Shown here: positions 1-48,899 of the stretch, one piece after another | Layout: the number at the start of each line of letters is the position of its first letter | Position numbering within the stretch: position 1 is the first letter of the stretch | Assembly: GCA_900128565.1 (NCBI GenBank) | Contig: LT635925.1 | Span: forward strand, 1-48,899 | From: Stramenopiles sp. TOSAG23-6 | Taxonomy: Eukaryota | Direction: 5' to 3' | Length of the DNA stretch: 48,899 bases | Notes under the pieces: model-generated | The model's database searches: none | Told to the model about the DNA's origin: nothing | The model's input: only the letters and a program-made list of their open reading frames with translations | Translations under genes and position numbers: made by a program

Positions 1-538
1 TACTTGAATCACGTCTTTTTCTCGTTTTTTTTGTAGATATGTTTGCTGGTGGTACTATTTTTGTCATACACTTTTTTCTTTGTGTTTTTCGTTTATTACT
101 ACATAGATTTTCTTTTGTTTTTGATGGTATTTTCCTCTGAGTTGATGGTGGTGGGGTATGTGGGAACAAGTCGCTTTCGTGAGCGTTTTTGTTTTCTTTA
201 AATGTATCACTTTCACGTATTCTATTTCCAACATATAAAGCTTTGCAATTTACAATCGTTTCCTTCTTTTTTGGTTGAGTGTTGCATTTCTTCAACTCTT
301 TTGTTGTTGTAGTTAACGATGATACTTCTGGAGTGTTTGGTATTGAGTTGGAAACCTTTCGCTTCCAAATTGTCTTTGGGGTGCTTGATGAACTGAATAA
401 AGGTGTAGATGTTTTACTCTTTGGTTTCGAAAGACACGGTGATACAAAGGATTTCTCCACGTTTGCGTTCGATGATATTTTTGTAGGTGTTGAAAATTTT
501 GATAACGGTTGAACTTCACGCTGGGTAGTGGAGTCCAT
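1..538 (-). CDS. Hypothetical Ser/Thr/Lys-rich protein, 5' part (runs off left edge); apparent paralog of 1105..2529
   Basis: ATG at 538 and an open frame to position 1 (MDSTTQREVQPLSK...KIVPPANISTKKTRKRRDSS). Absent from the ORF track because it has no stop in the window. Its last 62 nt match 1119-1180 in inverted orientation. Confidence 0.6.
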   Translation of the reverse strand, partial: MDSTTQREVQPLSKFSTPTKISSNANVEKSFVSPCLSKPKSKTSTPLFSSSSTPKTIWKRKVSNSIPNTPEVSSLTTTTKELKKCNTQPKKKETIVNCKALYVGNRIRESDTFKENKNAHESDLFPHTPPPSTQRKIPSKTKENLCSNKRKTQRKKCMTKIVPPANISTKKTRKRRDSS

Positions 539-1180
539 TTTCACAGAAATTTGAAACGAGTTGGACTGTAGAGAACACCGGAATTAATCGAGTCGTTTTC
601 AAAAGAAAGAGAACTCAACAATAACAAATAAAGATAGATGAAATAGTTAATTTGTTACAACAATGATTAAATTGCACGAAAAGATAAGCAATTATTCAAC
701 CCTTCGATTCGACAACAACAACACATACAAAGAAGAGAATCTGATAGTTTCATTTTCGAATTTGAATTTGAAATGCATTTGAAATTCAAAAAATAATATT
801 ATAAATTTAGAAATTGGAAGAAAATGTCTTGATTTCGTGTATTGGTCAACGCGCGTGACAATTTTTATCGCGACATATATATGTACACTCCCTTTATTCG
901 TATTGTGGTACACAACAACTGTCGTCCGCGTGAAATTAAACGTGAATTTGTGTCACTTATATTTTTCTAATTTGTGGAGTCATACTTTTTAGAGGCATAA
1001 ACAGTGTCGTATATAAAATAAATACAGTATGAATTGGATAAAAACTCTTGCTAAAAAAGTGCAACACTCTATGGAGTTCATGCCAAAAGGAAAAAAATTC
1101 ATCAATGAAGCTGGTGGTAAAAATGGTACCACCAGCAAACATATCTACAAAAAAAACGAGAAAAAGACGTGATTCAAGTA
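1..1180. repeat. Inverted duplication: 1-62 is the reverse complement of 1119-1180 (1 mismatch)
   Basis: Direct base comparison; 1-55 is a perfect match to 1126-1180. Confidence 0.95.
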
Positions 1181-2529
1181 AAAGATATACACCAACACCA
1201 GAATCAACAAAATATTCGGGAACACCTCCGTTATCGAGGAGGTCGCAAAAAAAGATAGAATCTTCGAAATCGTGCTTTATAAAAGCACAACCATATAGTC
1301 TTCAAAATTCCCCAGTGATGCATCAATGCTGTTCAAATAGTATACAAATACACAATCAAACACGTGAAAATTGTTCATATTCTTCGTTTACTCAAAAATT
1401 ATGTTTGAATGAAAAAAACGTTCAACCAAAATGTATGCAGTATCATCCAAGTCATTGTCGGGTCTTTTGTTCTAACAAAACGAATTCTGGACATGTTTCA
1501 CATACGTCATCTCCATACAGACAAAAAAAAATTGGGTATAATAAAGTACAACACCAAAGTCCATTACCACCAAGGCATAATACCCCAAAAGATTTATATA
1601 CGCCACCTACCCGAAATTCTTCAAATATACGAATTAGAAATGTTTATGTTAGCCCTAGCAATAGTGCCACAAGTATATGTAGTCATTCGAGTACCTCTTC
1701 ATCTTCAAGAAATTCTATCTCCAAAAGGAATACATATGTTAAAAAGATATCTACTAAAAAAAAGCAAAAAAATATGAATAGAAATCCAATTATAAGTAAT
1801 ATAGAATGTATAAGTAGTACACAAGTATTACATAGTGTAACACCTATTGGAAATAATTGTCATCGATATAATACTAGTAATGTAGGAAATGTTGAACCTT
1901 GTATAGAAAAAGGTACCCCGTGTTTAGGTAAAGAGAGAGGTACGACACGACTTCGAAATTTAGCTCCATTTACATTTGGACAATTTGACAAGGAAAATTC
2001 TTTTGATAGGGAAAATACTTTTGACAATATACAATCTATGAAGCAACTCCGTGCTTCTTCCGCCATCTATGTGACAAATCCGCAAAAATTACAATACAAT
2101 CTTAGTATTAACACAACTAGTAATGTGGAGTTTTTAAAAAAAGAATTAAAATCCCAAAAAAATGAAAATAGTAAATTGTTACAAAAAATAGCAAAGTTAG
2201 AACTTCAACTTGTTGATGAAGCTGAGAGAATCCATCAAGGTATAACTTCAAGAGAAAAATATGATAATTGTTGTAAGAGATCCTCGACCTTTTCTAACAT
2301 TTTATACAAAAGTCCAAAAAATATTTGGGGAGGTGACAGTGGAACTTATAATACAAACAAAATTGCTGCTAGTAATACTCAAAATATTTGGGGAGGTGAC
2401 TGTGGAACTTCCAATACAAACAAAATTGATGATCGTAATACTCAGTCTGATGTAAAACGGGATGATAGCTCTCAAATAAACTCACCTGCTTTACTAGGTA
2501 AACATCTTGCAAGTATTCTGAATAAATAA
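1105..2529 (+). CDS. Hypothetical low-complexity protein with a C-terminal coiled coil
   Basis: 493-aa ORF, first ATG at 1105; Ser-rich; heptad segment EFLKKELKSQKNENSKLLQKIAKLELQL. Confidence 0.65.
   Translation: MKLVVKMVPPANISTKKTRKRRDSSKRYTPTPESTKYSGTPPLSRRSQKKIESSKSCFIKAQPYSLQNSPVMHQCCSNSIQIHNQTRENCSYSSFTQKLCLNEKNVQPKCMQYHPSHCRVFCSNKTNSGHVSHTSSPYRQKKIGYNKVQHQSPLPPRHNTPKDLYTPPTRNSSNIRIRNVYVSPSNSATSICSHSSTSSSSRNSISKRNTYVKKISTKKKQKNMNRNPIISNIECISSTQVLHSVTPIGNNCHRYNTSNVGNVEPCIEKGTPCLGKERGTTRLRNLAPFTFGQFDKENSFDRENTFDNIQSMKQLRASSAIYVTNPQKLQYNLSINTTSNVEFLKKELKSQKNENSKLLQKIAKLELQLVDEAERIHQGITSREKYDNCCKRSSTFSNILYKSPKNIWGGDSGTYNTNKIAASNTQNIWGGDCGTSNTNKIDDRNTQSDVKRDDSSQINSPALLGKHLASILNK
2318..2444 (+). 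repeat. Two tandem copies of a 63-nt unit (NIWGGDxGTxNTNKIxxxNTQ)
   Basis: Visible direct repeat, period 63. Confidence 0.9.
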
Positions 2530-2822
2530 AGATAAATAAACATTCAAAAAACTGTGACAAAAAGCACGAAATCCATTAATTTTTGTTGACACACGCCACG
2601 CTGACTAGTGTCTCTTATTACTATTGATATCAGGTACTGTGCAGTTAGTGTACCTGTATTGCTAATAGACGGTAGTGCGAGTTTTATCCGAAACTGGTTT
2701 AATTATTCATATCATTACAATTTTATTAATTGTTCTAAGTATTTATCAAAGTTACTTGATACTGGTTGCTGTATTAGCGCGATTTTACCAAAAAATATTA
2801 CTTTCGACAACTTTCTCAGATA

Positions 2823-3674
2823 ATGACGAACACGTCAACGTCTAATAAATCTGAAGCAACTGAACACCCAACAGTTGTCATCTCTGGGTTAAAACTTTGG
2901 CATCATGGTGCGAAGTCTAGTACATTTATTCAACGTGCTCATGAATATTTTGTCATGTTATCATTGGGACTCTACAGTAAAGTGGTTATGAATGTTTTAA
3001 ATGACACACAAATCACAGAAGGTCAAAAATTGGGTGACTTAATTCATAAGAAAAGACCACAAATTGGTGGACATTCCAGAGGTTTAGTCACTGTCTCCAA
3101 TCATGTGACAGCTGTAGATGATCCTGGCGTTGTTGCTGCTGTGACCCCATGGAGTGCAATTGTAAATGTTGATATAATGCGATGGACACTTTGCGCTGAA
3201 AATCGTTGTTTCAATAAATCAATACTTAGTTCGTTTTTTCGTGGTGGTAAAGTATTGCCGGTAATACGGGGAGGTGGTGTTCTACAACCTGCAATGCAAA
3301 ATATTGTTGATAAATTATCAGCTGGCGAATGGATTCATTTTTTCCCTACTGGAAAACGATATGGTGAAGGAAAATTAGGTCAAGTTAGAAACGGTGTTGG
3401 TAGAGCCATAAAAGATGCTTCAGTCACACCCTTAGTTGTTCCTTTTTATCATCGTGGTATGACCCAAGTTCTGAATAAAGCGAATGGTGAAAAAATCCCT
3501 ATAACACTTGGTAAGAAAATGTATATTTCGGTCGGAAGGGTTTTAGATTTTCATGATTATATTATGACGGCAAGAGCTGAAGGACTACCAGAAGAGGATA
3601 TACAAAGTTATATCACAAATACTATAAAAAAGGAACTCATTCACTTGCAAGAAAAGGTGAACTCTAATTATTAA
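2823..3674 (+). CDS. TAZ: Tafazzin-like phospholipid-lysophospholipid transacylase
   Basis: TVSNHxxxxDDP (HX4D) motif, MRWTLCA, KVLPVIRGGGVLQPAM, WIHFFPxG, PLVVPFYHxGM. Confidence 0.88.
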   Translation: MTNTSTSNKSEATEHPTVVISGLKLWHHGAKSSTFIQRAHEYFVMLSLGLYSKVVMNVLNDTQITEGQKLGDLIHKKRPQIGGHSRGLVTVSNHVTAVDDPGVVAAVTPWSAIVNVDIMRWTLCAENRCFNKSILSSFFRGGKVLPVIRGGGVLQPAMQNIVDKLSAGEWIHFFPTGKRYGEGKLGQVRNGVGRAIKDASVTPLVVPFYHRGMTQVLNKANGEKIPITLGKKMYISVGRVLDFHDYIMTARAEGLPEEDIQSYITNTIKKELIHLQEKVNSNY

Positions 3675-3945
3675 GAAGATAGTATATGTATTAGAATATA
3701 AAACAATATGAAGATAAAGCCAAAGAAGTATAAGTTACAAATTTTTGACCCTCCTTGAAAGTGAAAAGTGAAAAAAATAATTTCATAATGAGAAAATAAA
3801 TATTTCGGAACATAATTTATTTTAACGTCTTTTTTTGTTTCATAAAGAATTTTCCATCGGGAAGATAAGAATAATCCTTACATCATTAAGGTAGATATAT
3901 ACTTATAATTTTGTTTAAGCAGATACTGAATGGAGGAATATCTTC

Positions 3946-4887
3946 TTAGATCGGTAGAACTAAAGGAACCCACGAGAAGGGTGAAATAGTAAATTCAACC
4001 GTACTTAGATAAAGGAGGGTATTTCGTAACTTCAGCACAGTCCATTCGAAAAAAGTCATTTCAGGAAAGTAAACATGATACGCTTTAAGTAACGAGGCTG
4101 AAAGCATGTGTGGCATATCCCAAGTGTAAGTAGGCTCTCCGCGGAGTCCATCCTCCATATGAGAAGAGTCTAAATACAACTCATAGGTCTTCAGAACAAC
4201 GATAGTAAATATGAGAGCATAGAAGAAACTTTCGAGAAATGAGATAAGCATCCCAAGTTTATCAACATATTTGTCTTGGATTTTGCAAATGGTGGATTCA
4301 ATTTCCTTAACTTCATTTATGGTCTCTTCAATGTTTTTTTCTGTTTCGGTCACCCCTTCTTCGCTGCGAAATACTATATTTTCAGCTTCTCTTCGTAATT
4401 CATCTGCGTGGTCTGTTGATTCCTGATATATCTTATACTTCACCTCCAAATCCGACTTCAAGCCACTCATTCTCTTAAAAGTATCTCCGCGTAACGCTTC
4501 AATCGTTTCACAGTCACTTTCGAAAGCGGCTAAATATTCCTCATTTTTCAGTCGGTTGTCCGCGATTCCGTCTTTGGTCTCACTTTTTACTTGAGTAAAC
4601 TCTCCTTTTTGGCGGGTCAGTGCTCGGAAAACTTTGGCAATTTCTTTGAAATGGTAAGTCGTTCCTAGATCTTTTGTATGGTGTGTCTTTCTATGCACAA
4701 AATCACTATCTAGTGGCCTCCTAATTCTTTCCACGGATTGTACAGCGTCCTTATTACGCGTTGAACCTTCAGGAAAGTTATAGTGAGTAGTTTCCCATCC
4801 GTCGTCTTTTTTTGTTCCTCCTTTCTCTTCACGTCCTGGAGGATGCCATCGATATTTGTCAATGTTTTCACCATCAGTAGATATCAT
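3946..4887 (-). CDS. Hypothetical coiled-coil membrane protein
   Basis: 325-aa ORF, first ATG at 4887; central coiled coil; hydrophobic segment LGMLISFLESFFYALIFTIVVL. Confidence 0.6.
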   Translation of the reverse strand: MISTDGENIDKYRWHPPGREEKGGTKKDDGWETTHYNFPEGSTRNKDAVQSVERIRRPLDSDFVHRKTHHTKDLGTTYHFKEIAKVFRALTRQKGEFTQVKSETKDGIADNRLKNEEYLAAFESDCETIEALRGDTFKRMSGLKSDLEVKYKIYQESTDHADELRREAENIVFRSEEGVTETEKNIEETINEVKEIESTICKIQDKYVDKLGMLISFLESFFYALIFTIVVLKTYELYLDSSHMEDGLRGEPTYTWDMPHMLSASLLKAYHVYFPEMTFFEWTVLKLRNTLLYLSTVEFTISPFSWVPLVLPI

Positions 4888-5227
4888 GGAAGAGCGTTTC
4901 GGTAGTGTAAACAAATTATCCACTGGAATGGAAGATGTATAGATTTTTTATGTAATAACGTTACTGTGTATGGTATATGGTATCTTACGTCTGCGTACTG
5001 CGTCTGTAACGGAACTGGAGCGGTAGCAAATCTTTGTTATAAAATAGCATAGGCGACGAAACGGTATATGGTCCTAACCGTAAGTCGCATTAGCTAGATA
5101 AACTACTGTAAAGTACGAAACAATTTGGGTGATATATTGCTTCCTCTACAGTGTACTCTTGGTACCCTAAAAAGAAAGCTATCATTCACTTAGTAAACTC
5201 CAGCTCAGAATACAGCACAGAAATAAT

Positions 5228-6556
5228 ATGGTTGATACTGTCGATACTGATGGATATTCAGAACAAGGCGTCGAAGGAAATGGTAATGGATATTTAGAAC
5301 AAGGCGTTGATACTAAAGGCGAAAATTCAACAGATGAAGGTGATGGTGACAATTCCGTTGAAAACGATGGAGAAAGTAAGAGTAAGAAAGAAGTGACCCC
5401 GAAGTGTTCGTTAGTGGACGGATTCCCGATGATAGCGTGCCTCCTTCAAACAAAATTTAAATTGAAGCATTTTGGCAAAACAAAACTGAAGCATTTTGAC
5501 GAAAAAGAAGACAGTGAAGAGTGTGAGAAAGAAGACAGTGAAGAGTACAAAAAAGAAAACAGTGAAGACTGTGTTTATGTTACAAATGATACTCATTGTT
5601 ACCTTAGAATCAAAGATCAAGTTTTCTGTGATGTATGCGGTTGTAATTTAACAGATAACAGTTGGTTTCATAAAAAAAACTGTGACTATGACTTGTGTAT
5701 ATCACACTGGGGTAAACTACCTCGCAAAAGCAAAGATAAATTTATCTTCATCAAGAGGCTTGATGTTGCAGAAAATGAACTCCACGAGATGATTGCAATG
5801 CGTATGGGAAATTCGGAGGATAGAAATTTGATAGAAACCAGTAAAAATATTCCAACCTTTTTTGCTACAAAGTTACATGAGGATCAACTTTTCTGTCGTA
5901 TATGCGGTTGTAATTTAATAGATAACAGTTGGTATCATAAAAAAAACTGTGACTATAACTTGTGTATATCACACTGGGATAAGCTACCTCGCGAAAGCAA
6001 AGATAAATTTATCTTCATCAAGAGTGTTGATGTTGCAGATAATTTTCTCCAAGAGGTGTTTGCATTGCACAGGGGAAATTCGGAGGATAGAAATTTGATA
6101 GAAAACAGTAAAAATATTGAGAATAGTGAGCATAAAATACATGAGTTAATTCCAACCTTGTTTGCTGTAGAGTTACATGAGTTGATTCCAAGCTTGTTTA
6201 CTGTAGAGTTAGTGATTCTGTTGCTGATATCACATTCACTCTATAATAGTCAAACAAGTGTATTTTTGGAAAAAAAAATAAACAGTATCATGGAGGCCAT
6301 TGCGAAGAGCGTGGAATATTATACCATATATATAACTGCTCGGATTCCATTTAGTGCAACAGCCAACTCGGGTGAAGATATAGTATCATGTTTGACACAT
6401 CACATTCCGACTTCATTTAGTGAAACAGTCAACTTGAGTGAATGTATGATATCATGCTTGACAAATTATATTTCGACATGCTCTGAAGAAACTCCTTATA
6501 TCATGACTATTCTTTTTGGGTTGACGATGTTCACAAAAAGTATCTTTTTAGTTTAA
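5228..6556 (+). CDS. Protein with two degenerate ZZ-like zinc-finger repeats and hydrophobic C-terminal segments
   Basis: Two copies of FCxxCGCNLxDNSWxHKKNCDYxLCISHW; acidic N-terminus. Confidence 0.65.
   Translation: MVDTVDTDGYSEQGVEGNGNGYLEQGVDTKGENSTDEGDGDNSVENDGESKSKKEVTPKCSLVDGFPMIACLLQTKFKLKHFGKTKLKHFDEKEDSEECEKEDSEEYKKENSEDCVYVTNDTHCYLRIKDQVFCDVCGCNLTDNSWFHKKNCDYDLCISHWGKLPRKSKDKFIFIKRLDVAENELHEMIAMRMGNSEDRNLIETSKNIPTFFATKLHEDQLFCRICGCNLIDNSWYHKKNCDYNLCISHWDKLPRESKDKFIFIKSVDVADNFLQEVFALHRGNSEDRNLIENSKNIENSEHKIHELIPTLFAVELHELIPSLFTVELVILLLISHSLYNSQTSVFLEKKINSIMEAIAKSVEYYTIYITARIPFSATANSGEDIVSCLTHHIPTSFSETVNLSECMISCLTNYISTCSEETPYIMTILFGLTMFTKSIFLV
5615..6118 (+). repeat. Internal tandem duplication, period 267 nt (89 aa)
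   Basis: 5615-5851 and 5882-6118 align closely at DNA level. Confidence 0.9.
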
Positions 6557-6637
6557 ACATGGGTTGAAAAATGTTTCCAATTTATTTCTAGAAAGGAATA
6601 TCAAGACCTTTGAAATTTATTTATAATTTTTTTGGTA

Positions 6638-8623
6638 TTAACTACTAATAAAGGGATTGCATTGACACATGATTGCACGGAGTAAGAATGAAAATAAAGA
6701 ACCTAGTGCTAATCCAAATGTTAGACCTGATATCATGATTGTTCCTGCGGTAGCAGAATCTTTACTATCAACCAACGCTGGTCCTTGCATCATTGCAATA
6801 CTTCCTATAAATCCATTTGAGATTGCAAATAGAGACATCAGAAGAGTGGGATAAACATCATTATGAAATAAAGTATATTTTTTTACATCTGTTAAACTTG
6901 TAAACATCTTCATTTGCACAAAACGCTCTGTTTTTTCATGAGTGAAGTTGCAGAGTAAAAATAATGGAAAGAATATTAATCGACTTATTGATAATGCTGT
7001 GATGACTTTCCTATTCGATAAAAGATGATGCTTTGAGTCATTGAAGTACGCCGAAGCCGCTCGTCCTAAAAAATCAAATAAATTAAAATTGACAAATTGG
7101 AGTGGCTTCCACAAACTGTGGTACAAATTATTACTCGTTTTTTTGATGCTTACAATATTCGATGTTAAACCTGGGAAGATCGAGAGAGTTACAAAAAATA
7201 CAAACCCTGATGCAAACACCGAATGTCTCATTATATATAATAAGTGATATTGTGAAGTTTCGGCCCAAGCATCATCGTGAGAATTAGAGGCAAGGTTTGG
7301 TATACCATTGTCGTCATGTATATCTTGTATCAGGTAAAAACTATTTTCCTCAAAGTTATCATGGTTGTCGATATCTTGTGCAATATAACTATCATCTATT
7401 GGATGTAATATTGGCGATGTTATATCATATTCTTCATTATTTCTATAACTATGAAATTTTTGAATTTCATGTTGATAGTTCTGTCTTGAATGTGTTCTTG
7501 GCGTAAAAGAATGCCGCCTCTGTCTTATTGAAACAGATGTTTCCGGCCTTGTTCGTAGTGGCGACAAGATAAAATGAGACAATCGCTGGAATAAAGATTC
7601 TTTCACGTTTGGATAATAATCAGGTGTGCTGTTACTTCTCCCTCGAACAATATCTCCTTCAATACGTTTTCTTGGATTTTTTAATTTGTGAAAATTCTCA
7701 AAATTGTTAAAAGTAGTAAAAGTACATTCGCTACTACACTCTCTATCAATACAATGATCAGTACCACTAAAATTATCAATATGTCTAGAATTATCATTAT
7801 CTTTCAATATGAATACATGATGGCGCGCAAACTTATTATTTTCAAGTTTTAAATACGTTAATAAACAACTTAATAAAACAATTGTAGTTATTAAAAAGTA
7901 AATAAATGTTGAAAGCCTCTGAGCTAAACCTATGTGTATATTTTCTATTCCAAAATTACTGCTTAGTACAAAAAAAAATCCACTTTTCTTTGATTTATTT
8001 TCAATTGTACTTTGAAATATCGTTGTCAGTAGTGAAATTAATGAAATCAGCAAACCTGCCCATCCTTGTCCTGCCATAACAGCTTGTGTGTAATTTTGGG
8101 GGAAATATGCTGCGAGACCAAAAATGCCACTGCTCAAAAGCGCACCAAAAAAAGCACAAAAAGTGACGGATAATATCGAGAGCCAAAAGTATAATAGACC
8201 ATTCAATTCCGACAATAATACCAATATTGTAGTGCAAGCAAATATTATAAAGAAAACAAGTAGGGGCCAAATAATCTTCGTTCTTTGTCGTAAACGATGA
8301 CGTAAACCAAGAGCAAGGAGAAGCCCAAAAACATTGACGACTTGATAAGAGATACTAAAATAATTTTCGAAATTATTCTCAAAAATTGTTCCATGAAAAC
8401 GCGCTTTGAAATATGAAGATGCAGTAATAAAAGCATTCCAGGGAAACAACATTCCACACCCTTGTAAAAACAAAATCCAATATACTGAAAAACAACCTTT
8501 ATCTGCTGGGGTCTCTGTTTCATCAAAAATTGGTTGCTGTATTGCCCATTTTTTTGGCTTTTTGTACTGTGAGTAACTTTTGCTTTCATGTTCCATACTT
8601 GCAACTAAAACTTCATCATGCAT
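6638..8623 (-). CDS. Equilibrative nucleoside transporter (SLC29/ENT family)
   Basis: GCGMLFPWNAFITA, YTQAVMAGQGWAG, FFVTLSIFPG, FNLFDFLGR, FAISNGF; about 11 TM segments with a long central loop. Confidence 0.92.
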   Translation of the reverse strand: MHDEVLVASMEHESKSYSQYKKPKKWAIQQPIFDETETPADKGCFSVYWILFLQGCGMLFPWNAFITASSYFKARFHGTIFENNFENYFSISYQVVNVFGLLLALGLRHRLRQRTKIIWPLLVFFIIFACTTILVLLSELNGLLYFWLSILSVTFCAFFGALLSSGIFGLAAYFPQNYTQAVMAGQGWAGLLISLISLLTTIFQSTIENKSKKSGFFFVLSSNFGIENIHIGLAQRLSTFIYFLITTIVLLSCLLTYLKLENNKFARHHVFILKDNDNSRHIDNFSGTDHCIDRECSSECTFTTFNNFENFHKLKNPRKRIEGDIVRGRSNSTPDYYPNVKESLFQRLSHFILSPLRTRPETSVSIRQRRHSFTPRTHSRQNYQHEIQKFHSYRNNEEYDITSPILHPIDDSYIAQDIDNHDNFEENSFYLIQDIHDDNGIPNLASNSHDDAWAETSQYHLLYIMRHSVFASGFVFFVTLSIFPGLTSNIVSIKKTSNNLYHSLWKPLQFVNFNLFDFLGRAASAYFNDSKHHLLSNRKVITALSISRLIFFPLFLLCNFTHEKTERFVQMKMFTSLTDVKKYTLFHNDVYPTLLMSLFAISNGFIGSIAMMQGPALVDSKDSATAGTIMISGLTFGLALGSLFSFLLRAIMCQCNPFISS

Positions 8624-8952
8624 TCTAATTCACGAGTATTGCCTGTTGTATTGTAATTTATTTACTAGCTACTAGTAATATAGTATAGTAGTTATACGTA
8701 AAACCCAAACGTAGGAGCGCGCGCAAACAAAAGAAGATTTTGAGCAGCGCCGTATATAAAAACGGCAAACAAATGGAAGCGAGTCAGTTCGAGTTGAGTT
8801 CGATCTGATCTGAAGATCGATCAGCAGGCGATTTCAACTTTGACTACAACCTACAATTAAAAGTTAACGTGGACATTGAGCAGTTTCACACATTTACAAC
8901 GTCATTTGTTTTAACGTTTGTATGTTCAGTAACAATAGCTGATTGAAGTCTC

Positions 8953-9489
8953 ATGGATTGTCCGTATAATGTTCTTGGAGTATCTCCGAATGCAACATTT
9001 TTGGAGATAAAAAAAAGCTATCGAAAAGAAATTCTATTGCTTCATCCAGACAGGCATTTCGCCGTAGAGGCAAGTAGAAACAATGTCGATATTTCGAATG
9101 AAAATGAAGCCAAACGGTGTAAATTAGTAATTAATAGATCTAGTGACACAGTTGATGTAATAGCTAATAAATCGAATAGAGCTGATCAGTTTACAAAGGT
9201 ACAAAAGGCGTGGGAAATCCTTCGGAACTCCAATACACGTTTACAGTACGACCAAACAGTCCAGCACAAAATAGACCAAACGGAGCGAATTTCATTAACT
9301 AGTGCACGTGATGAACGTAGTCTTGATGATTTTAAGTATAATGAAGAAAATGATTCCTTCACTTTATCATGTCGCTGTGGTGGAACGCTTTTCATTCTGG
9401 CTTCTGAACTTGAGGATGGTTATGACATAGTTGAATGTTCAGATTGTTCAGTTATTGTTCGAATACTTTATGATATTATTGATGAATAG
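8953..9489 (+). CDS. DPH4: Diphthamide biosynthesis protein 4 (J-domain plus CSL zinc finger)
   Basis: J-domain with HPD; C-terminal CRCGG...VECSDCS. Confidence 0.88.
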   Translation: MDCPYNVLGVSPNATFLEIKKSYRKEILLLHPDRHFAVEASRNNVDISNENEAKRCKLVINRSSDTVDVIANKSNRADQFTKVQKAWEILRNSNTRLQYDQTVQHKIDQTERISLTSARDERSLDDFKYNEENDSFTLSCRCGGTLFILASELEDGYDIVECSDCSVIVRILYDIIDE

Positions 9490-9627
9490 ATCTTTATTAT
9501 GTTATTGATCGAGTACTGTATGGTGTAATTAATGAATAGATCTTTATCATGTCATACATATATTATATATAGATAATTTATATACAACCATAAATAAATG
9601 ATACGAAATATAAATAAGATAGGATAG

Positions 9628-11544
9628 TTAAAAACCTTCAAAACAGTCTTGCTTACCTGTATAAAGTACAATTTCTTCATCTTCTTCAAATTCATCAAAA
9701 TTGCTTCGATCTAAATTATTCTGAACATTTGGAAGAAACGGTGGTTCATATTTTCCACCTTGTAATTTAGACCAATCTATACCTCCAAACCAACGATGAT
9801 GTAGAATATCTTCACAGCCACCAATATGCATTCCAAGACGTAATGTATGTGTATGTCGTAGTAATTTATCCATTAAATCTTTCGAATCGGGTGAACTGCC
9901 ATCCGGGAAAACTAAACAACGTTCGGAGTGCACAATCTGTAAAAATATTTTACTTTCATCATTGTTTGCAAAAGGTGTTCTACCGAATAAGAGTTCATAT
10001 AAAAAAATTCCAAGTGACCAATAATCAACAGCGCGATTATGACCTTTTGCGAGAACAATTTCTGGAGCTAAATATTCCGGACTTCCACATAACGTCATTG
10101 TTTTTTCATCATCTGTTACATACTTAGCAAATCCAAAATCACTCACTTTTATATATCCGCTTCTTGTGATTAATATATTTTCTGGTTTAAGATTTCTAAA
10201 AATGTAAAATGATTTATGGATGTGCTGAATTGCAAGAAGAACCAAACTAACATAATTTCTTGAAATATTCTCTTTGAGGCCACCAAAGCGAGTGAAAGGT
10301 AATACATCCGAATCATACAAGACTGTCCACAAGTCACCACCAGGTACAAATTCTAGAAACATATAAAGAAAATCTTTGTTTTGCCACGTACCAAATAAGT
10401 GCAAGATACAGGGATGATTCAATTTCTGTAAACAATGTTTTTCAGAAAATATATTTTGTATTTGATGTGTTTTTTCAATATAACTTTTTTGGAAAGATTT
10501 CAATAAGTAAATCTTCCCTGATGCATCGTGACTAATTAGTTTACTCCGAGAAAATGTACCAATACCAATAACTCCATGGGAAGTCACCTCCACATCTATA
10601 TCAGAAATTATTATGTTTGACTTTTGCAATGATTCACTGGTATCATCTATTTGATCATTTACAGAATTATTTTTTTCATTTGATATCTCTTGGTTCTTTC
10701 TATTAGAGTTAGGGCCGTTTTCTAGGAGATGGGTTAGGGGTCCAAGCAAATTATTGAAGTCTACTCTATCTAATACTAAACAAATTAACGGACTGCCAGC
10801 AGCACTACACGTAGCATCCCTTGGTTCATTCTTTAATAAGGCCCTTTCTCCAAAAAAATTACCCGAATAAAGTTTTGCTAATACAACCTTTTGTTTTTCT
10901 TTTGTTTGACTGACTTCGACACAACCTTCCTCAACTATGTAAAACTTAGTCCCTTCTTCGCCTTCAACTACAACATGCTCACCATCTGCGTAAGAAACAG
11001 ATTGTAAAGTTTCTGCGATACGAGTAATTTGAGACATCTGAAGACTTTTTAGTAAAGGAACTTTACGGAGAAATTTTATACGCCTTCGTAATTTCTTTTC
11101 TGATTCAGCGGCAAGCACCTTACGAAAACCAAGTCTTTCTATGGTCCATAATACTCCATATTCACAGCATAGTATAGATGCTGCACGTGGTGAGTTGTAC
11201 ATGAGACCTAATTCCCCAAACGCGGCAGGTCCTTCAATATTTCCTATTTTGTGACCAGCGACAATAACATCAACTTTTCCGTGTTCAATGACATAAAACA
11301 CGTCACCTATCTCTCCTTCTCTAATAATATATTCGCCAGGTGCCATTAGTCTTCGGTTCATTGAATCAATCACAGCACTGAGAGAAACTTTATCAAGAGC
11401 TTTAAAAAGAAAGTGTTTATGCAAAGCTTGCTCAATCTTTGTACGTACCTCTTGAGATTTAGGAACCAACGTAAATTTTTCATCTGCGTTTGTCGAAAAC
11501 GACTCGTTTGCTATAACACCACGTCTTATCGAACTTCTACTCAT
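9628..11544 (-). CDS. cGMP/cAMP-dependent kinase-like protein (two cNMP-binding domains plus AGC kinase); catalytic Asp replaced by Asn
   Basis: FGELGLMYNSPRAAS, FGERALLKNEPRDAT, DFGFAK, TLCGSPEYLAPE; catalytic loop reads FRNLKPEN. Confidence 0.9.
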   Translation of the reverse strand: MSRSSIRRGVIANESFSTNADEKFTLVPKSQEVRTKIEQALHKHFLFKALDKVSLSAVIDSMNRRLMAPGEYIIREGEIGDVFYVIEHGKVDVIVAGHKIGNIEGPAAFGELGLMYNSPRAASILCCEYGVLWTIERLGFRKVLAAESEKKLRRRIKFLRKVPLLKSLQMSQITRIAETLQSVSYADGEHVVVEGEEGTKFYIVEEGCVEVSQTKEKQKVVLAKLYSGNFFGERALLKNEPRDATCSAAGSPLICLVLDRVDFNNLLGPLTHLLENGPNSNRKNQEISNEKNNSVNDQIDDTSESLQKSNIIISDIDVEVTSHGVIGIGTFSRSKLISHDASGKIYLLKSFQKSYIEKTHQIQNIFSEKHCLQKLNHPCILHLFGTWQNKDFLYMFLEFVPGGDLWTVLYDSDVLPFTRFGGLKENISRNYVSLVLLAIQHIHKSFYIFRNLKPENILITRSGYIKVSDFGFAKYVTDDEKTMTLCGSPEYLAPEIVLAKGHNRAVDYWSLGIFLYELLFGRTPFANNDESKIFLQIVHSERCLVFPDGSSPDSKDLMDKLLRHTHTLRLGMHIGGCEDILHHRWFGGIDWSKLQGGKYEPPFLPNVQNNLDRSNFDEFEEDEEIVLYTGKQDCFEGF

Positions 11545-11904
11545 ATTTCCAATCCGTTATTCACGGGTATATTAATAATAATTGTAAATAATATATAATA
11601 CAAAGAGATTGTGCGTCAAATTCTTTTACACGGAGATCGAAAATTTAAATTTAATGCCTGTGTCACGTGTAACTGTTGGTTAAACTGTGCACTGCTATAT
11701 ATCATCTTTGCTAGCCCTAACCCTAGTACGTAATTAAATTTAATTGTCCTAATAATTTCGGTCCTAATATTTTCCTAATATTTCCGTTGCGGTCAAAAAG
11801 TCGTCAAAAAAATCGCTTCACGGTTTCTTGCCATCTTCTTCGCTGATGAAGTGTGTGAAAGAAGGTCCACACAATTATTTTACCTGTTGAATTTACCTTT
11901 CCCA

Positions 11905-14628
11905 ATGCAGCATTTTGTCAGTCGAGCATCTCGTTCGATTCGTGTTAGTACTGTCCACCAAAAACTTAATTGTATTCGTAGTTTTTCAGCTTTTAAGGAC
12001 GAATATGAAGTTCACGTCGCTGAACGTGCTTCAGAAGGGCTTGTGCCACTTCCAATTGATGCGACTCAAGCTGCCCAGTTAGTTGAACTTGCAAAAGCTC
12101 CTCCAGCTGGCGAAGAATCTATGATTGAGGATTTACTAGTGAATCGTGTTCCGCCAGGTGTGGATGATGCAGCATATGTTAAAGCTGCTTTTTTGTCAGA
12201 TGTGGCTAAAGGAGAGGTTACTTCACCCCTCTTTTCAAAAGAACGCGCTGCTGAATTACTTGGTACAATGCAGGGTGGCTATAACATTTCTAGTCTTGTT
12301 GAACTGCTGGATGACTCTGGTAAACTTGGCGAAATAGCCGCAACGCAATTGACAAAGACGCTTTTAATGTTTGATGCATTTTATGATGTTGAAGAGAAAG
12401 CTAAAGCTGGTAACAAAAATGCTCAAAGAGTAATGCAATCTTGGGCAGATGCTGAGTGGTTTACTTCCCGGCCTGAAGTTGCCGATAAAATTAGTTTAAC
12501 TGTGTTTAAAGTTACGGGAGAAACTAATACGGATGACTTAAGTCCAGCTCCTGATGCGTGGTCTAGACCTGATATTCCTTTGCATGCCAAAGCTATGCTG
12601 AAAATAAGTCGAGATGGTATAAAACCTGACGTCGATGGTGAAGTTGCTCCGTTGGCTCAATTGGAAGAACTTAAAGCAAAAGGTTTACCTTTGGCATATG
12701 TCGGTGATGTTGTTGGAACAGGTTCGTCCCGTAAATCGGCAACAAATTCTGTTCTTTGGTTTATGGGTGAAGATATTCCTTATGTTCCAAATAAGAGAGC
12801 TGGTAGTGTCTGTATTGGTGGTAAGATTGCACCAATATTTTTTAATACCATGGAAGACTCAGGAGCTTTACCATTAGAGATGGATGTATCAAATTTAAAT
12901 ATGGGTGATCAAATTGATATTTACCCATATGAAGGTAAGGTATGTAAACATGGAACAGATGAAATAATAACAACATTTGAAGTAAAAACCAAAGTCATCT
13001 TAGATGAAGTCAGAGCTGGAGGTAGAATTCCACTCATTATTGGTCGAGGTTTAACTACAAAAGCAAGAGATTCTCTATCATTGAAACCAACGGATGTTTT
13101 TAATACGCCTCATACCGCAGAAGACACGAATAAAGGGTATACTTTAGCACAAAAAATGGTAGGTATTGCTTGTGGTGTAAACGGTGTTCGTCCAGGGAGT
13201 TACTGTGAACCAATTATGACAACTGTTGGGTCACAGGATACGACTGGACCAATGACCCGTGATGAATTAAAAGATTTAGCATGTCTTGGATTTTCTGCAG
13301 ATCTTGTTATGCAATCATTTTGTCATACAGCGGCATATCCTAAACCCGTTGATGTCACAACACATCACACTCTGCCTGACTTTATTATGAATCGTGGTGG
13401 TGTTTCACTACGACCTGGTGATGGTATTATTCATTCTTGGTTGAATAGAATGTTATTACCTGATACAGTAGGTACTGGTGGCGATTCACACACACGTTTT
13501 CCTATTGGGATTTCTTTCCCTGCTGGTTCAGGGTTAGTTGCATTTGCGGCAGCTACAGGTGTAATGCCATTAGACATGCCAGAATCTGTCTTGGTTCGAT
13601 TTTCAGGAGAAATGCAAAAAGGAATTACTTTACGTGATCTTGTACATGCTATTCCATTGTATGCAATTAAAGAAGGTCACCTGACTGTTGAAAAGGCAGG
13701 TAAAAAAAATGTATTTTCCGGTCGTGTGCTTGAAATTGAAGGTCTTGAAGATTTAAAATGTGAACAAGCTTTTGAATTAAGTGATGCGTCAGCAGAAAGA
13801 TCAGCTGCTGGTTGTTCAATTAAATTGAATGAAGAACCGATCAAAGAATATCTATCATCTAACATTACCATGTTAAAATGGATGATTGATAGTGGTTATG
13901 GTGATAAACGTACGATTGAACGTCGTATATGTAATATGGAAGCTTGGTTGGAGAATCCTACATTACTTCGAGCGGATAAGGATGCTGAGTATCATACTAC
14001 GATTGATATTAATATGTCAGAAATTAAAGAACCTATACTTTGTTGTCCAAATGACCCTGATGATGCAAAAACATTAAGTGAGGTTCAAGGTGAAACCATT
14101 GATGAAGTTTTTATTGGCTCTTGTATGACCAATATAGGTCACTTTCGCGCTGCTGGGAAACTTTTGGAGAACTTTGATGGTCAATTACCAACGAGATTAT
14201 GGATCGCTCCACCAACAAAAATGGATGCTGAACAATTGAGTTCTGAAGGCTATTATGCAACATTTGGTAAAGTGGGAGCACGATCGGAGATGCCAGGCTG
14301 TTCATTATGTATGGGAAATCAAGCTCGCGTCGGTGATGAAACAACTTGTGTTTCCACATCAACGAGAAACTTTCCAAATCGGTTAGGCAAAGGAGCAAAT
14401 GTCTATTTAGCGTCTGCAGAATTAGCAGCAACAGCGGCTATTTTAGGGAAGTTACCAACCAATGAAGAGTATCAATCATACGCATCAAGTATTAATACAC
14501 AATCCGCTGATGTATACCGATACCTTAATTTTGATCAATTGCCTGCCTTTGTAGATTCTGCTGCTAATATAGAACTGTCTACTGAGATGATGGCGGCTGC
14601 GAAAAAATTAAGAGGAAAAATGTTGTAA
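11905..14628 (+). CDS. acnB: Aconitate hydratase 2 (bacterial-type AcnB) with probable mitochondrial presequence
   Basis: GETNTDDLSPA, GTGSSRKSATNS, SQDTTGPMTRDE, DSHTRFP, IGSCMTNIGHFRAA, GCSLCMGNQAR; Arg/Ser-rich N-terminal extension from ATG 11905. Confidence 0.96.
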   Translation: MQHFVSRASRSIRVSTVHQKLNCIRSFSAFKDEYEVHVAERASEGLVPLPIDATQAAQLVELAKAPPAGEESMIEDLLVNRVPPGVDDAAYVKAAFLSDVAKGEVTSPLFSKERAAELLGTMQGGYNISSLVELLDDSGKLGEIAATQLTKTLLMFDAFYDVEEKAKAGNKNAQRVMQSWADAEWFTSRPEVADKISLTVFKVTGETNTDDLSPAPDAWSRPDIPLHAKAMLKISRDGIKPDVDGEVAPLAQLEELKAKGLPLAYVGDVVGTGSSRKSATNSVLWFMGEDIPYVPNKRAGSVCIGGKIAPIFFNTMEDSGALPLEMDVSNLNMGDQIDIYPYEGKVCKHGTDEIITTFEVKTKVILDEVRAGGRIPLIIGRGLTTKARDSLSLKPTDVFNTPHTAEDTNKGYTLAQKMVGIACGVNGVRPGSYCEPIMTTVGSQDTTGPMTRDELKDLACLGFSADLVMQSFCHTAAYPKPVDVTTHHTLPDFIMNRGGVSLRPGDGIIHSWLNRMLLPDTVGTGGDSHTRFPIGISFPAGSGLVAFAAATGVMPLDMPESVLVRFSGEMQKGITLRDLVHAIPLYAIKEGHLTVEKAGKKNVFSGRVLEIEGLEDLKCEQAFELSDASAERSAAGCSIKLNEEPIKEYLSSNITMLKWMIDSGYGDKRTIERRICNMEAWLENPTLLRADKDAEYHTTIDINMSEIKEPILCCPNDPDDAKTLSEVQGETIDEVFIGSCMTNIGHFRAAGKLLENFDGQLPTRLWIAPPTKMDAEQLSSEGYYATFGKVGARSEMPGCSLCMGNQARVGDETTCVSTSTRNFPNRLGKGANVYLASAELAATAAILGKLPTNEEYQSYASSINTQSADVYRYLNFDQLPAFVDSAANIELSTEMMAAAKKLRGKML

Positions 14629-14890
14629 TTTTTGAGTAGATGGTATATGCGTATACCATTTTTTTATACGTGTTGATACACATAGTGTGTATCGCGTAGA
14701 TAATGATAAAAAACAAGAATAATTTTGTTGAGTGAGATTTCTTTGCGACATAATTCTAAAGAAAGCTGTGCAATGTGGATTATGTATAGCTTTGTATCAC
14801 TATATATGTATCGTGCGGTTCTATAGTTGTAATAAAATGGTAAACAATACACCAATTAAAAGTTCTTGTGATAAAAATCAAGTAAATCGT

Positions 14891-15292
14891 TTATTCTTGT
14901 GCATTTTCAGCTGCAGCTTTCTCCTGCTGTTTCTTTTGAAGAGCTAAAATTTCTTGTCCCATGGACTGCCTTTTTACGTGGATCGCTTTAATATCCTTAT
15001 CAAGTGCATCCATTTGTCCGACTATCAAGTTGATGCGACTTTGTACCATTGACTTTGCTTCATCCACGTCTTGTTTGATCAGTACTGGACCAACTTGTTT
15101 GAATACTTTATTTGAATCAGTTAAACCATTTAATTCGGTTTCAACAATTTTGTTTTCATTAAATTTAGTAATAAAACCTTGTTTTTTGGCAACAATATCC
15201 TGAAGTTCGCCTTCCAATTTTTGGTATTCTTCAAACCTTGCCTTCAACTCATTGCTTTGACGTGGGGCTATTTCAAAGGAACGCTGTGACAT
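14891..15292 (-). CDS. PFDN6: Prefoldin subunit 6 (beta type)
   Basis: ENKIVETEL...VFKQVGPVLIKQDVDEAKSMVQSRI pattern; 133 aa. Confidence 0.85.
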   Translation of the reverse strand: MSQRSFEIAPRQSNELKARFEEYQKLEGELQDIVAKKQGFITKFNENKIVETELNGLTDSNKVFKQVGPVLIKQDVDEAKSMVQSRINLIVGQMDALDKDIKAIHVKRQSMGQEILALQKKQQEKAAAENAQE

Positions 15293-15642
15293 ATTATTGT
15301 TATTTGACTTATTGTGATTTCTAGAGGGTACTATATATTTGGTGAATTTCGCACTTTCCCAAAATTATGTATACAATCAAACTAGAATATACTCTTAATA
15401 ATACTGCGTATTCTATGAGCTTTATATTTGCGCATGAGAGAGGACAGAGAGGCCAAGCGAATTGTCAATTGACCGAGTCACGGCCGACTTACAAAATTGA
15501 CAAAATTAAGGGTTAGGGTTAAATTTTTTATTATTTCGTGATTTTTTTCTTCCGCGATATCGAGATCTCAGAATCAGATCGTATCCATATATCGTCGTGC
15601 GCACAAACTCCACCAGAACAGTATTGCGATTTTCTAGTTACA

Positions 15643-17281
15643 ATGTCAGCATTATCACCTAGTAAATGCAAGGCATGCTCAGGTAAACATGTTGCTCATG
15701 TTTGTAGCCGTTCAACAAAGTATCGGCAAGATAATGGTGAATATGCCGGGAAAAGGCTTGCAAATAAGCGTCGAATGAATTCTGTAGGTCATGACGTAGA
15801 TAATATTGATCAGAAAGGGATAAAACGTCCACGAAAAGCATGTATGTATCCACGTGATAATGGAAGAGGTTCGCGGAGGACTTTTTTAAAATTAGCAAAT
15901 AGTTCAAAAAAAACGCCGAAGGACACTGTAGCTGATCTTCGCTCTGAATTATTGTCGAGAACTGTTGTTTACAACCCAGAAACAAAAATGCATTGCCGTG
16001 AGTGGGATACAACCGATGTTGTAAAGGGTGTAATTTCGGCCCTTCAAAAAAATGGTACACTGACTAGTTCACAAGTTGCATCAATAATTGGTGCCCCTGA
16101 AGGACACGTATGTTTTCATCTTGAATTTCAATTTTTTTTCTACCAAATTTCGTACCTAACGAATTTCAAGTGCAATATATTTTCCTAAAATACATGTTCA
16201 AGTTGTTTTAGATATTTTAGTGACAACTCCTTTAGCAAGTGAAGTTTTGGTTGGTACACGTGAACAAGTAAAAAAGTATACTGAAAATTTATCAAGAAGA
16301 GAAATACGGCGTCGTTTTAAAATGTTAGTAAAAGGTAATCCTGGTAGTTTGGCAGCCTTGGATGATAGAAAGAGCAAAAAAAATGAATCTAAAGGAAAAG
16401 TAATTGAATCCAAAGGAAAAGTAATTGAATCTAAAGTAGAACAAGTTGAATCTAAAGTAGAACAAGTTGAATCTAAAGTAGAACAAGTTGAATCTAAAGA
16501 AAAAGAAATTCAAAACCTGGTAATCATTGAAAGTATAGATAAGAAGTCTTCGTCAGTTACAAGTAATACTTGCAATACAAGTGATACGAATGAAAAGACC
16601 ACTACTCTTACTTCTAAGCCTAATGAAAGTGATGTGAATGAAAAAGCTGTTCAAGAATGCTCTCATCCGAATAGTCAAAAATTAGAAAACGAAAATGTTG
16701 TAGTAAAGACAAATATTTCTCCAACCAAAGTTACAGATTTGGAGAAGAAGGAGGATGATATAGGGCATACTTCATCTGTACCTCCTTCATCAATACATAA
16801 TAAGCAACATAATACTATTACGGCTTCTACTGCTTCACCATCCAAAACAACTACGCCTTTAGTAGCACCACCAGCAACAACACAGACAACATCCCAGACA
16901 ACATCTCAAACAGCTTCATTACAAGAAATACCAGCAACAACAACAACAACAACAACCATGAAAATACTAACAAAAAATTTCACTCAGGATATAAAACCAA
17001 CTGTTACACAAGATGGCCTGACTGTGACGTATATTTATAGAGACGGAAATCCGCTTCCATCAAGCATTCCATTAGGTAATATTGCCGATGCTATTAGATT
17101 AGAACGATTGCTCGTTCTTCGTAGCTCATCAAGAATCAAAATGTATAAAGCTGAAATGAAGAAACCTGTGAAAGAACGAAAGGTTCAAGATTTGTTGAAG
17201 AGGTATATTAAAAGTCATAAAGAACTGAATAGAAATGATTTCTATTCAGCAATTGCAGAAACCTTATTATCAGAGGAGTGA
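15643..17281 (+). CDS. Hypothetical protein with CxxC-x3-HxxHxC knuckle and HTH-like segment; exons 15643-16107 and 16196-17281
   Basis: Two ORFs join in frame when 16108-16195 is removed, giving LTSSQVASIIGAPEGHVQVVLDILV. Confidence 0.7.
16108..16195 (+). other. Non-canonical intron-like element I1 (GT...AT, 88 nt, phase 0)
   Basis: GTATGT start, TACCTAAC at 16153-16160, ends AAAATACAT|GT; removal restores the frame. Confidence 0.75.
16385..16500 (+). repeat. 21-nt coding tandem repeat (ESKGKVI / ESKVEQV, about 5.5 copies)
   Basis: Visible in DNA and protein. Confidence 0.9.
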
Positions 17282-17339
17282 GTAAAACATATAAAGTGTG
17301 TAATATAGTATAGTATAGATTCAAATTTATTTTAAATCA

Positions 17340-19556
17340 TCATAAATCAACTATTTTGTAGCATGCTTCATCCTCTTCAGACTCTTCAGAAGAAGTAGCA
17401 AGGAAATTATTCAGATTTTCTATAGATTCGGGTGTAGCAATTTGTATATCTCTCGCAGTCTCTGTTATACTATCTTTGTCTTTTTCTGTCATATCTTTGT
17501 TACTTTTATCAGTCTCGATTTCATTTTTGTTGTCTGTTTGTGGCATAACGTCTGTATTCTTTGCAGAGAACGTAGTATTGTCACTATCCGTCGCAGTAGC
17601 TACTAATGTCTTGGTGGTAGTATTTTTTGTACTATCTTTTCCAAATAAAACAGACGGGCTTGTCAAAGTATCTACAACATATGATGATTTAGATTTTCGA
17701 GAAGAAGATGAAATATTTTTCTCACTTGATACGCTACCTCTGGTTGTACCTTTTTTAGGTGTCATCCTTGCGAGAGGCCCACGGGATTTTAACTTTCTTT
17801 CTAATGCTTGAATATGAGAATTTTTTTCGCGTAATTCTTTATTCAAAATTTGAACATTTTCTTGTAAAAATCGAATTTCCTCACGTACTTTAGCATTTTG
17901 TTGTAAAAGTTGTTGCAATCGTTTAGCTAAAGCTTTCTTTACACCATCTTTATCATTTTGAGAATGTACACCACCATTGTTATTACTTAATGGAGAATCA
18001 AAATCGCTAAAAAGTGTTCTTGCTTTTGCAGCTGCTGCAATTGCACGTGCTTTAATACTACTGGAGGTTTTTGCAGATTTTGCACTTGTTATTGATTGCG
18101 TCAAGTTTGAATTTTTTAACTGGTTATCTGGAGACTGGAATGATGGAGTTTTTTCTGTAGAATTTGAAGATTCAAAAGTGATAGGCGAAGATGAATTTTT
18201 TGATACGGGTACTGCCATAGTTTCCCTATGCACATTCGCTGTCGACGTTGATTGGACCACATGCTTATATGTAGACTCTAATTGTCCATATTTAGTATGT
18301 AATTTCTGTAATTCTTTTTTGAGTGTTTTAATCAATGCTACTTCTCTTTTGCCTTTAACAACAGCATCATCTTTAACATCTTGAATATCAATTTTTAATT
18401 TCGCCATTTGCTCCGTTGATTCATTTAATTGAACTTCAAGCTCTTCTGCTTTTAAGCTTGCATTTATTCTACGTTTTTCTATCATTTCACATTTATTTTT
18501 TAAGTTTTGAATTTCTTCAGTCAAGATTTTGTTTTTTTCACTCAGATGATTTTTATCTGTTTCTGAAATTTCTAAAGATTCCTTCAACTGTGTAAACATT
18601 TGTCTTTCCTTATTTAATGTTTCCTGTATACTACAAATTTCGTCATTTTTTAATTGTATCGAATTTTCTGCTTTAATTAACGCAATCTTTGCCAGACTAG
18701 TTTTTTTTTGTGTTTCTTTTTCTGTGGCTTCCAATGCTTTCAAATCAATACGCAATTTACTATTCTCGCCCATGGCCTCCATTAGTGCGTCATCAAGCTG
18801 ACTACGTTGATCAGATTCGTTCAGTAACTGTGTTCGTAAGTGGCTGAGTTCCTTCTCCATTTTAGTATTTACAGCAACATTATCCTGAAGTTTCTTAATT
18901 GAGGATTTTGAGGATTGGGATTTGGTAGCCTGTAATTGCGTCTTTAACTTATCAATTGTTTCAGTAGATGTTGATACTTGAAGTTTTAACTCTTCTACTT
19001 CACTCATGGTTTTCTGTAGGGTAGCATCAGATTGAGAACGACTTATTTGTAAAACGTCAATCTCATCGAGTAAGTCTTCATTATGAATCTCTAAAGTTTT
19101 TAATTTTGTTTTTAACTCTGTCTCGTTAAAATCTTCAATCTGTTTTAATAAAGCATTTTTTTCCTTGGTCGCGGCAACTTTAGTTACACACAGCTCACCT
19201 TGTAATTTTTTAATGTCAGCGCGCAGTGTTTCCAATTCTGCCTTTGTCTTTAAAGTCTCATCACTTACGCTACCATTATTCACTGCTTCTAACGCCTTTT
19301 TCTTGGCATCTGCAATCTGTTCACGCATTATACTTTTGATCTGCTGAACTTGCAATTTAAGTTGCTCGTTTTCATCGGCAAGATTTCGCATCTGACGCTT
19401 CCTGGCGTCGTTTTCCTGCTTAGAGATTGTCGTCTTTTTGTTTGCGGAATTGCCACGTTTCAACCATCCCTGTAACCCTGCTTTGATGTCGGAAACACGC
19501 TGTTGAGCACTTCCAGCTGTAGCAGGCGAATTCGTCTTTGAGGGGTTTGACGACAT
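17340..19556 (-). CDS. Long coiled-coil protein, CCDC186/GRIPAP1-like C-terminal segment
   Basis: Extended heptads; ALAKRLQQLLQQNAKVREEIRFLQENVQILNKELREKNSHIQ resembles that family from memory; ATG at 19556. Confidence 0.6.
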   Translation of the reverse strand: MSSNPSKTNSPATAGSAQQRVSDIKAGLQGWLKRGNSANKKTTISKQENDARKRQMRNLADENEQLKLQVQQIKSIMREQIADAKKKALEAVNNGSVSDETLKTKAELETLRADIKKLQGELCVTKVAATKEKNALLKQIEDFNETELKTKLKTLEIHNEDLLDEIDVLQISRSQSDATLQKTMSEVEELKLQVSTSTETIDKLKTQLQATKSQSSKSSIKKLQDNVAVNTKMEKELSHLRTQLLNESDQRSQLDDALMEAMGENSKLRIDLKALEATEKETQKKTSLAKIALIKAENSIQLKNDEICSIQETLNKERQMFTQLKESLEISETDKNHLSEKNKILTEEIQNLKNKCEMIEKRRINASLKAEELEVQLNESTEQMAKLKIDIQDVKDDAVVKGKREVALIKTLKKELQKLHTKYGQLESTYKHVVQSTSTANVHRETMAVPVSKNSSSPITFESSNSTEKTPSFQSPDNQLKNSNLTQSITSAKSAKTSSSIKARAIAAAAKARTLFSDFDSPLSNNNGGVHSQNDKDGVKKALAKRLQQLLQQNAKVREEIRFLQENVQILNKELREKNSHIQALERKLKSRGPLARMTPKKGTTRGSVSSEKNISSSSRKSKSSYVVDTLTSPSVLFGKDSTKNTTTKTLVATATDSDNTTFSAKNTDVMPQTDNKNEIETDKSNKDMTEKDKDSITETARDIQIATPESIENLNNFLATSSEESEEDEACYKIVDL

Positions 19557-19999
19557 TGAAACAATTGAAAATAAGCGCCAATCAAAAAAAGGTAAAATGT
19601 CGCGCAATAATATCAATAAAAATATTATATTGAATCCAATAATATGTGTGAATGTGAGAAAGAAAAACATCAAAACAATATCAATAATATTTTGATGATG
19701 ATTTGCAATTTTTTGACACTTTGCTGAACCTTTTCAAAACTTATATTTCGTGTTGTTCAGTGCTGCGTCACCATCTTGGGGGAATCGTCTGCCGATTATA
19801 AGGACTTAGAAGCTATAATGTCATGTGTAATGCTGCAGAATACATACATTAATCACAACGGTCGATAGCATGTGATACAACATACTAGATTTTTTCATCT
19901 GTTTGGAAAAAAATTCTAAAATATAACATAATTTATAAAATGATGAAAAATATCAAAACCAACAGAAAATAAATGTGGTCAGCACTACAACCGTATTTT

Positions 20000-20449
20000 C
20001 TATCGACGCAAAGTTTTACGAATCAGACAATATACATTAGAATCTAATTCAATATTAATAAGATGCCTCTGTTCGCCTTTAATACACATCAGCAAGCCAC
20101 CGAATGAAACATATGCAGCAACACGGTGTTCTTTCTCGTGCTCGTATTTGAAAACTTTACCGTACATTCCGTACTCATATTTATCCAAAAGCGTAGGTTT
20201 ACCAGATTGATCAAACTCACCCGAATCTGGCTTTCCGTCTAAAGATAATGTTCTCGCAAGCGCAAAACTAATCTTTTCACCTTCATAGATTGGATATGCG
20301 TCAGTATTAATGTCAATGACAAGGTCGGTTTCATAAGCAACACCTTTACACTGAATTCGGTCAACTTTGTCGAACTTTTTACCATCTGGATTCTTTACAC
20401 GAACATCAAAAAGATCCTCAAAGAGAATAGAACTAGATCTATCACTCAT
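20000..20449 (-). CDS. RPB8: RNA polymerases I/II/III subunit RPABC3
   Basis: LFEDLFDV...DGKKFDKVDRI, YEYGMYGKVFK, YVSFGGLLM. Confidence 0.96.
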   Translation of the reverse strand: MSDRSSSILFEDLFDVRVKNPDGKKFDKVDRIQCKGVAYETDLVIDINTDAYPIYEGEKISFALARTLSLDGKPDSGEFDQSGKPTLLDKYEYGMYGKVFKYEHEKEHRVAAYVSFGGLLMCIKGEQRHLINIELDSNVYCLIRKTLRR

Positions 20450-20747
20450 TATACAATTACTACTATCCAGTCGTTAGATATCTAATTGCTATCGCGAGAG
20501 AATTTCACAAGAAGTGCTTGAATATAGTTATGCGAGTCGTTGATTTGAGTAGAGAGAAGCCAGTTCACTATAAAAAAAACGGATGACGGAACAGGTTTGT
20601 TCTTTCGCGATTTGCTACCACGCTCTTCAGAGTCCTTCTTAAACCTGTGCAATTTGCAAAAGAAAAATATTATTCTGAAAATACGCGAAATATTTATACG
20701 ACAACCCAACTCAAACAAAGCTCCATACGAATCGAGTATCAATATCA

Positions 20748-22025
20748 ATGGGTAGGATGCTGAAATTTATGCCACTTAGGTCTTTAAAAATGCAGCTTTA
20801 TCGGATGCGTGGTCGTCCAATAAAATACTTTGGCAATTTCGTTCACGACGGTATAAAATCTTCCCATAGACAATTTACAAATGTTGTATTAACTGAGTCT
20901 TTTTCTTCAAATGAGTCTTCTACAGTAAGCGATTTAAATTTGGTTTCAGAATTTGATACGTACCAGCCTTCATTATTAGATGAGCTGCACCTCCGTGTGA
21001 AGAATAGGCCACTGAAACACATTATTCTTCCTGAAGGAAATGATAAACGAGTTCAAGAAGCAGCTTATGAAGCCGTCACTCAAGGTTTAGCAAAAGTCAC
21101 TCTGTTCGTTGAATCGCCTCAAGAAGCCGCTCTTATTCCGCATGTGAAAGGGGTAAATGTAATTGTCCCCAATGATCATTCGGATATGAAACGTTTAGCC
21201 TCTGAATTTTATGCTGAACGTCTGAAGAAAAAATCGAATATTCTTGTTAAAGATACAGTTGACCCTCATTACTTTGCTAATTTGTTGGTGAAGGACGGCC
21301 AAGCTGATGGTGTAGTTGCTGGTGCTCTCTTAACTACTGGAGATGTTGTCCGTTCCGCCATTCAATGTATTGGGCCAGCAACTGGTAACTCGGTGATTAG
21401 TAGCTTCTTTATAATAGAATTTCCAGAGAATCATCCGAGGGCAGGCGCAGTTCTATTTGCAGATTGCGGAATAAACGCCGAACCAACAGCTGAACAACTT
21501 GCAGAAATCACTTTACAAACGGCATCCAGTGCGAATCAATTATTATCATCTACAGCATTACCACCGCGTGTGTCTATGTTATCATTTTCAACACATGGAA
21601 GTTCAGCTCATAAAAATGCAAAAAAAACACGAAATGCTTACGAAAAAGTATTACTGAAAAGGACTGAATTAATTTCCTCATACGAAAGTAGTAATACACA
21701 AAATACTGGAAAAACTCCATTTGGTACAGTTAATGAATTAAAAGAATTAATTATTGATGGTGAGCTTCAGTTTGATGCTGCTGTTGTACCAGATATTGCA
21801 AAGAAAAAGGCTCCTCAATCAGCAATACAAGGAAATACAAATGTTTTTGTATTTCCTAATTTAGACGCAGGTAACATTGCATACAAAATGGCTGAGCGTT
21901 TTGCCGGAGCGAAAGCGATAGGCCCTATCTTACAAGGTTTAAAAAAACCTTCAAATGATCTTTCTAGAGGTTGTGATATTTCAGATATTATTCATTCTAT
22001 TGTTATCACATCCCTACAAAGTTAA
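20748..22025 (+). CDS. pta: Phosphate acetyltransferase with N-terminal targeting-like extension
   Basis: IILPEGND, FADCGIN, MLSFSTHGS, DGELQFDAA, FVFPNLDAGNIAYK, GPILQGL, NDLSRGC. Confidence 0.94.
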   Translation: MGRMLKFMPLRSLKMQLYRMRGRPIKYFGNFVHDGIKSSHRQFTNVVLTESFSSNESSTVSDLNLVSEFDTYQPSLLDELHLRVKNRPLKHIILPEGNDKRVQEAAYEAVTQGLAKVTLFVESPQEAALIPHVKGVNVIVPNDHSDMKRLASEFYAERLKKKSNILVKDTVDPHYFANLLVKDGQADGVVAGALLTTGDVVRSAIQCIGPATGNSVISSFFIIEFPENHPRAGAVLFADCGINAEPTAEQLAEITLQTASSANQLLSSTALPPRVSMLSFSTHGSSAHKNAKKTRNAYEKVLLKRTELISSYESSNTQNTGKTPFGTVNELKELIIDGELQFDAAVVPDIAKKKAPQSAIQGNTNVFVFPNLDAGNIAYKMAERFAGAKAIGPILQGLKKPSNDLSRGCDISDIIHSIVITSLQS

Positions 22026-22146
22026 AACACATGTAAATGACTTCAAAAAGAAAAAAAAGTAATAAAAAAAAGTTTTTTTTACTTTGTCTAATTTATGAGA
22101 GTAAAAACATATTTCAAATTGTAATGGTAAGTACTACATACTGTAG

Positions 22147-24741
22147 TTATTCATTTGGATTTTTTCCAATAAAAATTGGTCCAAGGACTAAGCATGTCGT
22201 CGTCATTGTAGTAATAATTACGTGTAATGCTGGACCAGCTGTATCCTTAAATGGGTCGCCAACGGTGTCGCCAGTCACGGATGCCATATGAGCATTGCTT
22301 CCTTTCCCACCATGAGCTCCAGCTTCAATATATTTTTTTGCATTATCCCAAGCACCACCACTATTATCTAAGAACATTGCCATCATAAGCCCAGTGAGGG
22401 TTTCAAACATCATCATTCCACACAAAACTTCAACACCTAAGTCGTATTGACCAGTATATTCTCCGATAAATCTAAATAGTAGACCAATACAAATTGGTCC
22501 ACCTAAAGCAAAACATGCAGGCTTAATCATTTTCTTCAATGCTTCACCTGTGACTATAGCAACACACGCTTGATAATTTGGCTTTTGTTCATATTGAAGA
22601 ATTCCCGGCATTTCGTCAAGTTGTCGTCTAACTTCTTCGACAACCTTTTTTGCCGTTTGACCCACTGCATCAAGTGATAAGCCTACAAAAAGAAATATAC
22701 TCATTATTCCGAGTAACCCACCTACTAAAACTTCAATTTTACCTATATTAACATCATAAAAAGGTCTCCCAATAAATTCACTCATTTCATCTAAAAAGGC
22801 ACGAAATAATACAAAACATGCAAGTGCACTTCCTCCAACAGCATATCCTTTCGTTGCCGCTTTAGTAATGTTTCCAACCGCATCAAGTTCATCTGTAATT
22901 GCGCGGACTGTCTCTGGTTGCCCAGACATTTCAACAATGCCTCCAGCATTATCAGCAATTGGACCAAAATTATTCATACTCAAAACAAAAACAGCAGTAC
23001 ACAAAGTTCCCATCGTAGCACACGCTGTCCCGTACAACCCTGCAGCAACAGTGTTTGGTAAACCACTATTTTTACCTAAGTAATACGATACTAAAATAGA
23101 GATACTAAGTACAATTGTAGGTACAAAAGTTGATTCCATCCCAACAGAGATTCCAGATATAACATTTGTACCATGTCCTGTTGTTGATGCAGCAGCTATT
23201 TTTTGTACAGGTCCATGCGTATAATCAGTGTAATACTGTGTGGATAGAAATAGACAAAATGAGGATAAAATTCCAACTAAACCACATAGAAAGTAGTTAT
23301 ACCATGCAGAAGGTGCAATGGGGTCACTTAATAAAGCATAACAAGAAATAGCATATGTACAGATCGCACATATAATAGATATAATATAAGCATTCTGCAT
23401 AATTTTTAGTGGACTACCACGTGACGTTGAATTAACACACATAATACCAACAATACTTACAACAAGGTCAGTTCCATGAATAACTACAGGGAAAAACACG
23501 AAATGTTCAGGATTTGTCACACCTGACTTTGCCGCAAGTTCACCACCAAGAATCATTGCGCCTATAATTTCCCCACTAATTGACTCAAACACATCCGCCA
23601 TACTACCAGCACAATCACCCACATTATCTCCCACTAAATCTGCAATGACAGCAGGATTGCGTGGGTCATCTTCGGGAATTCTGTTTTCTATTTTACCAAC
23701 CAAATCTGCGCCAACGTCAGCTGCTTTTGTGTATATTCCACCTCCCAACTGCATAAATAAACCTACAAATGATGCGCCAAAACTATACCCAGCGATAAAT
23801 AAAGGAATTTTTTTTGAGTCCACGCCACCAAAATATGAAAAATTTAAGTAGGCTGCAATGTATAAAAGTGAAACTCCAAGAATGCACATTCCTGCTGACA
23901 ATATACCAGATACTGCTCCACCACGGAATGCTAATACTAAAGCTTCACGAGTCAGGCCACATGTATTGTGAAAAAAAATATCAACAAAAAAAAATTGTTA
24001 GGTATGAAATTTTGTACAAAAAAATAAATTTGAAGTTAGGGTGAGGGTTGATAATGAAAGCGTACGTGATGCTGCGCTGGCTACTCTGACATTAGCACGT
24101 ACTGAAAACCATACTCCCACATACCCTGCCAATGCAGAGCAAAACGAACCCAATAAAAATGAAAAACTTGTAAATAAGGCTAACGACAGTTTATAATTCT
24201 CCAATTCAGGAGAAATAGCTGGCCTATTTAAATATAGTAGACATAATAAACATGATGTTATTAAAGAAGATATAAATACGGCATAATACTGGACCTTCAG
24301 GAATCCATCCGCGCCTTCTTTTATAGTCGATGCGATCTCTTGCATTTCTACCGTTCCGCAGTCCGCTTTTAATATGCTCTCTGAAAGGTGTATTGCAACA
24401 AAAAATGAACCAAGAACGATTAATAGTGTCATCATCATATATACACCACCTATTTCACTTCCTAGAAATGCTACAGCTAATATAGCGAGTACATTTAGAA
24501 CCATGACAAAGGTTACTAAATTTCCTACCCATTTTGGGACATCTTGTGATGAAAACCTCTGAGACGAAGAGACAACCCTGGGAACTCCAAGCGATTTAGC
24601 AAGTCCCATAGGAAGACCAAAACGTGAGGATATCCCTCTATTTTTTCGTTGCGAGTCATCATCACGTGGCGACGAGGGTATACCTGCTGAACCTCCTTCA
24701 AGACTAGTATATTGATGACCGCCTCTTCGTGTAGGTAACAT
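22147..24741 (-). CDS. Membrane H+-translocating pyrophosphatase, K+-independent (AVP2-like); exons 24741-24066 and 23960-22147
   Basis: GGGIYTKAADVGADLVGK, EDDPRNPAVIADLVGDNVGD, GNITK (Lys type), GDTVGDPFKDTAGP; the halves join as RVASAASRGLTREALVLAFRGG. Confidence 0.95.
23961..24065 (-). other. Non-canonical intron-like element I2 (GT...AT, 105 nt, phase 1)
   Basis: GTACGC start, TACCTAAC at 24004-23997, ends CACAATACAT|GT; contains an in-frame TAA, so it must be removed. Confidence 0.8.
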
Positions 24742-25005
24742 TCTCTACAATTAGATAACCTATAATTCCTATAATTTCTGGAAGCAACAACAACAACAAG
24801 CACCGAAGTCCTTTGAATTCACATTCAAAAATACACGAAATCCTAAGAAAAAATCGGAACTCACAATTTAATTGATTGGAGTCAAATTGTGACTGTCATA
24901 ATATTAAAGCTGCATTCGCATAAATTGTTCTTCTGCAGGTACTACTGTAACCAAATTCTAAAAGTTTTGCTTCATACTCTGCTAGGAAAACCATTCTAGA
25001 TAAGA

Positions 25006-27866
25006 ATGGCTGGATCAGTGTAAGTTTTGTTCATTTGTATTATTTTTCTACACAAACTTGGTACTTTATTGGGTACATTTTTAGATAATATAGTTATTCT
25101 CAATGGAGAGTTTATCTCTGTTGAAAACTTGTTTATTTTTTATTTTTTGCCTAGTTGTCCTTAGAACTATTACACATTACATTACGTAAAGCCTTTTAAT
25201 TTCATAAAGTTATACTTGACGTATCCATTTTTCACTGTAGTACTTGCGATTTTGCAATCCTTGCGGGTTCGGACAGCGACGTCGAAGAAAGAATTCCTCG
25301 GAAGTCCAAGTCACAGCGTAAACGAAATAAAAAAAATAAAATGTCAAACTCTTTACAAACAACGAGTACACATGTACAAGATACTACATCGGTTGAAGTA
25401 AGTCATAATCCGGAAGATGCTAGTATCATACGTCAAGTGTGTCGTGGAGGTTTCTCAAAAAAGGAAATCGTAAATGCCTTGCAAAAGCTTCGAGCTCTCG
25501 ACTTTGTGATTGATGCTCGAAACGTTTTACAATACCTCAAAGAGGCAGATTTAAAAGAAGTATCCGGAGAATTATATGATCCATGCACTTCTGATTATTT
25601 TGCAATGTATGGAAAGAAAACCCCTACCCCTACTCAAAATAATTCTCCTTTCTACCAAAATTCATTCACAAATATACACTTGCCAAGGTCGTCCACTCCA
25701 GTTTTTGGTGGCAAAAATCAAACTAAAAATACTTCGCCAACAACGTCAACCATAATTAATGTTGAATCTAAATCTATGAACAATGAAACCGTCATTGAGA
25801 ATCAAAAGCGAACTCTTGAAAAAGTGTCTGATCTCGAAAATTTAGAAGAAATTCTTGATGCGTTGTCCTCCTATTTTAAAACATTTCCAAGTATGTTTTC
25901 AAAATTGAATGTAAAATATTTTTCAAGTTCGAATTTATTTTTTTAAAAAATTTTTCGTAGTTAATTTTGTACCTAACAAAACCTAACGAAACCTAACAAA
26001 ACAGTTGAATGTAAAATATTGTTTCACAATACATGTATGTTTATTTTTTTCAATTTGGAATTTTTTTTTCGTACAAAATTTCGTACCTAACAAATATATA
26101 TATATATATATATACTTTTTCATAATACAAGTATTATTCCAGTATTTTTTGAAACTTCTGCCTTACAAAAAATACTGATGAATCTTTACACGAAATCATA
26201 CAAACCAAAACGAATTGACAAAAAACTAAAATTATTCTTTGAAAGACTTTTTTTTCAGAAATTGGAAAATCAGAATTTGAACGCAAGTGAAAAAGAAAGA
26301 AAAATATTTCCTCAAAATGTTGTTGTCTGTGTTATCCGTGATATTTTTAATGTAGTATCCAATTGGAAACATTCTGAGAATTCTGACTTACCACAATTAA
26401 GTGAGATTATTGAATGGATCTCAAGATGTATAAAAGAAAGTTGTGATATATTCAAAACTTCAACTAAAGCATTTTTAGTATGTACAGAAATGCGTAAGAA
26501 AATTGAGGAGACTCGAGAAAAAGCAGCAAAATTATTAACTGTACCATTGGGTATTACTAATACTTTGAATACAACTAAAACGATGTTTGCTCTGCGTGAT
26601 ATTCAGTATAATCTTGCGCGTTTGTATAAGCAAAAACAATGTATTTTTCAAATTCAAAATTCGTCAAGTGCGAAATTTGGTACCAATTTAATTTCAAATA
26701 CACCAAGTACTATGCTGACTGAATTGGTAGTAGACACCGCAACTGATGATCCCAAAACTGCATCACTTCAAAATGACTCTTTATTAACAGTTTTAAATGA
26801 AATGTCAAAAATAACGGATGAAGATTTCAAGATAAATGAAGAATATGAAAAAATACAATCTGAAATGATGAAAGCTCATGAAAAGAGTTGTACTGAAATA
26901 AATTGTAGAAAAGATGAAAAAATGAATCGAATAAAGACAATAAAAGAACAAAGAAGAAAATTATTGGATGAATTGGCAATTGTTGATGAAAGTCTCAGAA
27001 ATGAAGAAGAGGGGTATACAATGCTACTGAAAGAAAAGACAGATTTAGAAAGCAAACGTTTGGAGATTTTGAATTCAAAACTGGGACAATATGAAAAAAC
27101 TGTACAAATGGTGAAAACGAATAAAAAGTGTTTGGCAATGAAAAATCTTTTGATTTCTTTACGTACGAAATGTTCTGACAGTAGCCATATTTATCAAAAT
27201 AAATGTAGACAAACCTGTTTTGGATATGGAACGGATAAATATGAGGAAATGGTTCAAAAATCAAATCTTGAACATTATAATGCAGTGTTTGCGTATTTAA
27301 TGACAGAAATTAAATGTATTGATTACTTAAAGAATCGTATTAAAAACAGTACAACCGAGGAAAACTTTTGCAATAAAGAAATAAATTACTACCAGAATAT
27401 GGGAAGTATGAATAAAACCCTTCAAAATCTTATAGAAAAACGTACGAAATGTTGCCAAATTAAAAATGAAGATGTACAAGCTTCAGAAGCAATCTTGAGT
27501 TTGTGCCACGAAATATTTAAAGACGTTTGTTCATCAAGTAAAATATTGAAGAAAAAAAATAATGATAATGATATTCATAGTATTGATAATGATGAAATTG
27601 AAGCTGTACGTCGTCTAGTGATACCATTCAGACAACTTGGTATAGGATTGTCGAATGATTGGATACCTGGTGCAATAATTGAACCTATTTCTATATCTAA
27701 AGACTCATCAAATAATTTTGAAGACAATATTGAAGAAAAAAATCCAATATCGAACAAAATTATTGAGACGTCAAGCTCAGTGAAGAAACCACTACAAAAT
27801 GATTGTAATAATGACACGTCGCTTTCGAAGCATCTTACGTGGATTAGAACAACAAAATTAAAATAA
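25006..27866 (+). CDS. Hypothetical coiled-coil protein, possible UBA-like segment; exons 25006-25019, 25241-25890, 26131-27866
   Basis: All joins are in frame: MAGSVTCDFAILAGSDSD...KTFPSIIPVFFETSALQKILMNLY... Confidence 0.7.
25020..25240 (+). other. Canonical GT-AG intron (221 nt, phase 2)
   Basis: GTAAGT donor, CTTGAC branch candidate at 25215-25220, pyrimidine tract, CTGTAG acceptor; links ATG 25006 in frame to the downstream ORF. Confidence 0.75.
25891..26034 (+). other. Non-canonical intron-like element I4a (GT...AT, 144 nt)
   Basis: GTATGT start, three ACCTAAC copies at 25971, 25981 and 25991, ends CACAATACAT|GT. Confidence 0.7.
26035..26130 (+). other. Non-canonical intron-like element I4b (GT...AA, 96 nt), abutting I4a
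   Basis: GTATGT start, TACCTAAC at 26084-26091, (TA)n tract, ends CATAATACAA|GT. Confidence 0.7.
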
Positions 27867-28030
27867 ATATGTTGTTTTTCAAGTATCTTTCTTTGGGTTT
27901 GAGAGAACATCAAAATATAAATTAAAATTAATAAGGATTGAAAAATGTTGTTTCACGATTACTAATTAAAAAAGAATAAAAAGTTTATCTTGAATAAAAA
28001 TTGATATTTTTATAGAAATGACATTAAACC

Positions 28031-29071
28031 CTAACTGAGTGCCGTTTGTAATGCTTGTTGTCCTCGTTTCGCCATTACACTCACTTCTCCTTTTCGTGTT
28101 TTATCAATAAAACCAATTTTTTGCGTGATTGAAGAATCTGGAACATATTTCCATGCGTCACTATATATAGGTTTATGTTTATTATGATTATTTGTTTTTT
28201 TTGGCTTTGGAAGTTCCTCAATATTGTAATGATCAAATCGTAAAGAACTATTAACAAGACTCTCCCCGGGGGATAAAATGTCGAGTTTATCTTTTTGTGA
28301 TGGATGTTCTTTCATCATAGACTCGAAGTGGCCGTACGGTGTTGCTTCAATAGCACCACTTGCCCAAAGACGTGGGTCTAATACCAATCTTTGCCTGGAT
28401 TTTGCTATACTTACTTGTTTATTAGAAGTGGCAGTATCTAATGTTTCTTCCGCGAGTCGTTGAAGAACCCGGCGAGTTGGATTATTTAAATTATTTGTAT
28501 TTACTCTTGGAAACATAATTGGCGTTTGTGGTGCAAAACCTGAAGGCGTTTCGGAATCTAAAAACATACCCCCTGTAGCTCGATTTGATAACTTTAGAAA
28601 GTCAGTAAATTGTCGAAATTTCATTTCTTTTAATGTTTTTGAATCCATCGACTCTAAGGAATTGGCCACACCATTCTGTATTTGGGAAAACACTTCATCA
28701 TGCCAATCAAGATACAACTTTGATTTCTTTTGTTTGTCCGTTTGTTGTTGCATTGTTAGAAAACGATCAATCTCTTCAACGAATTTCCCTCCTTTTTTCA
28801 ATTTTACCATAGAATCAGCAAATTTCTTTTTTCCAATCTCTCTTTGGAGTTGTTTTTTTTCCTGGAAACGGTAGTCACTTTCTTTTTCTTTTAAAGATTG
28901 CATCTTGATCCATTGTGCGTATCGAAGTTTTGCTCGAACTAATTCTTTTTCTTTTGGAGTGAGCTTCTTTCTTGGCTTTAGAAGTTTGTTTGTTTGCGTT
29001 GGAGATGATAGACCATTGGTCAAACCAGCAAAAAGCTCTTTGTTATAGACTTTACAGGTATCGGAGGACAT
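28031..29071 (-). CDS. Hypothetical protein, FAM228-like (possibly ciliary)
   Basis: 346-aa ORF; FVEEIDRFL...KKSKLYLDWHDEVFSQIQ resembles FAM228 from memory. Confidence 0.5.
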   Translation of the reverse strand: MSSDTCKVYNKELFAGLTNGLSSPTQTNKLLKPRKKLTPKEKELVRAKLRYAQWIKMQSLKEKESDYRFQEKKQLQREIGKKKFADSMVKLKKGGKFVEEIDRFLTMQQQTDKQKKSKLYLDWHDEVFSQIQNGVANSLESMDSKTLKEMKFRQFTDFLKLSNRATGGMFLDSETPSGFAPQTPIMFPRVNTNNLNNPTRRVLQRLAEETLDTATSNKQVSIAKSRQRLVLDPRLWASGAIEATPYGHFESMMKEHPSQKDKLDILSPGESLVNSSLRFDHYNIEELPKPKKTNNHNKHKPIYSDAWKYVPDSSITQKIGFIDKTRKGEVSVMAKRGQQALQTALS

Positions 29072-29393
29072 ATTGAGTACTACGTACTATTAATACTAAC
29101 CTTATACCTACTATATATTCAAGAATATATCTTATCGCTATTTAGGACCGAAAAAAATGTAACTGCCGCCACGACTACGTAGTACTACGGAAGGACTTCT
29201 ACTATTATACGTTGTAGTGGCATTCAGTACGTATTAATATCTACTATTGTAGTAGTATTAGTCTTACTTTAACATTAGACAAAACTAGAAGAGCAACATT
29301 ACAATTGAGTTTGGTGGTACATCATAGGAATACAAAGGTGCCATAAATATAGAGTATACATTTATTACAAATATTACAAAAGATACCACAATA

Positions 29394-32300
29394 ATGAGGT
29401 CAATTCGTCCTGAGAGAAAGCACTTCAAGAGACAAAATAGCAATAATATTGTGTTTCAGGATGACTTTGCAGAAGCCAATAAAAAGTCAAACAAACATGC
29501 AGTTGAAGAGAAAACAAACATTTCTGTGTCAAAAATACAAAATCAATCCAACGATTTTCGACATAGAGCAAATAATCATCGTCAAGTAGATGAAACTCTA
29601 CAAAATCACACACATCATTCAAAGTATCATAGTCACAGGTACGCTACCCAAAATGAAGACTTTTCTTCAGCCACACAAAAGCACAAACGTGGTCAATATG
29701 ACTACGTCAATCAAAAGCAATCACAATTACAATCCTCAATATTCGATGATCCTTCGGAAGAACCATCAATTCAGCATAGGTATCAAAGAAATTGGACATC
29801 GAAAAAGAATCCGAATAAACTAAAAAAAAAGGGAAAATATACTGAGTATCCTATCTACTCTAACCCTAACCTTTCTCCCAACAGACCCTCGCAACGTCGA
29901 TATGAGAATTCTCTCTCAGATTCTTTTAGTGACAATATTGAAGATGATTATAGATATGAGCAATCCCGTTCTTATAGTAGTGAACGATCTCAAGGTGGAC
30001 GTCATTTGAAAAACCCGAATTGGAGAAGTTTTAAAAACCATGACACTCCACAAAAACAGAGACGCAGACGAGATGTAGGTATTCAAAAATATCGTGAGGG
30101 TAATAAAAATGGTGAGAGGCATATTCAATGGAAAAATAATCCAAAATATCAAAATAATCCAAAACAACAAAATAATCAAATATATCAAAAAAATCAAAAA
30201 TATCAACATAGTAATCAAAAATATCAACATAATAATAATGGGAAAAGGTCTCAATATAGTGAAGATTGGCGCAAAGATCTTGAACGGCTTGATAATTATG
30301 AAACACAAGATACTGCAGTAGAAAGTCTAAATGTTTATATTACACGAAATATCATAAATTTTTCACAATTTCGAATATTTTTGTCTGCATCAGAGAAAAT
30401 TTTGAAAAAGTTTCGTTTATCCTCCGCAAAGGAATTAATGGGGAATTTATTAACAAATGTAACAAAGCGATATAGACTACACTGTTGTAAGAGTAGACGT
30501 CAAATTATGCGAGTCATTTTGCGCTTTATAGAAGATAATGATATTAAAGTTCGTCTATCTGGTGCTCGACTTTTACAATCTCTAGTTGGTCGTGTATTTC
30601 CGAAATTAAATGAAACGAGTTCTGGCGGTCGAGGAGCAGCAGCTATGCAACCCAATATTAACCCCAAGGCTCAATTTACGGAAATTATTCTCTCCCCCAT
30701 TTTTGAAATATTGAAGAGTAAGAGTTTTGAATCTCAGCGACAAGGTGCAGCATTATGTCTTTCTTATCTTGTAGCCCAGCAAAAAGCCTCAGCTGTAGAT
30801 TTATTGGCGTCTTCTCTTGGCTTCATAGCAACAAAACTTCAGCAATGTATCTGGACTGAGCGTGGTCGAGCAGGGTCGTTCCTCTGTGATGCAATTTCCA
30901 ATTTAGTAAATTCGGTTGGACCTCGAACTAGTGCGCCACATATTGAGCGGTTTGTCGAATGTATGTTACATTGTTTGCATGATAAAGATACAGCATGGCA
31001 AATGTGTACATCTGGAATTCATTCATTATCCGTTTTAGGTACTTTAGGTAGGCATTCAGGAACAAATCTAAAATACCAAAATAAAATATTACCAGAAAGA
31101 AAATTAAATGAAATAAATTTGAAATTGGAAGATTTGATGCACTATCACGAAGTGAATAAAGTGCGCCAAGCTGCTCAAGATGCACTTGACAAAATTAATT
31201 CGAATCATTCAAAACAAGAATCAAGTGTTTCAAATAAACATCAAAATGTTGAGAATGATCAATATAATCCATTACTTTGGTACAAAAAAAAATATAATAT
31301 AATGAATAAAACAGACGCACCTAAAACTGTTGTTTTACAAAGTAGCAATATAGGGAAATATTATATTGGGCAAAGTGTATCTGGTTTAGGTGAACAAAAT
31401 GAAATTAGTGGAATTATAATTAGAAAAACAAATAATTCTGGTAAAATTTCAAATTCAAATACTGTAGAACCTGGGATTATAACAATACAAGTAGTGACAA
31501 GTGAAAATAAATCTGCTAAATATAATAATCATGATATGATTGATATAAATAATGATAACAATGATGAACAAGATAGTGATTCGTATTACATTCCCATTTC
31601 ACCAAGGAATCGACAGAAACGTAGAAATATCAGAAATATTAATAAAAATGAAAATACAAAACTTAGTGCTGCGTATCATCCACACTCTAATCCCCAAAAT
31701 TATTCAAGTTATAATGAATCAAATGAAAATGATGAGATGGAAATGGATTTTAAAATAAATGAAAAAAAGAAACATTTCGATGCACAAAATAAACACAAAC
31801 AAAAAAAACGAAATACTCACAAAAATTTACACGGAAAACAAAGTAGTAAGCCCAGTATATCACAACAAATACAACCTCAGCAAATGAAACTTCTTTCAAA
31901 ACACATGTCTGACTTAATGATGCAAAATAATGAGTTAAAGAGTGAAATAATAGAAATTCGTAAATCCATAGAACAACATCAAATGGAGCCAAAGTATAAA
32001 GTATATGAAAAGCAAGAGCAAAGCAGTACAAATAAAAAAATCATAATTCCAAATTTTGAAAAGAAAAATGAAAATGTTCAATCAGATAATACTTATAGGT
32101 CCAAAGATAACAATGATTTATATAGTTCCAAAGACGACAATAATTTACCCAACAATTTGAATATGATTTCGAAAGTAAAGTATGAGAATGAAGTGAGATC
32201 GGATGATATAGAAATTAAAAATGATACAANACATAAAAAAANGTCATAGAAANCAANGAAAACAAAGAAAACAAAAATATGAAAAACATGAAAAAAAGAA

Positions 32301-33450
32301 AAAAAAAAAGAAGAGGCAAGGACAAGAAGAACAGGAACAAAAAAATGATTTAGTGACAGCGACATTGGATGCAAATACGACACCATTTACAAACGTACTA
32401 ACTTCGCTTCAACCAAAATTAACTGTAGTACCAACACTACAAACTGAATTAATAAAAAGTAGAGAACGACAACAAAACATGCACTTAAGTCACATTAAGG
32501 AAACAAACCATCTAGGAATGATACCCGGTTCACCCAAAAAATATTTTGAAGTGAATGAAACTACATCTAATGACAACCTTAGTGACAAGAATCATGTTAT
32601 ACAAAATAATATTGATAGTCATACATACGCAAATGAAGCTTTTTTGAACAGTTTTTCGAGTACATTTAGTAAAAATCACAAAATGTCAACTGTTCCCGGC
32701 TCACCTATAAGAGGTGGGGGTTTATCAGCGAGTCGTCAAATTAGATCAAGTTTGCTTCATAATAATAACACAATGAATCGTCATTTATTTGATGTTACAC
32801 TAACCTCATCGTTATTGCATGATGATATACCGGTTGAAAATACTGTTTCATTGTCGGAGGGTAGGGTGGATAGTACCCAGCAAATTCGAAATTCATTAGG
32901 TGCAAAATCAGATTCATTATCGGATGGGCCAAGTGCCCCCGATCTGACTGAGACTCACCAAAGTAAAAACCTCGCAATATCTGGTACAGATATAGCTTCA
33001 GAAGTAAAAATTAAAAATGATTCACTCGCGCAGACTCATGAAGATTTTCGAACAGCTTTATCATTAAACCCTAACCCTACAGAAATAGCAGATACAACAG
33101 AAACAAACCATGGCACGAATACAAGTAAATCACGAAATCCTATAATAGCCACTGAAGCTGATTTATTAGAGTTATTACTCTCAGAAACACCATCATCACT
33201 ATCTACCATGCCCCAAAATACAACCAATATATTAATGCAGGTTTGTGCAAAAAGTGTTTTAGCTGATGAACATCTTGATGCAGTGTTACCATGGTTGAGG
33301 GAAGGTGCTTTAGTAGGTGTACATCTCGATGAGGACACTAAATCAACTGTGCTTTCAGCATTGCATCATCTCAGTTACTCAAGTAATCAAGACGGTATTC
33401 TTGCAGCTGAGCTAATACAACGAGAAGCTTTTCAAACAAACACGTTGTAA
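29394..33450 (+). CDS. Large HEAT-repeat protein, TORTIFOLIA1/SPIRAL2-like; frame broken at an N-containing low-quality stretch (about 32230-32260)
   Basis: QGAALCLSYLV, AWQ, EVNKVRQAAQDAL HEAT block, coiled coil, and C-terminal DLLELLL...HLDAVLPWLREG...VLSALHHL; the two ORFs overlap at the Ns. Confidence 0.55.
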
Positions 33451-33878
33451 AATTTTTAATGATTGTTATAAATATATAAACAAAAATGAATTTTGTTTTT
33501 GAATATATATATTGGTCAATATGCTCTTTCCAATGTAAAGTGTCATATGATGCTGATAATAATTGCCTTGGAGTCTGGTTATTATATTGTTGGTCATCAC
33601 AAATCAAAAATAGCAAAAAACATCTAGTTTAATTTTTTAAATTTTATTTCAAAATAGCAATCCTTGAATTCGCGATCTGATCAAGTCAGCGCCGTAAACA
33701 GAATATAATTTAAATTAGTAATTACCCTTTATAAATTTAGCCCGCAAATTGAGAAATTGAATTAATAATATGCGTGTGACTGATCTGACTTCTGATCATC
33801 GATGATGCATGTGAACAATACGAATAGTACTCGTGAGTAGAGCTATTTAAGTAGACTGGTATCAAATGAAATAAGATT

Positions 33879-36800
33879 ATGCATAGTTCGATAACATCAA
33901 TGAAAGCTCATTCTCTCTTGGGTATTCCTGATGAAGAAGAATACACTATTGTCCAAACATCAGAGGAGAACGTTGCAAAAGTTCCCCAACCAGAAACATC
34001 TCGTCAACATACACTGCTACGCCGACACGACACGCCGCCACTCATTAAACTAGCAAACATTTCTGACCCCAATGGATTTACTGCAGTAATTCATGATCCA
34101 CTAGATAATCCTACAACATTCAATAGATCTCTGAGCTATACATCATCGTATACTCTTCCAACAGCACAAATTTCATCGGTAGAATTTTCAGAATTCGAAG
34201 GATACATTGCAGAGATTGAAAAGCTTCATTATAAGTTAGTTGAAAACCACAAAACGAATGGTGGCACGATTGTTGAAGAATCAGCATCAGAAGAAAAAAT
34301 ACGTCAACTTTTACGAGATGTAGAAAACGTTGTACCTAAATTATTTTTCAGCAAACAATTTGCCTTTTCCGATGCATCTACTTTTAAAACAGTGACAGAG
34401 TCGCATGTGAGAGAAAATAGCAACCTTTCAAACTTAGGTGCGATGAATTCTAATCGTAACTATGATAAAGGTGGACAGGTACAAGATGAAAATCTGTTTA
34501 ATGAAAACAATCAGCACAAAGAATGTATCCAGAAACTTTCGCAATATTTAGAATTTGTCGAGTTTGTCATGCTGACGATAGTTTCTTCTAGGTCTCAGTC
34601 ATTTTTTGGTGCTCTCGAAGGTCTACAACTTTTTAAATTACAAATATCTTCTACATGTTATAAAATTAGATCTTTACGTGGACTCTTGCGGAGACTTAAA
34701 GGTGCCTTAGTTACAGGTTCATTGAAAATTATTCAACTTCGTCGACGTCGAGCTAATGTTTGTTTTCATATCAAATTCTGTACCTATTTTGTTTTGTGGT
34801 TTTGTGGTTTTGTGCCAAATTCTGTACCTAACAAATTTCAAACTAAAACATATTTTTCAATTACATGTGAAAAAAATCCAAGAAAAACTTAATTTTGTGT
34901 GTGGTGCAATGCAGACTCAGGAGTTAGTACAATTATTACTAGAAAGTGAAAATTATAGTGGTGCCCTAGATGTCATTGATGAAGTAAGAAATACTTTAAA
35001 AAGAGAAATTTGCGGTTTACATGCCTTGCAATTTCTTGAAAATAAGTTAACTCAATTTGTCAATTTAACGTCTAATACAATGACAAGTCAGTTTCTACAT
35101 TTGGCAATGCATCTTGGTTCAAATAGCAGCGATAATACAAATATTGAGGATGAGTCATCTACAGGTATTTTGAACAATGACAAAAATAATATAAATACAA
35201 GAATTGCAAAAATGTCCACTTCCAAAGATAGAGCTCGTTTTTTCCGATTACTTCAAGGTCTCCTTCAAGTAGGGAAATTACGTACAGTTTTGCGAGAATA
35301 TCGAAATCGTGTTGCAGAAATGGCTACTTCTGTTGTAAAAACCGCCGTACAAGCTGCATTAGGGACCCATAATAGCACAGTTACTATGAATGAAAAGGAC
35401 TCTCTGCAATCATCTCCGAATTCATCCAACTTAAGTACAAAAAATACTACAGAAAAACGTCCATCTATCAGTGTTGTCCGCCAACTACAAATGTTGGACG
35501 AACATTCATTTTTAGAACTTTTCGATATTGTTCGTGAACAACTTGGAATAGTCATTATTCGTGCTGTTGCTGTACATGAAATATTACAGAATTGTCTTGA
35601 AAAATGTCAAAATGACGTCGAAAGACAAATTTCAGAAAAAAATATAAATAAACCCAATAATAATCTCCATGAGAAGAGTAATGTCGATATGAATAGAAAT
35701 AATAGTAATACTAAAACGAGTGAAATTTTCCAAGTAAAACTAAAAGATACAAAAGATACAAAAGATACAAAGGAAACAAAACCAAAATTGAATGAAAGTG
35801 TCACTGACATTTCGACTTCTCAGTTAATCACAAAAATCACAAATTCTGGAAATATTGTTAATCCTAAAATTTTAAAATTTCGTGTAGATAAAAAAACATC
35901 ACTGCGTGAAAGTCGGGAATCTCTAATACATTTTTGGGTATTAGCTCAACGGCATATCGGCCGAATGCTCGAAGTACGAGCTGAGCTTCACAAATCTTCT
36001 GCATTAACACAGATGAATCAACTATCGCTGAAGTGCACTTCTTTTATTCATCAATATGCTGTTCTTTGTGGGAGTGATGGAGCAGTACTGCTTAATGTAT
36101 TAAAGTCTCAATTACAAGATCAATTTGAAATGATGCACATGACACATATACAACATATGATGCATATTCTTGCTACTGAAAGTTGGGAATCTTACCAAGT
36201 GTCAAAATTGTTACAAAAATTGTTAGACTTTGTCATTGAAATTTGTAATGAAAAAAAATTGGAAATGGAAGATTCAACGAATAAATTGTACAATCTTACA
36301 AATACTCAAAATACACAAAGAATAACACTTATTGAAATGATAGAATATGTTGAACACTTTGAAGTATTTAGTACAAAAACAACTGTATTACCTACGACAT
36401 ATAGTAGTACAAAACAACACGAAAAGAAGAATCGCACAATACCAAAATTATCAAAATTATTTGCTAAATTTCATGGACAAAAACAGAAGATGTGTTCCTT
36501 AAAAAGCATTGACTATTGTGTACCAAAAGCTACAATATATGTCGTATATATTTTAACTACTTGTATTCAAACTTGTCGTCAATGTCCCCATTTATTATCA
36601 CAAGTAGTACAAAAAATTGTACTAACTATTCGGAAATATAATTTCCGTTCATCTCAACTTATTTTAGGTGGTAAAAGTGTCGAGTCACGAGACTCGCCGA
36701 TAAAAAAAGTGACTGCGAGGCATTTATCGTTGGTTGCACGAAGTCTCTCATTTTTGGTCGTTTTCGTGTCGGAAATTAAAAAATATTTAGGTATTACATT

Positions 36801-37290
36801 TAGTTCAGTTGAGGATAAAAAAAGTAATGATGCATTGCTGTCTGAAATATCAGGTGTTATATATGAAATGGAAACTCATAGAAGAAATATATTTAAAAAA
36901 TTAGTTCACATTACTGAACAGCTCTGTACAAGCTCCTGTCAAAGTGCTGTTGATGTAGCCACATCTGACAGTGTTGTTCCAATGGTAGTGAGTCCTTTTA
37001 TGTCAAATCTTACGAGAGGATTAACTACATTATATCGTGTATTACAGCATATACTTACTGTAGAAGATGTGTTGTCTATATTTACAGATGTGGTAACAAT
37101 GATGAATAATGTAGTTCCAAAATCCTATTCTTCGATAAAAGTTGAAAATATTTCAGATCAACAAAAAAAACAGATATTATTTGATATTGGACATTTAGTA
37201 TCTACATTGAAAAAAGTTCGTGGCCTCAGAGATCGTGGTAAAACAATTGATAGACACTTTAGAGACAGGTTTGTTCTCTGTATTATATAA
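33879..37290 (+). CDS. VPS54: GARP complex subunit Vps54; exons 33879-34757 and 34867-37290
   Basis: KLSQYLEFVE...RSQSFFGAL, RRRRANVKKIQEKL...QTQELVQLLLESENYSGALDVI, YNFRSSQLILGG, KKVTARHLSLVARSL. Confidence 0.88.
34758..34866 (+). other. Non-canonical intron-like element I3 (GT...AT, 109 nt, phase 0)
   Basis: GTTTGT start, TACCTAAC at 34825-34832, ends CAATTACAT|GT; no AG inside the element; removal restores the Vps54 frame. Confidence 0.82.
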
Positions 37291-37360
37291 TTAAATAAAG
37301 TTTGTGGTGAACTATTTATTAATCTAATCGATAGACTCACAAAACACAATAACAAAACAA

Positions 37361-39463
37361 TTATTGGAAGCCCCTGGATTTTTTCGGTCTAGATTTCTTT
37401 CCATTGATGTTAGGAAAACTTCTACCGGATTTCCCACCACGACTAGGTCTATTTTGAGTTTGCCTAGCTCGACCTTTTCGTATTCTATTATCATTATAAT
37501 TAGTACCACCTTTTGTTTTTGTCATTTGTTTGTACAATTTCAACGAAGCTTTCTTCAGTTGTGTTCTATTCCTTGACTTGTTCTTATGTTCATGTGGAAT
37601 TCTTTCATATGTTGCCTCGACTTCTTCAACTGGTTTACCCAATCGAAGAGCGCGAGCTCTAAGTTTCCCTTTGAGTAATCTCTCCTTGATTTTTTTCTTC
37701 TCTCTTTCTTCCTCTGTGACAAATAGTTCACTCAATTTTTCATCCTCGGAGTCTTCTTCAACTTCAAGAGTAGAGAGAGATTGAATTTCAGAATCCTTAG
37801 GTTTAATTCGAATGTTGTTTGCATTATCTACAACTGAAGCTTCAATTAAATAGCTCAATTTACTAATTTGCTCTTCATCTAATTCATTATTATCACCTTC
37901 AATCAAGACCCTTTGACGCTCTTTTTTACTGAGCAACGAAAACGGATTTGTCAAGGCTTCGATCGCTTTCCCAACTTTCATTCCAATAATTTCTATACGC
38001 CGCACATACTCAGTTTCAGGGGTGCCATCTGAAACGGGTATTTCTGCTTGCTGTTTCGGATCGTCAATGGTTATAGGTCGTAACATTTTAGATAAACTTT
38101 CAAGTGTTTGATCAATCTCAACAACAATTTTAGATAGTTTACTTAAATCTTTACTACTACGAGCTTCTTGGCGTCTACCATTATCATATCGAATAGTTAA
38201 ATTATCAATCAATTCTCTATTAAAATCACTACCACTAGAACCTGAATATTTCGTATTATTTAGTTTTGTCTTCAAGATATTATGTCTCTCAGACGCTTCT
38301 GCAACTTCTTCACGTAATTTTTCAATTCGATCATCAATCTCTTGAATGTAATGTTCTCGATTTATATAACGTTCGACAATTTCTTCTTCGTCTGTTAATC
38401 CTGTTGCCATTTGTATTTTTCTGAATGCTTCTTCATGAGCATTAACATGACCAGCAACAGTGCGTAATTTAGTTTTGACAGATTGATTACCCATAGCCTT
38501 TGAGATTTCTTCTGCTTGTTCCTTTGCCTTTTGATTTGCTATTGCACCCGATAATGCATTTTCCTGCTTTTGTTTCAACCAATTACGCATTTCTTCTTGT
38601 TGCTTTGCCAAAGCTCTTCTCTCACTCAATTCTCCTTCCCAACCATCTAAACGTTCTTTGCATTGTGAAGCTACACGTTTTAATTTATTTTCCTCCTCGT
38701 TTTTCAAGTGTGTGACATGCGCTTCCATTTCCTTTATTTCTTCTATTTCACCGTGGCGTACCTTCAAAGCTTCCTCAAAACTGCGCAACGTTTTTTCATA
38801 GGAATGTCTCTGGTTAGTCAGTCGATCAGCCATACGCTGCATGATTTTTCCATAATGGGTCAGTCTTTCAATTTCATCATGGGTATTTTTAAGAATATTA
38901 GACTCTTCTAGAATTCTAGATTTTGTTTTTTCCTGAGCAATAGCTCCAGCTGACTGACTCTGTAACAGATTTAACTCGCTCTTTAAGTGGTTTAGTTTAC
39001 GCGATTTTTCTTTATACTTTGCATCCAAACTATTATACTCGCGACTTAAAGAATTTAATTTTGAATGTAAACGGTCCTGATGACTGTAAAACTGCTGTTC
39101 CTCTGCACGACGTAGTTCTTCTTTTTTTAAATTCATACCTGTATTTAATTCCTCCAGCTGGTTGTTGAGTGCTTTTTTCCGTCGTGCTCTTTCGACTGCA
39201 TCCTCCTTTTCACCTTCTTCTTCATCCATATCTAATGGATTTTCTTTTTTTTCGTGTTGGTATTTTATCTTTGCAGCATCAGCCTCAGCCTGTTGAATTG
39301 GCCCGAGGCGAATTCCGGCTCTACGTCTCTCACGCTGTTGGGCACGAATTACTTTTATTTCATCATCTATTTGCTCGTATAATTTTTTTTTCTCCTTCGG
39401 TTTACTTCCATGAGCCTGACTCAAGTCACGCCGTGGCTTTGAACTTTTCTTTTTGCGAGCCAT
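37361..39463 (-). CDS. Outer dynein arm docking complex-like coiled-coil protein (CCDC151/CCDC114 type)
   Basis: HEEAFRKIQMATGLTDEEEIVERYINRE motif within a long coiled coil; ATG at 39463. Confidence 0.65.
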   Translation of the reverse strand: MARKKKSSKPRRDLSQAHGSKPKEKKKLYEQIDDEIKVIRAQQRERRRAGIRLGPIQQAEADAAKIKYQHEKKENPLDMDEEEGEKEDAVERARRKKALNNQLEELNTGMNLKKEELRRAEEQQFYSHQDRLHSKLNSLSREYNSLDAKYKEKSRKLNHLKSELNLLQSQSAGAIAQEKTKSRILEESNILKNTHDEIERLTHYGKIMQRMADRLTNQRHSYEKTLRSFEEALKVRHGEIEEIKEMEAHVTHLKNEEENKLKRVASQCKERLDGWEGELSERRALAKQQEEMRNWLKQKQENALSGAIANQKAKEQAEEISKAMGNQSVKTKLRTVAGHVNAHEEAFRKIQMATGLTDEEEIVERYINREHYIQEIDDRIEKLREEVAEASERHNILKTKLNNTKYSGSSGSDFNRELIDNLTIRYDNGRRQEARSSKDLSKLSKIVVEIDQTLESLSKMLRPITIDDPKQQAEIPVSDGTPETEYVRRIEIIGMKVGKAIEALTNPFSLLSKKERQRVLIEGDNNELDEEQISKLSYLIEASVVDNANNIRIKPKDSEIQSLSTLEVEEDSEDEKLSELFVTEEEREKKKIKERLLKGKLRARALRLGKPVEEVEATYERIPHEHKNKSRNRTQLKKASLKLYKQMTKTKGGTNYNDNRIRKGRARQTQNRPSRGGKSGRSFPNINGKKSRPKKSRGFQ

Positions 39464-39878
39464 TGTGTGAATTAATCTTCTGACACAGAATTGTCTGTTA
39501 CTAGGTAGAAGAGTACTGGTTGTGTATTTGATACCAAAAGATTGAAAACCTAAAAAAGTTGAAACGGCCAAAGGTAACGTTATTAGGGTTACCTGGTACC
39601 GGTACCCAAGACAGTTTTGTGTGGGTGATAATTAAGGGAAAGAAAGCTTAATCCTAAAAACTCACATCCTAATTGTCATTGCTGTCATCATTAGAGGTTG
39701 AGTGAGCATAGATATTTTAACCACATCACTAAAAGAGAACTTTATTTTTTTTATACAATTAATACTCATACAAACACCAGAAAAACATATGTTGAAATTC
39801 CATTTTTTTCTTTTGAATAAAAAATGGAAATTAAAACGAAGTTTTTATTTCGAATTTGAGACAAACTTTCCTCTTTTT

Positions 39879-40691
39879 TCATTTAAAATACTTTTCGGTG
39901 TTGAGAAAGCTCTGTTGGGCTGCTTTGGATGCTTCAAGGGCTATATTTGCTGCTTTTTTAGCCTTTCTTGCACAATGTATCTTCAGCTCGGAAGCACCGA
40001 CGGGTCCTTTTTTCGTAGGTAATTGGTTTATTACATATTTTGCACCTTTTATAGGTTGCTGCTCATATTTAGCCCAAGTTGCAAATCGATGAAAAATAAT
40101 AGATGCAGCCACAGTGACGTTTAATGACGCAGTTCCATTACCATAATGTGGTATATATATAGAACGGTCGCAATATTGTAATTCTTTTTCGGAGAGTCCT
40201 TGGCCTTCATTTCCTAAAAAAAAGGCAGTATCTCTGAGAAAAGGTGATTTTGAAACACTTTCAGCCGATGATCCAATCTCAACTGCAAGAATTTCAATTC
40301 CATGCAAAATACAATGTGCTCGGCATTTTTCTAAAGAATCAAAATATTCTATTTTGACAAACGCTTTCGTACCCTTACTACCAAAGAAATTTACTTTTCT
40401 CTGTTTTTTTCCAGGTCTCGCAATGACAAATACTGACTTACAATTGAAAGCAGCACAGCTACGTATCATTGTTCCAATGTTACTTCTTTTGGATACATTA
40501 TTTATAATCACATGCCAACTAGGAGAGTCGCGACAAGGTTTCTTAGAATTTTTGGAGGTATATAACTTAGCATAACTTGATGTGGATGATAATACGCTTG
40601 CAAAGAAAGTTGACACCGCATTCATATGAGGATAGGCAAAAGCACCAGCCATAAATCCAATACCAAAACCTAAAATACCACGAGATACCAT
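39879..40691 (-). CDS. SpoU/TrmH-family RNA 2'-O-methyltransferase
   Basis: NIGTMIRSCAAF, FFLGNEGQGLS, IYIPHYG...SLNVTVAASII. Confidence 0.92.
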   Translation of the reverse strand: MVSRGILGFGIGFMAGAFAYPHMNAVSTFFASVLSSTSSYAKLYTSKNSKKPCRDSPSWHVIINNVSKRSNIGTMIRSCAAFNCKSVFVIARPGKKQRKVNFFGSKGTKAFVKIEYFDSLEKCRAHCILHGIEILAVEIGSSAESVSKSPFLRDTAFFLGNEGQGLSEKELQYCDRSIYIPHYGNGTASLNVTVAASIIFHRFATWAKYEQQPIKGAKYVINQLPTKKGPVGASELKIHCARKAKKAANIALEASKAAQQSFLNTEKYFK

Positions 40692-40852
40692 GTTTTACTA
40701 ACTCAGGTGATATTGTGTAGCCTTACGGGTAGTGAATAATCTGTTTTGATCGTTTACGAGGTACTACTAGGACTCTTATATACACGAAGTGTTGGCAGAT
40801 GAAGACTCAAAACAAAACAAAACGAGCTGAATCCAAAAGAAAATCCAAAAGA

Positions 40853-40867
40853 AAACCCTAACCCTAA
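40853..40867. promoter_or_regulatory. Telomere-like (CCCTAA)2 box in a divergent promoter; similar boxes at 11715, 15507, 39583, 41107 and 43220
   Basis: Recurs in intergenic DNA upstream of gene starts; function is inferred only. Confidence 0.4.
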
Positions 40868-41130
40868 TCTAAATCATATATAACCTAAATTAGTAAATTT
40901 CCTTTTTCTTTTTATCGGAGATTATTGGATTCAAAAAAAAAAATGTTTGAAAAATAAAAAAGAGTGCAGAAAAAAAAAATCGTATCTACTATTGACATAA
41001 CTATGCAATGGGTGTCGCGCTCACACAAATTCTCTACAGGTGCGTCTTCAAAACTGAAGAATCATCCCCCATAATATTGTATATTAATATTATCCATAAC
41101 CGCCATAACCCTAAGTCTTACCCTTAAGTA

Positions 41131-42315
41131 ATGATGGTTTTGTACACTTTAGTACTTGGATACATGGTGCTAGCGTCTGGTACTCTAGAGGCGACGTCAC
41201 TGAATAAAAGACAAAACGAACAACAAAAGCTACTACGATTTCCATCTGATGAAGACATCTCAAGTAGTTCTCCCTCAGATGCCTCAACTGTTTTTCTTAG
41301 TGAAGTCGACAAAACTGAGAAAGGGAATGTGAGGATATTAAAGCGGAACGCCAACGACGCAAAAAAGGAAAAAATATCTCAGGGTAAACCAAACATTTCA
41401 AATTCGACAATAACACAAAAGAGCGTCTTTTCCAAAAGAGTAGAAGAAGTGATTCGCCAACAAGAAAGATCTTTCATCAAAGAAGTAGCCCACGTAGAAC
41501 CTCAAAGTTCGCAGAGAATTCTCATTGAAAAGAAGAAGTTTGTAGCAAAAATTAAAGAACCTATGATAATTACAGATTATAAGGCTCCAAAACTACCACC
41601 TCCAGCGCCAGTACCTGTGAGAAGACCTCCCGCACCAAAACCAAAAGAGCCAGAATGTAACATTGAAGTTGATAAAAATGGTAACATATGCGATTGCGAT
41701 TGTCAAAAAGCACGAAATATTCAACGTCAAAATGAAATCTTAAACGAAGAACGAGAGGAAAATGATCTTTTAGCTGAAGCTAAGGCATTTGAACAACAAA
41801 GACAGGAAAATTATAATACTGCACTTGCAGTAAAGAGTGTTCAAAATGAAGTCAGGGAAAATGCGAAAAAGAAAAAAAATGCAGAAAAACAATCTCTAGA
41901 CAACAAGAAAAAAGATGCAAAGAATGCAAAAGACGAATTAGATTTAAAGTTAAACATTGCCGCGAGAGCAACACCAATCACTCAAGGTCCTGGAGGAAAT
42001 CTTCAAAGTGCAATGAAGGCTGTGAAGCGATTGAACATGCCAAAAAAAGAGAAGGAAACAGATGCAAGTGATACAGAATCTTTACAGGAAAACATCGCAA
42101 AGTCAAAAGCTTATTATAAACATTTTCAGAAAGAAGCTCTTAAAAATTTTCTAGACCCGGAGAGAAATAGTAGTTCACTGGCATATGCTAAGGATGAAGA
42201 TAAACCTGAAATGAATACTGCTACAAAAATGGCACAGTTGCGATTACTACCAGCAATGCAACAAGGTTTAATTGGGACAGACTTGGCTAGTGTATTTGCA
42301 AATGCAGCGCGTTAA
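41131..42315 (+). CDS. Hypothetical secreted protein with Pro-rich linker, small Cys cluster and coiled coil
   Basis: N-terminal hydrophobic leader; PPPAPVPVRRPPAP; CDCDC. Confidence 0.65.
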   Translation: MMVLYTLVLGYMVLASGTLEATSLNKRQNEQQKLLRFPSDEDISSSSPSDASTVFLSEVDKTEKGNVRILKRNANDAKKEKISQGKPNISNSTITQKSVFSKRVEEVIRQQERSFIKEVAHVEPQSSQRILIEKKKFVAKIKEPMIITDYKAPKLPPPAPVPVRRPPAPKPKEPECNIEVDKNGNICDCDCQKARNIQRQNEILNEEREENDLLAEAKAFEQQRQENYNTALAVKSVQNEVRENAKKKKNAEKQSLDNKKKDAKNAKDELDLKLNIAARATPITQGPGGNLQSAMKAVKRLNMPKKEKETDASDTESLQENIAKSKAYYKHFQKEALKNFLDPERNSSSLAYAKDEDKPEMNTATKMAQLRLLPAMQQGLIGTDLASVFANAAR

Positions 42316-42408
42316 AAAAATAAAAAAGTGAAACAAAAGATATAAAGGGAATATAGTTTAAATCTATGAAGTATTTTATAAAAACAGAATCTCGAGTCTT
42401 ATATTTTA

Positions 42409-43104
42409 TTATATATCAATCTCACCCCATCGGTCGCACCAATTGAATACTACTGCTAAAAATGAGACTTTTTTTTCTCTTTTTGTTTTTGCATTTTCGC
42501 ATATTGTTACCCGACATTTTTCAAGTTTTTGAATACGCTTCGCATCAAGTAAGCTTTTCTCTGGTACCTCGTCATAGTCAAAATTCAGTGATTCTTTTTT
42601 AACGTCTTGTAAAGAAAGATAATAAAGTGCTGCATCATAAATTTTTCGGGCTTCTTCTTTAGTTTTGCCATTACCTAAATTGCAATTAATTCCACCAAAG
42701 TATAGCTGTATTCTCCACATACCGTTATATGCTGGTGATACCCCATGTGTATCATCCTTTGCACCGTGCAATTTCGATCTCTTCGCTAAGGGAGTTTCAT
42801 CTAAAGGAGTTGCTTCGACAGTCGCTAAATCCTCTAATGGATGTCGTCTCGCTCGTCCCTTTTTTCCACGCATTATTTTTTTCAGTAACCCTTCATAATC
42901 ATTTTTGTCATAGTTGCTGAGTGGCCTCATCACCCCCGGGGGTGCAATGTTGAAATGTGGTACATTTTCTTTTTCTGGTAAGTCAGCAAGACCACTATAT
43001 ATAGATGCTTCAAAACCTTCTCGAGACATGCTGGTATCAGTCGACGCGAAACTTTCTTGGAAAGCAAATATTAAGAATACGCTATGTATAAAAAGACATT
43101 TCAT
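42409..43104 (-). CDS. AP2/ERF-like domain protein
   Basis: HGVS...WRIQLYFGG...LG...TKEEARKIYDAALYYL...LNF matches the AP2 pattern. Confidence 0.65.
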   Translation of the reverse strand: MKCLFIHSVFLIFAFQESFASTDTSMSREGFEASIYSGLADLPEKENVPHFNIAPPGVMRPLSNYDKNDYEGLLKKIMRGKKGRARRHPLEDLATVEATPLDETPLAKRSKLHGAKDDTHGVSPAYNGMWRIQLYFGGINCNLGNGKTKEEARKIYDAALYYLSLQDVKKESLNFDYDEVPEKSLLDAKRIQKLEKCRVTICENAKTKREKKVSFLAVVFNWCDRWGEIDI

Positions 43105-43384
43105 TGTTACGTTTTTTACTTATCAAGTAGAGAATACAAATACGCTTTGTTCTCAAGATTATGGACGGTATATATTACCAGTCGGTACAGGAACTCGTCT
43201 CTCGCACTGAATATTTTTTAAACCCTAACCCTAGTACCTAGTTATTTGAACGTTGAAATCGTCTAAAAAATCAAATTCACGCGGGTGTAGCTATTTGTAT
43301 GAGTAGACGAATGCGTCAATATTGTTAAATAAAGTAAAGAGAATACATGGTAATAAGGTTTTAAAGAGATGAATTTATTTATTT

Positions 43385-44272
43385 TTACACATTCTGCACA
43401 AGGGCAGCACCGGCAACTGCTAAGCGATCTGCTGCTTCGTTTCCGGGTTCCCCACTGTGACCTTTCACATGTTCTAGTGTAACTATTACGTTCCATTTTT
43501 GTTTTAACTCAGTAATAGCTTTATCAATACTTTTCCACAAGTCAATATTTTTAACTAGAGAACCTTTAGAACTACGCCAACCATTTTTTTTCCAATTTTT
43601 TGTCCACATTTGTATACCTTTAATTGTGTACTTACTATCTGTTTTTATCAAAATTTCAAGCATTTTTGTATCATTCTTACTTGGTGTTGTATTTCTCTTT
43701 TCATTGATGAAATATTCTGCAACACGGAGTACTGCTGTCATCTCTGCTCTTTGATTTGTCTGTTTTTCTCCTTCAAGGGGTGCTGAAATATTGCGGATAT
43801 CACCATCACCAAACCATGCACCATATCCAGCTCTTGCAATGCCCTGATCTTGATTATTCGAACAAGCTCCATCTGTATATACAATAATCTGGTTTGAAAT
43901 ACTTCCAGGAGCATCACATCCCATAGTATCAGAGATATTACAATTTGGACGATGACGCTTGGTACTGCGAGACGTTGTCGAAGCGGTCGTTGGCATGAAC
44001 GGCTCTGAACGCTTCTTCGTCCCTGATAAATATTTTGAAGCACCATCAACTGAAGTGCTCACTCTCATAACACCAATACGAATATCTGTCGTATTTCCAC
44101 CGAGACCAACAAAGGCAGTTGCTTCAGATTTTGTTTTGAAACTTTTGTACTTCACACCACCTTTGACCCCGTTGACAAGTTTTTTGCACTCGTCCCACGT
44201 CTCAACAACACCACAAAAGCCACTTTTTCCTTTAACAATTGCGTAATATTTTTTACCCTTGGACTTTCCCAT
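43385..44272 (-). CDS. RNASEH1: Ribonuclease H1 with N-terminal hybrid-binding domain
   Basis: YYAIVKG...TWDECKKLVNG...YKSF; VYTDGACSNN, QTNQRAE, TDSKY, HVKGHSGEPGNEAADRLA. Confidence 0.95.
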   Translation of the reverse strand: MGKSKGKKYYAIVKGKSGFCGVVETWDECKKLVNGVKGGVKYKSFKTKSEATAFVGLGGNTTDIRIGVMRVSTSVDGASKYLSGTKKRSEPFMPTTASTTSRSTKRHRPNCNISDTMGCDAPGSISNQIIVYTDGACSNNQDQGIARAGYGAWFGDGDIRNISAPLEGEKQTNQRAEMTAVLRVAEYFINEKRNTTPSKNDTKMLEILIKTDSKYTIKGIQMWTKNWKKNGWRSSKGSLVKNIDLWKSIDKAITELKQKWNVIVTLEHVKGHSGEPGNEAADRLAVAGAALVQNV

Positions 44273-44613
44273 ATTCAACTACTGTTGATATCAATAATAA
44301 TACGTATTCAATATAATATTAAGCTAGACCTAATGAGTGTTTGTAGATATTATGCGGTACTCCCACCATGTAATTCTGATGGTACCGGTAGTATCGACTT
44401 TCATTCAGTAAGTCAGGTATATCGGTACATGGCCATTGGCCAGAGAATGCATTGCGAATCAATTTCTGATTGGCCAAGATGTTGATGTGTGTGGACATCA
44501 CCAACACTGGCATTACTTATACCATTAGTGTTTTGCCTTTGCGTCCTAGCATACTGGTACCACCATGTTATTATCTTTATGGTAACTAAAATATTTGACA
44601 CCAACAGACCGAA

Positions 44614-45228
44614 ATGATATTTTACATTTCGTTTCTTATGATTGTATTTTTGTTGCAGAGTATCTGTTGCGCTACAGTTGCATCAACTAGAGCCTATGTC
44701 AATTGGGACGATAGGTATACTGTCTTAGACCTTGTGAAAATCGACGGCCGTGCTTTGAGGTTCGCTTCCCCAAAGTTAAAGAGAGACCAAGATATTGTAG
44801 TAGCGGCTGTATATCAAAGTAACGAAGCATTTTACTACGCAGCACCTGAAATGCGGAATAATCGAAGAGTCGTATTGAGCGCTGTTCATAAAAACGGTAA
44901 AATTCTAAAAGATGTTTCTTCTTCTTTGAAGGAAGACCGAGAAATTGTATTTGCTTCACTTTCAAATTATGGTATGGCACTCAAGGAAGTATCTAAAACA
45001 TTACAGGAAGATTACGATATTGTACTAGTAGCTGTCAAACAAGATGGAAATGCATTACAATATGCTGCAAAGTCTTTGAAAAATAACTATTCAATTGTTA
45101 TGGCTGCAGTAATCAGTGATGGTAACGCACTGTTTCATGCATCCTCTACTTTACAAAAGAATGATAAAATTCGGTCGGCCGCTTATAATCAACTATGGAT
45201 AAGAAGTGTGAATCGTTGGAACCTATAA
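44614..45228 (+). CDS. DUF4116-like repeat protein with signal peptide
   Basis: Repeats of about 25 aa (D.EIVLxAVxxxGxALxYAxxxL); hydrophobic N-terminus. Confidence 0.75.
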   Translation: MIFYISFLMIVFLLQSICCATVASTRAYVNWDDRYTVLDLVKIDGRALRFASPKLKRDQDIVVAAVYQSNEAFYYAAPEMRNNRRVVLSAVHKNGKILKDVSSSLKEDREIVFASLSNYGMALKEVSKTLQEDYDIVLVAVKQDGNALQYAAKSLKNNYSIVMAAVISDGNALFHASSTLQKNDKIRSAAYNQLWIRSVNRWNL

Positions 45229-45306
45229 AAGAGGAGCATATAATAAAAAATTACAATCCATAAATACGAAAGACTATTTTATTTTGTCAACCCTTTTTTT
45301 GCCTCT

Positions 45307-47691
45307 TCATTCAAAGACAATACCATTTGTTTGTTTAAACCCTTCTAACCATAAATGTAAATTTTTAGTAGACTTTGCAAATAAAAGGAAATATTCAGTA
45401 GAAAAACGATTATATATTTCAATGACATGTAAAAAGTCTTTGTCAAGAATCTTTGGAAATATTCCTAGTGTTGAAAGACGATTTCGAGTTACATTTGGTC
45501 TGATATCAATATCTTTGGTATAAAGAATAATGTCTCGGTGTAAGCATTGACCTGATGTAAAAATCATGACTTCTTTTGACAAGAAAACATTCAATAATTG
45601 CGGTGTAAGCCAAGATCTTTGACTATTTTTTCTTCTGGTTGTGATTACCCTCAAAGAACCTGCCAAAATAATGTTTGTTGTAACAACACATACATCTTCA
45701 GTGTCTGTTACACAATCACTATCTGATTCATTGTACTCTGGTGGAGACACATCAGAATATGGTGGAGACACATCAGAATCTGGGAGGTTCTCCTTTTCTG
45801 GTGCAGATGTTTCTGTTGATGTCTTCTCTTCATTTTTCTGTTCTACATCTATTATTTTATTATCATCCTCTACCTTGACTTGCTTGATTTTTGTATCCAC
45901 TATTTTTTTGCATTTATCTTCTATTTGAATGCATTCAACACTACTGACTGGTGCAATACCTATCCTTTCACATTTTTCATATTTTTCTTCTAGATGTGTA
46001 AGTAGATCATCTGGATTTTTCAGTGTTGTACGTATTGCTTCATTTTGTGCTAGTAATTTCGTATCTAATGGTATTAAGTGCACATTTTGGTTATCATAAT
46101 ATTGATTTGTTCTGACTTCTGGAATCCTTTTACATCCATCTTGGTCATGAAATTGAAGAGATTGCGACTTGGATTTTAATTGAGCAGAGCAAATATGCGT
46201 TTGTGATTTAGTGCAATTTCTGTTTCTTTCATGACGAAACATTCGTTGAAAATGCTCCAAGTTCATTTCTAGCTCATCATCATTTTCTAATAGAAAATCA
46301 AGATTTAGCGTTGCTCTTCTATTTCCTTGTATTGTTCGTTTTGATTCATATATTGTACTTTCATCACCGTCATTCTTAGGGATTCTTGGGAGTTCATCAA
46401 AATGTTTTTTCCTACGGCGTGTCCTTCGATATTTAGCATTCAATATTCTTTCAGAAAGTGTATTTTGAAAGTTGCAACTTTTTCGTTTAATACGAGCTAC
46501 ATCAAGTTTCCTATTTATGGTCTCGCGAATTTGCTTACGTTCTAAAAAGTTCACAACCTGGAGGAAATTTGAAACTTCTAATTCAGCCGCCGAAACTTCG
46601 TTAATGAGTGAACACTTAGCAACATAACCTTTCTGTAAAGATGATTCTAAGGCATGTGCACCAGAATCTTGTATAGTAGCTGTATTTTCAATCTTGAGCG
46701 AAGCAGTGGGAAGCTTGTCTTCAATATCTATGTTTTTGTTTGTACTCTTCTCTTCAACTTTCAGTGTAGTAGCTACATCTTCATTGGTAGCTGTTTTCAC
46801 TTCAACTTTTGGTGTAGCAGCTACCCCTTTACTAGTATTTGTTTTCTCTTCAAATTGATCTTTACTAGTAGTTGTTTTCACTTCAACTTTATCTTTAATA
46901 GTTGTTTCCACTTCAACTTTATCTTTAATAGTTGTTTCCACTTCAACTTTATCTATACTAGCAGTTGTTTCCTCTTCAACTTTATCTTTAATAGTTGTTT
47001 CCTCTTCAACTTTATCTTTACTAGCAGTTGTTTTCTCTTCAACTTTATCTATACTAGCAGTTGTTTCCTCTTCAACTTTATCTTCACTAGCACTTGTTTC
47101 CTCTTCAACTTTATCTTCACTAGCAGTTGTTTCCTCTTCAACTTTATCTTCACTAGCACTTGTTTCCACTTCAACTTTCGATGTAGTAGCTACATCTTTA
47201 CTAACATTTTTTTCCACTTCAATTTTTGGTTCATGTTTCCCATCAATAGCAATAGCTTTACTTAAGTGCTTCATTGTAGCACTATTTTCAATTCCATATT
47301 CTGCATCTTTTTGTGCTTCAACGTTGATAGCCTGTTTTACGTCTTCTGCAAGTAATTCTACTTTCTCTTTCAAAGTGAAACTTTTAAAGCTATCAAGTTT
47401 TTCCCTCAAACTTTTTATTTTTATTTTCAATTTTGTTTCTTTGGCATTTTGGTGTGCATCTAGAGTATTTGTTGTATTTTTTTTGTTATCACCGGTAGAC
47501 TCTACAAGGCTAAGGTTGATGCACTTGGAAATTTCGTCTATTTTTTTATTCCCCAATACCGTTCCTGTGAGAAGCGTTTGGGTATTCATGCGTTTTATAC
47601 CAACAGCATTAAGCTTCTGCATAGCTGTACGTATATTACTCGTGGTGATTACACTATTGTTTGTTTTTGGTGTATTCTTCTTTACTTCCAT
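45307..47691 (-). CDS. Hypothetical protein with acidic tandem repeats and a possible C-terminal PH-like domain
   Basis: 794-aa ORF; C-terminus YFLLFAKSTKNLHLWLEGF resembles a PH terminal helix. Confidence 0.6.
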   Translation of the reverse strand: MEVKKNTPKTNNSVITTSNIRTAMQKLNAVGIKRMNTQTLLTGTVLGNKKIDEISKCINLSLVESTGDNKKNTTNTLDAHQNAKETKLKIKIKSLREKLDSFKSFTLKEKVELLAEDVKQAINVEAQKDAEYGIENSATMKHLSKAIAIDGKHEPKIEVEKNVSKDVATTSKVEVETSASEDKVEEETTASEDKVEEETSASEDKVEEETTASIDKVEEKTTASKDKVEEETTIKDKVEEETTASIDKVEVETTIKDKVEVETTIKDKVEVKTTTSKDQFEEKTNTSKGVAATPKVEVKTATNEDVATTLKVEEKSTNKNIDIEDKLPTASLKIENTATIQDSGAHALESSLQKGYVAKCSLINEVSAAELEVSNFLQVVNFLERKQIRETINRKLDVARIKRKSCNFQNTLSERILNAKYRRTRRRKKHFDELPRIPKNDGDESTIYESKRTIQGNRRATLNLDFLLENDDELEMNLEHFQRMFRHERNRNCTKSQTHICSAQLKSKSQSLQFHDQDGCKRIPEVRTNQYYDNQNVHLIPLDTKLLAQNEAIRTTLKNPDDLLTHLEEKYEKCERIGIAPVSSVECIQIEDKCKKIVDTKIKQVKVEDDNKIIDVEQKNEEKTSTETSAPEKENLPDSDVSPPYSDVSPPEYNESDSDCVTDTEDVCVVTTNIILAGSLRVITTRRKNSQRSWLTPQLLNVFLSKEVMIFTSGQCLHRDIILYTKDIDIRPNVTRNRLSTLGIFPKILDKDFLHVIEIYNRFSTEYFLLFAKSTKNLHLWLEGFKQTNGIVFE
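46855..47180 (-). repeat. 30/33-nt coding minisatellite (DKVEEETTAS-like, about 10 copies)
   Basis: Visible tandem units in DNA and protein. Confidence 0.92.
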
Positions 47692-48131
47692 ACTGAAATA
47701 TTGTCTTCTCTTGGATCACTGAGGAAGATTTAAGTTTGTACTATAAATTTTTAAAAACTTTCTTTTGTTTCAAAGCAAGGATTCATGTTTACACTTAACG
47801 GTACCCATGTAAAATTACAACTCCGTATATTTCAAAAATGATAAAGGTATGCATAGAGTACACATTGAAATTGGATCGTCTGTGATTGTTAAACAAATGT
47901 GTTTATGATCCCGTGTATGGATTTTAGATTCATTCAGAAAAGTAACTGTCGATCCATATGGATGACGATGACGTCATCTTTTTTCTGGGACATTTTCGTT
48001 TAATTTTCAAAATTGTTTTTTTGTCTAAAATATAACGAAAGTCGAATTCTCCATCCATAATATAGACTTCCGTCAATTCTTTTTTTCTTCCCGAGGATCA
48101 TTCTGAAAGAGTGACCAAATATTAATAATTC

Positions 48132-48811
48132 ATGGCGGACCCCATTGATATTGCAAATAAGTCAACTCTTGAGTTAGACAATATGATTGAAGCTCAGCAG
48201 AATCAGATAAAGCATGACATAGCCCAAGCGCAAGAATTTATTGGTGAGTTGCAACCCATTGAAATCTTGACTGAAGTTTACAAAGCCAACGTCCCTTTCC
48301 ATTCAAAGATTCATGCTATCCAAAAGATATATTCGAATATTCGGTGTGCTAGAGCGGATGGCAACTGTTTTTACCGAGCTCTTGCATTCGCTTGGTTTGA
48401 ACAGCTTTTACCGTTTGCTAAAACAAAAGAAGGGAAAGAAAGAGCTGTTGTTGTTCAGGCAAGCTTTCTTTCGTCAACTTCTGCTGAAAACCCATTGTCT
48501 TCTACAACCAGTGCAGACAAAACAAGTATAGAAAATAATGATTCTTCGTATGCAAAATCTGATGCTAGTGTAGATGAAAATTCAAAAAAGCACAAAAATG
48601 GTAAAATAGATGCAACCGAAGAGAACGACGTTAACATTTATTGCGTCGCTTTAGATTATTTTTGTACCAGTGTTGAGAGATGTAGTAAAGTGGGTTACAA
48701 AAAATACCTGGTGGAAGATTTTCTTGAAGTATGCATTGAATTACTTCTGGAAATGTCAGCTCCTGAATTCACTGTTTCTGACCTCACCAAAAGATTTCAA
48801 GATCAAAGTGT
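48132..48811 (+). CDS. Otubain (peptidase C65 deubiquitinase), first exon; gene continues off the right edge
   Basis: ATG at 48132; IRCARADGNCFYRALAF catalytic motif; GYKKYLVEDF...LTKRFQDQS. Not in the ORF track because it has no stop in the window. Confidence 0.88.
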
Positions 48812-48899
48812 GTATGTTTTATTCTTTTTCAAATCCGAATTTGTTTTCGTACGAAATTTTGTACCTAACGATTTTTTTTTGAAATATTTTTCCAAAATA
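48812..48899 (+). other. Intron-like element I5 of the same family, truncated by the window end
   Basis: GTATGT start, GTACGAAATTTTGTACCTAAC, ends ...TCCAAAATA at the edge. Confidence 0.75.

Follow-up and report, generated by a model that had tools for sequence, protein, structure and literature searches.

Few signals in eukaryotic gene expression are, to our knowledge, as constant as the AG at the 3' end of the intron. Contig LT635925.1 of Stramenopiles sp. TOSAG23-6 raises the question of whether a set of introns can do without this AG and, if so, how their 3' ends might be found. The window (the whole stretch of DNA analyzed here, 48,899 nt) is compact, eukaryotic, and intron-poor, with ~35% GC, and it probably comes from a MAST-3-like marine stramenopile. 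The draft-quality assembly contains Ns and, at positions 32230 to 32257, a frame break. Six related AT-rich inserts of 88 to 144 nt interrupt five unrelated genes, all in the sense orientation relative to the host ORF (Table 1); re-reading of the sequence confirmed the first-pass annotation on their positions, orientation, and hosts. Two of them, i3 and i4, lie head to tail with no exon between them, and i6 runs off the end of the window, its 3' end being outside the view. Among the ~27 ORF-defined genes of the window, Pfam domains are each covered by a single ORF and no other kind of interruption was seen; all introns seen in the window (6 of 6) are of the type described here.

Table 1. Inserts and their host genes in the analyzed window
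Feature	Positions	Strand	Length and ends	Host gene or description	Branch-like box
i1	16108-16195	+	88 nt, GT..AT	gene A	16153-16160
i2	23961-24065	-	105 nt, GT..AT	H+-pyrophosphatase gene (gene B)	23997-24004
i3	25891-26034	+	144 nt, GT..AT	gene C	25970-25977, plus two further ACCTAAC units
i4	26035-26130	+	96 nt, GT..AA	gene C	26084-26091
i5	34758-34866	+	109 nt, GT..AT	Vps54-like gene D	34825-34832
i6	48812-48899	+	visible part, to window end	otubain-like gene E	48862-48869
Gene A	15523-17281	+		unassigned function; ORFs 15523-16107 and 16196-17281 joined by removal of i1	
Gene B	22147-24744	-		H+-translocating pyrophosphatase, PF03030 relatives	
Gene C	25200-27866	+		unassigned function; removal of i3 and i4 joins its two ORFs	
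Gene D	33870-37290	+		Vps54-like; PF07928, weak PF10475	
Gene E, first exon	48129-48811	+		otubain-like, PF10275	

The inserts share a single layout, which fits all visible copies as originally described. Each begins with GT, within a U1/U6-compatible donor that fits GTWYGYTT (GTATGT in four copies, GTTTGT and GTACGC in one each), and each contains the branch-like box TACCTAAC. This box occurs 6 times in the window versus 0.99 expected (at least 6 occurrences in 0 of 100 shuffles), and every occurrence is in the sense orientation relative to the ORF that hosts it. When the window was searched with a profile of the six copies, only those six were retrieved at E<1e-12, with the next match at E of 3e-4, and two composite patterns gave 2 and 3 window matches versus 0.00 expected. 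The visible 3' ends fit AWTACAW, with CAT as the last triplet in four cases and CAA in one, and are directly followed by an exon GT in 5 of 5 cases (P of ~5e-7). With GT at the start of both the intron and the second exon, shifting the cut by +1 or +2 (TA..TG or AT..GT termini) leaves the mRNA unchanged. A CTRAY-type branch core, recognized by sequence, lies upstream of each of these ends. Distances of 36, 37, 38, 40, and 35 nt from the branch A to the end of i1 to i5 had been proposed and were reproduced, but the value for i3 requires counting from the third of its three tandem ACCTAAC units, its full TACCTAAC box being 58 nt from the end. The two internal AGs noted earlier, at 16169-16170 in i1 (+11 from the branch A) and at 26003-26004 in i3 (+8), are indeed present; all five introns lack AG over the stretch between +12 and +40 beyond the branch (P of ~0.02), which hints that AG is perhaps still "seen" by the machinery.

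Excision from GT to CAT or CAA yields a single uninterrupted long ORF in all four testable genes, an outcome that frame by chance alone would produce in about 1 case in 81, whereas retention of the inserts leads to early stops, two of the insert lengths not being multiples of 3. Precise removal of these segments, or of the same segments slid by 1 or 2 nt, is needed for the genes to be intact.

In their signals, these introns come closest to the yeast-type major (U2) introns known from intron-poor genomes, with their GTATGT donor, TACTAAC branch site, and YAG acceptor. Both kinds are few and short, with rigid extended signals that include a GTATGT donor and a CTAAC branch core, and both have C-A at positions -3 and -2 of the 3' end, preceded by a T-rich tract; the branch-to-end distance seen here is within the range tolerated in yeast. 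They differ in the last base, which here is T or A instead of G, so that none of the five visible ends has the AG of U2-type introns, as well as in the extra C in the branch box (TACCTAAC), in the marking of the 3' end by AWTACAW plus the exon GT, and in the sequence that the copies share outside the signals.

We consider it probable that the inserts are genuine introns, that they form a single lineage-specific, propagated (introner-like) family, and that they are most likely removed by a major-type spliceosome. Such a spliceosome would use the yeast-like GTATGT as the 5' site and form the branch at the CTAAC core of TACCTAAC, and the exons would be ligated 35 to 40 nt downstream, after C-A-T or, once, C-A-A. 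This triplet resembles YAG with its final G replaced and is embedded in AWTACAW, always with GT next to it. The 3' site may thus be picked by motif and distance, not by AG. The arrangement of the sequence suggests that the segments are excised from RNA, that a spliceosome does this, and that the 3' site is chosen by a "ruler" rule; we know of very few precedents for a major spliceosome producing a 3' end without G.

The same excision could be the work of a minor (U12-like) or another second spliceosome tolerant of non-AG ends, including GT-AT, which we regard as unlikely. U12 introns have the donor consensus RTATCCTT and the branch box TCCTTAAC located ~10 to 26 nt from the 3' end. The donor GTATGTTT and the branch box seen here each match these at 6 of 8 positions, but the donor has GT in place of CC at +5/+6, and the box, TACCTAAC, is 35 to 40 nt from the end. 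The first-pass annotation had reported the absence of U12 donors, and the copies depart from the U12 branch rule as well. GT-AT introns are, nevertheless, documented for the U12 class: the available portion of Sheth et al. 2006 (PMC1557818) describes 7 of them and reports that the U12 machinery is able to splice such introns. In this class the rigid branch box mostly determines, through its distance, where the 3' site falls, as may be the case here. Minor introns are also present in some stramenopiles, according to the accessible text of PMC10639083. However, minor introns normally constitute a tiny minority, a rare exception where the type described here is the rule (6 of 6 window introns), and no match to U11, U12, U4atac, or U6atac was found within the 49-kb window.

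Restoration of the frame at the four complete sites, which the first-pass annotation had put forward for these introns, holds in 4 of 4 cases but is not decisive by itself, because genes A, C, and D each permit some in-frame GT-AG solution. It is therefore necessary to consider ordinary GT-AG (or GC-AG) splicing through a different donor close by or an AG further downstream, with TACAW/GT being a relic of the family within or beside the intron. In-frame, stop-free solutions of this kind are 16112..16202 in gene A, 25891..26142 or 25895..26131 in gene C, and 34758..34914 in gene D, and the AG-free region between the branch and the end looks like a classical AG exclusion zone. Still, no single rule fits them all. 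In i1, i4, and i5, splicing to the first AG located 12 nt or more beyond the branch breaks the frame. In i1, the AG at +11 leads to a stop and those at +43, +52, +61, and +76 are out of frame; in i4, the AG one base beyond the end (26130-26131) breaks the frame; and in i5, the first AG (+51) does not preserve the frame. A rule based on the second GT creates a TAA in gene D and is inapplicable to i2. Each solution depends on an ad hoc choice, either bypassing a perfect GTATGT donor in favor of the second GT or taking an AG that lies 52 nt beyond the branch in gene C (26142) or 83 nt beyond it in gene D (34914). In gene D, the in-frame AG at 34914 would, moreover, cut off 16 residues that match positions 115 to 130 of the Vps54_N profile, with the score falling from 18.7 bits (profile positions 115 to 194) for the proposed exon start to 15.4 bits (positions 131 to 194). 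The similarity among the copies also stops exactly at the proposed 3' end. With these observations, and with those on i2 that follow, ordinary GT-AG splicing appears quite improbable.

The pyrophosphatase intron i2 is the firmest case. It contains no AG dinucleotide at all, and the junction proposed for it is gap-free against 38 of 39 homologues, the remaining one showing a 1-residue gap. The sole AG solution, at the nearest downstream AG (23943), would cost the protein 6 residues, among them a conserved acidic-Ala-Leu motif. The 18 nt that follow the proposed end are exon-like at 61% GC, compared with 25% GC in i2 itself. Homologue support for the junction is confined to i2; no homologue was found near the junction in gene A. 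The only near-identical database protein for the pyrophosphatase comes from a gene model that continues into the intron and forces false junctions, and no protein fragment from short transcripts spans this junction. Taken together, the genes support a 3' boundary without AG as necessary for their integrity, most firmly in the pyrophosphatase. With respect to the intron class suggested at first, the non-AG boundary, the 35-to-40-nt spacing, the conserved TACAW/GT, and the departure from the U12 rules all stand, while the frame evidence proved weaker than stated. The literature searched holds no description of this intron consensus.

The copies are related to one another beyond their signals. 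Similarity exceeds that of shuffled sequence in 12 of 15 copy pairs for the segment from donor to branch and in 5 of 15 for that from branch to end; the copies have diverged from one another. Similarity outside the three signal boxes indicates an introner-like family and not merely shared splice signals; combined with the head-to-tail pair and the GT after 5 of 5 ends, it points to a family that has propagated. Introners, as characterized in the available parts of PMC12130899 and PMC7789003, are similar short introns inserted in the sense orientation into unrelated genes with their own splice signals, flanked by short direct repeats, such that the ORF is recovered once the element and one of the repeats are taken out. 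All these features are found here, including similarity of copies in unrelated genes beyond the splice signals and boundary repeats (GT in all copies, the 4-nt ATGT at i5, and the 7-nt CAAGTAT around i3 and i4). In contrast, the introner families described in those parts have canonical ends, not AT or AA, and the window shows no terminal inverted repeats (TIRs), no clear target site duplication beyond GT, and no near-identical young copies. The available text of PMC12130899 indicates that families with unfamiliar splice sites were discarded there unless supported by transcripts.

Two other groups of organisms provide a comparison. The noncanonical introns and introners of Amoebophrya have variable termini, 8- to 20-nt inverted repeats that form hairpins, and 3- to 5-nt direct repeats, as given in the accessible part of PMC7789003. 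Like them, the family described here is a repeated, non-GT-AG one of the kind missed by standard gene finders, but it has a conserved 5' GT and branch box and no hairpin; complementary ends capable of a stable stem were not found. The nonconventional introns of euglenids, grouped with the hairpin type of Amoebophrya, differ from it in the same way. For Fritillaria borealis, the available portion of bioRxiv 10.1101/2025.08.15.670264 links non-GT/AG introns to a splicing change associated with U2AF duplications; Fritillaria is an animal, and both ends of its introns deviate, whereas here only the last base does and the 5' end is textbook.

The family-like copies, the tandem i3/i4 pair without an intervening exon, the short boundary repeats, and the non-AG end could also be read as signs of a mobile element that is removed without the spliceosome, by its own or another cellular mechanism acting on RNA or DNA, of the kind put forward for the hairpin-forming introns of Amoebophrya and euglenids, or by DNA elimination. 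We find this distinctly improbable. The intron ends carry no terminal inverted repeat or inverted pair, none of the five introns has a stable fold (z-scores of -1.75 to +0.81), and neither the introns nor the rest of the window match Rfam. In i2, the changed donor has no compensating change at the 3' end. The strong GTATGT and CTAAC signals are precisely those that a spliceosome requires, and the copies are present in the DNA of a single-cell-type assembly.

In another variant, which we find very improbable, the cut lies two bases further upstream, and the resulting A-N...A-C termini would behave like those of AT-AC introns. The removed pieces would then read AC..AC, AC..AC, AA..AC (i3 and i4 taken together), and AT..AC, every 3' end in view (five) would read TAC, and the proteins of genes A, C, and D would be unaltered. 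Yet the introns would no longer agree at their second base (C, C, A, T, T), i6 would begin with G, and the conserved GTATGT would occupy positions +3 to +8, unlike any known 5' site. In the pyrophosphatase, this register would place at the junction a Cys, found in 1 of 39 homologues, in place of the Arg (codon CGT) of the proposed junction (Arg or Lys in 21 of 39).

If removal by a major-type spliceosome is accepted, a broader version of that reading, possible but doubtful, is that all spliceosomal introns of the MAST-3-like lineage belong to this class. The lineage would have abandoned the terminal G, with CA(T/A) within TACAW/GT fixed 35 to 40 nt from the branch, and the introns would have spread by reverse splicing or transposition into CAN/GT sites, which would account for both the head-to-tail pair and the under-calling by standard gene finders. 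The few genomes that break the AG rule (Fritillaria, Amoebophrya, euglenids) are informative on the flexibility of the spliceosome. An abundant free-living marine protist with a textbook donor and branch and only the last G replaced would be a clean natural experiment, one that would show how the site of the second catalytic step is located and how an intron family can spread. Since the database gene model of the pyrophosphatase reads into the intron, gene counts, "pseudogene" calls, and protein sets of such genomes may be systematically wrong until the rule is included in annotation. Confirmation by RNA data would mean that the splicing machinery chooses its downstream cut site in an unusual way.

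Among the contigs of four RNA runs, none joins across any intron. This result and the draft state of the assembly, with its Ns and frame break, are the grounds for the least probable explanation, that the inserts are never removed and mark pseudogenes or assembly or amplification artifacts, against which stand the long intact flanking ORFs with conserved domains in five genes, the six sense-oriented copies with lengths fitting the frame rule, and the divergence of these copies, which have relatives in independent RNA-library contigs. The copies studied are the six from a single 49-kb window, and scans of metagenome, prokaryote-genome, and viral collections yielded no further true copies. Related copies of the introns are present in RNA-library contigs from an independent seawater study. 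In the RNA contigs, intron-bearing bins have a summed depth of 40 to 282, compared with mostly <5 in neighboring bins, and chimeric "joints" connect i1 with i3/i4.

The six related AT-rich inserts reported in the first-pass annotation, i1 to i6, were all found again at the same positions (see the table). They share a branch-like box, TACCTAAC, which occurs 6 times in the window versus 0.99 expected (none of 100 shuffled sequences reached six), in every case in the sense orientation of the host ORF, and a profile derived from all six copies matches only these copies in the window. The donors are GTATGT (four copies), GTTTGT, and GTACGC (one each); of the five visible 3' ends, three are AATACAT, one is AATACAA, and one is ATTACAT, and GT follows in all five, with a chance probability of ~5e-7. 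The distance from the putative branch A to the end is 36, 37, 38, 40, and 35 nt, and the inserts are 17 to 27% GC, with G being scarce (8%). They are probably non-canonical introns of a new variety and look like a propagated, introner-like family with spliceosome-type signals.

Positions of the inserts, of the in-frame GT-AG alternatives to their removal, and of the genes assigned in the window
Feature	Position	Strand	Host gene or basis
Insert i1	16108-16195	+	Gene A
Insert i2	23961-24065	-	H+-pyrophosphatase gene
Insert i3	25891-26034	+	Gene C
Insert i4	26035-26130	+	Gene C
Insert i5	34758-34866	+	Vps54-like gene D
Insert i6	48812-48899	+	Otubain-like gene E; 3' end beyond the window
GT-AG alternative, gene A	second GT 16112 to AG 16202		
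GT-AG alternatives, gene C	to 26142, or 25895-26131		
GT-AG alternative, gene D	to 34914		
H+-pyrophosphatase gene, modeled as P0001	22147-24744	-	
Aconitase B type, bacterial-type (Aconitase_B_N, Aconitase_2_N)	11779-14628	+	Pfam
Phosphate acetyltransferase	20679-22025	+	Pfam
cNMP-binding protein kinase; Rpb8; prefoldin subunit	within the window		Pfam
DnaJ/CSL zinc-finger protein; nucleoside transporter; SpoU methylase; RNase H1	within the window		Pfam
Vps54; otubain	within the window		Pfam

In each of the four genes whose introns are complete, excision from GT to CAT or CAA leaves a single unbroken ORF. The claim that such excision restores the frame therefore stands, although it is weaker evidence than had been proposed, as genes A, C, and D also have in-frame GT-AG alternatives. 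With GT at the start of the intron and again just after it, moving the cut by +1 or +2 leaves the mRNA unchanged, and no such register ends in AG. One rival, ad hoc GT-AG splicing, draws on the alternatives in these three genes, which share no rule: in i1 (+43), i4 (+41), and i5 (+51), use of the first AG lying 12 nt or more beyond the branch would break the frame, and a rule based on the second GT introduces a stop into gene D and is inapplicable to i2.

The pyrophosphatase intron, i2, has no AG anywhere in its sequence. Under the proposed junction, the protein aligns without gaps to 38 of 39 homologs and with a 1-residue gap to the remaining one; the sole AG option (position 23943) would cost six residues, among them a conserved acidic-Ala-Leu motif, and the 18 nt downstream of the proposed end are exon-like (61% GC). 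Among the introns, i2 is the firm case for a non-AG 3' end. In gene D, the 16 residues lost under the AG option correspond to positions 115 to 130 of the Vps54_N profile and are worth 3.3 bits, which may weakly favor a non-AG end there too. No Vps54 homologs were found at the strict cut-off of 1e-10, and PDB searches returned nothing usable for the Vps54 junction. A comparison of gene A exon 2 with 1.84 billion representatives gave five matches, none of them close to the junction, and a search of protein fragments across the pyrophosphatase junction gave a single match at the level of unrelated sequences (70% identity over 27% of the query). The non-AG boundary put forward in the first-pass annotation is well supported for one intron, with the others following by a uniform rule.

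Removal without a spliceosome is a further rival. The inserts do not look like hairpin-type non-canonical introns: no terminal inverted repeats or stable folds were found in them (z-scores from -1.75 to +0.81), and Rfam searches gave no match at the introns. Pairing of the intron ends is rejected, as it could involve only 3 to 4 bp and changes in the ends of the variant copies i2, i4, and i5 are uncompensated. Translational bypass is rejected, with the take-off codon identical to the landing codon in i1 only, as is the idea that the inserts are translated with a different genetic code, because lengths of 88 and 109 nt are not multiples of 3. Dead genes or artefacts make up another rival; retention of the inserts as a functional outcome is excluded because it results in stops or frameshifts. 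Moving the register upstream by two bases would give A-N..A-C ends, an option disfavored by the residue at the pyrophosphatase junction and by i6. Excision by U12-like machinery, for which GT-AT introns are documented in PMC1557818, is disfavored: as had been noted from the sequence, the donors are not of the U12 type, and the branch box and branch distance do not fit either.

The most likely mechanism would combine recognition of the GTATGT donor and CTAAC branch in the manner of yeast-type major introns with exon ligation after a YA(T/A) triplet, i.e., YAG with only its last G replaced. The position of this triplet would be set by the conserved TACAW/GT motif (W is A or T; the slash marks the junction) together with the constant spacing of 35 to 40 nt. 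The zone from +12 to +40 past the branch is free of AG (P ~0.02), which suggests that AGs are avoided there because they would still be used. Such a spliceosomal ruler is unproven.

The family character of the inserts extends past these signals. The donor-to-branch segments are more alike than shuffled sequences in 12 of 15 pairs, most clearly in the block immediately 5' of the branch box, and the branch-to-end segments in 5 of 15; on this comparison, the copies are alike outside the three signal boxes. At the five independent sites, the last three bases of the upstream exon are CAC, CAC, CAA, AAT, and TGT, and the 3' junctions are CAT/GT or CAA/GT; therefore, each copy recreates a CAN/GT junction, which would make tandem insertion natural. 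Introns i3 and i4 are direct neighbors in head-to-tail order with no intervening exon, and whichever of them is removed first, the other remains intact. The introns also seem to grow by internal duplication: i1 carries a 9-nt direct repeat in two copies (within 16123-16169), i5 has two copies of a 26-nt repeat (81% identity; 34761-34830) that includes a second, degenerate branch-like box, and i3 has two copies of a 19-nt repeat (95% identity; within 25905-26023) and three tandem 10-nt units (25971-26002), each with an ACCTAAC box, resulting in three candidate branch sites. An RNA-library contig matches both ends of i3 with 23 different letters in place of 75 between them, suggesting that a shorter relative or allele lacks the three-unit expansion.

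The donor and branch of the inserts resemble those of yeast-type introns and, as far as the accessible text of the sources goes, their multiplication resembles that of introners and their non-AG end is likewise tolerated in U12 introns and in those of Fritillaria and Amoebophrya. The full defining set of features of any of these families is not found here. In line with the initial suggestion that the consensus is undescribed, we found no description of the GTATGT, CTAAC, and TACAW/GT combination in full-text literature searches or in the main text of MAST genome papers, where PMC12614181 and PMC8163842 are silent on introns.

Small shares of the stretch were found in eight seawater RNA runs, four of which were compared with positions 15500-32229, covering i1 to i4. 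Their contigs contain no join across these introns, and none was shown to bridge an intron unspliced; these runs neither confirm nor refute splicing. The lack of cover across intron bodies in two polyA runs is a hole in coverage, not evidence. In two runs without polyA selection, the intron-bearing bins have a summed depth of 40 to 282 versus <5 in most neighboring bins, and contigs of the RNA runs give "joints" linking i1 with i3/i4; that library thus holds related copies of the family as a common component. In metagenome contigs, a junction probe with two 14-nt exon anchors and a gap of 0 to 30 nt had no matches, and the family pattern including the 3' part had none in metagenome, prokaryote-genome, or viral contigs. 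The donor-plus-branch pattern matched one viral and three prokaryote MAG sequences, all dismissed as chance since the 3' part is absent from all four; the scanned collections thus contained no true further copies. One match, on a prokaryote MAG contig (L002, 1968-2024), even ends in a canonical-looking TTTTGCAG; it lies antisense inside an ORF of 462 aa within a bacterial-style row of genes, a useful caution on pattern scans.

Pyrophosphatase exon 2 has a single near-identical database protein, P0001, whose source label begins with GSMAST32, and the next-best matches, from diverse protists, show at most 66% identity, which gives only a hint of a MAST-3-like marine stramenopile. This protein, a gene model of the same pyrophosphatase sequence, reads ~17 residues into i2 and then jumps to a false junction, suggesting that annotation of the genome was misled by the unusual introns; several further internal deletions are forced relative to the open frame. 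The main text of PMC5778133, which mentions introns in its methods only, gives low numbers of predicted genes for MAST-3 assemblies and, for one assembly, describes "advanced pseudogenization" of the genes for dynein heavy chains. Should unrecognized non-AG introns be common in MAST-3 genomes, these calls might, speculatively, merit a recheck.

The 48.9-kb window has ~35% GC. The genome is compact and intron-poor, as long ORFs are densely packed on both strands and Pfam domains, of ordinary eukaryotic and metabolic functions, are usually covered in full within one ORF. No tRNAs were found in the window. At 32230-32257, an A-rich stretch of low complexity contains four single Ns and a frame change; ORFs 29328-32249 and 32212-33450 probably belong to a single gene split by draft-quality sequence, not by an intron. 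Aconitase B and phosphate acetyltransferase on a eukaryotic contig could possibly be old bacterial transfers or metabolic genes held in common by protists. A small protein encoded at 44599-45228 (+) consists of three DUF4116 repeats (E 3.5e-43).

Follow-up and report, generated by a model that had tools for sequence, protein, structure and literature searches.

The gene that opens with the ATG at position 25341 of the analysed window (the whole stretch of 48,899 nt, contig LT635925.1 of Stramenopiles sp. TOSAG23-6) raises the question of how, and up to which base, two intron-like units are removed when the second begins exactly where the first ends. At the junction between the two units, I4a and I4b (26034|26035), the sequence reads ...ATACAT|GTATGT, with no exon base between the 3′ signals of the one and the 5′ signals of the other. 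The first-pass annotation of this DNA had described this direct joining, and the window sequence bears it out with the same coordinates (Table 1). That each unit carries a donor, a branch motif and an end motif of its own is likewise confirmed, both in the sequence and in the alignment of the family to which the units belong; all of these signals are whole, and neither unit interrupts the other. The three ACCTAAC boxes noticed in I4a are indeed spaced by 10 nt, their branch adenosines preceding the end of the unit by 58, 48 and 38 nt. Since this distance is 40 nt in I4b and 36, 37, 35 and 40 nt in the other members of the family, only the third box fits, as the annotation had held. The final base of I4b is an A instead of the T found in the five other members, so that its own end may be impaired. 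The direct repeats CAAGTAT, said to flank the pair, are present (25888–25894 and 26128–26134), but the weight attached to them does not hold: the motif occurs 12 times in the window, where 8.5 occurrences are expected, which by itself is not significant, and its CA..GT is given by the family consensus. Taken alone, the short motifs CAAGTAT, AATACATG and GTATGTTT all occur in the window at chance frequency.

Table 1. Coordinates of the tandem pair, of its host gene and of the other family members in the window.
Feature	Position	Strand	Details
Family member, 88 nt	16108..16195	+	in unnamed gene
Family member, 105 nt	23961..24065	-	start GTACGC; in H+-pyrophosphatase gene
Host-gene exon 1, 550 nt	25341..25890	+	first ATG of open frame (25341) to last base before I4a
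I4a, first family unit, 144 nt	25891..26034	+	start GTATGT 25891-25896; ends CACAATACAT at 26025-26034
I4a 19-nt direct repeat	25905..25923	+	second copy 26005-26023, 95% identical
I4a tandem array	25971..26002	+	3.2 copies of 10-nt unit ACCTAACAAA
I4a branch boxes, three ACCTAAC	25971-25997	+	at 25971, 25981, 25991; third branch A = 25996
I4b, second family unit, 96 nt	26035..26130	+	start GTATGT 26035-26040; ends ...CATAATACAA at 26130
I4b branch box	26085-26091	+	branch A = 26090
I4b (AT)10 run	26094-26114	+	
Host-gene exon 2 if 240 nt are removed	26131..27866	+	stop codon 27864-27866
CAG able to end a conventional 252-nt GT-AG intron (25891-26142)	26140..26142	+	52 nt past I4b branch A
Family member, 109 nt	34758..34866	+	start GTTTGT; in gene with Vps54 domain
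Family member, cut by window end	48812..48899	+	window ends 31 nt past branch A; in otubain-like gene

The family to which both units belong counts six copies in five genes within 48.9 kb, and a seventh copy lies on a metagenome contig (L037). Screening the window with a family profile that was built with I4a and I4b included gave exactly six matches at E ≤ 8.5e-16, these two among them. A leave-out profile made from the four other members, i.e. without I4a, I4b and the cut copy, recovers I4b at E 3.2e-8 (envelope 26035–26130) and I4a weakly, at E 2.4e-3 (envelope 25905–26034), the latter being outscored by a spurious low-complexity match at 26646–26686 (E 1.7e-4). Blocks common to the members in the alignment are GTATGTTTTCA, TTTCGTAC..TTTCGTACCTAAC and TTTTTCAnAATACAT. 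At the 5′ end, GT and a G at position +5 are found in seven of seven members, and the exact GTATGT in five (the others begin with GTACGC and GTTTGT); the ACCTAAC branch box is present in all seven, and in the six complete members its branch A precedes the end by 35–40 nt. These six end in AT (five members) or AA (one), none of them in AG; the end motif is ...AATACA(T/A) behind a T-rich run, and the next base is a G in 6/6 units. Single members measure 88–109 nt, as against 144 nt for I4a, 96 nt for I4b and 240 nt for the pair. According to our own arithmetic, the probability that random placement of six such units over 48.9 kb brings two of them exactly head to tail is about 3 in 10,000. Scanning of metagenomes for the family returned 54 loci, of which 53 are chance matches and one, L037, is true; none of the 36 loci from a viral scan belongs to it.

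Removal of the units joins long open frames at all five complete sites (195/300, 226/300, 230/300, 296/300 and 166/47 aa on the two sides; these values are capped by the length of flank read, which is about 300 aa at most for the window sites and shorter for L037), and the chance of five such in-frame fits is approximately (1/3)^5 by our own estimate. The boundary can be examined more closely in the H+-pyrophosphatase gene, where the end of exon 1 corresponds to residue 126 (+1) of chain 8b37_A and the fifth residue of exon 2 to residue 133, leaving no gap. When the family boundary is applied, i.e. 105 nt are taken out, comparison with 119 homologues reveals no indel in 58 and a difference of one residue in 57, so that exact removal leaves at most a one-residue difference from 115 of 117 homologues. 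Use of the closest AG in frame (+18), on the other hand, creates a six-residue gap in 58 and a five-residue gap in 56, leaving the protein 5–6 residues short relative to 114 of the 116 homologues covering the site. A strict pair of motifs gives the same picture: in 31/31 of the homologues caught their spacing is 30, which is that of the family boundary, whereas the AG reading gives 24. Judged by this comparison, the boundary of the pyrophosphatase intron is shown to be a non-AG one. For the family in general, the predicted non-AG boundary rests on this one conserved gene together with the frame counts, and the evidence at family level speaks against AG as the rule. A shift of the boundaries by one or two bases leaves the product unchanged: GT..AT and TA..TG fit all members, and an AT..GT reading fits some (the pyrophosphatase member would then read AC..GT), the exact base of the cut being a putative one. 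A public gene model, P0001, of a near-identical pyrophosphatase locus runs into the intron and forces GT-AG pairs.

At the locus of the pair itself, open frames extend over 25200–25946 and 26091–27866. Taking out I4a alone or I4b alone leads to a stop after 201 aa; among these three removals only that of both units (240 nt) opens the frame, yielding the 761-aa sequence with the ...FPSIIPVFF... that had been read in the first-pass annotation. The host protein, in which no Pfam family was detected, has no homologue at similar length and none among 1.84 billion representatives, nor do its first 150 residues have one among shorter proteins; as the gene is thus an orphan, the FPSIIPVFF and FPIFF readings, the latter arising from a conventional GT-AG intron, are indistinguishable by comparison.

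The signals described above are those of splicing: given the yeast-like GTATGT donor and the CTAAC-type branch box, removal is taken to be spliceosomal. Our preferred reading, to which we give about even chances, is that both I4a and I4b are complete copies of a short intron family of this marine protist, each of them autonomous and spliced with a non-AG 3′ cut, that the 240 nt are absent from the mRNA, and that removal is most commonly sequential. The 3′ cut would fall 35–40 nt past the branch A, between the end motif ...AATACA(T/A), which follows the T-rich run, and a G, and the mature mRNA would lack 25891–26130 and read ...FPSIIPVFF.... Because every signal is present in each unit, several paths would reach this same mRNA. 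I4a may leave first, re-creating an exon|GTATGT junction that is used in a second round, which would be recursive splicing at a zero-length exon; I4b may leave first; or the donor of I4a may be paired with the branch of I4b in a single step. As for the order, we infer that the upstream unit would usually go first and the other follow, since each unit is of family size and the pair is not.

The last of these paths leads to a different interpretation of the locus, in which the pair acts as one intron. A single lariat would join the donor at 25891 to 26090 and the cut would fall at 26130, while the end motif, donor and three branch boxes inside the pair would be leftovers, no longer used, of an ancient duplication or insertion. 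The product would be identical, hence the DNA does not preclude one-step removal; two spliceosomes would need abutting sites, very short exons tend toward skipping, and no selection on the inner signals is required, the units having diverged as much as any two members. However, these inner signals are intact (GTATGT at 26035, three exact ACCTAAC, and CACAATACAT at 26025–26034), the third ACCTAAC has kept the family distance of 38 nt to 26034, and a composite of 240 nt would be outside the size range of single members, so that we regard such a one-intron behaviour as possible but rather doubtful. We consider it unlikely that the whole is a single conventional GT-AG intron from 25891 to 26142 (252 nt), its interior being a diverged tandem duplication and the family end motif serving as no splice site here. 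GT-AG is the rule in nearly all eukaryotes, the intron so defined would be in frame (757 aa, ...TFPIFFE...), its donor being GTATGT and its acceptor, 52 nt past the branch box, TTCCAG, and the final T of the family is missing in I4b. Yet chance alone should supply a nearby AG in frame at one third of the sites; an earlier AG (26130–26131), the first past the I4b branch, lies between this branch and the CAG, and its use would shift the frame and lead to a stop after 198 aa. Moreover, the end motif of I4b is otherwise intact and at the family distance of 40 nt, the AG reading shortens the pyrophosphatase as described above, and the unit at 16108 is followed, over 80 nt, by no AG that its family donor could use in frame.

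It could also be argued that the units are DNA elements, either small transposons or internally eliminated sequences, cut precisely from the DNA of the expressing nucleus, so that the mRNA would never contain them. Similar dispersed copies, non-AG ends, weakly inverted termini (GTATGTTTT versus AAAATACAT read backwards) and the G or GT following the element, as a short duplicated target might give, can be cited in favour of this view. We hold it to be highly improbable, since a donor of the yeast type and a CTAAC box kept at a constant distance from the end belong to splicing and not to transposons, no consistent target duplication is present in the family (L037 is followed by GG), no transposase was found among the genes of the window, and the units are oriented as the host gene at 5/5 sites in the window. 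RNA structure gives no further lead: Rfam and tRNA scans of the window returned nothing, the only structure found is a mini-helix of four pairs (GUAC/GUAC) without covariation, and single folds of the units are no better than those of shuffled sequences (z from -1.75 to +0.81). An end-pairing mechanism of the Euglena type was rejected, as there is no RNA structure in its support.

Concerning the origin of the pair, the annotation had proposed that a further copy entered the DNA at the first one's junction. Two complete family units with a zero-length exon are indeed present, but insertion and duplication are indistinguishable: I4a and I4b are 84% identical in a lenient pairwise comparison in which all pairs range from 71 to 88%, and the tree of the seven units is star-like, with no starred fork. 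I4a and I4b are no closer to each other than to other members, and both an old insertion and an old local tandem duplication would be compatible with this. The two further internal duplications in I4a indicate that the stretch is prone to duplication.

In comparison with known systems, the GT/GTATGT-type donor and the CTAAC/TACTAAC-type branch box of the family are those of a yeast-like U2-type intron; the 3′ AG is absent. Intron-poor protists and yeasts have few introns, with a GTATGT-type donor, a near-invariant CTAAC box, a fixed distance from branch to end, and AG ends. The family resembles the introns with extended consensus of Giardia, Trichomonas and Saccharomyces in the small number of introns per gene and in donor, box and spacing, and differs from them in that 0/6 complete members end in AG; introns of this kind are the subject of PMC10711314 and PMC6679479. 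Rare GT-AT ends are known from U12-type introns, where they account for 7 of 66 non-canonical introns tabulated and can splice productively, the 3′ site being set by the distance from a strongly conserved branch box and not by AG (as given in the available text of PMC1557818); the CCTAAC of the family also resembles the minor-type branch TCCTTAAC, being one T short. Unlike in U12-type introns, the +5 position is a G in 7/7 members, and +5/+6 are GT or GC, never CC. The minor-type consensus is RTATCCTT at the 5′ end, with the branch TCCTTAAC about 10–15 nt before the 3′ end. The branch-to-end distance of 35–40 nt in the family is well beyond this.

The copies further recall the introners or introner-like elements of Micromonas, Aureococcus, fungi and dinoflagellates (PMC9860276 and PMC12130899, as far as their accessible sections go), i.e. 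many similar short copies, each an intron in an unrelated gene and always in gene orientation. In Amoebophrya, repeated introns can have non-GT-AG ends; within the portion of PMC7789003 at hand, they are described with inverted repeats of 8–20 nt, direct repeats of 3–5 nt and terminal dinucleotides that are not fixed, whereas the present family begins strictly with GTATGT and carries a branch box. Among marks of mobility, no insertion polymorphism and no consistent duplication of a target are evident in the family, the inverted ends are weak, and one related locus (L037) was obtained from the 54 metagenome and 36 viral loci; the shared blocks may be splicing signals of an intron-poor genome and not marks of recent spread.

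With regard to the tandem arrangement, the closest parallels are the ratchet points of Drosophila, AG|GT sites inside very long introns that are thereby removed piecewise by recursive splicing at zero-nucleotide exons (10.1101/006163 and PMC8605326, in the parts consulted). In both cases a 3′ site abuts a 5′ site, the exon has zero length, and the first splice restores (here, would restore) a donor to the 3′ end of the upstream exon; unlike the ratchet points, the present junction is AT|GT, the pieces are of approximately 100 nt, and both are full copies of one family. In the stwintrons of fungi, two introns leave one intervening sequence by consecutive reactions, and similar "sister" copies occur in Hypoxylaceae (PMC9024468, PMC8469720 and PMC6616335, from the sections accessible). 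There a signal of the outer intron is split by the inner one, which forces the order, while in I4a and I4b all signals are whole before any splicing. Our literature search turned up no account of a GT..AT family of introns from any marine protist, and the word "splice" has 0 occurrences in the accessible portion of a study on single-cell genomes of uncultured marine stramenopiles (PMC5778133).

A wider reading, which we put forward as speculative and rather improbable, is that the spliceosome of this lineage ignores AG, measures about 35–40 nt from the CCUAAC branch and cuts behind AAUACA(U/A), and that the introns obeying it are a mobile, introner-like family settling at CAY|GT-like sites, stacking head to tail and being removed in turn through a zero-length exon. 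Since the family's own 3′ junction (ACAT|GT) re-creates a CAY|GT-like site, copies could stack in this manner. The 3′ AG is among the most constant rules of nuclear splicing. If the interpretation is true, a whole intron family, possibly comprising all of the few introns of the genome, would end in AT or AA despite a textbook donor and branch box; such a genome would offer a natural experiment on the way in which the second step of splicing locates its site, and the tandem pair a test of the recognition of units one by one and of the tolerance of zero-length exons outside animals. As P0001 misreads its intron by forcing GT-AG, the protein sets of such organisms may be systematically wrong at these places. 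The reading of the family and of the pair is plausible and interesting, with the splicing itself predicted.

DNA runs were also identified that contain 44–80% of the stretch. Four RNA-library runs were mapped on 15500–32200. In the bins bearing units, two polyA runs are almost without cover, a lack to which no weight is given, and two other runs have a high summed depth. No contig of the four runs spans any family intron, a point against the preferred reading, and none of the joints 25890|26131, 25890|26035, 26034|26131 and 25890|26143 is listed among their contigs. RNA-library contigs lie on exon 1 of the host gene (25242–25392 and 25503–25760) and on exon 2 (26375–26525, 26624–26774 and 27232–27418). 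Contigs in two of the runs switch between family copies, a weak sign of further copies.

The tandem pair at 25891–26130 reads in the window as the first-pass annotation had described it, with its starts, ends, ACCTAAC boxes and flanking CAAGTAT copies (25888 and 26128). ACCTAAC occurs at 25971, 25981 and 25991, a tandem array with a 10-nt unit, and again at 26085. The extra length of I4a is accounted for by a 20-nt ACCTAAC expansion and a 19-nt internal direct repeat (copies at 25905 and 26005). The further claim that these are two abutting units, each with its own signals, is supported by the family profile and by the reading frames: the host gene runs into a stop after 201 aa when nothing, I4a alone or I4b alone is removed, and opens to 761 aa (...FPSIIPVFF...) when all 240 nt are taken out, so both units must go. 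An (AT)10 microsatellite (26094–26114) lies between the branch box and the end of I4b, and a change in its length would alter the branch-to-end distance.

Intron-like units of the family in the window
Unit	Position	Strand	Description
I4a	25891–26034	+	GTATGT start, CACAATACAT end
I4b	26035–26130	+	GTATGT start directly after I4a, CATAATACAA end at 26130
Family member	16108–16195	+	same architecture as I4a/I4b
Family member	24065–23961	−	same architecture as I4a/I4b; pyrophosphatase gene
Family member	34758–34866	+	same architecture as I4a/I4b
Family member	48812 to window end	+	same architecture as I4a/I4b; cut copy

Alignment of the family reveals common blocks beyond the donor and branch box, namely GTATGTTTTCA, TTTCGTAC..AAATTTCGTACCTAAC and TTTTTCAnAATACAT. 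A profile of the six units recovers exactly these six from the window (E <= 8.5e-16), the next match being low-complexity coding sequence (E 2.5e-4). When I4a, I4b and the cut copy are withheld from the profile, it finds the cut copy (E 1.2e-10) and I4b (E 3.2e-8, envelope exactly 26035–26130). The match to I4a is weak (E 2.4e-3, envelope 25905–26034) because the ACCTAAC expansion and the internal repeat lengthen this unit; a spurious match outscores it (E 1.7e-4). A single scan of metagenome contigs yielded a true seventh member in 1 of 54 loci (L037), and none was found in the 36 viral-contig loci scanned. Most of these 36 matches to a second search pattern (L055–L090) span the same 43 nt; they look like one conserved phage sequence fitting the pattern by chance, and the family profile matches none of them. 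Single contigs in two RNA-library runs jump between copies (joints 16138>25951 and 16160>26040), a weak sign of further copies elsewhere. Each member carries an internal direct repeat of its own (16120–16170, 34776–34832, 26065–26091, 48850–48869), involving the 9-mer GAATTTCAA, the 15-mer CAAATTCTGTACCTA or TTTYGTAC twice ahead of the branch box; slippage seems to occur readily in these units.

The H+-pyrophosphatase gene is the sole family site within a conserved protein. Its exon 1 aligns to residue 126 of chain 8b37_A with one residue to spare, the split codon at the junction adds one residue, and the fifth residue of exon 2 pairs with residue 133, which together leave no gap at the family boundary. 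Of 119 homologues, all but two span the site; with this boundary 58 of them align free of indels, 57 need a single residue and 2 need larger gaps. With the nearest in-frame AG (+18 nt), 58 homologues would show a 6-residue gap and 56 a gap of 5 residues. In a stricter motif test, which caught 31 of the 119 (the 88 that failed the expression are excluded), every one of the 31 shows the spacing predicted by the family boundary. The closest database protein, P0001, is a public model of a near-identical locus (differing from window 22150–24744, − strand, by 3 mismatches and 108 gap positions); it runs into the family intron, translates part of it and imposes other GT-AG pairs; the family is thus unrecognised by existing annotation. 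This model also skips several open-frame stretches, and its motif spacing is 38 against 30 in homologues. RNA-run contigs of many other organisms stack on the conserved core of the gene (22184–22740, summed depth 333–387 in two runs), with loose contig ends at 22317–22365 and 22923–22968, where the resemblance ends.

The pyrophosphatase alignment, the one strong comparative test, together with the frame counts, supports a putative family of introns with non-AG ends. Exact removal of the unit joins long open frames at all five complete sites, and in the 80 nt that follow the member at 16108 no AG is in frame with the family donor. All complete members except I4b (...ACAA) end in ...ACAT, the base 3' of the unit is G in 6 of 6, and the branch A lies 36, 37, 38, 40, 35 and 40 nt from the end in the six complete members. 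The cut can slide by 1–2 bases without change of product: GT..AT and TA..TG fit every member, AT..GT fits part of the family and the pyrophosphatase member would read AC..GT, none of which is GT-AG. For the pair itself, removal of 25891–26142 (252 nt, GT-AG) would give 757 aa (...TFPIFFE...), and the host gene, which matches no Pfam family and yielded no homologue in protein database searches, is by its DNA alone compatible with either product. We nevertheless favour the 240-nt removal, since the family rule holds at the other sites, since the end motif of I4b fits the family consensus bar its last base and keeps the family's spacing from the branch (40 nt, the value also found in L037), and since an out-of-frame AG precedes the in-frame CAG; a cut at that first AG past the I4b branch (26131) would shift the frame, with a stop after 198 aa.

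The donor and branch box appear to be those of a spliceosomal intron, and the 3' cut seems to be set by distance from the branch together with the AATACA(T/A) motif. No conserved RNA fold was found for the family beyond a GUAC/GUAC helix of 4 pairs that lacks covariation, and individual units fold no better than shuffles. A minor (U12-type) intron fails on the G at +5 and on the branch 35–40 nt from the end. GT-AT ends are reported for a rare U12-type class and one conserved U2-type case (PMC1557818), and our literature search found no description of such a GT..AT intron family. As both units are complete, three paths could lead to one mRNA: I4a leaving first, which would re-create CCAA|GTATGT in a zero-length-exon recursion; I4b leaving first; or a single lariat joining the I4a donor and the I4b branch. 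We infer that sequential removal ranks first, because the units (96 and 144 nt) are near the family size of 88–109 nt and the 240-nt composite is not. The pair would work like the Drosophila ratchet point with its zero-nucleotide exon, as outlined in 10.1101/006163, except that the junction here is AT|GT and joins two short family copies. A stwintron, as characterised in PMC9024468, is ruled out, no signal being interrupted in the pair. The family resembles the introners described in PMC9860276 and PMC7789003.

Exact abutment by random placement would be expected in about 3 in 10,000 cases by our own arithmetic, which makes chance very unlikely and points to local tandem duplication or to insertion at the junction. 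Duplication could have used the GTAT that begins both the unit and exon 2 as microhomology, and I4a holds two other duplications; a copy might equally have been inserted, ACAT|GT being like the sites that other members occupy (CAC|GT, AAT|GT and CAT|GG). The lenient pairwise identities (84% for I4a/I4b, 71–88% across all pairs) and the star-like tree of units favour neither origin.

The window is AT-rich (G+C 28–40% in 2-kb steps) and densely packed with genes, among them ordinary eukaryotic nuclear ones (Rpb8, prefoldin, a cGMP-type kinase, Vps54, otubain, H+-pyrophosphatase, phosphate acetyltransferase), and public runs sharing the stretch come from seawater. An aconitase at 11779–14628 (+) belongs to the bacterial AcnB type (Aconitase_B_N, Aconitase_2_N), a form that few eukaryotes have. 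Four N bases at 32230–32257, inside a long open frame (29328–33450), probably mark an assembly gap within a gene. Intergenic telomere-like repeats (GGGTTAGGGTTT / AAACCCTAA) lie close to gene starts at 43225–43250 (− strand view) and in L037 at 1775–1835, and may represent a promoter box.

Follow-up and report, generated by a model that had tools for sequence, protein, structure and literature searches.

The window analysed here is the whole of contig LT635925.1 of Stramenopiles sp. TOSAG23-6 (48,899 nt, forward strand), a gene-dense stretch of about 35 % G+C that is intronless for the most part; from resemblance, we take three of its intronless frames to encode a bacterial-type aconitase B (11779–14628), a phosphate acetyltransferase (20679–22025) and an RNase H1 (43385–44278). 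VPS54 is spread over two overlapping frames, 33870–34892 and 34726–37290, and when the segment 34758–34866 (intron I3) is excised these become a single open frame encoding a Vps54 protein of 1102 aa. The identity of the product is given by the Pfam domain PF07928 in the second frame (E-value 4e-20) together with the N-terminal coiled-coil region. The features of the locus, with I3 and its parts as predicted, are:

33879..34757, + strand: VPS54 exon 1; first ATG at 33879, second at 33900; final bases AT; matches the N-terminal coiled-coil region of Vps54 homologues
34758..34866, + strand: intron I3, 109 nt, GT..AT, phase 0, AG absent
34755..34765, + strand: I3 5′ splice site (−3 to +8), with which the changed U1 arm pairs; donor variant GTTTGTTTT, present in 6 of 189 introns
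34761..34786, + strand: first copy of an internal duplication in I3 (44 nt spacing; repeat family D9), its branch motif lacking the final AAC
34819..34832, + strand: extended branch motif of I3, intact, ending TACCTAAC; candidate branch A at 34831
34853..34866, + strand: degenerate 3′ motif of I3, TTTTTCAATTAC plus the terminal AT (family consensus TTTTYCAMAATAY-NN)
34867..37290, + strand: VPS54 exon 2, carrying the Pfam Vps54 domain PF07928

The original prediction of a GT-AT intron at this position started from the absence of AG, and inspection of 34758–34866 indeed finds none. One of the 448 tiles of 109 nt in the window is free of AG, and so are 90 of the 189 introns of the family described below; since AG-free members are so frequent, the absence in I3 is a trait of the family. 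The GT-AT join yields the peptide that had been quoted, within the 1102 aa open frame, and what had been said of the neighbouring AG dinucleotides is correct: the AG at 34881–34882 is out of frame with the donor at 34758 (stop at residue 309), with the donor at 34762 it creates a stop at the join itself, and joining 34758 to the AG at 34914 gives a product 16 residues shorter. The helix from which these residues would be lost, presumed in the prediction to be conserved in Vps54, is gap-free in 102 of 106 homologues. Five GY donors that had escaped notice are in frame with the AG at 34882 (34702, 34717, 34741, 34747 and 34807), and the complete list of joins between a GT or GC donor and an AG near I3 that keep the frame open comes to 65.

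Canonical GT-AG splicing through other sites (34758/34914, 34807/34882 or 34747/34882) can draw on these 65 joins, on the near-universality of AG and on a public gene model from the same window that uses such joins (below), but every one of the 65 falls short of the GT-AT join by 22 bits or more, with residues inserted into or deleted from the gap-free helix, and the alternative donors lack the family motif. In the alignment to Vps54 orthologues, which the prediction had proposed as a check, the GT-AT join comes out best: against a profile built from the homologues alone it scores 159.4 bits in one gap-free domain, compared with 136.6 bits and an 11-residue insertion for the best canonical join (34807/34882) and 127.8 bits, broken into two domains, for 34758/34914. 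Pairwise, there is no gap within 12 residues of the GT-AT join in 102 of the 106 homologues and it outscores the 34914 join in 106 of 106, in a set of Vps54 segments chosen with the GT-AT join as query and hence somewhat biased towards it (150 Vps54-like proteins found via exon 2 and one distant word-index match, 106 of the 151 spanning the junction).

I3 is very probably a real intron without a terminal AG, and we are equally sure of its mRNA product, which is fixed by protein homology. A 4 nt direct repeat at the junction allows five registers for this one mRNA (AT-AC, TG-CA, GT-AT, TT-TG and TT-GT); the register, very likely GT..AT, is read from the family and not from the I3 copy alone. 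It is from the computed frames, homology, family statistics and U1 sequence that we infer both the splicing of I3 and its register. I3, put forward as the strongest single case for a GT-AT intron, is well supported by protein alignment but poorly by its own sequence. Its 3′ motif gives the sole positive acceptor score within 34850–34885, with a value of 2.4, under the thresholds of our caller, and I3 lies outside the 189 strictly called introns. It appears to be an old copy, with 75 % identity to its best partner, an internally duplicated branch region and a worn 3′ motif. The distance from the candidate branch A at 34831 to the 3′ end is 35 nt, within the family range of 32–48.

Sister introns and the I3 family

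Elsewhere in the window the following sister introns are predicted (a slash marks the exon–intron boundary):

16108..16195, + strand: sister intron, AC/GT..AT; a 556 aa frame once removed
23961..24065, − strand: sister intron in an H+-pyrophosphatase gene, AC/GT..AT; profile positions 3–103 and 103–645 abut
25891..26034, + strand: sister intron, first of an adjoining pair, AA/GT..AT
26035..26130, + strand: sister intron, second of the pair, GT..AA; an 808 aa frame when both are removed
48812..48899, + strand: sister intron truncated by the contig end, the contig stopping just short of its 3′ end

At the H+-pyrophosphatase intron the GT-AT join scores 328.1 bits; of 43 canonical joins, the highest reaches 316.8. 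The one close protein found, the public P0002 (eukprot:GSMAST32...), equals the H+-pyrophosphatase of the window except for the gene model, which places a GT-AG join at this intron and also drops conserved coding stretches of plain open frames. The joins of P0002 look like those of a forced ab initio prediction, and the GT-AG join there looks false, so that the family goes unrecognised in the public annotation; where public gene models are wrong at family introns in this way, any phylogeny or metatranscriptome mapping based on such models is affected. The pair at 25891–26130 has no intervening exon, and a second such pair occurs in another record (L004), which points to recursive splicing or to an element that inserted at the end of an intron. 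We note also that the interior of a family intron is the start or end of many contigs, that the window begins with a 62 nt inverted repeat of 98 % identity (1–62 and 1119–1180), and that contigs C2, C4, C13/C14 and C27 are palindromic or duplicated; the inverted repeat and these contigs are probably amplification or assembly artefacts.

The element consists of a donor GTAYGTTTT, a long branch motif ending in TTTYGTACCTAAC and the 3′ motif TTTTYCAMAATAY. In the 21.1 Mb genome assembly the branch motif AATTTYRTACCTAAC has 8,928 matches (control, 1), and with the 3′ motif attached there are 3,406 copies ending in AT and 144 in AG (controls, 0), all these counts being raised by duplicated contigs. 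A matrix caller applied to 142 overlapping records (1.02 Mb) returned 189 distinct introns under strict thresholds and none in the reversed sequence; its matrices were seeded from AT-ending copies, donors were limited to GT or GC, and the final two bases were never scored. The median length is 98 nt, and length modulo 3 is unbiased. With the caller accepting GT or GC only, the donors are GT in 184 and GC in 5, and the ends are AT in 147 (about 78 %), TT in 15, GT in 9, AG in 8, AC in 3 and others in 7. The rule is thus wider than a replacement of AG by AT, since TT, GT, AG and other ends occur, mostly copying the end of the upstream exon. Similar introns occur at unrelated sites, 58 of the 189 having a partner of at least 90 % identity. 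The donor motif stands without the branch motif in 38 of 194 cases; the 12 of these listed include one family copy and the U1 gene, and the remainder look like chance. Density is very uneven: a 2021 aa Prp8 frame (L141:2586–8651, minus strand) has no family introns, and a gene in record L038 has 12 called introns over 3.3 kb.

When the segment from GT to the two terminal bases (NN) is removed, at least 50 open codons lie on both sides in 146 of the 175 introns with enough flanking sequence (14 of the 189 were dropped), compared with 12–13 when the cuts are shifted by 1 or 2 nt, 24 when unspliced and 52–54 with AG joins. The last figure, about a third, is the chance rate and tells against canonical splicing, as does the loss of conserved stretches in P0002; we regard the use of GT-AG joins at I3 as highly improbable. 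In 41 of the 189 introns an AG lying 8 nt or more beyond the branch motif is bypassed, and in 173 a YAT, which indicates that the 3′ site is neither the first AG nor the first AT. No AG exclusion zone was seen behind the branch point, AG being found 22 times against 68 expected in the 5′ part and 49 against 93 behind the branch.

The long frame is open on the strand of the element only in 144 of the 175 cases, on both strands in 2, on neither in 29 and on the other strand only in none, a bias (144 versus 0) that points to splicing of RNA and not to excision of DNA. It has to be weighed whether the elements are removed from DNA, as in ciliates, or are unspliced insertions or assembly artefacts, VPS54 being split or dead. 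The excision of ciliate internal eliminated sequences leaves one copy of a short direct repeat, which the repeats of this family resemble; family sequence is abundant in the contigs of RNA runs, and the assembly has duplicated and palindromic contigs. The elements are, however, strand-specific to genes, carry donor and branch signals and are matched to U1, the two halves of VPS54 are both whole and meet exactly in the profile, and the copies have diverged from each other, as would not be expected of an artefact. We find removal at the DNA level, or an artefact, hardly credible.

As to the RNA itself, the contigs of four RNA runs (X1–X4, from two studies), which cover 15700–32200 thinly and leave I3 outside, contain no joint at the four sister introns in that stretch. 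The exon pieces in them are near-identical to the window, and such joints as are listed connect paralogous copies with one another or belong to other organisms. Parts of the region are present in six RNA runs, with small shares in X2–X6 (0.06–0.12), and among 120 matches listed no short spliced H+-pyrophosphatase fragment of this organism exceeds 58 % identity. The family sequence in RNA-run contigs, poly(A) runs included, was seen with 15700–16250, 23965–24515 and 25618–26168 of the window; it may stem from introns retained in transcripts, from pre-mRNA or from carried-over DNA, with many paralogous copies contributing.

A changed U1 and the register of splicing

The U1 snRNA of this genome reads AAACGUACAUG and is changed at positions 2, 5 and 9, so that it is complementary to CAU/GUACGUUU. 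The match, which spans the full-length model and includes an Sm site, has AAACGUACAUGG at its start, against AUACUUACCUGG in the Rfam consensus, and scores 54.1 bits (E-value 4e-13), below the Rfam gathering score of 69.5. It is the sole U1 found, on two duplicate contigs, among the 41 of 253 candidates that were scored, and a second, canonical U1 may exist. Each change suits the donors of the family: A2 faces position +7, where 186 of the 189 introns have T (the canonical base would pair in 3); G5 faces +4, which is C in 77 and T in 105 (182 of 189; canonical base, 7); and A9 faces exon position −1, which is T in 166 (canonical base, 9). The mean donor duplex is −10.0 kcal/mol with this U1 and −2.4 with a canonical arm, the former being better in 182 of 189, and the values for the I3 donor are −6.1 and −0.8 kcal/mol. 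The arm pairs in the canonical register, which places the 5′ cut at AT/GT, and this complementarity supports the major spliceosome and GT..AT over AT-AC.

U2, U4, U5 and U6 were also found, with canonical recognition motifs (GUAGUA in U2, the U5 loop, and ACAGAGA in U6). The donor is of U2 type, its GT being complementary to U1 and its GUAYGU (+1 to +6) facing the canonical ACAGAGA box of U6, and the CTAAC core of I3 at 34828–34832 can pair with GUAGUA of U2, the upstream extension being unpaired. A terminal AG is absent, and the family is therefore a non-canonical variant and not a standard GT-AG intron. A near-palindrome, GTACRAAATTTYGTAC, lies 16 nt before CTAAC; 5 or all 6 of its pairs are kept in 117 of 189 introns, and it has no pairing with U2. 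It may fold into a hairpin in the RNA or be bound by a protein.

The same mRNA would result if the register lay 2 nt to the left, as an AT..AC intron removed by a minor-type or relaxed spliceosome. U12-type introns (AT-AC and variants) tolerate ends other than AG; their donors read ATATCCTT or RTATCCTT, with the branch site TCCTTAAC. The base preceding NN is C in about three quarters of the family, and the prediction had held that only I3 could slide to AT-AC, which is true of the five complete copies in the window but not genome-wide, where 115 of the 189 introns read AT/GT..AT. An A(+1)–C(−1) pair, moreover, is tolerated in the P-complex model, in the part of that account drawn on here (10.1101/212811). 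Against this register, I3 lacks the U12 donor, as had been stated, the family donor and branch matrices correspond to neither U12-type signal, and U12 and U6atac gave no match at E ≤ 1 in the assembly, itself incomplete. The pairing of U1 with the donors follows the canonical register, GT standing at +1, and the dinucleotide preceding GT is other than AT in 64 of 189 introns, whereas GT or GC, as the caller demanded, is constant. In 33 open-frame cases with unequal flanks the slide would be silent in 11, create a new Cys in 9 and a stop in 1, and in the H+-pyrophosphatase it turns R into C at a position that is R or K in 6 of 7 gap-free homologues (of 120) and C in none of the 7. The copies with unequal flanks give modest support to the GT..AT register, in line with U1 and U6, and we consider an AT..AC intron very unlikely.

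The Prp8 α-finger is the same as in human apart from KW to RF at 1514–1515 (residues 1351–1750 compared, human numbering), and contains no change that would account for independence from AG. The positions matching yeast Gln1594 and Arg1604, whose roles are described in the parts consulted of 10.1101/212811 and PMC12707134, are conserved, which fits the pyrimidine kept at intron position −3. Near human 1440–1452, a patch of ten residues has several substitutions in an otherwise near-identical region (L141). No U2AF35-like protein was found among 23 CCCH matches in the incomplete assembly, and a U2AF35 motif has 11 matches compared with 19 in controls. Yeast and C. merolae are reported, in the portion of PMC10158995 used here, to lack U2AF35 and keep AG, so that loss of U2AF35 by itself would not explain the change.

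The genes for U5, U2, U1 and U4 lie head to tail in a single 640-base cluster (L036:9–645, contig C1146), with U6 elsewhere. The spacers of 2, 23 and 5 bases are too short for separate upstream promoters, and the cluster may be transcribed as a single polycistronic precursor of these snRNAs. A B-box-like GGTTCGAATC follows U6 at a distance of about 180 bases (L033, about 770–780, minus strand); yeast U6 has a downstream B box.

Origin of the family and proposed mechanism

The terminal dinucleotide NN equals the last two bases of the upstream exon in 140 of 189 introns (shuffled mean 100), and in 25 of the 42 with ends other than AT (shuffled mean 2.8, maximum 10 in 20,000). A duplication of 3 nt is ruled out, position −3 matching in 71 of 189 compared with 66 expected. 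The agreement declines with divergence, from 52 of 61 among the youngest copies through 55 of 72 to 33 of 56 among the oldest. Of 16 young non-AT copies, 10 have an NN that agrees with their own flank and 1 has the NN of its closest sister, a comparison that serves as a test for target-site duplication in the part consulted of 10.1101/2022.06.06.494994. Since NN follows its own flank, the element itself would run GT..AC, with the duplicated NN supplying the 3′ end; the site-specific target-site duplication looked for in introners is present here. Matched TT exceeds matched AA by 13:1 (p 0.002), which suggests that splicing filters insertions for T at −1. The flanks are unequal in 49 of 189 copies, 9 of them among the 61 youngest, where they count against strict duplication, which does not predict them; 33 of the 49 end in AT. 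The commonest unequal class, a GT flank with an AT end (11 of 49), may be due to decay of CpG or to selection favouring AT. Terminal inverted repeats, as read from the matrices, extend over about 4 nt only (GTAY..RTAC/ATAC).

Splicing might proceed from GT to AT as proposed and the elements still have another origin, the repeat of NN arising from splice-site preference or reverse splicing with no transposase involved. All open-frame copies are in the sense orientation to genes, the inverted repeats are minimal, the 33 AT-ending copies with unequal flanks end so regardless of flank, and a strand-blind transposase alone would not be expected to favour TT over AA. Selection after insertion would explain the strand and TT biases, however, and near-identical sisters differ in NN (for example a CT/AT pair of 96 % identity), following their own flank as given above; reverse splicing would have taken NN along with the intron. 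We regard such an origin as unlikely and an introner origin as likely, and infer that the family has spread by transposition.

Taken as a whole, the reading of I3 as a U2-type GT..AT intron of an introner-like family with a recoded U1 is quite likely. In this scheme I3 would be an old copy of a short introner-like element (median 98 nt) present at thousands of sites, which contributes the donor, branch motif and 3′ motif and on insertion duplicates two target bases, mostly AT. The downstream duplicate would become the 3′ terminal dinucleotide, and splicing would restore the old coding sequence exactly. The major spliceosome would excise I3 from GT at 34758 to AT at 34866, U1 having been recoded to pair with the donor of the element, including U at exon position −1, and the 3′ cut may be placed by the motif and the distance from the branch point instead of by a scan for the first AG. 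In 3′ docking, A at −2 and the pyrimidine at −3 would hold their usual contacts and G(+1) would take U(−1) in place of G(−1).

It is tempting to go further and propose that the splice code of this organism has been rewritten, such that an introner with a 2 nt duplication dominates most or all introns, U1 is recoded for donor and duplicated AT, U2AF35 is lost and replaced by a positional reader of TTTTYCAMAATAY, and a standard core docks G(+1)–U(−1); we offer this joint reading tentatively, as less likely than not to be right in all its parts. If true, the organism would have a natural GT-AT spliceosome, with no privileged part left for AG. In the part of 10.1101/212811 consulted, the universal AG is explained structurally by the G(+1)–G(−1) pair, and a family of several thousand introns ending mostly in AT, with canonical U2, U5 and U6 and an unchanged Prp8 α-finger would be a natural test of how strict that pair is. 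The same organism would also test which of the factors that act in proofreading (Prp22, Prp18, Slu7, U2AF) have to yield.

Comparison with known systems

The published systems are compared here by those parts of the cited accounts that were consulted. In these, the nearest likeness is to Fritillaria borealis and F. pellucida, in which AT is the most frequent 3′ end (34 % and 44 %; PMC13326754, PMC11282704), and which share with this family the major spliceosome, AT as the top 3′ end and a proposed transposon origin. The YAY triplet that Fritillaria introns repeat, once ahead of the donor and once at their 3′ end, may be likened to the repeated ends found here, and the minor spliceosome, lost there, is represented here by no U12 or U6atac match in an incomplete assembly. 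The Fritillaria donors are, however, mostly non-GT (AG/AC, AG/AT), U2AF is duplicated, and no U1 variant dedicated to non-canonical sites is described in what was consulted of PMC13326754. In this unrelated lineage, by contrast, donors are GT in 184 of 189 (the caller allowing GT or GC only), AT makes up 78 % of ends, the branch motif is long and fixed, U1 has been recoded and no U2AF35 was found.

As in the introners of Micromonas (IE1) and Chrysochromulina, the 5′ site is carried by the element and the 3′ site comes from the target-site duplication (10.1101/2022.06.06.494994, PMC11282704), copy number is high, near-identical copies lie in unrelated genes and the mRNA is restored exactly. In Micromonas the co-opted 3′ site is AG and the duplications are of 3–4 nt, whereas here they are of 2 nt and AG ends occur in 8 of 189 only. 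The introns of Amoebophrya introners are likewise repeated, with direct repeats and non-canonical ends genome-wide (PMC11282704, PMC7789003), but for that organism U1 is reported to be apparently missing and the inverted repeats are pronounced, whereas here U1 is present and matched. With U12-type introns the family shares the possession of long conserved donor and branch motifs, but the sequences differ, and here there is complementarity to U1 and no U12 or U6atac match.

Coevolved U1 arms are described for Entamoeba (AACAAAC) and Mastigamoeba balamuthi (ACGUAC) (10.1101/2022.06.08.495308). The U1 core of Mastigamoeba is the same as here, and A2 lengthens the pairing as in Entamoeba; the change of C9 to A, pairing with exon U(−1), is found here and not in what was consulted of that account, which links the U1 change to donor motifs and not to loss of the 3′ AG. 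In the literature searched we found no report, for marine stramenopiles, of introns of GT-AT type or of an altered U1, and the introner family tables of 10.1101/2022.06.06.494994 may include this family. On these partial sources, AT 3′ ends (Fritillaria), duplication-derived 3′ sites (introners) and coevolution of U1 (Entamoeba, Mastigamoeba) are each already known. What is new, as a combination not found in that literature, is the association of GT donors and about 78 % AT ends derived from a 2 nt duplication with a U1 recoded at position 9 as well. As a clear instance of a spliceosome adapting to an invading element, the recoded U1 parallels, in an unrelated lineage, the YAY repeats of Fritillaria.
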